A program made the translations under genes and the position numbers. A DNA stretch of 64,000 nucleotides from Trichosphaerium sp. ATCC 40318 (taxonomy: Eukaryota > Protista > Tubulinea), in assembly GCA_038496445.1 (NCBI GenBank), contig JALMLS010000092.1, positions 46,861 through 110,860 of the forward strand. Reading direction: 5' to 3'. Positions 1 through 64,000 of this stretch are shown here, piece after piece. A model generated the notes under the pieces. That model did not search any database. It had not been told where the DNA came from and saw nothing but the letters and a program-made list of their open reading frames with translations. How positions within the stretch are numbered: position 1 is the first letter of the stretch; the number at the start of each line of letters is the position of its first letter.

Positions 1-867
1 ATCATATTTCCACTACACTTATACGTAAACAACCAGCAATCAAATGATAAACTGTTTTTGGCTGTTTGAGTACCTTGTTAGCAACATTTTTAAAAGTTGC
101 TTTATCAGCAATACTAAAACAAACAAGAAAAACATCTGTGCCCTTCGATCACGTGTGAGACCAAAAAGAGTGTTGAATTGTATACAATAGAACTCACAGG
201 ATAGCACAGTTGCCTAGTGTCATTACTCTTTGCAGCTGTATCCCATAGCTCTATGTAGTGAAAGTAAATATTCGAATACAACAGTAGCTAGCCACTACAG
301 CGAACCTATAAGTATTTGCTTGCCAAAAACGTCAATTGTTGCGCTGTGTAATTATGTGAATGTTGTTTTTCTCTTAGGGAAAAAACCAACCAGTGAGGGT
401 TAAATCTCCCTGGTGTTGTACCTATAATTATCTAGCACTCTTGGTACTAATTATTAACTATTAGAGCTGTAACTTGGTTAGTAGGGCGTATTGTACTCAG
501 TTGGAAAACTAGAGGTTTTATAGCGCATATCTAAGCATGTTTTGCCTAATTCAATAACGTCAAAAATAATGTTGTTGAAATACAATACCAACACTCTCAT
601 CTCCAACAACCACAATCTTAATACGATACATACCATATTGACCAGGTGTCCACATGAATTAAACCTGATTGTGAAATGTTTCAGCCTTAAGCAGGTTTAA
701 GTTCACCTTTCCGAAAGTTGTTTCTTTTTTTTTTTTTGAGTCAGCGCTCTTTCGTAGGAATGAATAGTTATAGGCTACTAATTGTTGTGAAATAAAGTAC
801 TGAACAGTTGTCTCAGTTGGCACCATAATTAGTGATGGCATTGTTTTCAACACAACTGTTTTTGACA

Positions 868-3525
868 TCTGATTTATATTTATTTATTTATGCACTGCTG
901 TACCTTTGCATTAGCATTGCGCTGTGATCGATAGTTCCTGAATGGTAACACTGCAACTCTTAATCGTTTGATTGAAAATACAAGTACTATAGCTACGATA
1001 GCAAGTACTACAACAGCAGCAACAATGCCAATGATGATAAACAGCATACTCTTTGAGTCACACTTTGATTTGTTAACATTAAAAGTAGCTGCAAATGTCC
1101 CTGAAAAAAATCGTCAGAACAATACAAGTGGTATGTGTGATTGTGTAGCACATACCCATATTTCGAGTTTGATTTGCAGTGACTTCTTCACATTCATTAT
1201 TTTCTGTTTGAGCTGTAATACTTGAAAATGAGCCACTCACACAATCATTTGTGACATTGTATGTGAACAATGTACGACTATTTCCTGTGTTGACAGCATT
1301 ATCGACCTTGATAATGGCATTTCCATCCAAGAGCACACAGCCTAAAATATGATATTAGAAGATATCTTGATGGTTTAGCATCAACGTACTTGTTGCGTGA
1401 ACAACGGCATTGTCAAATACGATTGTGCTTGTAGGCAGCATAGTTAGATTATAAAATTGTACTTGACCTTCAAACACCACTGTCTCTCCAACATCTATAA
1501 CAAGAGTCTCTCCTGTCGGTTGCGTCCATACACCTGTAGCTGTATTGCATGTAAATCTAGGTGTAGGTGCATTACCAATACAAGTTTGTGTGCTTGTAGA
1601 TGTTGGTTGCAATGGAAGTGTAGGTGCGAAAGTTGCAGTTTTGTTTGGACTTATTGGAAATGATGTAGGGCTTGTTGGAGATAATGGAGGTATGGACGTT
1701 GGCGCTGTAGTAGGTACATACGTTGGAGCTATGGTGGGTATGATATCGGTTCCATTTCTCTATATAAGTTAGTACATAGGAGAGGAAGAAAAAGGTAAAG
1801 TACAAATTGATATGCTCCAACATCAATGGCACTAGCGTTTCTTATTCTACCACCTAATCATTTGTTATGAGTAATCAAAACTTGTCACTGATTGCATACG
1901 TAAATCATACCGAGGGACATCAGTATCAGCCCCTATAAAACAAATCAGTACATAGTATTAAAACGATATTTACCTTGAAACAAAAAGACAGGTTGAGATG
2001 TATTTGTCAAGTCATAGTTGCCAAAAGTCATGTTGGCAAAAACATCGACATTATTTAGAAACAAGAATGAAGGTTGAATAGTAGACTTATTAATACTCTC
2101 ATACTCAGAAGCATTCTTGACCAGTAGAATATTCTTCCATGTGTCTATTGTTGATGTAGTGACCAAATCAACAATACCTAATCCAACAGTGACTGACTCT
2201 AATGTGGATTCACAGCCCTCTACTACTGTTACAAAGGTTAGCGCTTCTTTGATTAACAAAAAAGGAGTTGACGGGTGGTACTTGTTAGTGCGTTAGTCAC
2301 TACACTGTTGTATACTTCCAGTCCATCATTGGAGTAACATCTGAATTGCCGTCAGGTTCCCAAATAAGTAGCAAAGATTACCTGAAGACAGTTTCTTTAG
2401 TGGCGTTGGTAGCTTTGAAAAGAGACCTATCTTTAATCGACTTGTTAGTAATCAAAGTATTTAAAAGCAAAAAACCAGTGTACCTATTGTTACATTCGCT
2501 TGTAGTAGACCAAAGACAACTAAAGAAAGCACTTTGTAAATATTACCAATAGAAAAATGGTTCTAAGCTTACTTCGACCTTCACCATTTATGCTTAAAGA
2601 TGTAGCAAAAACTGAGCTTTGTTGCACAAAGAATACTGAGTCCTAAGAGAAGAGTGAGGTGTACTACAAGTAACAACTGTACATACTGCATAAGACAATG
2701 CACCACCTTCATTGATTGATACTGTAGACGCAAAAACATAAATGCTTGTTCGATTGTGTGGAGGACTTACATCTGTCACTTTCATTTGGTTGAGGGATAC
2801 TGTAGCTATTGTTTTCAACAATGTTAGTTGATTCAAATTGCGATTCAAAGGAAAGACGCACATGCAGTAATTCTGAAAGGTATCTCGCTTGAGCCGTTTG
2901 CTGCAAGCCGAAATGAGTCAAACACAATACCCGTGCACTCAGTTATTTCAATGGACTCATACATCCCTCCATTGACAGTAATATTGTCACAATTTAAAAT
3001 TATGAGATCCAACGCGCTACCCTACAACTTGGTTTAGAAAAACAACAAAAAAGTGTTCTAACAAATAAGCACGTGACTCTTTTTCGCACTTTTTTCTAGT
3101 GCTGGGCTACGTACTTTTACGTTTAATATTATATCATCTACTGTGTTTAAAGTGATGTTAATGCTGCTTGTGACATTTATACAGTCAACAGTAGCATTTT
3201 CCTAAAGTCGTAAAGTTACTATTTTTAATACTAAAAGAATAGTAGCCTTTTTGGGCTTGGTTTTTGCTTTCGTTTGGCATACCAGTGCAACTGTTATGTT
3301 GCTAAACTCCACTGAAGGTACTTTTACACAAACTCCGACAGAATAGTTCACAAATATCGTCAAAGTAATCAATACGCATGGAAATACAGCGCTTAAGAGC
3401 GTCCAAGGTAGTTTAGGTTGTTTTGCCATCAATTTATATCAAAACCGCTTAAACTGAGTTTTGTAGTTGCAATGTCACTATACGGAAGTTTTGAGTGCGT
3501 ATTGTTCTGTTTTTGAGCGTTAATC
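868..3525. repeat. Segmental duplication unit 1 (direct repeat of about 6081-8725)
   Basis: Near-identical sequence including introns at about 868-2225 vs 6081-7430 and 3115-3525 vs 8325-8725; the middle part is diverged. Confidence 0.9.
880..3429 (-). CDS. Multi-exon type-I membrane glycoprotein, copy A (signal peptide, beta-rich ectodomain, Pro/Thr stalk, 4-Cys juxtamembrane domain, TM helix, short basic tail)
   Basis: ATG at 3429 gives MAKQPKLPWTLLSAVFPCVLITLTIFVNYSVG. Stalk PTIAPTYVPTTAPTSIPPLSPTSPTSFP; TM SMLFIIIGIVAAVVLAIVAIVLVFSI followed by KRLR; TAA at 880-882; GT-AG introns; paralogue at 6093-8641. Confidence 0.8.
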
Positions 3526-3767
3526 TAAGTCCTAATCAGTCAGTTTCCGACTTTCAACATGGAACATTGTTGGGTCAAAGAGCAACTCTATGTATGCTTG
3601 TATCTTATACTATAAACTGTGCAGATGGCATTGTAGAGATTCTAGTGCCTCAAAATTACTTTAATTTCACAGATTGCCTTTCGGCGCACCATCAGAGGAT
3701 GGTTTTAGGTAAGTACTAGAATGCGTCTCTATCAACACAACCATAATAAAGTTCAAACACATTTATC

Positions 3768-4298
3768 GGGGCAGCATCGCTTTTGAGACAGTTTCAGAAA
3801 TTCCGAAATTGTTGAAAAAGTTTGTTTTGAAAAAAATTGCTTTGACTGTCGGTACTTTTCCTCCGCACAGCACCAACGAATCGCAAAATGGTTTTTAAAC
3901 CTATAAGTATAGGATTTGACACGAAATAACATTATTTTGTTTTAGCGTTAAGCCTGATTTTTCGGGAGTGGTTGTGAGCATAGGTAGCCTTGTGCAACTA
4001 TGCAAGCTATAACATTAGTATACCCTTATGGAGTACTTCAAATGAGCATAAAAGCAGAAAGTCACGTGCGTGCTACAAATCAGAGTGGCCTTTTAAAAAG
4101 TAGGCTTAGCGCTAAAATAAAATAGTGTTATTTCAAGTCAAATCCTATAGAATACTAGTTAAATGTTCATAATAACAATTTTTGGTTAAGACGGTTCTGA
4201 GGTGAGTAAAAACGTCTCAAAGATTCTCGAAATGCCGTAAATATCAAAAATCAAAAATGTCGTAATTTTCGAAACTGTCTCAAAAGCGATGCTGCCCC
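3768..4298. mobile_element. MITE (non-autonomous DNA transposon), 531 bp
   Basis: Perfect 28-bp terminal inverted repeat GGGGCAGCATCGCTTTTGAGACAGTTTC (3768-3795 / 4271-4298); 3-bp flanking direct repeat ATC (3765-3767, 4299-4301); internal imperfect inverted repeat 3908-3955 / 4102-4149; no coding capacity. Confidence 0.85.
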
Positions 4299-4351
4299 AT
4301 CAACGATGATTTTATTCATACATTCTTACATTCAACAGTACGTTATTTCGA

Positions 4352-4747
4352 CTAATACCCGTATGTAACTGAAACAGCACAATCTACAGGATTAGTACTT
4401 CTACATATCTGGTGTGTATAAGAGCCTCCAAATGATTGGTCATAACGTCTTTGTTTACGCCAAACTTTCCATTGAGATCTGTCAACAAAGCTGAAGGAAC
4501 GAAGTCTTCCTGACCACTCATACCTACGAGGTAAATACACTTGCAAATATTTACGCTCTGTTGTGCGCATTCTTTGTGTATAAATGCACTCAGTATCATA
4601 AGTATCACTGTAAGCCTCTACTCCAGCAAATGCTTTTCCTTTGTATGTTTTTGCACATACAGCAACTACTCTGTCTGTTCTATCACGGTATGCTGCAATT
4701 ACAGTCAAAGAAACAACAAGAAGAATTGCGTAGAGAGATGTTGCCAT
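4352..4747 (-). CDS. Small intronless secreted protein, 131 aa, basic and aromatic-rich, 4 Cys, unknown function
   Basis: Uninterrupted ATG-to-TAG ORF with a clear signal peptide (MATSLYAILLVVSLTVIAA); no family recognised. Confidence 0.65.
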   Translation of the reverse strand: MATSLYAILLVVSLTVIAAYRDRTDRVVAVCAKTYKGKAFAGVEAYSDTYDTECIYTQRMRTTERKYLQVYLPRRYEWSGRLRSFSFVDRSQWKVWRKQRRYDQSFGGSYTHQICRSTNPVDCAVSVTYGY

Positions 4748-4973
4748 GCTTGTTTATGGTTTACTGATATGGTAAATAAAAGTACATTTTTGTTCTTCAT
4801 TTGCCAAATTAGGAACACTGTTGTTAAGCTTCCATTAGTTGAATAGTTACATAATGTAAAGAGAATGCACAATAAGGTTTACGGTTCTATTGTGTGGACG
4901 TTATCCCAAGTGATATCGAACAAAGGGTGGTCTTAGCCTTGCTTCAACACTGCCAAAAAACACTAATTCCGTA

Positions 4974-5223
4974 CGGACCCACGTTTTTCGAAAGAAAAAA
5001 TTCGAAAAAATAGAATTCGATACAAAAACCGAATGCCTATACCCACCAATGGATCACTATATGTGAGCGAAGGTCGGGTTCTAGTTCCGAGCACAGCGAG
5101 GACCCGACCGTAAGTGAATCAGGCGCTTTCTAGTTTAGTGGACTGCCCTAGCTATGCATCTTTCTACGAATTCTATTTTTTCGAATTTTTGTTTTCGGAA
5201 AATTCGGAAAAAACTATGGCCCC
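4974..5223. mobile_element. MITE-like element, about 250 bp, 8-9 bp target-site duplication (MULE- or hAT-like)
   Basis: Direct repeat ATTCCGTA at 4966-4973 and 5224-5231; long subterminal inverted repeat about 4985-5020 / 5167-5202; central GC-rich hairpin 5072-5109; the extreme termini match only imperfectly. Confidence 0.7.
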
Positions 5224-5575
5224 ATTCCGTATCTTTCAAATTTCCTAGCAAATCACGCACATAGGAGGAATATGAATCTTGTTACAGTAAACCGCTTCCC
5301 AAAACTTAGGGTTCTCTTCTGCACGCAACAATTTTTTTGGGTTTTCAACACTAATTGACACGATCAACGTAACATAAAATACTAAGTCACATTTTCAAAA
5401 GAGCTACCAGAAGGTATTTGTTTTCTCTTAGAACGTAGTTGATCGTACGGATATGCATTAAAAGAACGCTATTGCACAAGTAATCATACAACAGAATAGT
5501 ATCTACTTTAGAAACCAACTATTCATGTGACAAGTCAATAAAAATGAACAAAAAAAATCAAGTTTGTACAAGAAA

Positions 5576-6044
5576 TCATTGATCATCTTGTACTGTGCGG
5601 TCGTTGTACATAGCACGTATCTCAAGCTCATAAACGGGCAACGCCTGGTTGGGAGAGTATAAGAACCATTCCATGTATCGAGGGGAGCTGTTACTATCGT
5701 ATCCAGGAGTAGGTTGCAGTCCAGGTGTTTTCTAAGTAAAAAATCAAACAATGATCACTTGCTTTGGTTTACATACTTTGTTGACAAGGTTGGTTTTGCC
5801 TGGAAGTACGCGAAACATGAGCACTGTAACAGTGTATCCTGATCTCATAGGCGGTGAGTAATCCATTTGGGCGAGAGTATTTAAGACAGTAGTCCACATA
5901 TTGTGATACATAGATTCCCTTTGTACTGTCACCAAACCATCCTGTTTTTAACAGTTATTAGTCAAAAAGTAAGTACTTCCACTTCCACGCACCACTGTCA
6001 GTCGCAGTAGTACTGTTGTTTTCACTATGACCAATAGGAAGTAG
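5576..6044 (-). pseudogene. 5'-truncated, frameshifted PARP-like ADP-ribosyltransferase catalytic domain
   Basis: Three spliced exons give LLPIGHSENNSTTATDSGWFGDSTKGIYVSQYVDYCLKYS..(frameshift)..TVTVLMFRVLPGK..PTPGYDSNSSPRYMEWFLYSPNQALPVYELEI..TGA. These match the PARP-fold motifs FG..GIY, xVLxG, GYDS, ExxxY and QxxPxY. Confidence 0.7.
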
Positions 6045-6080
6045 CTAAGGGTTTTGACATGCAGTTCAATGAAGGTGTTT

Positions 6081-8725
6081 TCTGATTTATATTTATTGTT
6101 TTAGGCACTGCTGTACCCTTGCATTAGCATTGCGCTGTGATCGATAGTTCCTGAAAGGTAACACTGCAACTCTTAATCGTTTGATTGAAAATACAAGTAC
6201 TATAGCTACAATAGCAAGTACTACAACAGCAGCAACAATGCCAATGATGATAAACAGCATACTCTTTGAGTCACACTTTGATTTGTTAACATTAAAAGTA
6301 GCTGCAAATGTCCCTGAAAGAAAGAGTCAGAACAATAAACATTGATGAGTTTTAGCATACCCATGTTTTGAGTTTGATTTGCAGTTACTTCTTCACATTC
6401 ATCATTTTCTGTTTGAGCTGTAATACTTGAAAACGAACCGCTCACACAATCATTTGTGACATTGTATGTGAACAATGTACGACTATTTCCTGTATTGACA
6501 GCATTATCAATCTTGATAATTGCATTCCCGTCCAAGAGTACACAGTCTGAAATATGATATTAGAAGATATCTTGATGGTTGCATCAACGTACTTGTTGCG
6601 TGAACAATGGCATTGTCAAATACGATAGTGCTTGTAGGCAGCATGGTTAGATTATAAAATTGTACTTGACCTTCAAACACCACTGTCTCTCCAACATCTA
6701 TAACAAGAGTCTCTCCTGTCGGTTGTGTCCATACACCTGTAGCTGTATTGCATGTAAATATAGGTGTAGGTGCACTACCAATACAAGCTTGTGCGCTTGT
6801 AGATGTTGGTTGCAATGGAAGTGTAGGTGCGAAAGTTGCAGTTTTGTTTGGACTTATTGGAAATGATGTAGGGCTTGTTGGAGATAATGGAGGTATGGAT
6901 GTTGGGGTTGTGGTAGGTACATACGTTGGAGCTATGGTGGGAATGAAACCGGTTCCAGTTCTCTATATAAGTTAGTACATAGGAGGGGAAGAAAAATCTA
7001 AAGTACAAATTGATATGCTCCAACATCAATAACACTGCTGTTTCTTATTCTACCACCTAACCATTTCTTATGAGTAATCAAAACTTGTCACTGATTGCAT
7101 ACGTAAATCATACCGAGGGACATCAGTATCGGCTCCTATGAATAAATGAGCATATGTCTCGGTGTATCAATATTTACCTTGAAACAAAAAGACAGGTTGA
7201 GATGTATTTGTCAAGTCATAGTTGCCAAAAGTCATGTTGGCAAAAACATCGACATTATTTAGAAACAAGAATGAAGGTTGAATAGTAGACTTATTAATAC
7301 TCTCATACTCAGAAGCATTCTTGACCAGTAGAATATTCTTCCATGTGTCTATTGTTGATGTAGTGACCAAATCACGAATACCTAATCCAACAGTGACTGA
7401 CTCTAATGTGGATTCACAGCCCTCTACTACTATTGAAAGTGTTAGATTTTTGTATTTCAAAAAAAACTGTGTCAACAATGTACTTGTGAGAGTGTCAGTG
7501 AGTACACTGTTGTATACTTCCACACTTTCATTTGACGAACACCTAACTATATCAGTGACCCAATGGCAATAAAAATTACCTGAATATAGAGAACGTGGTG
7601 GTATTGGAGCCTCTACAAATAGCCTTATCTTGACTCAATATGTAAGTAATCAATAATACTCAGAAAAAAAAACAAAGTGAGCGTACCCAGTGTTACGTTT
7701 GATTCTTCTAAAGTAAAGAGAGCTAAAAAGTACATAAATATTCTATCAAAAACAATAAAAGTTTACATTTGCCATCACTTATGATATTATACGAAGTAAA
7801 ATGAATGGAACTGGTTTTCACATAGAATGTCACCTCCTCAAAAGTAAAGTAAATTTTTACAGAACAATATACTAAAACAACGTACTGCATCAGACTGCGT
7901 CTCTCCCTCGGTGATTGAGACTGAAGAATCAGCAATATGCATAGTTGTTCGATTATCTGGTATAGCGTTCACATCTATTAATTTCAGTCTCGAAAGTGAT
8001 GCTGTCGCTATTTTTCTAATAGTTAGTTGATGTAATACTTAACCCTTTGAAATAACGCACATTTAAACACTCTGAAAGGCACGTGACTTGACCAGTTTGA
8101 CGAAATCGTAAATGCACTAAACACAACATCCTGGCACCCGTTTAATTCAACATACTCGTACTTCCCTCCATTGACGGTAATGTTTTGACTGTTTCGAATA
8201 TCTAGATTGGACAGAGTGGTCTAGAATGAGTTAAGAAAAAAGAAGACCAATAGGACATTTTTTTTCTCATTTTCTTTTTTGTGCATTGTTGTACTATCTG
8301 AAAAAAACCGTTTGGACTACTTCATACTTTTACGTTTAGGACTATATCATTCACTGTGTTTAAAGTGATGTTAATGGTGCTTGTGACATTTATACAGTAA
8401 ACAGTAGCATTTTCCTAAAGTCGTAAAGTTACTATTTTTAATACTAAAAGAGAATAGCCTTTTTGGGCTTGGTTTTTGCTTTCGTTTGGCATACCAGTGC
8501 AACTGTTATGTTGCTAAACTCCACTGAAGGTACTTTTACACAAACTCCGACAGAATAGTTCACAAATAGCGTCAAAGTAATCAATGCGCATGGAAATACA
8601 GCGCTTAATAGCGTCCAAGCTAGTTTAGGTTGTTTTGCCATCAATTTATATCAAAAACCGCTTAAACTGAGTTTTGTAGTTGCAATGTCACTGTCGGTGT
8701 GTATTGTTCTGTTATTGAGCAGTTA
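6081..8725. repeat. Segmental duplication unit 2
   Basis: Direct repeat of 868-3525. Confidence 0.9.
6093..8641 (-). CDS. Multi-exon type-I membrane glycoprotein, copy B
   Basis: Same architecture as 880-3429; ATG at 8641 (MAKQPKLAWTLLSAVFPCALITLTLF), TAA at 6093-6095. Confidence 0.8.
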
Positions 8726-9088
8726 ATTCTCAGCGCGTTTTGTAAGTGACTTGATGTTGACCCAATGCAGTATTCTTTGAATTGGTCGATTGGCTATTAC
8801 AAAAGTGTTGAGTGCCCGCCATAAGCTTGCGCAGGTGGACACTAAGATACCAGCACACGACATCATCCAGGATTAATGCAACTTCACTGTCTGGATTATA
8901 CGCAGGAAAGTCTACATTCCGCTTGCCTGTGGTAGGTCGTCGACATGCCTTGTAGCCTGGCGTTAGCTCTTTACTCACGGCACCTTTTGGTTTGCGGAAC
9001 ACTCAATTTTGGCAGATTCCAGTTTTTGTTATCTGTTGACCCACATGGACAATCACAATAACTGTTATAAACCGACCAACGCTTTGAT

Positions 9089-10155
9089 ATGACCACAGTA
9101 TCCATAAAAGATGTACAAAATACTCTAAGGTAAAAAAATCAGCTATCTACAACCTTAAAACTTATCAAAAGCGTACTAGTACTCCTGAAAACCTTTTAGA
9201 ATTGCCCACAGAGGTTCTAGCAACCATACTGAAGCATACAACTACCGCTCGCTATGCAGCAGCTCAAAGCTGCCGTATGCTAGCTTCTATCATTCACGAC
9301 ATAACGGGATACTCAATGGCAATGATAAATACCTTATCTCAGGCCGAAGCACTTTCAAAACACGTGGGCGTTGTAAGACATACAAAAATCATCATGAGAT
9401 GCCGTTTACCTGATGATTTCATGAGGCACCTTTCGAATGTTGGGACTATATTCTTTTCTCCAGATTCAGTGACAGACAGTGGCCTTAAACAACTCAAAAA
9501 TGTGAATTCGATAGTACTAACTAAGAACCCGATATCAGACGAAGGCATCAAAGTACTTCCTGGCGCTCATTTAATTTACCTTTCCCATACTTTAGTAACG
9601 GATGTTGGTGTAAAAGCACTTGCAGGTGTTCATACAATTGACATTTCTCATACTTCGGTGACTGATGAAGGCGTCAAAGCTCTTGCTGGCGCTTATTCAG
9701 TGGATCTGTCTTATACTTCAGTGACAGATGAAGGCATCATTGCGCTAGCTGGTGTTAGCATTATTCATCTTAAAGGTACAGCTGTAACAGACAAAGGTTT
9801 AAAGGCTCTGTCTGGTGTATCGGGTATTGACCTAGGGTGTTGTGACGGAATATCAGATGAGGGTATTAAGGCACTCGCTGGAGTTCATGTAATTTACCTT
9901 CATGATACCTCAGTGACAGACGAAGGCGTCGTGGCCCTTTCTGGAGTTAAAACAATCAATCTTGCTGCTACTTCAGTATCTGACAGAGGTATAAAAGCAC
10001 TTGCTGGAGTTTTCATGATTGATCTTACTGGATGCCGGAATGTAACGGATGAAGGCATAAAACCTCTTTGTGGTGTTAAATACATTCACCTTAGTGGTAC
10101 TTTAGTTACAGGTGAATGTGCCAACATCTTGAAAGGTGCCTACATCGTTAGATAA
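9089..10155 (+). CDS. F-box + 22-residue LRR protein
   Basis: ATG at 9089 plus a predicted 50-nt intron 9130-9179 gives MTTVSIKDVQNTLSTPENLLELPTEVLATILKH (F-box-like LxxLPxEVLxxIL). About 10 repeats of VTDEGVKALAGVHTIDLSHTS follow in one 976-nt exon; TAA at 10153-10155. Confidence 0.8.
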
Positions 10156-10363
10156 ATAAAGTAAAAACTATGTGCTTGCTTTTTCTTTTCTTCTACTCCA
10201 ATGAGGCAACAGGCGTCATGTACTACGTCCAATTGTATGACGAAAAAAGTGTTTGTAGATTCAACCTTTTTCATTGCGTGAAAGTCTCAATTGAGCACGT
10301 GAGAGGAAAATAATTGACTCTTCATTTCGCCAAAAAAACCAGATTAGAACAAAACGGCACGAG

Positions 10364-12614
10364 ATGGAGTTGCGCGCAGGTATTATTTTCCTACATACTT
10401 ACGCTCTCCGTAACTAAATTACTAGTGATTATTGTTATTCTAGCAAATCTGTTATTAGCTTTTGGATCTAGTGTGACAGTTCAAATTAGTGATACAGTAG
10501 TGTCAAAGCCAATAGCACCTAATTTCGCCGGATTTTCAATTGAGGTCAGTAAAAAATGAACTGAGAATAGTTAAACGACTTTTTTGCTTTGTCACGTGAT
10601 ATTTTCACACGTGTGACGGATGAAAAGATGACTCATTACTAATAGGTCAGTGGGGCTATGGGAATGGTAGGACAACATCCAGCACCACCAAAGCCAGCAT
10701 TTGTTCAACTCGTTAAGAACTTGTGTGTCACCCCTGACCAACCAGGAACGATATTACGGTATGTTGATAGTAGTATAAGATACAGGTTACATACTCGTTG
10801 CGAAATTAACAAGATTGCAGTATTGGTGGAGATTCAGCTGATGTTTCTTGGTAAAACAGCAAATCACTAGTGCACTTTATTTAATACATGTTTTTTCGTT
10901 AGGTGGAATCCTGATCACTTACCTCGTCCTCCCTTCATAAAATATGATATCACAGAACACGACTTGATATCTGTCGATAACTGTGTACGCCAATTTAATG
11001 GCTCTTGGATCCCGGGAGTTATTTTCAGACCAGTACGAGTCCCTATCCTATTGCGCTTTTTTGTAATTCTTTCTGTTCAGGGAAACAATGCTACATGGGC
11101 TTTCAATCATGTAAATGCTATTGCCAAGTACACTGGTTGGAGTCATGTCAATGCTATAGAAATTGGTAATGAAGTAGATCGGTTTGTTGCGGCAGGAATA
11201 CGGTAATTCTTTATACTAGTTTTACCAATAACGTATTGACACTTTGAAAGACCATCAAATTGGACGTATGATGACTACCTTAAAGAGTTTAAATTCTTTG
11301 CAGAGTCAATATATAGTACAACAACAATACCTAAGAAGAAAATCCAAGGTGCTACTTATGCAGGTGGAGAGGAGGCGTTCGAAAAAGGTTTGCGTTTTCT
11401 AGCAAGTGCTTTTTCTGATATTTTCCCTGACGTCAGGTTTGCCTTCATACATGGCTTCAAATTTAGATTTTTTGAAAACTGTATCGTATCATAGGTACGC
11501 TGAAAACAAGTGCACTGGCCATCCGACGATTGATATACTAATGGAAGACCACTCAACAATACATTTGGTGCGTTAGGACTTTTCATATATTTTCCATAAA
11601 TGTACAAATCCCGAGACCTCTTTTATAACCTCTAGCCTCAATTCTGTTTTTTAAATCACATCGCAAGCTCATCAATGTTAGGCAGAGTCAATGGAAAAGT
11701 ACATTCAAGCCGCAGATAAACTTGGACTAAAGTACTTTATTGGCGAGTCGAATTCAGTTGCTTGTGGTGGAATGAAAAATGTCAGGTTCGTACTCCTCCA
11801 ACTGGCATGTGTTTACTAAAATAAAACGTAGTGATGTCCTAGCAGCCTCTCTTTGGGCAACAGATTTCATGTTCAACTTAGTAAAAGTACTGTCAAAAAA
11901 ATTAAATTTTACAAAAAGTAGTTTCTTTCTGACAATAATTTTGAGGTTGGTGCAGCAGGTATAAATTTTCATGGTGGTCCTCATGGTATATACGGTGCTA
12001 TTAATTTTGATTATACCGATATAAATAAACCAGATGTTCGTCCTTTATACTATGGTACCACAACTTGCTTTTTTTTTTTTTCAATCGAAAGTAACTAAAC
12101 AAAAAAAAAGCAATGTGGCTTTTTGCGACAACAACAAGTCATCACTCGGTATTATTGGATGCTTCAGTGCAATCTGATGATAGTTTGATTAAAACATGGG
12201 TTGTGAATAATCAAGATCGGTACATAGTCGTCATCATACACAAGAACTACAAAGGTACATTTTGAACAACTTTCCGAAAGCAACTTATGGACGTATTTTG
12301 TAGGATCAACTGCTTCTGTATCTGTATCCGCTCCTGGGAAAACAGCCCCCAAAGCTACCTTAAAAGTATTAGAAGGGAAAGAGGGCATTCTTTCTCACTA
12401 CGGTATCACCTACGCTGGTACATGATGTCACTTTTAATCAAAAACAGAAATCTGCTAATTACTCTTCTGCTTCTTAGGACAAACTTTTGATGGCACTACA
12501 GATGGTCTCCCTATTGGTACCATATCTCCTCTTTATATTGAGCAAAAATCTGGACTCTTTGAGTTCAGTGTAAAGCCGGCTACTATCGCAGTGCTAGAAG
12601 TCACCAAAATGTAG
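10364..12614 (+). CDS. Secreted glycoside hydrolase family 79 (beta-glucuronidase/heparanase-like)
   Basis: Signal peptide MELRAVIIVILANLLLAFG; motifs FAGFSIE, IEIGNEVD (acid/base), IGESNSVACGG (nucleophile), SDVLAASLWATDF, GINFHGG, VRPLYY; multi-exon; TAG at 12612-12614. Confidence 0.88.
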
Positions 12615-13241
12615 AAGAGGACAAAATCCAAAATAACTAATTTGTCCATGATTCACAAAACAATACAATATTCTCAGCCGCTTTGCGCAAGTTCATTCTC
12701 TCTGACTATATTCTAATCACGTGCGCTAAGATTTCCTGGTGTGGAAGTGTACAACTAACGCGGATTAAATAACTCTTTTACTGCACTTGAAAAAGATTCG
12801 TTTTGTGGGTGTTCTTAAGTCGATGACGAATCTTTGTGACCTCGCTGTGACAACTTTTCTAAAAAATCATTCAAAACCAACCGCCTAAGCTCCAAAACTC
12901 TTCAAAAACAACTCTATTACTATCACACGCGTAAGGGTACCAATATCAACGTTTAACGCTAGTTTAGCTAACCGTTGGTTTAAAAATAGCTATAAAATGC
13001 TTTATCCCTATTAGATAATTTAGTTATCCGTACAAGGCCATTTTTAACGTTACTTAGCTGTCGCTAGTAAGGCCTTAACTAAAATATCAATTAATCAAAA
13101 AAAACTTAACGTGAACGTCATACGAAGCGTTAATAAACAAAACAATCTATAAATCTATTCAATAGCCCCTTTTTTTCGGTATAAAGAGCGAAATTCACAA
13201 ACCTCTCCTCACATAGTCTTAAATTCTCGAAGTATAACACA

Positions 13242-14799
13242 ATGGACGTCAACAACCCATCACTACGGTTTGGGTACGTATTAATGTCCGATTGGCGATA
13301 GTCGTTTAGCTGACTTGAACGCAGGTATTACACAGCAACCCGCAAAATGTCTCTGTGCCACGCATTTGCCTCTTGGGTACAAGAGTGGGCATTATCACAA
13401 GGTGTTAGCATAGAAACAGTGCCTATTAACCTTGAAGACGATCTAGATCGCCAGGTAATACTATTATCAAGTGTTTAAGCTTATGACTAATCTAGGGACC
13501 ATTCGATGTTGTTGTAACAAAGGTAACACACCTTACAGTAAAGCAAGACCAAGACAGAAAGGCAAAAGAGGCATTAAATAACGTTGTAAACTATTTAGAG
13601 CGCCACAAAGGTACAATTTCTTCAAACTGCGGAAAAAGAAAAAAAAAAAATCAAATTTTTCATGTTAAAAAAGAACCCGTGTATCGTACTCCTAGATACG
13701 TATTTAATAACTACATTTTAATATTAAGCCTTAATTTTATGGTTAATTTCATTTTCAGCTAACTTTTTTTTTTTTTTCTCTCAGAAGTCGTTCAGCTTGA
13801 TCCAGTATCAGCTCAAGTAGCCTGTACAAATAGATTTGAGATGACTTACATTTTCGAGTATTTGAACCGAAAATTGGCGTCTATTGACGTTTATTGTCCA
13901 CCTACTACGCTTGTACCTGATGATAATAAGCCTCTTACGGCGTATGTAAACTCAGAATTCAAATTCCCCGCAATTGCAAAAACTGTACAGGTACTCTACG
14001 CGCAAAACCATTCTCAAAGCATTTTCTGACCTATAAAAACCCACAGGCCTGTGGCGCTAAATGTGCACATGAGATGGTGCTTGTATGGTCTTTAGATGAT
14101 ATAAATCGGTTTAAACGCCCTTTAATAGTACAACCATACCTGAATCACAACGTACGACGAATTTAGCGACTTTTTGTTCAATCTTTTGTTTTTATTGTTT
14201 CTTTTCTCTCTTCTTTTGGTTTACTCATGTCTTATAGGCTACAATGGCGAAAGTATACGTTGTTGGATCTGATTCTACGGTTATTAAGCGTAAATCTCTA
14301 CCAAATCTAAAACCAGAGCCTCAGCATGATCCTGTCTTTTTTAATAGTCAGAAGTATAAGCATACTGTACGATTTGAAACTTGACAATAACTTTTTGACT
14401 AAAACTTCCTTTTTTAGGTTCCTCCTGGACTTGTTGAAGCGGCAGATGCCGGTAAGGCTCAGTTACCTTCTCAAGATGTTATAGACGCAATCACAAAGGT
14501 ATAGAGACGCTCTATTTTTCTAAAACAAACTAAAAAAGTCTCCATCTCTCCGTTGCTTTTTTTTTTTTTTTGACGAGTTTTCGTACTGACTTAAGTAGGC
14601 CCTATCTGATCTATTAGAACTGTCTCTTTTCGGATATGACCTTATTACTGATAGTGAGACTGGAAAGCATGCTATAATTGATATTAATTACTTTCCTGGT
14701 TACTCAGAAGTGGCCAATTTCAATTTGAAACTTTTTCACCATATGTTGAGTATGTATAAAAAAAAGCACGGTAGTTTACCGTTTACAATTAAGGAGTGA
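13242..14799 (+). CDS. ITPK1: Inositol-tetrakisphosphate 1-kinase (ATP-grasp)
   Basis: Spliced motifs GPFDVVVTKVT, FPAIAKTVQACG..AHEMVLV, PLIVQPYLNHN, KVYVVG, RKSLPNL, LFGYDLI, IIDINYFPGY; TGA at 14797-14799. Confidence 0.9.
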
Positions 14800-15021
14800 A
14801 TGGTTTGGTGGTGTATAAAATAAACATGTACTGTAGCGTTTTAAAAGGGGTCCTCCGTGTCGTATTTATTTTTATCCGTATTTTGCTTTTATGTTTGTTT
14901 TAGAAGGTATGAGTTACCGGATTCGCGTATATATGGTATGGTCTTTCTGTTGCGCGTACAGTAGCAAGTAACGGTTCATGTTTTACATTTGACTTTTATG
15001 GTACTGCTTAAAAACTGTTAA

Positions 15022-17445
15022 ATGAGGAACCTTCAGCGAAGGCGGTATACCCAGGGTAGGTTTGGACGTAAACAATGGCCTTGCCTTTGGATGTTAACCG
15101 ACATGCGTGTCGTTTGCTTTGGATGCTTGTTGATGTATATGGCGGTCACTGTCGCGTTTTTGGCACAGAACGGATCTTTGTACGGCACAGAGATTACCAC
15201 GCCGAAATTACTAGTCGGGTGCGGTCAAAACGCTTGTGAGTACGCTAACAAACCGTTAGAAAACCTATGGCATCTCCAGCTGAAAATATTTATAAAACAG
15301 CCACGTTTTACGGGTACTATCGGTTTTTTCAACTGCTTCTTCGTAATAGCCGCCTGTAATTGACGCTTGACATTTACTTATTTTATAAATCAGCTACGCA
15401 CGGTTAGTAGGACTTTTAAGTGGCGAAATAAAGAGCGGAGCACCATCAGAGTACGAACTACAGCATTATTAATCAATATAAGCTTATTTTATCAAATCAG
15501 AACGATAGACGCTCTTGGTATACTAGAAGTAGCGTTATATTCACTAAGAAACGCTAAAATATGGCTCAAAAGCCAGGAGACTGAGCTGGCAAAAATAAAC
15601 GCTTTACAAAGGCAAGAATTTTTTTTTCTTTTCAAATTCGACTTTGTTGTCGCCCTGAAAGGGTCACCAGCGATAATTTTTTATAATTGGGTCTTGAAAC
15701 TACTAGTTACTAGTGTGTTGCAACTATTAAAAATGCACATTTGTTGATACACGACATACACGTGATAATTTCGATTTTTTTTTTGTTTTGATTTTTGGTT
15801 TTTTTGTTGACCTTTCTGTATAGTGTCGTTGAGTCAACTCTTAAGGACTTTACAACTGGTGTTATTAGAGATGTTCCTAAACTTATGCAAGTATCAAAGG
15901 ATGTATTAGAAGGACTTGCTGTCCAGCTGAATGACCTAAAGTCCTTAAAACTTCCAGAAACAAAACGCAATAAAATTCAGGTGAATCAAATCTCAAGCGA
16001 AGAAAAAACCTACGGGGAAATGAGGACATTAAATGATGGAAACAAAATGGTAAACAAAAGCTCAATCTAAAGATGATTTATCTTTTTCTTCGAATTTTTC
16101 TTGTTTTTTTCTAATCCGCTTTGTACTAGCCTACAGTTGGTCTTGGTAAGTATAAATTACATAAAATAGTTTCAGTATATTTATATTGATGGTAAGGAAC
16201 GTGGCAGTTAGTAGGGAAGACATGTCAAGAAGCAGTTAAGCAATAGTTTCAGTTTTTTTTATTTTCGATTTCTTCTCGTATTAAAGTTTTCTCAAGGTGA
16301 AGCACGCTCTGAAGAGCGGTTATCAACGTATATCCACGGCTGGTAATTACCAAAACGAAGCAGATATCGGTATTGGTTGGACTAGTAGTGGTGTACGAAC
16401 CGTTGAAAAGAACTTCAGTGAACAACACTTCATAATAAGTTTCATAGGCAAAAAGATCAGATTTCTTCTTATCTACAATGATAGAAGCTCCAGATTTTGG
16501 AACTGATAAAGCAAAACAAAAGTTTGAACAGCAACTGAGAGAATTAAAGACAGATTACATCGATCTGTACATGCTACATTCACCAGGCACGTGAACACGT
16601 TTTTTTTATTAAACAAAGATATTTTTGAGTCCTTCAACGTTTTGGCACGTGAAGCGTGCCTTTAAGGAAGTTTGGAGGGTTTTTTGTGTACTTGCTGTTG
16701 TTCTGATTGTATTCGTTTCTTTAGGTGCCGATAACCTGCAAAGAGAAACGTGGGCGTTCCTGGAGTCTATGGTTGCAGCAGGGAAGATAAAGTCTCTTGG
16801 GATATCAAACTTTCAAGTTCCTGAGCTTCAACATCTACTCAGTTATGCTAAAATCAAACCTGTTCTTCTTCAAAACAAGTACAGCATATACCACAGAGGT
16901 ACGTATCGATAATTGGTGACAAAAGGGTTTTTTTGTGAAGGTGTCTCAATGCTTTTGTTTTATTATTCAGTGTTGATGTTCTAACCATGTTTGTAAGGTG
17001 CTCAACTTCGTTTTAATGCGAAAGAAGATGTGTACACATTATGTGAAACCAATAATATTGTCTTAGAAGCATACAGTCCTAATAGGTACGGACTAAAGGG
17101 ATTTTTTTGTAACCTTTTTTTTAACACATTGTAGTGGTTGGCCTTTTGCTCTTCGACCTGCTCAGGATCCTCATATACTCGCCATTGCAAAGAATAAAGG
17201 CATACCACCACAGTTAGTGATATTGAGATGGTTAATTCAACATGGTATTGTAGTTATTCCGAGGTACACCACCGCGAAAGCGAAACCAATTTTTTATTGA
17301 TTTTTGTATTTTTTTTAGGTCTGGTAATCCCGATCATATCAAGCAGAACTTGGATGTATTAGGTATTTCTCTTAGCAAAGAAGAGATGCAGTCGATTGAT
17401 GACATCAAGTATATGGTCACTTCTCCTATAAATGTAATGCCATAG
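15022..17445 (+). CDS. Aldo-keto reductase family protein with an N-terminal membrane anchor and helical extension; catalytic Asp and Lys substituted
   Basis: LNDGNKMPTVGLGTWQ, DYIDLYMLHSP, GKIKSLGISNF, LEAYSP, IPRS..HIKQNLDV. The N-terminal extension is joined through 13-nt (15301-15313) and 16-nt micro-exons and two GC-AG introns; TAG at 17443-17445. Confidence 0.8.
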
Positions 17446-17638
17446 TAGCTACTCTTTAACGCAACAAACACATTGTACAGAAAAAAAAGAAAACAAAGAA
17501 AGAGTCTCATATTTTTAGTCAAGCACATTTATCTCTTTTTGCTACTTAACTTTGTCATCTCGAAGTTTAAAAAAGTCCGTGGTCACGTGCTTATTTTGAA
17601 TACCTTGGCAGAAAAATACTTAACGGTTACATTTGCAG

Positions 17639-20600
17639 TTAGACATGACAATATATTATGTTTGCAAGTATCAAAATGACAAAGCTGAGTGAGGAGATAG
17701 TTTCCCCAGCGCTTGTTTGTGAAGAACATTTATCAGGTCCAAAGCTCATGAGTATTCTAAAATATGTAAGATCTACGTAAGTAGTAACAGAAGTGTATAC
17801 CCAGTATTTGACTTTTGGGGAATGTCATTAAAACAATTCTTGTCTCTGTTTGTCTGTATATTATCTATGGCACCAACAATACAATTAGCAGCAACAAGGT
17901 TAATTAAGGTTAGCTGCGCTTGTGAAATGTCAACTGTAATTCTGGCAGCTATTGTTAAACAACCTACTGCAATATAAGAACTTAGAGTTTAATTTCAAAG
18001 AAGGTGCATTCCTGTAACTGTTAGTACGACATCATCTGTACCATAGTCAATTGGAAGTGTTATTGTTATCTGACTCACAATATTAAGATCACCTTGTATC
18101 AATATTGGTTGATCTATGATTGCTTGTTCTGGAAGTGTGATGTTGATTGGAAGGCTTCGACAAACTCCAGGACAATTGAGACTTCCCAATGTTTCACAAG
18201 CTATTCCTGACTCGTTACAAAAGTAATTTCCACTAAATGAATCAAATTGGTCACTATCACATGTTAATGCTCGTAAATGGGTAGCGGTAATGTATTGGAT
18301 TGGAATTACCAGGTATTGACTTCAAAAGGAACAGATGGACACCAAAATCTATTGTTGGATACATCTCTAATAGTTATATTTAGCACGTGATATTTGAACA
18401 AACACTTACAGTTCAGGAATATCTTTGAGGTATCCAGGCAAGGGTCCATACAATTCATTATCACTTAAATCTCTGTTGAGTAAATTTTTTAGTTTCGCTG
18501 ACAATGAAGTCTCTCTATGTACAGTTTTCGAATATGAGGCACGTCAACATTGTCTTTTGGAAGCTCTCCTTCAAATGAGTTTCTATTCAAAAGCAAAGTA
18601 TCAACTTTGAGCTGAAATGTTGATGCTGTGATAGATCCTGTAAACTTGTTTCCACTCAAATCTCTTGTGCACGAGTGTAAACACTTGTACTGTGGAGTGA
18701 TACGTACAGTTTATCTATTTCCACTTGTTTGTTAAACATTGGAATAGATCCAGAAAATAGATTATTAGCAAGAAGACTAGGAGAACATTAGCGCCTAATA
18801 AAAATAGGAAAAGCTACAATCAACAACTTACATTGTCCCAGCTTTGGCGTGTTTAAAATTGTCAAGGCCACCTGAGAACTTATTACCACTTAAATCCCTA
18901 TTAACTAAGTTAGTTTACATCACCACGTGGTAGAAGATGCGCGTACAAATCAACATTGTAATGAGCAATTGCTGGAGGAAGATCACCTGATAGATTGTTG
19001 TTAGGAACATATCTAAGGGGGTTACAGTAAGTAAAACATTCTCAATGACTTCCTCGGTCATACAAAATGTATAATATCTTGTCATTGTCAAAAGGTATTT
19101 GTGGTAGACTTCCAGAAAATAGGTTATCTCGAGCTCGGCTTTACAATAGAATTAGTATCAACTGCCAAGAACAAAGTCACGTACAAATCGTAGACATCAA
19201 ATATCCAATCTGGAATAGTCCCGTTCAACCTGTTATTTGCAACATCCCTTTCAAATACAGCGTCAAGATGTGTGTAATCAAAGAACGTACAAATAGATTA
19301 AAGGGAGGCTACCAAGGAAGTCAGGAAGGTTTCCTTCCAAATCACAATCAATAAGGCTCCTAAAAGATATTGGAATACGTCTGATAGCATACATGATAGT
19401 CATACAGATGTGTTAGTTTAGATAAACTTGCGAAGTTTTGAGGGATTTCACCCAGAGATTTCCCGTCAATAGACCTATGAGTATTAGTCAGTGCCTCCAT
19501 AATACCCTCTTTATTTTGCTCGGTGATTGTACAAGTTTATCATATCTTCAAACGCTGGTGGTACCAAACGTGATACATCCAAGTCATCTATCAGTGATTG
19601 TGTACCGCTGATGCGTCTGTTGGCGAGTGTTGAGTACTATATAAGTCTTAAACACGTACAGCACTTCTAAACCATTTCCGTATATTTGCTCAGGGATTGT
19701 CCCATGGATAGAGGTGAACTCAAGAGTACTAACGAAATAAATTAACACGGTAAAGGTGAAGGGCTTACAGTGTTTTCAAGGCAGATTCAGGAGGGACATA
19801 TGGAATAGGACCACTAATTGAGGTGTATGATAGAGCGCTTAAAAACAAAAGTAAGGTTGTCTTGTTCTAAAAAACACGTGATTTGTGTTGTACTTACAGA
19901 AGCTCAAGTTGAGGAAGACTTGTAAATAAATTTGTTGGAATGGTTCCCATTATGTTATCATCACGTGATATAGTTCTACACAGAAATTAGCATCATATTC
20001 AACAACAGTAACGAACAGTTCACGAAGTTGTGTAAGTTGCACGATGGATGCAGGAATAGTTTGTGGTACACTTTGAATATCTCCTAGGTGATATCGAAAT
20101 GAGACAACAAAAATATAAAAAAATAAAACTTCCTGCACCGCCATACCACGAAGAAATCTACAAAGAAGTAAACAATTTGCCACAGCAAATGAAAATATGA
20201 TGACGTACAAAATCTCAAGATTTGTGAGTTTTCCAGGATTCAATGTAAGCGTCCATGATATACTATCAGTGTCTAGGACTCTTGAAAAACGTTTTAGTAT
20301 ATACCAAAGAGGAGTGTTTCTTACAAAACAGTGAGTGAGTCCAATCCATCAAAGGCGTCATCACTCAACTTCAAATCAATGTTCTCACGTATACGCCTAA
20401 CACGTTTGGTTACAACAATACAAACGGCGGTTGACGCTAACACTTCAATTATGGCATCTGATGAATCACATATCACGCCGGCATACTTGCAGGGCTAATA
20501 ATGATATTTAAAAGCAAACACGGATAGTAAAATTGATAAATAAAGCCACGCACGTGAAATAAAGGGTCATGTGAGTACACATCGCTCAATGCCGTTATGA

Positions 20601-20685
20601 AATCGGTTTGGGCATACGATACATTCAGTATCACTAGAAGTAGAACCAAGAATGAAGTCATTGAAATAAGATTCATTCTCGACAT
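17639..20685 (-). CDS. Surface LRR protein 1 (signal peptide, Cys cap, about 18 plant-type LRRs, Cys-rich cap, juxtamembrane domain, predicted GPI signal)
   Basis: MSRMNLISMTSFLVLLLVILNVSYAQ; exons such as DLSGNKFSGGLDNF, YVPNNNLSGDLPPAI, DVSNNRFWCP; C-terminus SSQTSAGETISSLSFVILILANIIYCHV* with no cytoplasmic domain. Confidence 0.88.
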
Positions 20686-21784
20686 GTAGAGTGCTAAAAC
20701 GGTGTTGTTATAGACTCAACTTGAATTGGATGTGGTAGCTTTGTCAATGTAGTAACTTTAACGCTCCACAATACAATACAGTAGCCTAGAGAACTTGTAA
20801 CATAAAAAGGTACCTCTGATTGAAATGTTTTATCTCTAAAATTGTAGCTCACTTGTCACGTGACTTGACTTGAATTGGTAAAAATCCAAATGAGTAGTAC
20901 GCAACTTGTGGAGCCCAAGACTTTGTTCTATTCTTGATTTAAGCCATCTAGACTTATAAACTGGCTATTGGTAGTTAGTAAAACAGGATTTTGGTAGTTT
21001 ATATTTTAATGTAAGGGTTCAGAGACGCCAGATGACAGCTTCTTTATCTCTACGAGGTTGGGCCATTTTTGTTCACACTCCGACTGGTTCCCACATCTAC
21101 ACTTTTAACAATGACACGTGATACAAAGTTTCTTTACCACAGAAATTATTACGAACACGAAAGTTTTTTCTCACGTGACTATGTGAAGTCAGGAATGATT
21201 GACAGGTTGTTCCCACTTTTAAAATAAAAATACATGATATGGTTCACAAAAATGAGTATAAGCGTGGTGCGTGTAAGGCATACGGTATTATATTATTCAG
21301 TCTTTTAACCGTTTCATTCAAGGTTTGGCTTCTATTGTGACAAGACACTACAGTTCTTTATAGCTATCACCATATGAACATTCTTTGCCTGTCACTTTTC
21401 TTGTGGATTCAAAAGCCATCAGCAATGTGTATATATTATCAAGGCATATCGTACCTTAAACAGTAAGAAGACATAGCAGAGCTGAAAAGTTATGAGTTCT
21501 TTACAAAGACACCGTTAATTTGACCATAAAGTGTAAATACTCAAACGTTTGCTCGATATTTTGAAAAGAAAATAGCTTCCCAAAGGTAAAGAAGAGGCCC
21601 GAGATGAGAGGAGTTCTTTATTATGTTCACTCTGTCAGGCTTTAGTTCATTACACTAGGTTCTTTTCACGTGATATAGTTATGTTGACTAGTTATCTTTT
21701 GTTAAATGCAAGAACGGGTGTCTGAACTTAGCATATTATTGTATAATAAGCAGGAACGATTATTTTATTCTATTTTAGGTTGTC

Positions 21785-24700
21785 TCATACAAGGTCGTAC
21801 AATAGTATACTTATGAGAATGAAGATAATAAAGCTGAATTTAATTATTGTTTGTGAAGAACATTTGTCAGTGCCGAGGTTAAACAGCATTCTATAAATTA
21901 AATTGTTAGTTGCACAAAACAACAACGCAAGTCATACCCAAAGTTTGTTTTTTGTGGAACATCATCAAAACACTTGTCATCCCTGTCTGTCTTTACATTA
22001 TCAATAGTACCAACAATACAATTAGATCGAACAACGTTTATCACTCCAAGTTGTGCAACTGATTGTGGAACGACAACTGTAATTTCAGCTAATTCAAAAA
22101 TGTTTAAACAACCTAACATAGAATAAGAGGTAATGCGAAATTATGAATGCCGGACAAGCTACGTTCCTTCAACTGTTACTATGGTATCATCTGTACCATA
22201 ATCGATTGGAAGTGCTATTGTTGTCTGACTGATAATATTCAAATCACCTTGTATCACTATTGGTCGATCTATGATTGCTTGTTCTGGAAGTGTGATGTTG
22301 ATTGGAAGGTTTCGACAAACTCCAGGACAATTGAGACTTCCCAATGTTTCACAAGCTATTCCTGACTCATCACAAAAGTAATTTCCACCAAATGAATCAA
22401 ATTGATTACTATTACGTGTTAGTCTTGGTTGTTTTGATTGTTTTGAAATTACCAGGTATTGACTTCAAAAGGAACAGATGGACACCAAAATCTATTGTTG
22501 GATACATCTCTAAATAAATAAATATTTAGCACGTGATATTTGAACAAACACTTACAGTTGAGGAATATCTTTGAGGTATCCAGGCAAAGGACCATACAAT
22601 TCATTATCACTTAAATATCTAAACAAGTAAATTTTTTAGTTTCGCTGACAATCAAGTCTCTCTATGTACAGTTTTTGAATATGAGTCACATCAACATTGT
22701 CTTTTGGGAGTTCTCCTTCAAATGAGTTATTGTTCAAAAGCAAAGTTTCGGCATTGATCTGTAATGTTGATGCTGTGATAGGTCCTGTAAACTTATTTCC
22801 ACTCAAATCTCTTGAGTGTGTAAATTACCACATGGACTCATGATGGGACGTACATTGTGTTAATTTGTAGTTGTTTGTTAAACATTGGAATGGATCCAGA
22901 AAATTGATTATTAGCAAGGCGACTAGGAGAACTTTAGATAACAAATATTAAAGGTACAACATACATTTTAGTAGCTTTGGCTTGTTGTAAATGCTCAAGT
23001 CCACCTGAGAACTTGTTTCCGCTTAAATCACTATTAATTATTAAATAAGTCATTTAGGTCATCTTGTGGTAGAAGATGCGTGTACAAATCAACATTGTAA
23101 TGAGCAATTGCTGGGGGAAGGTCACCTGATAGATTGTTGTTAGGGACATATCTAAGGGGTTACTGTAAGTAACATTCTCAATGACTTCCTCGGTGACATA
23201 CAAAATGTTTAGGATCTTGTCATTGTCAAACGGTATTTGTAGACTTCCAGAAAATAGGTTATCTCGAGCTCGGCTATAAACAACAGAATTAACATCAACT
23301 TTTCTTATAAAAAATGTACAAATCTCTGATGTCAAATATCCAGTCTGGAAGAGTGCCATTCAACCTGTTACCTTCAATATCCCTTTCAAATAGAGTGTTA
23401 CAAAGTGTGTTGTGAATGAACGTACAAAAAGATTAAAGGGAGGCTACCAAGGAACTCAGGAAGGTTTCCTTCCAAATCACAATCAACAAGGCTCCTAAAA
23501 GTTGTTGGAATTAGTCTGTGTAGCATACATGATAGCCATACAGATGTGTAAGGTTAGTTAAAGTAGCAAAGTGTTGAGGAATTTGACCCAGAGGTTTTGT
23601 GTCAATAGCCCTATGAGTAATAATCAGCATCTTTAGTATCCTCTTCGTTTAGATTGTGTACAAGAATGTTATATCTTCAAACGCTGGTGGTACCAAACGT
23701 GATACATCCAAGTCATCTATCAGTGATTGTGTACCGCTGATGCGTCTGTTGAATTGTTTGATTAAAGAAGAAAAAATCAAACATGGACATACAAGTGCTC
23801 TAATCCATTTAAGTATATCTGCGCAGGTATTGATCCATTTACCGAGACGTACTCAAGAGAACTAATAAAAACAAACATAATTAAAATATGACTGACCTAA
23901 GTTCCAACGTACAGTCTCTTCAAGGCAGATTCAGGAGGTACATCTGGAATAGGACCACTAATTGAGGTGTATGATAGATCGCTTTTAATAAAAATTGAGT
24001 TTTCTTTGTTCTAAAAAACACGTGCTTTGTGTTGTACTTACAGAAGTTCTAGTTGAGGAAGACGCATAAATAAGTCTGATGGAATTTCTCCTGTTATGTT
24101 ATCATCACGTGATATAGTTCTAGTAAAACGAAGTTAGACACAATTTCTTAAAATAGTGACTCACAATTCTCGTAGTTTTGTTCGCCGCAAGATGCTTTCA
24201 GGAATTATTTGTGGTGCTTTTTGAATATCTCCTAGGCGACACCGAAATGAGCCAACTAAAAACTAAAAGAAAACTGTGCTCATGCGCCATACCACTAAGA
24301 AATCTACAAAGAAGTAAAACACTGTCAAAGCGACAAAATAAACTATGATGACGTACAAAATCTCAAGATTCATGAGCTTTTCAGGATTCAATGTAAGCGT
24401 CCATGATATGCTATCGCTGACTAGGACTCTTGAGAAGCGTTTTAGTAGATACCAAAAAGAGTGCTTCTTACAAAACCGTGAGCGATTCCAATGCATCAAA
24501 GGCGTCATCACTCAAGTTCATCTCAATGTCCCCATGCATTCGCCTACCGCTTTTGGTTACAACGATAAAACGTGGTTTCACACTAACACTTCTAATATGT
24601 TGTCGGATTCATCACATGTCACGCCAGTATGGTTGCAGGGCTAAAAATGTGATGTAAGTAAAAAAGCACAAAAACTAAATAAAGACACGCACTTGAAATA

Positions 24701-24815
24701 AAGGGTCATGTGAGTACGCATCTCTCAATGCCGTTATGAAATCTGTCTGGGCATACGATACATTCAGTATCACTAGAAGTAGAACCAAGATTGAAGTCAT
24801 TGTAGTAAGATTCAT
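21785..24815 (-). CDS. Surface LRR protein 2
   Basis: Colinear paralogue of copy 1; MNLTTMTSILVLLLVILNVSYAQ ... CSSQTIIKFSFIIFILISILLYDLV*. Confidence 0.88.
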
Positions 24816-25084
24816 CCTATCAATAAACGTGTTAATTACAATCAACCTGAAAGAAGAAGCTTGTTGATTTGCGTGTCAATTTAGTAGCTTTTAACGCTCA
24901 ACAAGGGAACTTGGAACATAAATTACGCTACTGAAACCTTTCATCGCTAGCAATTAATCGCAGTCACGTGCTCAGTATGGAATAGGTTTTGGTTCGTTTA
25001 CGAATAGTGCGAAACTCGGTGTTCGGTACCGTAAACTGCGGTTTTTTCCCTTGATTGTAAGCCCTCTTGTATAATGAAAGAGTC

Positions 25085-25410
25085 TGTTGGTTGTTTACGC
25101 TTCGAATCGTCTACTAAGCGATTAATATATATACAGATACGTATGTGCCATGTACTGTTCGAAGTGTATGTCACGGGTTCAAAGACGCAAGATGAGTCGT
25201 TTCTTTATTATTCCGCTAGTTTTGTGTTTTTTAGGAGGTATAGTCCAGATTTTTGTTCACACTCCGTCTTTTTTGGTTCAGTCTAAAACTGGTAATACTG
25301 TCCACGCACCCATATCTAAACTTTGAAAAAATATCACGTGAAGCATAGTTTCAAAGCCAATTTCAGGAAATTGTTACGAACACTGACGTCAAACATTCTC
25401 TTGGGCACGT
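25085..25410. promoter_or_regulatory. Conserved non-coding block upstream of the LRR genes (other copies at about 20960-21155 degenerate, 28920-29225, 32835-33160, 37250-37565 and 61170-61425 inverted)
   Basis: About 300-bp block lying 270-600 bp upstream of each ATG; this copy contains CACGTG (25335) and TGACGTCA (25384). Regulatory role is inferred from position only. Confidence 0.45.
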
Positions 25411-25697
25411 ATCAAAATCATTTGCTACAAAGACACAACGTGTACCACCTGAACTGAGCAAATTCTGAATTCATGTGAATTCAATAAATCACGTGAATAA
25501 TATTCTAAAAAAATGAACAATACACGCGCTGAAATGGATTACTTTCAATGACTTGAGGTCTATTGGTATGACTTATTTCCATTGGTGATTGGCAAAGTAT
25601 CTCTGAACACATGTCATCTGAGCAGTCATTGTTTCAAAAGTCTAATATACAATGACGTGCATATACAAATGGTTTATTCAGTTATACATGTGTGGTC

Positions 25698-28600
25698 TTA
25701 CACAAGGTCGTACAACAGTATACTTATGAGAACGAAGACAATAAAGCTGAATTTAATTATTGTTTGTGAAGAACATTTGTCAGTGCCGAGGTTAAACAGC
25801 ATTCTGTAAATTAAATTGTTAGTTGCACAAAACAACAACGCAAGTCATACCCAAAGTTTGTTTTTTGTGGAACATCATCAAAACACTTGTCATCCCTGTC
25901 TGTCTTTACATTATCAATAGTACCAACAATACAATTAGATCGAACTATGTTTATCACACTAAGATGTACGACTGATTGTGGAACGACAACTGTAATTCCA
26001 CTTGATTGTAACATGTACAAACAACCTAACATAGAATAAGGGGCGAAATTATATGCAATTTACGTTCCTTCAACTGTTAGTATGACGTCATCTGTACCAT
26101 AATCAATTGGAAGTGCTATTGTTATCTGACTCACAATATTAAGATCACCTTGTATCACTATTGGTTGATCTATGATTGCTTGTTCTGGAAGTGTGATGTT
26201 GATTGGAAGGCTTCGACATACTCCAGGACAATTGAGACTTCCCAATGTTTCACAAGCTATTCCTGACTCGTTACAAAAGTAATTTCCGCCAAATGAATCA
26301 AATTGGTCACTATCACATGTTAATGCTCGTAAATGGGTAGCGGTAATGTATTGGATGGAATTACCAGGTATTGACTTCAAAAGGAACAGATGGACACCAA
26401 AATCTATTGTTGGATACATCTCTAAATAAATACAATATTTAGCACGTGATATTTGAACAAACACTTACAGTTCAGGAATATCTTTGAGGTATCCAGGCAA
26501 AGGTCCATACAATTCATTATCACTTAAATATCTATCAAATACTTTTTAGTTCACACGATGTAGCCATGGTTATGTACAGTTTTCGAATATGAGGCACAGT
26601 AATATTGCTATCCAATGGAAGCTCTCCTTCAAATGAGTTATTGTTCAAAAGCAAAGTATCGGCATTGATCTGTAGTGTTGACGCTGTGATAGGTCCTGTA
26701 AACTTGTTTCCATTCAATTCTCTTGTATGTGTAAATAACCTTGTACAGAACAAATTACTTGACGTACATTGTGTTAATTTGTATTTGATTGTTAAACATC
26801 GGAATGGATCCAGAAAATTGATTATTAGCAAGGTGACTAGGAGAACTTTAGATACGACATATGGGGTACAACATACATAAATATAGCTTTGGCTTGTTGT
26901 AAATGCTCAAGTCCACCTGACAACTTATTTCCTCTTAAATCCCTACTATTAAGTCACCAAGAGCGAGTGAGAAGAATTGTGTACAATTCAGTATTGTATT
27001 GAGCAATTGCTGGAGGAAGATCACCTGATAGATTGTTGTCTGAGAGCTCGCTAAATAATTCAAACAGTGAGTGAAACAAGCACTTACAAAAGAAACGTAC
27101 ACACGGAATGCTAACTTATTTGAGTCAAAAGGTATTTGTGGTAGACTTCCAGAAAACGAGTTTTGGCTTGCTCGGCTTAGACAGAATTAGCATCAAGGGT
27201 TTCCAAATTATATGTACAAGTCTCTGATATTAAATATCCAATCTGGAAGAGTGCCATTCAGCTTGTTTCGTTCGAGATTCCTGTACGTGTAAGTGCAAAC
27301 GGGTTTTTAACAATCAACGTACAAAAAGATTAAAGGGAGGCTACCAAGGAAGTCAGGAAGGTTTCCTTCCAAATCACAATCAATAAGGCTCCTAAAAGGT
27401 GTCGGTGGAATACGTCTAATGATAGCCGTACAGATGTGTTAGTTTAGATAAACTTGCGAAGTTTTGAGGGATTTGACCCAGAGGTTTTCTGTCAATAGAC
27501 CTATGAGTAATAATCAGCGCCTTTATTTGTTCTATTATATATGTGTACAATGCCTTCATCATTTCAAACGCTGGTGGTACCAAACGTGATACATCCAAGT
27601 CATCTATCAGTGATTGTGTACCGCTGATGCGTCTGTTGAATTGTTTGATTAAAGAAGAACAAAATCAAGAATACATGGACATACAAGTGCTCTAATCCAT
27701 TTAAGTATATCTGCGTAGGTAATGGTCCAGTTACCGATATGTACTGAAGAGAACTATCAATCTAATTAAACACATAGTAAACGTGTAGGGCTTACAGGCT
27801 CTTCAAGGCAGATTCAGGAGGTACATCTGGAATAGGACCACCAATGTCAGTGTATGATAGATCGCTTTAACAAAAAGTAAGTTTTTCTTGTTCTAAAAAA
27901 CACGTGATGTACTTACAGGAGTTCTAGTTGAGGAAGACTTGTAAATAAATTAGTTGGAATTGTTCCTGCCATGTTATCATCATATGTTATACTTCTGTAA
28001 ACACAATTAGAGAATAAGTCAGCATAACAATCACTTACAACTCTCGGAGTTTTGTTAGCTGTAAGATGGATGGAGGAATTGAGTGTTGTACTCTTTGAAT
28101 ACTCCCTAGGCGTAAGATATGTGAGGCTATGTATCTATAATAACCAAACAAAGTAGTAGTTACCACGAAGAAATCTGTTTGAAGTGTAAACAATTTGATA
28201 CCACGAGAAACAAAAACAAGTGATGACGTACAAAATCTCAAGATTAATGAGTTTTCCAGGATTCAATGTAAGCGTCCATGATATACTATCGGTGTCTAAC
28301 TGTCTTGAAAACGTTTTAGTACATAAAAGAGAAGTGTTTATTACAAAACCGTGAGTGAGTCCAATGCATCAAAGGCGTCATCGCTCAAGTTCAAATCAAT
28401 GTCCTCACGTATTCGCCTAAAACGTTTGGTTACAACAACAAACAACGCAAACAACGTATTTTCGCACTAACACTTCACATATGGCGTCGGATTCATCACA
28501 TGTCACGCCAGTATGGTTGCAAGGCTAAATTGGGATGTAAGCAAAAATAGTACCAACATAAATAAAGCCACGCACGTGAAATAAAGGGTCATGTGAGTAC

Positions 28601-28698
28601 GCATCTCTCAATGCTGTTATGAAATCGATTTGGGCATACGATACATTTATCATCACTAGAAGTAGAACCAAGATCCAAGTCATTGTAATAAGATGCAT
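25698..28698 (-). CDS. Surface LRR protein 3
   Basis: Colinear paralogue; MHLITMTWILVLLLVMINVSYAQ ... LLYDLV*. Confidence 0.88.
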
Positions 28699-29529
28699 TT
28701 GACGTAGAAACTACTAACGACGCGTTACAGAGAAGGAAAGAACTAATTGAAATGGTTGATGAAATTTACTCAAAATAGCTGGAATAATTGTGGTCGCTAC
28801 TGCTACCGGTCACGTGTATGAAATAGGTAAAAATTGGCTTCAAGTTTGCTAATATTGCGAAAACATGCGGTACCTTAAACTGTTGATTCTTCCTTTGATT
28901 AGACCTCCTAGCTACGCCTTGATATGTTGAATCCTCTAGTAAGCGATTAATTATGTAATAGATTGTATGTACCATGTACTATTCAAGGTGTACTTAAAGG
29001 GTTCAGAGACGCAATATGAGTGGTGTCTTTATTTCTCCGCCTGTTTTGTGTTTCCTCGGAGGTTGTTAATAATTTTTGTTCCCCGTCTTTTTTGGTTCAA
29101 TCTAAAACTGGTAATACTGTCCACACACCCGTATCTAAAGTTTGAAAAAATATCATGTGAAGCGAAGTATCAAAGCCAATTTCCGGAAGTTGTTACGAAC
29201 ACTGACGTCAACATTGTCGTCTTGCTGTTTCTTTCTCGTTCCAGTTTCTTAAGGGATTGAGAGTAACAGTTTCTCCGAAGTTGTATTCCATGTACCTGAC
29301 TTACGGATACGGATAAAGGGTCAAGACCACTTTCTTACAGATACGGATAAACGTTTCCACATTCGCCGAATGAGAACAATAATGGCAAATTGTTCCTAGA
29401 TTATGAACCTAGCAAATCAGAATGCCCAGCTCTGCAATCAAACTTGTCTATTTGTTGTGAGCAATAAGTAGCACACGTTTCTTTCGACAAAATTACATGA
29501 GTTTCTGATTTATTTCGTGCTAGATTGTC

Positions 29530-32500
29530 TCATACAAGGTCATACAATAGTACACTTACGAGAATGAAGATAATAAAGTTGAATTTAATTATTGTTTGTG
29601 AAGAACACTTGTCAGTGCCGAGGTTAAACAGTATTCTATAAATTCAATAATTAGTTGTGCACAAAACACAGTAGCGCACGTACCCAAAGTCTTTTTGTTG
29701 TGGAACGTCATCAAAACACTTGTCATCCCTGTCAGTCTCTATATTATCAAGGGTACCAACAAAACAATTATATCGAACAACGTTTATCACACCAAGTTGT
29801 GCAACTGATTGTGGAACGACAACTGTAATTCCACTTGATTGTAACATGTACAAACAACCTAACATAAATAATAAGAACGCAAAGGAAATTATATTCAATT
29901 TACGTTCCTTCAACTGTTAGTATGACGTCATCTGTGCCATAATCAATTGGAAGTGATATTGTTATCTGACTCACAATATTAAGATCACCTTGTATCACTA
30001 TTGGTTGATCTATAATTGCTTGTTCTGGAAGTGTGATGTTGATTGGAAGGTTTCGACATACTCCAGGGCAATTGAGACTTCCCAATGTTTCACAAGCTAT
30101 TCCTGACTCGTTACAAAAGTAGTTTCCTCCAAATGAATCAAATTGGTCACTACTATGCGTTAGTCTTGTTTGTGAGAGTTGTTTTGATGGAAATTACCAG
30201 GTATTGACTTCAAAAGGAACAGATGGACACCAAAATCTATTGTTGGATACATCTCTAAATAAATACTAGATTTAGCACGTGATATTTGAACAAATACTTA
30301 CAGTTGAGGGATATCTTTGAGGTATCCAGGCAAAGGACCATACAATTCATTATCACTTAAATCTCTAAACAAACTGTTTTAGTTCGCAGATGCTGAAGTC
30401 TTGAGGCTGTACAGTTGTTGAATATAGGGCACAGTAATATTGCTATCCAATGGAAGTTCCCCTCCAAATGAGTTATTATTCAAAAGCAAAGTATCGGCAT
30501 TGATCTGTAATGTTGACGCTGTGATAGGTCCTATTAACTTGTTTCCATTCAATTCTCTTGTGCGCGAATAAGTTTGTAAAGAACCAATTGGAGGGACGTA
30601 CATTCTGTTAATTTGTGCTTGATTGTTAAACATCGGAATGGATCCAGAAAATTGATTATTAGCAAGGCGACTACAGTCAGTACATTAGATTAAATACTAT
30701 GTAAGTATCAAAAGGATCTCTACGTACATAAATCTAGTTTTGGCTTGTTGTAAATGCTCAAGTCCACCTGACAACATATTTCCATTTAAGTCCCTATCAA
30801 ATAAGTCATTTACATAGACAGTAAAACTGGTTGAAGGCTCGTACACTTCAAGTTGATATTGACCAATAGCTGGAGGAACATCGCCTGATAGGTTGTTATC
30901 AGAGATCTTTCTAGAATATTCAAGCAATCAGTCTGGCGTAAGTGAAGTACAAGTGCGAACATACAAAAAGTAGAATCCATGCTTATTTGAGTCAAAAGGT
31001 ATTTGCGGTAGACTTCCAGAGAACGAGTTCCGGCTTGCTCGGCTTAGATAAAGAATTAACATCAACTTCTCAAAATTATATGCATGTACAAGTCACCGAT
31101 ATTAAATATCCAATCTGGAAGAGTGCCATTCAATCTGTTATCTTCAATATCCCTTTTAAATGTTTAAGAAGTGATCACATAGTAGTGCATATACATAGTC
31201 AACAAACGTACAAAGAGATTAAAGGGAGGCTACCAAGGAAGTCAGGAAGGTTCCCTTCCAAATCACAATCATCAAGGCGCCTAAAATCATCAATAAGAAG
31301 ACCATTACACGAGAGTCATACAGATGTGTTAGTTTAGTTAAAGTAGCCAAGGTTTGAGGGATTTGACCCAGAGGTTTGTTATCAAAAGATCTATGAGTAT
31401 TAGTCAGCGCCTCTTAATATCCTCTTCATTTTGCTCGACGGTTCGTACAAGTAAGTTATATTTTCAAATGCTGGTGGTACCAAACGTGATACATCCAAGT
31501 TATCTATCAGTGATTGTGTACCACTGATGCGTCTGTTGAATTGCTTGGTTAAAGAAGAAAATCAAGAATACATGGACGTACAACTCGTCTAATCCATTTA
31601 AGTATATCTGCGCAGGTATTGATCCATTTACCGAGACGTGCTCAAGAGAACTAATAAAACAAACATAATTAAAATATGACTGACCTAAGTCCAAACGTAC
31701 AGTCTTTTCAAGGCAGATTCAGGAGGTACATGTGGAATAGGACCACGAATTGAGGTGTATGATAGATCGCTTTTAATAAAATTGAGTTTTCTTTGTTCTA
31801 AAAAACACGTGATTTGTGTTGTACTTACAGAAATTCTAATTGAGGGAGACTTGTAAATAAATTAGTTGGAATGGTTCCTGTTAGATTTTCATCGAATGAT
31901 ATACTTCTGTAAACACAATTAGGATAAGTCAGAATAACAATCACTTACAACTCTCGGAGTTTTGTTAGCTGTAAGATGGATGGAGGAATTGAATGCTGTA
32001 CTCTTTGAATACTTCCTAGGCGTAAGGTATGTACATTAATCGGTATCTCCTAACTTACCAAGAAGAAATCTGTTGAAGTGTAAACAATTTGATACCACGA
32101 GAAACAAGAAAAGAAAAACAAGTGATGACGTACAAAATCTCAAGATTAATGAGTTTTCCAGGATTTAATGTAAGCGTCCATGATATACTATCGCTGTTTA
32201 GTTCTCTTACGAGTGTTTTAGTAGATACCAAAAAAAGAGTGTTTCTTACAAAACCGTGAGTGAGTCCAATGCATCAAAGGCGTCATCACTCAAGTTCATC
32301 TCAATGTCCCCACGTATACGCCTACCACGTTTGGTTACAACAACACAAACGCAAATAATGTATTTTCGCACTAACACTTCACATATGGCGTCGGATTCAT
32401 CACATATCACGCCAGTATGGTTACAAGGCTAAATTGGGATGTAAGTAAAAATAGTACCTACAAAATAAACGTCACGCACGTGAAATAAAGGGTCATGAGA

Positions 32501-32599
32501 GTACGCATCTCTCAATGCCGTTACAAAATCAATTCGGCCATATGATACATTTATCACTAGAAGTAGAACCAAGATCGAATTCATTGTAATCCGATTCAT
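29530..32599 (-). CDS. Surface LRR protein 4
   Basis: Colinear paralogue; MNRITMNSILVLLLVINVSYG ... LLYDLV*. Confidence 0.85.
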
Positions 32600-33995
32600 C
32601 TCTGACCCGTAGAAACTAACAACGTGAGAAAAGAACTAATTTTATCGTTTTGAATTATTTAGCACAAAGTAGCCGGAATAATTGCTACTGAACGTTGGCC
32701 GCTACATATTAATTTTGCAGGTCATGTGATCAGTATTTAATACGTATTTAATTTAATTTCATGTTTGATTTACGAAACGATGCGGTACCTTGAGCTCTTG
32801 GATTCTTCCGTAGATAAAACTGGTACAGGTATTTGGTAGTTTGTATGTTGAGTCCTCTACTAAGCGATTAATAAACAGATATGTATGTGCCATGTACTAT
32901 TTAAGGTATGTAAGGGGTTCAGAGATGGAACGTGACGAGCGGTTTCTTTTTAATTCCGCTTAGTTTGCCTTTTCGTCGGAGGTTGTTCACATAAGTTTTG
33001 TTCACACTCCGTCTTGTTTTGGTTCAGCCTAAAACTAGTAATACACTATCCACACCCACATCTAAACTTTGAAAAAATATCACGTGAAGCAAAGTTTCAA
33101 AGCCAATTTCAGGAAATTGTTACGAACACTGATGTCAAACATTCTCTTGGGCACGTGTCAAGTGACTTCAACTAATGTTCTTCCGTTATGAATGAATAAT
33201 GAATACTCATGTATTCAAATACAGCCAGGTTGCATGACTAAAAATCCATTCATGCTAGTTTGGCGTAAAGGTAAACGGGTAAAAATTTTGCGAGTTGATG
33301 ACTGTATTAGCCGCAATATGACTTTGAACGCTTTTGTGAGATATAACTTAAAAAAAAGAGTTTATAGGCTGCCTGGACTGTTTTTGAACCCTTTTTTAAA
33401 GGCTTTGCTGAATGAGTACCTTAACTGGAAACCATATAGCTTTGTCTACTTGCACTATATGAGTAACAACATAGAATATAAGCCATGTTACCATTTCGCT
33501 CCGAGAATTCACGAGAAGCAACTGTCATGTTTCAAAAAAAAACCACCAATACCTCAATCCCAACAAAAGCGGTGCAAGACGATCTGGGAGGAAAGGAACA
33601 CACGGTCCCTGGCCGATAGCTCTGGCGCAGAGCGAGCATGTGTGAGGTTTATTTACAAAACATGATCGCGAATGCAATAAAATACAAAAAGAGAAAAACA
33701 GAAAAACAACCAAAATTTTTTTTGAATTTTATGAAGGGTAGTGGGAGGGTGATTTCTGCTTGCTATCGTATAAACCTGCTTGAGTCGGTTGTCTGTCTTT
33801 GTTGTATCAGTCCAGTTTGTTCAAACGCCTGAAATGTCTCACATGTTCAGACATGAGTCGGTTTTCAGGCTTATATTCCATACTGGTAATATTTAACTTA
33901 GCAACCACTGTGCAAACATTTTTGAGGGTTTGTTTGTATCACATGATACGAGTGTTAATTACATGAATTTCTGATTTATTTCGTGCTGTATTGTC

Positions 33996-36900
33996 TTATA
34001 CAAGGTCGTACAATAGTACACTTACGAGAATGAAGATAATAAAGTTGAATTTAATTATTGTTTGTGAAGAACACTTGTCAGTGCCGAGGTTAAACAGTAT
34101 TCTATAAATTAAATAATTAGTTGCTCAAAACTGTAACGCAAGTCATACCCAAAGTCTTTTTGTTGTGGAACGTCATCGAAACACTTGTCATCCCTGTCAG
34201 TCTCTATATTATCGAGGGTACCAATAAAACAATTATATCGAACAACGTTTATCACACCAAGATGTATGACTGATTGTGGAACGACAACTGTAATTCCACT
34301 TGATTGTAACATGTTTAAACAACCTAACATAAATAATAAGAACGAAAAATATATGCTTAGCATTTACGTTCCTTCAACTGTTAACATGACGTCATCTGTA
34401 CCATAGTCAATTGGAAGTGATATTGTTATCTGACTCACAATATTAAGATCACCTTGTATCACTATTGGTTGATCTATGATTGCTCGTTCTGGAAGTGTGA
34501 TGTTGATTGGAAGGTTTCTACACACTCCAGGACAATTGAGACTTTCCAATGTTTCGCAAGCTATTCCTGACTCATTACAAAAGTAGTTTCCACTAAACGA
34601 ATCAAATTGATCACTATTACGTGTTAGTCTTGTTTGCGAGAGTTGTTTTGAAATTACCAGGTATTGACTTCAAAAGGAACAGATGGACACCAAAATCTAT
34701 TGTTGGATACATCTCTAATAGTTATATTTAGCACGTGATATTTGAACAAACACTTACAGTTCAGGAATATCTTTGAGGTATCCAGGCAGAGGACCATACA
34801 ATTCATTATCACTTAAATCTCTATCAAATACTGTTAGTTAAAGTGTAACTTAGTTTGAAAACTTCTCATGGCAGTACAGTTGTTGAATATAAGGCACAGT
34901 AATATTGCTATCCAACGGAAGTTCTCCTAATGAGTTATTGTTCAAAAACAAAATGTTGGTATTGATCTGTAATGTTGACGCTGTGATAGGTCCTGTAAAC
35001 TTGTTTCCATTCAATTCTCTTGTGCACGAATAAGTTAGAATAGAACGACTTATTTGGACATACATTGTGAAGATTTGTGCTTGGTTGTTAAACATCGGAA
35101 TGGATCCAGAAAATTGATTATTAGCAAGGCGACTAGGAGAACTTTAGATACGACATATAGGGTACAACATACATAAATATAGCTTTGGCTTGTTGTAAAT
35201 GCTCAAGTCCACCTGACAACATATTTCCTCTTAAATTCCTACCAAAGTCATTTACATAGGGAGTAACTGGTTGAAGGCTCGTACACTTCAAATTGATATT
35301 GACCAATAGCTGGAGGAAGATCACCTGATAGATTGTTGTCCGAGATCTCGCTAACAGCAATCAGTCTGGCGTAAGTGAAGTACAAGTGCGAACATACAAA
35401 TAGTTGAATCCATGCTTATTTGAGTCAAAAGGTATTTGTGGTAGACTTCCAGAAAACGAGTTCCTGCTTGCTCGGCTTACAAAAAGAATTAACATCAACT
35501 TTTCCAAGAATAAAGCCACGTACAAATCTCTGATGTCAAATATCCAATCTGGAAGAGTGCCATTCAATCTGTTATCTTCAATATTCCTTTCAACTGTTAA
35601 GAGGTGCAATATACATCAACAAACGTACAAAGAGATTAAAGGGAGGCTACCAAGGAAGTCAGGAAGGTTTCCTTCCAAACCACAATCATCAAGGCTCCTA
35701 AAATCGTCAATAAGAAGACTATTGCACGAGAGTCATACAGATGTGTTAGTTTAGTTAAACTTGCGAAGTTTTGAGGGATTTGACCCAGAGGTTTTCTGTC
35801 AATAGACCTATGAGTATTAGTCAGCGCCTCTTTAATATGCGATGGTTGGTACAAGTTAGTCATATCTTCAAATGCGGGTGGTATCAAACGTGATACATCC
35901 AAGTCATCTATCAGCGATTGTGTACCACTGATATGTCTGTTGAATTGTTTGATTAAAGAAGGATAATCAAGTATACATGGACGTACAAGTGCTCTAATCC
36001 ATTTAAGTATATCTGCGCAGGTATTGGTCCAGTTATGGAGGTGTACTGAAGATAACTAATAATAAACAAACATAATTAATATATGACTGACCTAAGTTCC
36101 AACGTACAGTCTCTTCAAGGCAGATTCAGGAGGTACATGTGGAATAGGACCACTAATTGAGGTGTGTGATAATTCGCTTAAAAAAATTAGTTTGTTGTGT
36201 TCTAAAAAAACACGTGATTTGTGTTGTACTTACAGAAATTCTAATTGAGGAAGAGTTGTAAATAAATTCGTTGGAATTGTTCCTGCCATGTTAGAATCAT
36301 AAGTTATACTTCTGTAAACACAATTAGAGAATAAGTCAGAACAATCACTTACAACTCTCGGAGTTTTGTTAGCTGTAAGATGGATGGCGGAATTGAGTGC
36401 TGTACTTTTTGAATATTCCCTAGGCGTAAGGTATGTACATTACTCGGTATCTCCTAACTTACCAAGAAGAGATCTGTTTGAAGTGTAAACAATTTGATAC
36501 CACGAGAAACAAAAAAAACCAAAAATATAATGACGCACAAACTCTCAAGATTCACGAGCTTTCCAGGATTCAATGTAAGCGTCCATGATATACTACCAGT
36601 GCTTATATCTCTTGAAAAGCGTTTTAGTACATACAAAGAAGAGTGTTTCTTACAAAACCGTGAGCGATTCCAATGCATCAAAGGCGTCATCACTCAAGTT
36701 CATCTCAATGTTCCCATGCATTCGCCTACCGCTTTTGGTTACAACACAAACGTTTGGCTTCACACTAACACTTCACATATGGCGCCAGATTCATCACATG
36801 TCACGCCAGTATGGTTGCAGGGCTAAAAATGGGTTGTGAGCAAAAATAGCACCTACATAAATAAAGCCACGCACGTGAAATAAAGGGTCATGAGAGTACA

Positions 36901-36997
36901 CATCGCTCAATGCCGTTATGAAATCGGTTTGGGCATACGACACAGAAAATATCACTAAAAGTAGAACCAAGATCCAATCCATTGTAATAAAATTCAT
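33996..36997 (-). CDS. Surface LRR protein 5
   Basis: Colinear paralogue; MNFITMDWILVLLLVIFSVSYAQ ... LLYDLV*. Confidence 0.88.
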
Positions 36998-38108
36998 CTC
37001 TAACTCGTAGAAACTAACAACGTGAGAGAAGAACTAATTTTATCGTTTTGTTATTATTTAGCAAATTGAACTTTTGAACACAATGTAGCCGGAACAATTG
37101 CTACTGAGCGTTGGCCGCTACATATTAATTTTGCAGGTCACTTATCACGTGGTAATACGTATTTAATTTAATTTCATGTTTACCAATATTACAAAACGAT
37201 GCGGTACCTTGAGCTCTTGGATTCTTCCGTAGATAAAACTGGTACAGGTATTTGGTAGTCTGTATGTTGAGTCCTCAAGCGATTAATAAACAGTTATGTA
37301 TGTGCCATGTACTATTAAGGTACGTTAGGGGTTTAGATACAAAACGTGATGAGACGTTTCTTTTTAATTCCGCTTGGTTTGCCTTTTCGTCGGAGGTTGA
37401 TCACATAAGTTTTGTTCACTCCGTCGTGTTTTGGTTCAATCTAAAACTGGTAATACTGTCCACGCACCCATATCTAAACTTTGAAAAAATACATCACGCG
37501 AAGCGAAGTTTCAAAGCTAGTTTCCGACAAAATTGTTACGAACACTGACGTCAACATTGTCGTCTGCTGTTTCTTCCTAGTTTCAGTTTGTTAATGGATT
37601 GAGAGTAACAGTTTCTCCGAAGCTGTATTCCATGTTCTAATTAAATTTCATAGCAGTTTGTTTGGACTTACAGATATAAGGAAGTCTAGCTTACAGATAT
37701 GCCAAAAGGCGATCAAGACCACTTCCTTACACAGATACGGATAAACGGTTCTAGCGTTCATATTATATGAGAACAATACTGGCAAATTGTTCCGAGTTTA
37801 TGAACCTAATCCTCACTATTAGTGGACTCAAAGAAAGGTCTAAGGGAGATTATTTGTTTAGGTTTAGAGAAAGAAGACTTGACTGTTTGTGGCTTATCAA
37901 ATGACTGTACAATTACCTCTAGAGATGGCAGAAATACCCGTCCTATACAGCTCCGAAAAAACGCAAAGCATCTGTCCGTATATGGTCCAAACGGCTCGCT
38001 GTCAAAAGTATTTGCCATCAACAAAATTCATTGTAACATTGAGGTACTGGTTTATTGAGCAACGAACTGTATGTTTATAAAATGAAATGGTAAATACTGA
38101 TGACACTG

Positions 38109-41018
38109 TTAGCACAGTGTGAAAAAAATAACAAGAATAAATACAAAGAAACTGAATCTTGTGACGTGATGTCCATAGCATGTATTACCGCCAACATTAA
38201 GTGTTATTCTGCGAAAAGAGTTAGCAACATGAGAGTAAAACAAGCACAAAGAAGATATTACCCCAGATTGGTTCTAAGTGCCTTGTCATTGAAACACTGC
38301 TCGTCACTTGTTGTCTTAATATTATCAATGTCACCAATGATACAATTTGCTTTGATAAGATCAATAGTGGAAGGTCTCGTCACTGATGGTGGTGTAGTAA
38401 CAATCAATTCACTTTGTAGTGTTAGGCAACCTAAAATCAAGATCAGAAAATAGCTAGCAAAGTGTATTTACTTTCCTGTAACAGTGAGTATTGTGTCGTC
38501 TTTACCAAAGTCAGGAGGAATTAATATTGTTGTAGGAGTCACAATATTCAGGTCGCCTTGTATCACTGTTGGCTTATCTATTATCGTTCCTTGCGGAAAT
38601 GTGATGTTTACTGAAATTGGAGCTTTGGGAGAGTTGGGTACAAAGCCCCTACACATTTCAGAGCAATTGAGACTTCCCAATGTTTCACAAGTTATTCCTG
38701 AGTCATCACAAAAGTAATTATTTGCAAAGTCGTCAAACTCAACACTATCACCTGTTAGTATTGTAGTGAACATAAATCAGTTCAAAATCAATATGATGGT
38801 ACCAATTATTGACTTGAAACGTAACCACTGGGCACGAAAAATTATTGTCTTTAACTCTACTAATAATGTACCAGTTAGCGCATAATTGACAATGAATCAT
38901 GGACAACTTACATGGTTACATCTTTGAAGAAGCTTGGCAAAGGTCCACTAAATTCGTTGTGAATTATTGATCTAATAACCTCCAATTAATAAAGGTTATC
39001 TCGAGCTATTGAAGTACATGTTAGTAGATCTTGTGCCATTTAAATGTTCTAGTCCTCCAGAAAAGTGATTGGTAGCCAAATTCCTAAATCATTACTATGA
39101 GGTTGTCGAGAAGTTGACGTTAAAGTGAAGGACGTACACCCAGGTGTACTGACCAACTGCAGGTGGTATATCACCAGATAAGTTGTTTCTATAAACAGTG
39201 CTAACATAGCAATTAGAAGAACAGAAACCTAGAGGCGCTTGTTTTTCAAACAACCACAAACTTACAAACGAAAAAAATTCTTTGTTGGATCTAAAGGTAC
39301 TTGAGGAAGGCTCCCAGAGAACAAATTATCTTGAAGTTGCCTTTAAAAACAACCGTTAGAATCCAATACAATTAAAATAACCATGTACAAAGTATTGACA
39401 TTGAATACCCAATCTGGAATAGTTCCGTTCAACATGTTGTCACTAAGATTCCTTACAACAAAAAATTAGGTTCTTCTATACGATGCATTTTACCGTACAA
39501 GTCATATAAAGGAAGGTTACTAAGAAAATCAGGGATTGGACCCTCCAATCCACATCTGTATAGTTTCCTAGTTGGATAAAGGTTAAAGAGAAACGAACTG
39601 CTGTTTCTTGTTGTACAAATTTTGCAGTTTAGTTAGATTAGCAAAATGGGCTGGTATTTTAGTTAAAGGTAAATTATCTATGGCCCTAAAGCAGTTAGTT
39701 ATAAAGAGTAATTGATGTACTCATTTAATGTACAATCCTTTCATGTTAGAAAAAGTTGGTGCCACCACACGTGACAGATCCAACTCAGCTAAAAGCATCG
39801 GTTCGCCTTCAATATCCCTAATTGATTATAAGTTAGCGAATGTAGATACTAAGTTAAGGACATACAGTCGCTCTAATCCGTTAGTGTATATTCCTTGAGG
39901 TATTGTTCCATTCATTTCCCCCGAATTGTATGAGATAATACTTAAAGTGTAGTTAAAACAATAGCACTGCAACAGGATTGAACTAAAAAAAACCGAAGCA
40001 TTGAAACACAAAAAATAGAGTAATTTGGGACTTACAGAGAGGATAAAGGATGTCCAACAGGCACATCTGGAATAGATCCGCTTATTGACGTCTCTTTCAG
40101 AGCACTATAAAATGTCTTTGAGTATAGAAGTAAAAACAAAATCATGCACTTACAGATACCGAAGTTTGGGAAGGCTTGTAAACAAATTTGATGGGATAGT
40201 TCCTGTAATATCTTTATTAAATGTAATAGATCTATAAAACACCTCAATAAGCTTGACATCAGAACAAGGCGCGTACAAGGCTGTTAGGTTCTTTAACTGT
40301 GTGATGGAGGCAGGAATTGAGCTCGATCCTTGAACATTTCCTAGGTACTTTTTAGCCTAGTATAACAAATTCAATGTCACATCATCTTCGTACTAAGATA
40401 TCTACGGGGAAAAATTAATATGGTCAGACAATATACGTTCGTCAATAACGTACAAAGACTCAAGATTAGTGAGCTTCCCAGGATTCAATGTGAGGTTCCA
40501 TGAGAATGTATCAGTCCAAAGGTTAATGAGAATTCTTAAACAAATGTAAACTTAAGGGCGGAACAATAATTTCTCCTACAAACTTGTGAGAGAATCCAAG
40601 GCATCAAAAGCGTCATCAGATAAGTTCAGTACTATAGAGCGCTGTATGTTCCTACAGATCTTCAGACGCAGAAGGTAAGTACTTTTGAGCCTGTGACCGA
40701 AAAGCTTTTTTAGATTGAAAAAAAAGCACGTAATTTAGTAAAAATAAAACGTGATTTTTTAACTAACACTTCTAAAATGTTGCCATATCCATCACAAGTT
40801 ACGCCAGTATCATTACAAGGCTAAAATTGAATCAACCAAAAAAATAGTTTGGTAGAACGTAAAACGCTTAGCAAACAATAATGGTTACGCACGTGAAACG
40901 AAGTGTCATTCTGAGTTGCTTTCAATGCAGTTATAAAATCTGTTTGAGCGAAAGATAACTCTGCTATCCCAAGTAAAAGTAACAGAAATAAGGAAAAGCT
41001 GACGACTCTGATATACAT
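38109..41018 (-). CDS. Surface LRR protein 6 (divergent short subfamily)
   Basis: MYIRVVSFSLFLLLLLGIAELSFAQTDFITAL; same exon order but two LRR exons are absent; ends TRFSFFVFILVIFFTLC*. Confidence 0.85.
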
Positions 41019-41629
41019 TGTTTGAGCTGTATGGCTTATCGATCACGCAAACAAAAGTTGTGAACAATCGCGTTGAAATAATTTTACCGGTATTGAAAAA
41101 AAAGGAACTTCTGATTTCAATACACAGCACCGCCATTTCTAGAGCTCTTGAAATGAACAACATATTTGTTACGATTTGCTCAAGCGTTTATTTCATACAA
41201 GAATGCCATTACTGAACTCTTTGTCTTCTCTGATCACGTGTCTTCATTGTTGTTATTAATTGGGCTCAAAGGAAGTTCTTTGGGAGATCCTCATTTGATG
41301 GTTTTAGAAGATAACAACTTTAAATGGTTGGGGCTGATCTAGCGATTGTTCGAGCAGGTTACTTCCAATCATTAACATTTAGTCAAACATGAAAAGTGTC
41401 CCAAATCAGACAAAGTGTCCCATATGTTTTTTTCACAAACGGAGCTCTAACAAAGCAAACCGAGGCCACTGCGCACAAACAATGTGTGACTGCGTAAAAT
41501 TTCGAATTATGAAATGAGGAGCATGTATGTTACGGAACCTAGTTTAGGTTTGAGGCACACGCCTACAAATGTACATGAATTACGTACAAAAGAGCACGTG
41601 ATAACAAACACAGAGAATTTGAACTAAAA

Positions 41630-41860
41630 AGTTGTCGTAATATTATCAATATCGCCAATGATAAAATTGGCTTTGATAGATCAATTGTGGAAGGTCTTCT
41701 CACTGTTGCTGGTGTAGTAACAATCAGCTCGCTTTGTAGAGATAGGCAACCTAAAATTAAGAATTACTCTTAATAAGTTTAAGTTCCTGTTACAGTGAGT
41801 ATTGTGTCGTCTTTACCAAAGTCAGCAGGAATTAATAGGTCGCCTTTTATCATTGTTGGC
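41630..41860 (-). pseudogene. Decayed remnant of a copy-6-like LRR gene (juxtamembrane-domain exons only)
   Basis: Sequence closely follows about 38310-38575, with internal deletions. Confidence 0.75.
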
Positions 41861-42247
41861 CGGCGAAGAAAATGTTACATTTTATTTGTGTTCGAAAAGG
41901 AAGTTTATTGACCAAACAACTTCTTCGACTTTTCTCGAATTGCACAACTTCTTGTGCGTTTGTCTTTGCCTCAATAAACTTGTCAATCAACATACTCGAT
42001 GTCTCTCGATGACTCTTCTCTCGTTGCAGGTATGCCCAAGGACAATTACCTCAACGCACTCGAAATTCATGTGATGTTCAAATTAATTAATTCTTGTGAT
42101 AATATCTCTAAGTTCCCTCAGATAGCACCTTTCTTTCAATCATCAATTAATTATAACACGGACACCGTTTAAACTAAAAGAACTTGTCTATTTATAAAAT
42201 GCTATTTTTAAATAAATACTAAAACTTCAGTAACATTAGACTACATA

Positions 42248-45067
42248 TTAGCAGAGTGTTAATAAAATAACAAGAATAAACACAAAGAAACTGAATCTTG
42301 TAACATGATGTCCATAGCATGTATTACCGCCAACATTTAAGAGTATTCTGCGAAAAGAGTTAGCAACATAAGAGTAAAACCAGTACTAAGATGTATTACC
42401 CAATATTGGTCCTAAGTGCATTGTCATTGAAACACTGCTTGTCGCTTGTTGTCTTAACATTATCAACGTCTCCAATAATACAATTTGATTTGATAAGATC
42501 AATACTGGAAGGTCTCCTCACTGATGGCGTATTAACAATCAATTCACTTTGTAGCGATAAACATCCTAAATCAAGAATTAAACAATCAAAAATAAGAATA
42601 AATAGAGCGTACCTTCAACAGTCAACAATGTATCGTCATCATCGAAGTCAAGTGGAACAGTGAGAATTGTTTGATTGACAATATTAAGATCTCCTTGTAT
42701 CACAGTTCTTGCATCTATTACTGTATCTTCTGGAAGTGTGTAGTTTCCTGCGACAACAATTGGAAGGCTCAAACACATTCCAGGGCAGTTCAGACTTCCT
42801 AATGTTTTACAAGTTATTCCAGACTCATCACAAAAGTAATTATTAGCAAAGTTTTGAAACTCATCGCTATCACGTGTTAGTATTTGAGACAAATCAAAGA
42901 ATGTTAAGAACGTTGAGATATTACCAATTATTGACTTCAAAAGGAACAGATGGGCACCAGAAGTTATTATCATGAACAGTTCTAAGGATATAACTGTTAG
43001 ACTGTTTGTTACGTTTAGCTGGATCTAGCAAGAACTTACAAAATACTTATATCCTTGAAGAAGCTCGGTAGAGGTCCAAAAAAATTGTTATGAATAATGG
43101 CTCTGTAAAGCGAATCAACGAACGTTGGCATAGAAGTTATAAACTATTGGAAAAAAGGTTGTACATTCTCGAAGCTCTGGTTCCTTCAAGACGCTCTAAT
43201 CCGCCAGAAAAGCTATTTATGTCCAAGTTCCTGTATCAAAATTACGTTCATATATGACATTGATGTGACGTACACTCTTGTGTATTGGCCTACTGCAGGT
43301 GGTATATCACCTGAGATGTTGTTTCTGAACACCGAGCTAACATAATAAGCGGCAGAACAGAAGTCATCAAGCTCTTGTTTCTAACACTTACAAACGAAAG
43401 AATTTCTTTGTTGGATCGAAAGGTACTTGAGGAAGGCTTCCAGAGAACAAATTTGCTGGCATTCGCCTAATAAATATGAGTCTTAGACTCACATATGATT
43501 GCAATAAGTAGTAAGTGTACACGTCACTGATGTTGAAGATCCAATCTGGAAGAGTACCGTTCAACTTGTTGCCTCCAAGGTGCCTAAACAAGACGATGAG
43601 TTAATTTTGAAGAGACTGAAATATGCGTACAAAAAAGTTAAAGGGAGATTTCCAAGGAAATCAGGTATTGCTCCTTCCAACTCACATTCCCAAATACTCC
43701 TAAAAGTTGTATGTTAGCATAAGGATGCAATTTCTTAAATTATACAGGTGTCTTAGGTTAGATAGAAAAGCAAAGTGGTCAGGTATTTTAGTTATCGGTG
43801 TGTCATCAATAAAACTAAACAAAGTCATTAGTTTAAGGTAATATCACTTATAACGTACAATGAAGTTAAATTCTGAAACGCTGGTACAGCCACACGTGAT
43901 AGATCCAGTTCAGCTGAAAGCAACGGTTCACCTAAGATTTCCCTTTGCTTATGTTAGCAACAGTGAACCAAAAAGCAAAGACATACAAGTGTGTCAATCC
44001 TTGAACATAGATTCTATTTGGTATCGTTCCGTTCATAATTCCAGAGTTATGAGCAATTGTACTAAAGTCGACAAGAAGTTAAACAACAGAAAAAAAAGGA
44101 GAAATAGGAAGAATTGTAAAGTACAGTGAGTGCAATGCAGAATTATTTGGTACATCAGGAATAGAACCGCTTATTTGAGTATTTGCTATTCGCCTTTAAA
44201 ACTCTTTAGTGATTTTAGTTTTCAGATACATATGTACTTACAGAAGTTCTAATGAAGTAAGACTTGCAAATAAATTTGAAGGGATTGTTCCTGCTAGGTT
44301 AGGATCGCCATCAATAGTTCTGAAAAGTACAATAAGTGAGATTGATAGAAAGAACGAACTACGGACAATTCTCTTAGCTTTGTTAGCTGCGTAATGGATG
44401 CAGGTATTGACTCAGCTCCATGAACATTTTCTAGGCGCTTTTAGACGTCGCATGAGAGCAAAAAGGATGATTTTCATCGGTCTTGCTTAATGTTGCTTAC
44501 CAAGAAATCTGCGGAAAAGGTAAGCTTCCTGAGTGTATCCATGAAAGCAACTATGACGTACAAAATCTCAAGATTTGTAAGCTTCCCTGGATTCAATGTA
44601 AGCCTCCACGTGATCGTCTCAGGGCTATTTAGAACTCTTGAATAGGTGTTATAATTACGCGGAAATAATATTTGTCCTACAGAGTTGTGAGAGAATCCAA
44701 GGCATCAAAAGCATCATCAGTTAAGTTCATTGCAATACTAGTCTCTATTCGCCTAAATTTATTTTCAGTTTTTACCAAAAAAAACACGTGATTTTGCGAA
44801 AATAAAACGTGAGTGTCACGAACACTTCCAAAATGATGTCAGATCCATCGCAAGTTACGCTAGTATGATTACACGGCTAAATTTATAATGAACAAAGAGT
44901 TGGGGTACTCTAATTGATGTTTGCTAGCAAAAAAATTAATTGCGCACGTGAAATAAAGGGTCATTTGAGTGTGCTTCTTTCAACGCAGTTACAAAGTCTG
45001 TCTGTGCGCAAGATACTTTAAATACCCCCACTAACGCAATAACTATGATAAATATTCTGATAAACAT
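42248..45067 (-). CDS. Surface LRR protein 7 (divergent short subfamily)
   Basis: MFIRIFIIVIALVGVFKVSCAQTDFVTAL; exon set as in copy 6; ends TRFSFFVFILVILLTLC*. Confidence 0.85.
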
Positions 45068-45881
45068 CTAGTGTGAGCGTTGGTGGTTGTTCAAACAGAC
45101 TCAAAGTAAAGTGAATTGCTTAAATTATAATTTAGTAAAAAACGGCATTTGCCTTAACTGTAGTGATCTTTTCTGGACGAACTCGGATACCTGGATGGTA
45201 CGAAGTACATGCTCTGGTGAGGTTATACGGTTTTACAGTTGGAGTCAACACAGGTAAGATTAAGTTCGAAAACAGCAACTTAACATCGCTTCTTTTGTTT
45301 TAGGCTAAACGAACATGTATTTTATTTATTAGTGGTCTATAATAGTGATGTTCGGATAGATTGCAAAATTCGTAAGCGAATATATTCATCGCTTTGAGAC
45401 AAAACGGCACAAATTATTATTGCTGTCCTGAGTCTGAGACTTTTTTTTACAAGTGAATAGATAAAACTACAAAATTGTGTTTATGCTTTACCTCAAGTGA
45501 TGGCTATTTCTACGCGTGGAAAGTACAACAGCAGATCACGTAAGATTGGCTCGAATTGTCAAAAAAACGTCACCACTGGCACAATTTCACGCAACAAAAG
45601 TGTCGGTTAGGCTGACTTAGTTTTACCGCTAAAATGTAGATATCGGGCTTTCAACCACTCTATGTATAGAACTATGCATTTTAAAACATATGAGAGTGGT
45701 TTGGATGAACTAAAAGCACTTGGTGATTAAAAAAAAAGCCAACAACTTTCAGTTTCATAGTCGCTCTTCTCTGAAAACCGAATCGGAATATAGTCGACTA
45801 TTTCCAACTTTTTACGATCTGGCGATAGATTCGGTATTCTATTCGTTTGGAACATCGCTAGTCTATAACGTACTCAATACT

Positions 45882-47060
45882 ATGACTCAGAATATAAAAC
45901 TAATAGTAAACGGAGATCCAGATGTTGGTACGTTATAAAGCGATAATACAGTCTATACGCATTTCAATAACGTTAATACCACTTTTTCAGGCAAATCAGC
46001 CTTAGTAACACGTTTACAAACGAACTCTTTCCCTACTGAATACAGTACGATCTATCTTGTGTTAAAGCTAATAAGAAAGTACAATAGTACCATCAGTACT
46101 CGAGCCTTGGACTTATAAGTGCGTACAACCTATTTTCGAAGAGTTTTAGTTTTCCAATTTTTGTCACAAAAATTATGTATAGCGTTAAGTGCTGCCTTGT
46201 GTAAATATGCTATATTTGCTTTGATGGTGATGTCATCATTATACTGTTTTGTATCACTAGCAAGCCTCAGTCAATATTTTAGCTTATATTCTAATCCTTT
46301 TATAGCGTGTACCTTAAACAATGTGGGAAACCATGCCGTGTTGGTTAGTATTTAGATTAGCACATAGCATATTTTCGTGAGCATCAGTATTAACTGTAGT
46401 ACAAGCATTGTGGGATTGTAATGGTGCTGATGCTTATGATGCATTAAGACCATTGAATTATCGTGTATGGCATACATTGAATTGCTACCAACATTTTCTG
46501 TGAAAAAGGCAAAAAGAAAATTATTCTCACGTGATTTAGGAACCAGATGTTTTTGTGATATGTTTCAGTATTGATTCAAAATCAAGTCTTCAAAAGGTTG
46601 ATTCTAAGGTATTCAAGAACAAGTCTAGTACTTTTTTGTTTCACTAAAGGTTTAATGTGTGGTAGTGGAAACCTGAAGTGAAGCACTATTGTCCTGATAC
46701 ACCTATTATTCTTGCAGGTCTTAAAAAAGACCTCAGAACAAAACTAAAGCCTGATGGGACTTCATATGACTGTGTTACATTTGAAGAAGCCAAAAAGATG
46801 ACAAAACAAATACAGGTAAATAAAGGCTCAAAATTGAATGATCAATTTAGAAAGAGCTTTATGTTGCTTCCCCACTGACGCAGATGCTAGGCACATGCTT
46901 ATGTGGAATGCAGTTCTCTCACAGGAGATGGGGTTAAATCATGTACTATACCATAACACCTTTTAGCGCTTATGTTTCTGCACTAGTGATTGACGAAGCA
47001 ACTCTGGCAGTTATATGTGACCGAGGATTGTTAATTAAACAAAGATGTATTGTCATGTAA
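45882..47060 (+). CDS. Atypical Rho-family small GTPase
   Basis: [86 protein letters not shown], and a C-terminal CAAX box CIVM*. Confidence 0.9.
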
Positions 47061-47270
47061 CTTATTATCTTGAATGTAAAAACAGCTTTCTACTGCCTCA
47101 AGAACCAAAGCAGCCAAGCGTGGCCAACAGCAACATTAAGATCTTAACAACAAATTGGGTTACAAAGCAAGGGCTTGAGAGAGTGCAAACAGGCAAACAG
47201 TTCGGCATGTCAGATGGAAGTTCTTGGTCTTTTTGCTTTAACTGAAACTGTAAATAAAACGTTTTATTTT

Positions 47271-49686
47271 TCAAGCCAACATCATATCTAAGATGCGATC
47301 TTTCGAGTATACAAGTCCACAATTATCAGCAAGTTCAAGAAGAGCTCTTAACAAAACAAGTTAAAAAAAAAACTGAAAGTTCAAAAAAAAAAATTGTGAC
47401 AGGTCTTTTAACAGCAAAGTAATAAATATACATACCTTAATTGCTCATTACAATATTTCTTAAAGTCAGTGAATAAAATTACAAAAACCTACAAAAAAAT
47501 AGAAGTGTAAGTAAGCGACCTTTTTATAAAAAGGCAGCAATCTTTTTTTTTTTTTGAATATTCAACAAGAGAAACAGTTTCTTTGAATTTTTGTACCTCT
47601 ACAAAGAATGGTCCATCACCAAGTTGTACTGCTATAAAACCAATATCAAATAATAAACATACTGCCATACTAGGACTATATGCTTTTCCATAAGAACCCA
47701 TAAGCAGACTGACAACATACTTTGCTTGCTAAAAAAGAAAAAAAATTAACAAAAAACATCCAAAAACTTTTTTGGCTCCCATTTAACTCACACGTAACGA
47801 ATGATCAAAAAACCCAGCAGCATAGTATGTCAATGCTTTACAGAATTGTGCTGAGACCATTGAATGTCTGTGATTAATATTTGCAGATCCATAAGAAGCA
47901 AGTGAAAACTCAATTGTATGTTCAAGTTCATATAAAAATTGTGCGCAAGTTTCTTTACTCTTGACAGGTGTTAGTGCACAATAAATTATGATTTTTACGT
48001 ACAATACTCTGTAAATTATAGCAAGGATATTTATTATGTTCACAAAGTTGTTGTGGGGAATAAATGGATATAGTAAGCCAAACCTAGTAAGTAAGAAAAA
48101 AGTAAGAAAAAACAGTGTCAAACATAAAAAAAAAGAGATGCTGCTTCCCTACCTTTGCAAAGATACTCCAAATGATTACCGCTGAAAAAATGGATACCTG
48201 GAAAGGAGGTACCATAAGATGCATAAGATCAGCCATAAGTATCTTTATATTGGCAAGTTCAACTGCCCTAAAAATTAACGATTACACAAAATAATATTTT
48301 CAGAAATGTAAAACTATCATAACCATTATATGCGTACCTGTTAGTTATAAAATTATCTGAGTATATACAAACACGTTTTGTCATAAGGTGTAAATAGCCC
48401 ATAGCGCTTAAACTATGTAATTGGCCAAATTTTGGATGTGTCCGAAGTCGAGAAATCATTGCTTAAAAGGAGAAAAAATTAATAATTTTGCAGTACGAGG
48501 AAAGAAACATTTAACGTACATAAACCCTTCTGTTGTACACTTTCTACTTCTTTAATGTCCCCAGAAATCATCTTATAATCCCCAATAAGTATAAATGCAG
48601 CTATAGAGATGCTTTAGTACCACTGTACATTTGCAAGAAAGAAAATAACATTTTTAAGTTGAAGTTTTCAAAAAAATAATATCGAACAGTACAAGCTATG
48701 CAGGGATGATCTTCATGCTCATCGGCAAGTATAAATTTAGTTGCTTTATCAAGTGCTTCTCCCTTTTCGACATGTCCAGTTACACGAGCTGCTAACGCTA
48801 ACATACTGAGTAACTCAGCAGACTCTGGTTGTCCTCTGAGTTCTTTTTGAAGAAAAAAAAAAGTTAGTATTAATTTCATGCTTATATCACGTGACACGTT
48901 TTTTAACACACCATCATCTTGAAGAGCTTCCATAATACTATTTGCATTCCAATGTACAAGAGGTGCCGACTAATTATTCAAGTGAATACGACGCACACAG
49001 CAAGAATTTTAAAAAAAAACGAGTTTTCTCGAACACAACAAAAGGCCTGCTTGCAGTATTAGTCGTTTTCGAACAAGGAGAGTTCAAAACAGGACGTGCA
49101 AGTGCTTATACGGTCGGAGGGCATTTTATTTTGCCGAAACGGAATTTATAAAACGTACGTATCTCTGCTCTAACGACTGCTTATAAAAATGCAGCCATGA
49201 CGAAACGTCTGTGGCGGTACAGAGATGCGCAGCCAATTGCCAAGCGTGTAGCTAATATTAACAAAGCACTTTAGACGCCATAAAACGACTAATAAATTGG
49301 TATACTCTTATGTTATAACGCTTACCTGCTTTTCGATGTTTTTGTTTTGCGTTTTTTCGTACATTTGCCTCCAATAAGCTGCTTCTTCTTGTTTCTGTTT
49401 CAACAACGCTCTGGTAGTTGCTTCCGCTGATATTTGTTCTGTTTTATCGTTAAAACAATACCAACAATTCTATAAATTGAATAGACGCACTTGGTTGCTT
49501 CTTTTTGACCGGTTGTACGTACACGCACTCGACTCCTTTCGAAAAACACGTTTCGCATGGTGTACCGCGATTACACTTGGTGTGTTTCTTCTTGCAGTAT
49601 GTACAGGCCGGTTTCGATTGTTTGGTACTCCGTAAGGCTACATTGTCTGAAACGATCAATTCTTCTCTATATCTTATGTAACTCAT
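47271..49686 (-). CDS. Zn(II)2Cys6 binuclear-cluster transcription factor
   Basis: ACTYCKKKHTKCNRGTPCETCFSKGVECVY fits CX2CX6CX5CX2CX6C; followed by a multi-exon helical region ending DMMLA*. Confidence 0.85.
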
Positions 49687-50205
49687 TCGTTTCGAAATTA
49701 CAATACTGCATTATACGGTGGTTATGTAACCGAGTTTTCCCGATTTTACTTTGTTTGACTATTTTCAGTGTCAACTTTGAAACGACATCAACAAAAAACT
49801 GTTACACGCTCTGTCTCACCAGTAAAATAGGAAAAAAATAAATTGAGTAAGCACAAAATGCGCTTGTCCGTTTTTGTAAATTTTCTGTGACACTGGTGTC
49901 CAGGAACTGCTGACATTTCGTCAAACAAGTTAACTCCGCGTAACAACCTTTTACAATGTACGACTTCTCCTGTATCATGGATTTTGACGGCGAAAAATCG
50001 GTTTACAGTCAAAAACATTTGGGCTTTGACGGTTAAAAAATTAAACAACGGTAAACGCCACGCCAACGTGAGGTTCTTTATTGGAGTTAATCTCTTTTCT
50101 GTTTGATAAATCCTGGGAACAATGAGCGACAATTGCTGATTTGAGCCAAATTGTATTTCTCTTTGATAAATAGAATCTACATCGTATAGAATAACGTAAT
50201 TCGCG

Positions 50206-53200
50206 ATGACTTCGATAAATGGGTACACTCCTGAAAAATCTTCATTATATCGCTCTACATCATCATATGGGTCAGCAAAGTCTGTCGCAAGACGAGACGA
50301 ATGGGTTAAGAACCTAAATAGAATTTTTACTTCTATTGCCAGCAGGTACGTGTTATATTACAAAGATAAAGCGCTCACACGCGTCCAGAGACGAAAAAGT
50401 GAGAATTCAAGGATGTACGAGACTAAAAGACTACGTACGTTCAAAAATATCGTTTTGATACCTCTGAATCGCTCTAAAGTGGTGTTGCTGCCATGATACA
50501 GCACTTGCTATTTTTCTTTGTTTTGTTTTAAGCCGCTTCGAAGCGCTAACTGAGTTTTAGATGACAAGATTGTCGCAAGCAATGCAAGGAGAGCACTTTG
50601 CATACATTGTCAACTGCTTAAACAAAAATATATCTTCCCTAACCCGAAGCAACGATAAACGGAGAGTAAACGCCGGAATAATAGCGCTGGGTACGTTTAA
50701 ATTCTTTTTCGTTAGAAACCGTCAAGAATTCTGTTTTATAAACGGGAACGATACGCAGGCGATATGTACATTACGTGTAAAATGCGTAGCGTGCGTTCTT
50801 AGAGTTCATAAAAGCGTTCTACAACTTTTTTAATTTGTACAATAAAAAAAAAAGTGAAGATACTAAAAGTTTCTGTTTAGAGTGCTTGCTTCAGATTAAG
50901 TACGACACTCACCAAGAGAGCTTCGCTACACAATGGGCAAACTATCTCAAGACAGCTTACAGTGAGGCAACAACACTTGATATGGTTGTACAAGCAACAA
51001 GGTGTCTCGGTAAGTTGTCTTTGTTTTTTTTTTATTATTTGATTAAGGTGGAAGTTGCTATCTCGCTTTGATACTCTATTGTTTTGTCTTGGTTCGCTTA
51101 TTTTAGTAGGTTTGCTTCTTTCTCTTCATAAGAAACACATTAACAGAGCTTTTATTGACTTTGAGTTCTCGAATGCACTTGAGAGCCTTCAACTTGAAGA
51201 AAAGCATCTCTTAACAAGACAAACAGCTCTCTGCGTATTGACAGAGTTACTTCATCATGCACCTACTTTGGTCAACCTTAACGCACGTGATACTTAACAA
51301 GATTTGTTCGAAAAAATGTCACTTGACGTGGTATTTCCTAACATTGCAAACAGCACATCGATATGTTTATTACAGTTATGGGAGATATATTAAATGATCC
51401 AAGCTTAGTGATCAGAAATGGTAACGACTAGTTGTTTTGAACTGTTATTCTTGTAATTTACTTAAACTGTTTATTATAGGCTCTGTTAATGCCCTTGAAT
51501 GGTGTTTGATATTGATATCGACTCGATCTGCTGGTGTTGACCAAGAACACGAGTTTTATGTAAAAATCTATGCTATTGCTGAAGTAGGTCTCACGAAACC
51601 ATCAAAGAGTTTACCTATTATACATGGTTCTTTGGTTGTTATTGGTATGTTCGCTTCTTTCATTATCACGTGTATCATCACGTGTACCTTTTTACTGATT
51701 GATGTTTTTTAAGGCAAGCTGCTTCATGCAAATACAATGGGTTTCATGGATGATAAATTCAGTATTTTGTGTGAACGTGTTTATGCTCTTCGTGATCATA
51801 AACAACCTTTGATTCGTCACTCAGTTATCGCTCTTATTCCTGAGCTTGCTTCGTATAACCAAGAAGAGTTTAGTGCTAATTGGCTTGATAAGTTTATTAC
51901 ATTCATTCTTCGAAGTGCAGCAAAAGAAAGAAGTGATCGTAAAGTAGCTCTTAAGTCTATTGGTGAAATCGCACTTGTAAGTCAACTTTTTTTTGGCTTT
52001 TGTCTTAAGGTTTGTATTGTAGGCCATCAAAGCACCTCTTGAGCCTATGTTAGATGATATTATGATTGTTGGTAAAGAATCATTAATCAATCCAAAGAAG
52101 GGAAGTACTCCTGTACGTGATAAGCAACGTTATTTTGATAAACCTTAACAAACTTTGATGCTTATGTTTTTCGTAAGGGAAATGAATTCTACGAATTTAT
52201 TGGTATGCTGGCACAAGGTACTATCTCTTTATATTGCCCTTAATGAAATAAAAAGTTAACGCATTACTAGGTCTTGGAGACGCCATGGCACCTCATGCAG
52301 AACCATTACTGCGTAAGTATAAAAATTCGTTTTTTTTGAAAAAATCTTCTATTTGAATGACGCTTATACTTTTGTTCTCTAGCTATGTTCTTTGATCTGC
52401 AGTTAACAAAAACAGTTCTAAGAATGTTCTCTCTTCTTATGAAGCATGTACCAACACTAAGATCTGTGATACAAGGTACAATTTAGAAATCTTTAAACCA
52501 TCCAAGGTCTATACTCACTCTTTTTGAAGATCGTCTTATCAATAAGTTTAAACGAACATTGACTACAGAGCATTATGGAGTAACAACGCCAAGGAAGAAG
52601 AGGAAACAAGGAGGTAAGAGAATAGTGTTTTAAGACATATTGTATCATGTGCTGAGTGTTTTCTTTTTAGCTTCTCCAATCACTTCAGCGCCAGTACCAA
52701 CACCTTGGGATAATAACTCAGGAGCAATCACACAGAATACTTCACGTATAATATTCACATTGAACAGTCTCTCTGCACTTGAGTTTGATAAACCACTTGC
52801 AGAATTCGTAAAGACATGTGTTATCACATACTTGGATAATCCAAACAGGTTAGTAAAAAACTTTTTTTTGAAAAAGTTTAACTTATTTTGATTTTTTAGC
52901 AAAGTACGACTCAGTGCTGTACAAGCGTGTATCAAGCTATTGATTGGTAATAACGAAGCCCCTGCATTACGTGGTTATTCAGCAAAGGTTATAACGGATT
53001 CACTTGAGCGATTACTCGAAGTGGCAATGACTGACTCAAAACTAGAGGTAAATACAATTTTTGAACAATTTGTATTATTTTTTGTTTAACAAAAGCTTCC
53101 TTTTTGTAGATTCGTTTGCGTATTCTTCGTTCTTTAGATGCTAGATACGATCCATTTCAATCTCAACCAGAGTTTCTTAAGTCACTGTACTTGTTTCTAT

Positions 53201-56200
53201 ATGATGAATCCTTGGAAGTCAGAGAAATTGTAATTGTACTCTTGGGTAGACTTGCAAAGTATAATCCAGGTTATGTCTATCCAACAGTTCGCCGTAAGCT
53301 CATTGAGCTCATAAAAGAGATTGGTACAAACCCTACCATATCATACAACAGACATCTAATTATTGCTTCTAGAACATAACAAGGATTCTATGGCTGAGCG
53401 TACAGCTGAACACAGAGTTACTGAATTTGGTCTTGTTATAAAGCATATGCCACAGCTTGTTTCACCATACGCTGATGCTGTACTTAATGCATTACGTCTA
53501 AAGCTAGAGAACCCTGAATTCGATCTACAAGAGGTACAATACCCATCACTCGTAATAGACTCAAGGTTTTCTTATTTCGCTATTTTAGGATCAACGCGTC
53601 ATCACTGAAGCCTTGGCAGCACTTGGCGATTTAGCACAAGTATCATCAAGTGTTATGAAGAAACATATATCTCCATTGCTTAAACTTGTTATTGATAATC
53701 TTCATCATCGACATACAGCTTACAGAAGAGATGTTGCTTTTAAATCTCTTGGTCAGATTATTCAAAGCACAGGATATGTCATCAAGCCTTTCTTGGAATA
53801 CCCACAACTCATGGGTATTATCCTTGAACGTATTAAGCTAGCTGGAACTCAGTCTGAGCGTGAAGAACCTCTTCGTGTGTTGGGTATCATTGGAGCACTT
53901 GATCCATATAAATACAAACTACAACAACTTCGTTTGCTTGAGGAGAAACCTTCAGGAGATTTAGAGCTTCTTCAGATTACAGAGAAGCAAATGGCAAAGC
54001 AGATTCTTAGAGGATTAAGGCCTGGTGTTGATGAGTACTATTCTGCTATTGCTCTAGTTGTACTTCTACGGTTCTTGCGTAATCCATACTCCAACCTCGC
54101 TGTTGTACGTTTCTTTTTAAGCTAACCTTTTTTTTTCTTCGCGAATTTTTTTCTGATTTTTTGTTTTTTAGTCACAACGTGCTGTGATTCAAGCGGTCAC
54201 AACAATTTTCAAGAGTCTTGGACTCAAGTGTGTAAGGTACTTGAGGTATGCGATGCCTTTGTTTGCACATGTCATGAGGGTTTGCGGTACGTTTAAAATC
54301 TATCTTTGAACTACAGGTTTTTTTTGGAAGTCTTGTATACTGACATTCCATTTTAGGCGACTCACAGCCGGGTCTGAGAGAACTTGTATTCCAGCAATTA
54401 CATATTCTTGTTCGCATTATCAAACACTATGTTAGAGACTACCTAAATGATATCCTGCAGGTAATCTAGGCGTTGACTTTTTAGTTCTTTTTCGGAACTT
54501 TCATCAAGACTTTTAACTTATTTTTTGTCTTTTCTTAATTACTTATTCTATTGTAGCTTACCTCTGAATACTGGGATAGCCCAGAACTAGTCGTTCATGT
54601 TATTAAACTAGTTGAACAACTTTCAATCGCTTTGAGTGATGAGTTCAAACCTTGTATCACAACCCTTCTACCTAAGATGCTTGATGTTCTTAAAGATGAT
54701 AGAACTGAAGGTAACAAAGGAACTCAGCAAGTCTTGCATGCTTTCTCTATATTTGGCACAAGTCTAGATGATTCAATTCATCTTGTAATACCAGCAATGG
54801 TTCGTCTATTTGATGGTAAAAGCGGAACATATCCTTTTGTCAAAAAAGTAGCTTTGGAGAGTATGGCGGATATGTGCGCGATACATGACTTGTATAAATT
54901 CTCTTTGGCAATCATGCAAGCTATTGCGCGTTGCTTAGAAGTCACATCTGATTCTAATGTCATCTCAACAGCAATGAAGGTACGAGAGTCAAAAACTTGT
55001 TTGATTCCTTTTTTTTTTTCTCACTAATTTTTTTTGTTAGACGTTGTGTGCTCTCGTTAGGAGCTTCGGTCAGGGTTATAAACAGTTTGTTCCTATGATA
55101 CATAAAGTTATGTTTATCAAGGATATTCAAAATTCTGATTACGATGCTCTTGTGATTAAATTCATGAATTTGAAGAACGGTGAAAGACTTGAGTTTGAAG
55201 CAAAACCAATGGTTGACGAAACAGGTTCGCTGGTTTTTTTTCTCCAAGGTTTTTAAAGATTTTGGCTTACTTGTTCTTTTAGAAGAACCAGATACACGTA
55301 ATGTACCAGATTACGGTGCCATTGGTGGATCTAAACCTAATGGAACAACAATGAAGCATGGTAAAGTCAATTAGCTTTTTTTTTTCTTCGTTGTACTAAT
55401 TTTTTTTTTTGTTTTCAGCTTGGGATACATCTCAATGTTTCACAGACATTGATTGGCGTGAGTGGTTCCGAAAGTTATCTACTACAGTACTTTCAGAGTC
55501 TCCATCTCCTGCACTTATGTGTTCTGCATCTGTTGCAAGTCAACATCCACCAACACTCAGGTACTTTAAAACATTAGGGTCTTCAGTTTTTGTGAGCTTG
55601 TATTAATTTTATGTTAGTGAGCTTTTCAACGAAGGCTTCTTATCATGTTGGGAGCGTCTACAAGGAGACCTGAAGGAAGATTTTATTAAAAACTTGGAGA
55701 CTGTACGAAAGCCTAATTTAGATCTTTGACATTTTTGATCATTTATTGTGTTTTAGGCTTTGACTTCACCTAATATTCCAGCAAAGACACTTCAAGTACT
55801 CTTAGATCTTGCAGAGTTTATGGAACACAACGAAAAGCCTCTACCAATAGACATATCTCTTTTGAGTAAACTGTCTCATCAGTGTAGTGCTTATGCTAAA
55901 GCTCTTTACTACAAGGTATTTTAGCCTTTTCCTTCGTTTACAATGCTCATGTTTTCTTTCTTTTTAGGAGATCGAGTTCAGACAAAAACCTAAAGAGACA
56001 GTCCCTGATTTGATTAATATTTACTATGAGTTGGGTGAACATGTCGCTGCTGATGGTATTCTTGTCTACGCTCAACAAAAGTTTGGTTTGAAACCAAAGC
56101 TTGAGTGGAAAGAAAAACTTCAACGTTGGCTTGGAAGTGTTGCTGAGTATGATACTTTATTGGAGCAAGAACCAGATAACCCAGATTTGTATATTGGCCG

Positions 56201-59200
56201 TCTAAGAAGTCTTTCAGAGTTGGGAGACTGGGACACACTCAGCCCTGCTATACACCATGCTTGGTATGTTCACAATCTTACAATATGGTAAACTCATCTA
56301 AAATCAATAATAGGGAGAAATGGGGATCTACAAAACATAGAGCTGATGTTGCTAGACTTGGTATAACTACAGCATTGAGTCTTGCTGACTGGAAGGTAAG
56401 AAAATTCACAAATCTTTATTTACAGACTAAAATACAAGTGTATTATCACGTGATAAGGAAGAGCCAAGATTTTTTGACAATTTTTTTCAATCTCTGCTTT
56501 TGAGTTTTGCGTTTTTTTGTGTTTGTTCTTCTCTAAAATTTTTAGGCCATTCCTATGTTCTTGCCAGCCATTGAACAGAATTCTATTGAAGGTTGTCTGT
56601 ATAGAGCCATTGTAGCTTTTAATAACAAAGAGAGTGATAAAGTAAAGCAGTTTTTATCAAAAGGCAGAGAAATCGCCTCTGCGAACTTGACAGCATTACT
56701 TGGGTATGCTTTTTTGAACATGTTAACAAGTTCACTAAACCTTACACTTATTCTTTAGTGAGAGTTACTCACGTGCCTATGATGTGATTGTAAAAGTACA
56801 ACAAATCTCTGAAATGGAGGAAATACTAGGTTGTGAGAACGCAGGTCCACAACGCCGGTCTGAACTCAAACAGCTATGGAGAAAAAGGTAACTCAATATC
56901 AATGCTCTGTTCTATCCACTGACTTATTTTTTTAGGATTGGAGGATGTAAGCAATCTGTTGCAGTGTGGCAAGATACCTTGGCGTTACATCAACTTGTTA
57001 TACCAAAGGAAGAGAATCTCGAAGTTTGGGTAAAATTCGCAGACTTGGTTCGTAAGCATCAACGTCCAAATCGTGCCATGAGGCAGCTAGGTAAACTATT
57101 AACTGGTAAAACTGCTGTCATGAAAGTATCCGATCCAATTCCTGCCGGTGGACACCCTCTGTACGTCATACCCACGAACAGAGGTTCAGAACTTGAACCA
57201 AGAGAATACTGACAACTTTTGTTTTTGATAGAGTCAAGTTCACTTACATGAAACATTTGTGGTACCAAAGAAAGTATAGAAAATGGGCACATGATCATAT
57301 GGCAAAGTATGTTAATAACTTTGATGCTGGTATCAGTCCCAAGCTAAAGGCGAAGTGCTATTCTCGTTTTGCTTCATGGCAACTTAATCTGAATTACTAC
57401 AATCTTAACGAGGTTAGTTTGGGTTTTCTTTTCAATCCTTTTCAATCGTCTACTAACAACCCTTGTTCTAGCAAATCATTCCTAAGATTATAACAAATGC
57501 AAGAAAAGCAAGAGAGAATAACGACCAGTCTCATAAAGTTTGGCATATTTGGGCTATTGTACACTACAGGGTAAGTTGAATTGAAAAGAACTTTGCAATC
57601 GTGATTTTTTTTTTTTTCACGTGTTTTTTGTGATTTGCCAGTAATGTTCTTTTTAGGTTGTTGCTCACTATGAGAAGCGTAAAGAGAAAACAAAGATGGA
57701 TAAGTTCTTGTTACCTGCTGTAACTGGATTTATTCGTTCTATTGCTCTATCGCCTGAAGAGAATCTTCAGGATACTCTACGTCTTTTGACTTTATTCTTT
57801 AAATACGGAGGTAAACCAAAGATAACACAGGCTATGGATGACGGTATAGATATCATTAACCTAGACAACTGGTTGTCTGTAATGCCTCAGGTACCCTTTT
57901 TCTTTTCTTTCGTATTTTCTCACATGTTTCACGTGCTTTTTTTGTGAGTTGTGTATCTCTTTCTTACTCTTTATCAATAGTTGATGGCACGTATTAGTAC
58001 ACAACGTGAGAGTGTAAGGAACTTGATTCATAAGTTACTTCATAAAGTCGGTCAAAAGCATCCACAGTCTCTCATCTATCCTCTTACTGTTGCTCTGAAG
58101 GTATGGCTGAATTTCCTTCATCTTTGCGCAATTTTTCCCCTTTCTTTTGCTTACCACGTGATAGTCTGATATCCCTGTTCGTGTTGAGGCTGCTAAAAGC
58201 ATCTTGGAGAACTTGAGGAGTCATTCTTTTAAGCTTATTGATCAAGCTATTCTTGTTTCACAAGAGCTTATTCGTGTTGCTATTCTTTGGAAAGAAAGAT
58301 GGCTTAAAGGGCTTGAAGATGCTTCTCGTCATTACTACAAAGAAAAGAACGCTGAGCGTACACTTTCTACTCTAGAAGCGCTGAACTCTATGCTTGAAAA
58401 GGGACCACAAACAGCACACGAAAAAGGTAAAAAAAAATGAATTTTTTTTTTAAAGTGTTGTCTACCTTGATGTTGTTTGCTTCTTTTTTACTTAATTTCT
58501 TTTTAGCATTTGCTAAAGCGTTTGGGAGAGATTTGACAAAAGCTTGGGAATGTTGTAGAGAGTATAAACGCACAGGAAAATTGTCTTGCATGAACCTAGC
58601 ATGGGATCTGTATTCCCACGTGTTTAGAACAATTAAGAGACAACTACAGACAGATTTTGATCATATGCATCTACAAACAGTATCTCCTATGCTACTAGCA
58701 GTAAAAAATCTTGATATATCGGTACCAGGTAACGTTATAGAGAACCACCAGTGAAACGAAACAAAAGTTTTCTTCTGACTTATTTTTTACCATTTAGGAA
58801 CTTACTCCGCATCTACCAGTGAAAAAGTCGTTCAGATTAAAGATTTGGCTCCTGTGCTGAAGGTTATTCCTTCTAAGCAGAAACCAAGAAAGCTTGTTAT
58901 CCATGGTGGCGATAAAGACAGAAACTATCCATTTTTATTGAAAGGTACCGTTTAATATCATGACGTAACATTGTATTTTAATGCTATTTTAAAGGTCACG
59001 AAGATTTACGCCTTGATGAGCGAGTGATGCAGCTTTTCGGTTTAGTAAATAGACTACTTCAAGCAGAGTATATTACAAGACAGAATCACATTAAGATTAC
59101 TACATATGCTGTTATTCCTCTTTCTCCAGATACTGGTACTTTTTTTTGACTTTTTGAATGTTGGTCAAGTTTTTTGCATTGTTGGCTTTGACTAACTAGT

Positions 59201-60551
59201 CTTGCTCTTTAGGATTAATTGAGTGGGTGTCTGGATGTGATACATTACATGAATTGATGAAATCATACAGGAAGCAACGCAATATAGCTATTGACGCTGA
59301 GTTGACGCACATGCAACGTGCTAGTTTTGGATCAACAAATAACGCTTATTACTACAAGATGAGTACAATTCAAAAACTAGAAGTATTCCAATATGCTCTA
59401 TCAAAAACAAAAGGAGATGATTTAGAGAGAATACTATGGCTTAATAGTAAGAGTTCAGAGGTACGATGAACACAAAAGGCTCATTTTTAAGCTCAAAAAG
59501 AAGACAAACCTCAATGACTTTTTTTTTTTGGTTTTTGGTTTCGACTTCGCTTCAACGGTTTTATTCTTACTTTTTTTGCCTTCTAGCAATGGATTGATAA
59601 ACGTATGGTATACACTAGATCTCTTGCTACTATGTCTATGGTTGGTTATATTCTAGGATTGGGTGATCGTCATCCTAATAATCTGATGTTGAATCGAAAT
59701 ACTGGTATGGTTATTCATATTGATTTCGGAGATTGCTTTGAAGTCGCTATGCATCGTGAAAGGTTCAGTGAGAAAGTACCATTCCGTCTCACAAGATTAT
59801 TGATAAACGCCATGGAAGTATCAGGTATCGAAGGTAACTTCAGGTCAACTTCAAATACAGTCATGAATCTTTTGAGAAACAACAAAGAAAGTATTCTTGC
59901 TGTACTCGAAGCCTTTGTATATGATCCTCTTGCGCAACTTGGATGGCTTTTACAGCGTAATGGTGGAACTGATAAGGATGATGATGGTCTTGAGACACCA
60001 GGTAGTTAAATTCTTTTGGAAGGTTAAAGTTGTTTGTACTGATTGGTTTTTTTTGTTTTAGATGGTGGTCAAAGTATGTCTGCTAAAATTGTTTCTGAGT
60101 TCAGTTGGAGTGGTACTGCAAGTGGTATAGATAGTATCGGCACAAGTGCAAACTCATTCGTTAGGTACGAACCCCAGACAAACGCGTTTTTTTTAGAAGT
60201 CTTTTGTTCTTGAAGTTTTTTGTTTTCTGACTTGTTTTACTCTGTAGGGATATCCCATCACGATCAGCTCTTGAAAATTCTGTTAGAGAATATGGTATTG
60301 ATATCAATCAAAAAGCACTTGAAGTTATTGACCGTATCTCAGCAAAGTTAACTGGACGTGCGTGCATAGAGTGTTTTTTTTTTTTGAAAAACTTTGCTTA
60401 ACCATGTTTTTTCTTAACAGGTGATTTTGCGTCTAATACCAGGACCCATAAACAACTTGATGTTACGGAACAAGTAGATAAACTTATATCTCAAGCTACT
60501 GATCATGAGAACTTATGTGCTGCTTACCTTGGATGGTGTCCGTACTGGTAA
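50206..60551 (+). CDS. TOR: Target of rapamycin kinase (HEAT repeats, FAT, FRB, PIKK kinase, FATC)
   Basis: [145 protein letters not shown]. Confidence 0.97.
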
Positions 60552-61654
60552 AAAGAGGAAATAAAAAAAAAAGAACCAAAAAAAAAAAAAAGAGATAAAA
60601 ATAGAGACACAACAAAAAAGTTGTAAATATCATCGTTTGTAAATAATAAAAAGGTTATAGCAGCATGCATATTAAGTGATTGAAAGTTCTACAACCTAGT
60701 AAACTACGTCGTGATAGAGCCACACCTACATTTTTGGAGTTGCCGCTTGAGATTAGCATATTCTACAACAAACCATGTTGAACACGATTCACGGCTTGTC
60801 AGACGTGTCATCTACTCTCTTCTATTATTCATGAAGCCATTGGGTACAATGAAATTGGAGGTGACTGTAACAAAGAATTTGCTGTTGTACACGTGATTTG
60901 CCTACAAGGCACTCAAGTTACAGTTGAAGGCATTACAGCACTCAAAGTTGTACATAGAATAGATCTTCGCAACACTGTAGTGACTAAAGGAAACAACTCC
61001 AAGTAATTGTGGGACAACTTAAGGCAGTTGGCGTTGTGAGTGCAGTTGTTGGTGGTACTATAGTTGACAGTATGAAACTTCACTTCATGAACAAACATTA
61101 TAGTGTAATTAGACTTTTTGGTAAATAAGGAGGTGTATGATGTCCCAAAAAGCCAATTTACACTAATTCTTGTTCACGTGATATATTTTCAAACTTTAGT
61201 ATGGATGTGGACAGTGTATTACCAGTTTTAGGCTGAACCAAAAACAAGACGGAGTGTGAACAAAACTTATGTGAACAACCTCCGAGGAAAAGGCAAACCA
61301 AGCGGAATTAAAAAGAAACCGCTCGTCGCGTTCCATCTCTGAGCCCCTTACATACCTTGAATAGTACATGGCACATATATATCTGTTTATTAATCGCTTA
61401 GTAGAGGACTCAACATACAAACTACCAAATACCTGTACCAGTTTTATCTACGGAAGAATCCAAGAGCTCAAGGTACCGCATCGTTTCGTAAATCAAACAT
61501 GAAATTAAATTAAATTAAATACTGATCACATGACCTGCAAAATTAATATGTAGCGGCTAACGTTCAGTAGCAATTATTCCGGCTACTTTGTGCTAAATAA
61601 TTCAAAACGATAAAATTAGTTCTTTTCTCACGTTTTTAGTAGTTTCTACGTCAA

Positions 61655-62540
61655 ATGCATCGGATTACAATGAATTCGATCTTGGTTCTACTTCTAGTGA
61701 TGATAAATGTATCATATGCCCAAATTGATTTCGTAACAGCATTGAGAGATGTGTACTCTCATGACCCTTTATTTCACGTGCGTGGCTTTATTTCTGTAGG
61801 TGCTATTTTTACTTACATCCCAATTTAGCCCTGCAACCATACTGGCGTGACATGCGATGAATCCGACGCCATATGTGAAGTGTTGGTGTTAAGCTAAACG
61901 TTTGCGTTGTTGTAACTAAAAGCGGTAGGCGAATGCATGAGGACATTGATTTGAACTTGAGTGATGACGCCTTTGATGCATTGGACTCGCTCACGGTTTT
62001 GTAAGAAATACTCTTCTTTTTATGTACTAAAATGGTTTTCAAGAGACCTAAGCACTGATAGTATATCATGGACGCTTACATTGAATCCTGGAAAACTCAT
62101 GAATCTTGAGAGTTTGTACGTCATCATATTGTTTTTGTTTCTCGTGTTATCAAATTGTTTACACTTCAAACAGATCTCTTTTTGGTAAGTTAGGAGATAC
62201 CGAGTAATGTACATACCTCACGCCTAGGAAATATTCAAAGAGTACAGCATTCAATTCCTCCATCCATCTTACAGCTAACAAAACTCCGAGACATGTAAGT
62301 GATTATTATTCTGACTTATTCTAATTATGTTTTACAGAAGTATAACGTATGATTCTAATATGGCAGGAACAATTCCAACGAATTTATTTACAAGTCTTTC
62401 TCAACTAGAATTTCTGTAAGCACAACACAAACCACGTGTTTTTTAGAACACAACAAATTAACTTTTTTAAGCGATTTATCACACACTGAGATTAGTGGTC
62501 CTATTCCAGATATACCATACCTCCTGTAAGAGCCTGTATT
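61655..62540 (+). pseudogene. Inverted, 3'-truncated eighth LRR gene copy, with about 480 bp of its upstream region (from about 61170)
   Basis: MHRITMNSILVLLLVMINVSYAQIDFVTAL; cap and LRR1-4 exons intact, then LRR5 breaks into a stop at about 62527; 61170-61640 is the reverse complement of about 32620-33090. Confidence 0.85.
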
Positions 62541-62879
62541 GAAACTAAAGTTGTATTTTTAAGTATTACTATTTTCTTCAGTACACCTTTGGATCAATAC
62601 CCAGTATACTTAATTTAATATTTGTGTCCATGTGCTTTTTTCATTGCATTACACCATCTGATTCATTATTCTGCATTCCAATCAGTCAAATAATTCTACC
62701 AATCATCATGTTAAAGTTTTGTTTTTGCCTTTGAAGAATATTTGTACCCATCAAGCATGAAAGTTTAACTAATACTCTGTTCTATTGACACAAAACCTTT
62801 CAAATTCTCATGAAGTCTTTTCCAAAAAACACAAGAGTTTTCTGTGTGTATTGCAATTTTCTTGTACTGAGACTTTGTC

Positions 62880-63890
62880 ATTGCATCACCTTAAATCAAA
62901 CCATAGTGAGTAAAACATCTTTTTGTCTCCATTTGCATTATAACAAGTGTAGTCCCAATAATTTTTCAATTGTGCTAAATCTATTTTCAATCAGGGCATA
63001 ACAGGGCCACTTTATAAGTCTTGGTTTGCAAAAGTTTTGACTCTTTAAGAATCTTACGTTGTCTGTGCCAAATGTCGTAACAGTGATTTAGGTTGTTATG
63101 TTGTGGGAAAGCTTCTACCATTTGTCTTAAAGAGAGACTTGTTCCGCTACATTCATCTGAAGTTACATAGTCTATTCTGCGAGTATTGTGTGCCAAGTGT
63201 TTCAAAGCTTCTATTCTGCTACCTTTGCCTTTATCTTTGCATTTATGGGTCTTACATACAGAATCGTCTGCATGTCCTTGATATAATACTTTTCTACTGT
63301 CTTGATTGATTATAGTGCATGTTGCGTATGGTGCAGGACTTAATGGTTGATAACATCTTGAAAACTGCTCATCAAATTCAACATGTGCTCCATGTTGCAC
63401 TTGTATACAGTGGTTGTCCAGTTCTGTATACTCGTGTACAATATCCTCTTCTGTTTTACTTTTAACAGCCTTGACAAAGATTTTTTTGACTGCTTCCATT
63501 CTGTCATGTGTAATAAAATGCACATTCATGCCAGAGAATAAATCTTTTGCAAATTTGTAAGAAAGGCCAGCCAATAAAGTTGATGTTGCTACTGCACAAT
63601 TAATGTGTCTTCGACTTGTCTACAAAAAAAAAAAATTAGTAAATTGAAAAACTATAAAACACACCTTAGAACTTCTCTTATCTAAATCAACACACATTTT
63701 ATCATTAGCACCAATATCCACTGTTACTTTTGCAGCACATCCATCTGTGACAACAGCCATTCCAGCTACTGGTGTATTATTTCGTCCAAGAGTAGAAAGA
63801 CTGACATAGATCATATAACTTTCCACATTGACAAGATGTTTTCTTCTTTGTCACATACATGAGTACCTTAGGCCCTTTTATATCTGAAAT
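62880..63890 (-). mobile_element. Decayed DDE transposase gene, Mutator-like/Kolobok-type; may extend beyond the window
   Basis: INCAVATSTLLAGLSYK..VEFDEQF..SPAPYATCTII..KVL..EALKHL..IDYVTSDE..HCYDIWHRQRK, then after a disruption KNYWDYTCYNANGD..SLW. The motif order matches the D..SP.A.Y.T / TD / H.FD.WH..K / NH.WW..C.GD pattern of this group. Intron at about 63621-63664. Confidence 0.62.
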
Positions 63891-64000
63891 GTTGCTGCAA
63901 AATCTTTGTTGTAAGCCTATTATGTACATTAATATTATGATAACACAAAAAAAAGAGATATGTAAAATGTCTGAAAGGCTTACAACATTACATTCAAATT

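Follow-up and report, generated by a model that had tools for sequence, protein, structure and literature searches.

The gene array

The window, that is the whole stretch of 64 kb analysed here, carries an array of seven intact, expressed tandem genes, all on the minus strand and with products of 580-655 aa in the spliced models, which probably form a family of LRR binding proteins that are tethered to the membrane, are specific to the lineage and evolve by birth and death. Five of the genes have 23 exons: A (20676-17639, 652 aa), B (24815-21785, 653 aa), C (28698-25698, 653 aa), D (32599-29530, 653 aa), variants of which are carried by RNA contigs, and E (36997-33996, 655 aa). The other two, F (41018-38109, 589 aa) and G (45067-42248, 580 aa), have 21 exons and lack exons 17-18. 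The end coordinates in the earlier note are in fact the stop of gene A and the start of gene G, and its description of seven tandem LRR genes with caps, stalk and hydrophobic tail and without a signalling domain is borne out by open spliced models for all seven.

Each product starts with a signal peptide and a Cys cap, continues with 15-18 plant-type LRRs (18 units in A-E, 15 in F and G) and a second Cys cap, and ends with a beta-helical stalk and a terminal hydrophobic tail. The C-terminal cap motif NNRFWCP, previously given for the array, is exact in A-E and inexact in F and G. In gene B this cap and the stalk are encoded by exons 21-22 (21938..22408, minus strand), split by intron 21, and exon 23 (21785..21890, minus strand) encodes a spacer and the tail. 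Hydropathy peaks at the N- and C-terminus in 7/7 proteins, and in all of them the hydrophobic tail reaches the last residues, leaving no cytoplasmic part. GPI anchoring of the seven proteins is suggested by hydropathy only: a signal peptide and a C-terminal hydrophobic stretch fit the pattern of GPI-anchored proteins. Small residues lie ahead of the tail in A-E, while the cleavage-site region of the F and G tails is, by our own reading, less typical.

RNA evidence came from contigs X1-X3 of two studies, which have joints at the predicted introns, and from cDNA contigs L001 and L002 of a third sample. Genes D and F are both transcribed, their transcripts being spliced with the exons in a fixed order, and L002 matches gene F at 99% identity over its 3' half. 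The earlier note had named an assembly artefact among the things that would refute it; this was ruled out, as protein identity between copies is only 51-86% and independent transcripts match D and F.

Diversification of the copies

The copies exchange patches. Incompatibility between neighbouring sites is 0.38, compared to 0.50 +/- 0.008 in shuffles (p<0.001 for exchange), and the closest pairs of copies switch from exon to exon. The rate of change at residues of the concave face is about double that of the rest of the protein, with omega of 0.7-1.0 on the face versus about 0.45 elsewhere and with 35% invariant sites versus 67-77%, as would be anticipated for recognition proteins. Positive selection on the face was not supported, since omega is not above 1. 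Relaxed constraint explains the omega of the face as well as diversifying selection does, and recombination biases the estimate.

Two incomplete copies were found besides the seven genes. One is a decayed 3' remnant with parts of exons 21-22 (Fp; 41630..41862, minus strand, lower bound approximate), and the other is a detached 5' copy with exons 1-8 (copy H; 61655..62517, plus strand), broken off beside a Mutator-like transposase ORF. The complete genes, the exchange of patches, the remnant and the broken copy are among the grounds for considering the array a birth-and-death family. Patchwise exchange, the faster change of the face and a single in-frame indel of three repeats indicate that diversity is heritable. 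The repertoire would be built over generations as genes duplicate, exchange sequence by gene conversion or unequal crossover and acquire point changes, with phase-2 exons mainly permitting in-frame gain or loss of repeats.

When the stalk was compared with the adjoining transmembrane genes, scores were 66-84 with a shuffled maximum of 79, so that a stalk shared with these genes is suggestive only.

An intron with a GA donor

Intron 21 lies between exons 21 and 22, just before the anchor exons, and is the only non-GT intron among 150. It has a GA donor, not reported in the earlier note, in six of the seven genes: A (17964..18011, 48 nt), B (22113..22166, 54 nt), C (26026..26067, 42 nt), D (29859..29907, 49 nt), E (34324..34371, 48 nt) and F (38431..38475, 45 nt), all GA-AG and on the minus strand. 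In G the intron at the same position and in the same phase (42566..42612, minus strand, 47 nt) is canonical GT-AG. Transcripts from three studies show that intron 21 is removed despite its GA donor: it is absent from L002, whose 3' half matches gene F, and is spliced out in X1, X2 and X3 as well, the joint of D-like transcripts in X1 and X3 being placed at the intron of C. Comparison of F with L002 and the D-like contigs identify a U2-type GA-AG intron, GA..AG being the only one among the equivalent placements of the cut that resembles a splice pair. Spliced alignment found no alternative GT donor that keeps the frame, and the RNA joint fixes the site. A sequencing error at the GA and the reading of A-F as truncated pseudogenes were also rejected, as GA is present in eight sequences, one of them cDNA, exons 22-23 are open in all copies and spliced transcripts exist.

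In all eight cases (A-F, the remnant Fp with its GA at 41786, and L001) the GA donor is preceded by exonic AG and followed by A, while among the family's 144 GT donors 115 are preceded by T. The same context, GA behind exonic AG and before A, is known from Eurytemora, from Oikopleura and from human FGFR/ITPR1, all with GA-AG introns (PMC7072748, PMC4176328). Here GA occurs in one orthologous intron of one family, and a genome-wide class of GA donors was not seen among 50 modelled TOR introns (0/50; ab initio model, some junctions uncertain). The major spliceosome may accept GA owing to the exonic AG ahead of it and to the mostly kept ACGT core of the genome's donors, and intron 21 would then have a weak donor that is tolerated, with occasional retention of the intron. 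Non-canonical introns of this kind are best described in animals, and the present one is a well-supported case from outside that group; standard gene prediction would truncate six of the seven genes at this point and miss the anchor.

Intron 21 is retained in a single contig, L001, which derives from a different paralogue. Every other intron is spliced in it, the downstream one included, and the reading frame runs into an immediate stop (TVTGT-stop), so that the anchor exons are lost. It is possible, and in our opinion rather doubtful, that the GA donor acts as a regulated switch in which the spliced form is anchored and the retained form is a secreted LRR protein serving as decoy, opsonin or agglutinin; this would be compatible with the family proposed above. 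The unique donor placed directly before the anchor exons, the removal of all other introns from L001, the preservation of the whole LRR solenoid and C-cap in the retained form, and the occurrence of GA in copies that differ by about 1.2 synonymous substitutions per site all point in this direction. However, there is only one such contig, and its 5' part carries two frameshifts; its source may be a dead copy or partly processed RNA. Translation of the retained form would end 2-5 codons past the donor and truncate the protein within a predicted strand of the stalk fold, while most other introns would also give an early stop if retained. Selection is not needed to keep GA, since at fourfold-degenerate sites A is conserved throughout A-F in 14 of 35 cases, and G has GT.

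A comparable case is acetylcholinesterase H/R, in which splicing gives a GPI-anchored form and intron read-through a soluble one (PMC5388418); the proteins are unrelated, and the read-through of acetylcholinesterase intron 4 follows a complete domain, whereas in the array it cuts the stalk. One could imagine a protist LRR family in which splicing at the GA donor is regulated and decides between a GPI-anchored receptor and a secreted, antibody-like form while gene conversion diversifies the face, a functional parallel, within a single cell, to VLRB or immunoglobulin by another mechanism; we find this full picture unlikely. VLRB has both membrane and secreted forms, while in the array the two are possible only. 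Copies with GA and copy G with GT offer a natural comparison for a weak donor deciding between an anchored and a secreted receptor.

Probable role of the family

The best PDB matches of the LRRs are the plant receptors MIK2, FLS2 and HAESA (E 3e-31 to 2e-28). The plant-type LRR consensus and Cys caps are common to the array and to plant LRR receptor-like proteins and LRR kinase ectodomains (MIK2, FLS2, HAESA, ERL1, TMM), and the receptor-like proteins likewise have no kinase. Plant LRR receptors differ in having a transmembrane helix followed by a cytoplasmic tail, an arrangement lacking in the array, whose proteins have in addition the beta-helical stalk and nearly one intron per repeat. In membrane-tethered binding proteins such as we propose, the tail would be replaced by a GPI anchor and the stalk would lift the solenoid off the membrane, so that the concave face could bind outside ligands, most likely surfaces of microbial prey or parasites. 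Because they cannot signal alone, the proteins would act as capture receptors or co-receptors.

The lack of a signalling domain would also suit adhesion, kin-recognition or variable-coat proteins, which bind to self or shield the cell instead of recognising microbes. The 6-15 N-glycosylation motifs per protein, the adhesin-like beta-helical stalk and a weak match, below the cut-off at E 4e-4, to the Dictyostelium ComC LRR domain agree with such a role. On the other hand, D-, F- and H-like contigs occur together in the X1/X2 samples and give no hint of one-at-a-time expression, although the samples are bulk, and no positive evidence connects the proteins with self ligands. Proteins of this kind are thus an unlikely explanation, and membrane-tethered binding proteins directed at outside ligands are preferred.

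Homologue searches were run with exon references and with P0001 and P0002. A cap-and-stalk profile search found one protein among 1.84 billion and a word search found two, both from one JGI sample and apparently from the same species. The metagenome scan was blank, the Atlas search for P0002 gave no match, and no plant relative of the cap-and-stalk exon was obtained by profile search. A TOR fragment of this genome reached at most 81% identity to other proteins. Recognition of prey, parasites or kin by free-living protists is poorly known, and the array provides a concrete, expressed orphan receptor family that bears the marks of a binding repertoire.

Transcripts and exon order

If intron 21 is retained, the resulting premature stop is over 150 nt upstream of the last exon junction; retained transcripts might be destroyed by nonsense-mediated decay and the weak GA intron might in this way limit the dose of each copy. 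This is improbable, as the retained form and the frameshifted transcript persist enough to be assembled.

Intron phases are identical across all seven copies: among the 150 introns, 129 are in phase 2, 14 in phase 1 and seven in phase 0. The claim that nearly every LRR is encoded by its own phase-2 exon and that any of these can be skipped holds as far as the prevailing phase is concerned, with 16 symmetric phase-2 exons in A-E and 14 in F and G. It fails for micro-exon 5 (24293..24303, minus strand, in B; 11 nt in A-E, 8 nt in F and G), which goes from phase 2 to 1 and can be skipped only as a pair with the next exon (1 to 2), and for exon 18, which holds two repeats.

Symmetric exons of this kind could in principle yield a combinatorial repertoire within the cell through exon skipping, trans-splicing or somatic recombination, and exon skipping is known in brown algal ROCO genes (PMC11378527) and NLRP3 (PMC6642158). 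In the shuffling arrays of ROCO and Tetrahymena each phase-2 exon likewise encodes one LRR (PMC11378527, PMC6564038) and concave-face sites are variable, as in the array. However, their exons have a uniform length (72 or 90 nt), are clonal and shuffled and vary in number, whereas the LRR exons described here are 57-84 nt long, position-specific and constant in order, and encode a protein of the secreted pathway. Lamprey and hagfish VLRB shares with the array the capped LRR solenoid, the variable concave face, the stalk and the terminal hydrophobic tail, the stalk here being beta-helical and not Thr/Pro-rich. Germline VLR genes, by contrast, are incomplete and lack coding introns, and somatic assembly draws on hundreds of cassettes to complete them (PMC3308329). 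The seven genes here are complete, open, intron-rich and of fixed order; no incomplete germline gene and no field of LRR cassettes is present in the 64-kb window.

Contig L002 and record 13 of X3 look chimeric between copies, but short-read assemblers make chimeric contigs from paralogues. No exon was skipped in the RNA contigs followed (X contigs, L001 and L002; 20 joints unlisted), which have consecutive exons throughout, and no reordered exons were seen in the assembled contigs; rare isoforms are dropped by assembly, so skipping at a low level may still occur. In 876 of 880 comparisons between copies an exon is most similar to the exon of the same number, so the repeats are not interchangeable. 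A VLR-like combinatorial repertoire, as the earlier note suggested, is thus very improbable, and since phase-2 exons are position-specific and constant in order, a structure of one repeat per exon need not mean shuffling. Exon symmetry was exploited once in evolution, at exons 17-18 (22670..22922, minus strand, in B), whose three LRRs are present in A-E and absent in frame from F and G through either loss or gain.

Results and Discussion

The window has a GC content of about 36% and comes from an intron-rich genome, and its comparison with itself revealed repeat units of 3-4 kb. Copy B was annotated by hand and a custom spliced protein-to-DNA aligner was used, followed by refinement of all gene models. 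The refined spliced models give seven tandem LRR genes (A-G, window 17639-45067, minus strand) with uninterrupted start-to-stop frames of 580-655 aa; identity is 71-86% among A-E, 65% between F and G and 51-56% between these two groups. One intron-phase string is common to all seven genes. Their introns are short (median 48 nt) and 129 of 150 are in phase 2, usually interrupting the first conserved Leu codon of LxLxxN. LRR exons are 57-84 nt long, and exons 17-18 are missing in frame from F and G. The near one-repeat-per-exon organization described earlier stands in its intron phase, but exon 18 carries two repeats and exon 5, a micro-exon of 8-11 nt, is symmetric only when paired with exon 6. 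Phase-2 LRR exons themselves are not new, having been described in Tetrahymena, in ROCO genes of brown algae and in NLR and hormone receptors of vertebrates; those are uniform and shuffled, whereas the exons examined here are neither.

One search yielded three RNA runs that contain a small fraction of the sequence words. RNA contigs (sets X1-X3, from three runs) on window 21720-27700 cover exons and are joined at predicted introns; their variants agree with gene D at most listed positions, and one loose contig end matches gene F in 30/30 letters. The F group is also represented by spliced cDNAs, the JGI contigs L001 and L002. Over its 3'-terminal 870 nt, L002 has nine differences from gene F, and exons 22-23 contain none of them. 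Positions 1-1050 are identical in the two contigs and derive from an F-like paralogue whose frame is shifted twice, near 82 and 765; this shared part is either a dead copy that is still expressed or a chimera made by the assembler. Seven intact frames and RNA spliced at predicted introns confirm the claimed array as real and expressed, an orphan architecture assembled out of known parts. Loose ends of X1 were also seen at 22479 and 26518, where the contig shares the cap region only and continues into LRR-like sequence absent from the window, which points to more distant family members elsewhere in the genome.

The most surprising element is a GA-AG intron, family-wide and located at the anchor boundary, which is well supported as an intron. 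Donors are GT in 144 of the 150 introns; intron 21, inside the stalk, begins with GA in A-F, in L001 and in a decayed remnant, while the donor of G at this position is GT. In a tree of exons 21-23 G joins the F group (support 100); with the root between the two groups GA would be older and G would have changed to GT. Intron 21 is spliced: X1 and X3 join 26024 to 26067, a single X2 record carries both exons side by side, and in L002 the exons flanking the GA intron of gene F are joined. Of four equivalent cut placements at the joint only GA..AG gives a splice-like pair; the data do not include this intron from the very allele that was transcribed, but in this genome both D and F carry GA. Every GA is preceded by exonic AG and followed by A, the same context as reported in animal GA-AG introns (PMC7072748), while most GT donors of the family are preceded by T. 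ACGT, the commonest donor core here, is kept at +3 to +6 in five of eight GA cases. GA donors are not common, since none occurs among 50 modelled introns of the TOR kinase gene (window 50561-60530, plus strand; an ab initio model with about 50 introns, its start possibly further upstream), which has one GC donor with the ACGT core (GCACGT at 51283). A fragment of this kinase shares no more than 81% identity with unnamed proteins. We infer that the spliceosome leans on the donor flanks and tolerates change at +2.

Intron 21 is more likely a tolerated slow intron than a regulated switch between an anchored and a tailless protein. A switch would fit L001, in which intron 21 is the sole intron kept and the frame stops two codons into it, so that the deposited protein P0001 lacks the tail; retention in A-F is likewise predicted to give a stop after 2-5 codons, and the layout of anchored and soluble forms by retention is that of the acetylcholinesterase H/R pair, produced by intron read-through (PMC5388418). 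However, the retained form is found in one contig, from a paralogue outside the window, whose 5' part shared with L002 is the frameshifted one, and the cut deletes the second half of the stalk. Conservation of the GA is no evidence of selection, since A is kept across A-F at 14 of 35 neutral sites. A regulated switch is rather improbable. In G, retention of the GT intron 21 (window 42566-42612, minus strand) would add 11 mostly hydrophobic residues before a stop, which might serve as an alternative tail; most likely they simply reflect how rich in T the intron is.

The earlier note had likened the array to a VLR-like combinatorial repertoire, which is not supported: the best exon match in other copies is the same-numbered exon in 876 of 880 comparisons, exons are consecutive without skips in the record coordinates of the RNA contigs, and the VLR hallmark, an incomplete germline gene plus cassettes (PMC3308329), is absent. 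The array is not a VLR, combinatorial splicing is not seen in the present data, and the repeats are tied to their positions, not interchangeable. Among A-E no single pair of copies is closest in every exon, and informative sites cluster far more than in shuffles (neighbouring-site incompatibility 0.38 against 0.50 +/- 0.008; coding only, 0.38 against 0.49 +/- 0.011), together a signature of gene conversion or unequal crossover. Around the LxL strand, the five exposed positions are invariant at 35% of sites, compared with 67-77% elsewhere, and have an omega of 0.7-1.0 against about 0.45; for them 0.45 is rejected and a value >1 is not required, with which a counting method agrees. F and G are separated by the decayed remnant, and a detached 5' copy (H, window 61655-62517, plus strand) ends abruptly beside a Mutator-like transposase frame (62987-63574, minus strand; Atlas score 0.94, PF20700 clusters). 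The array appears to evolve by birth and death with a heritable patchwork, not by somatic assembly. A 5-nt duplication was noted at the break of H. Exon 20, which holds the final repeat and the beginning of the C-cap (e.g. window 22453-22509), is identical in A-E, its neighbours differing by 2-9%, through either recent homogenization or strong constraint.

All seven proteins have hydrophobic peaks at both ends, the tail being the last element, and plant receptor ectodomains are the best matches of a cDNA-derived family protein. The family behaves as receptor-like proteins undergoing patchwise diversification. Among 1.84 billion representatives, a single relative matched the cap-and-stalk exon, apparently from the same species. 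The C-terminal part was modelled with a mean pLDDT of 56 (stalk about 70-80, cap <50), the predicted stalk being a short beta-helix like autotransporter autochaperone regions (Z 8.4, rmsd 3.2, 109 residues), a likeness of middling score that says nothing on function. Two genes (window 868-3524 and 6081-8727, minus strand; 82% identical) encode surface proteins that cross the membrane once and carry a linker rich in Pro and Thr and a stalk that contains Cys, and have a GT phase-1 intron where the LRR family has intron 21; their stalk may be related to that of the LRR family, with a score just above shuffles. An intronless frame (9202-10155, plus strand), F-box-like at its start and followed by short LRRs of 22 residues (Pfam LRR_6), is probably an F-box/LRR family member. 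CACGTG looks unusually frequent across the window, array introns included.
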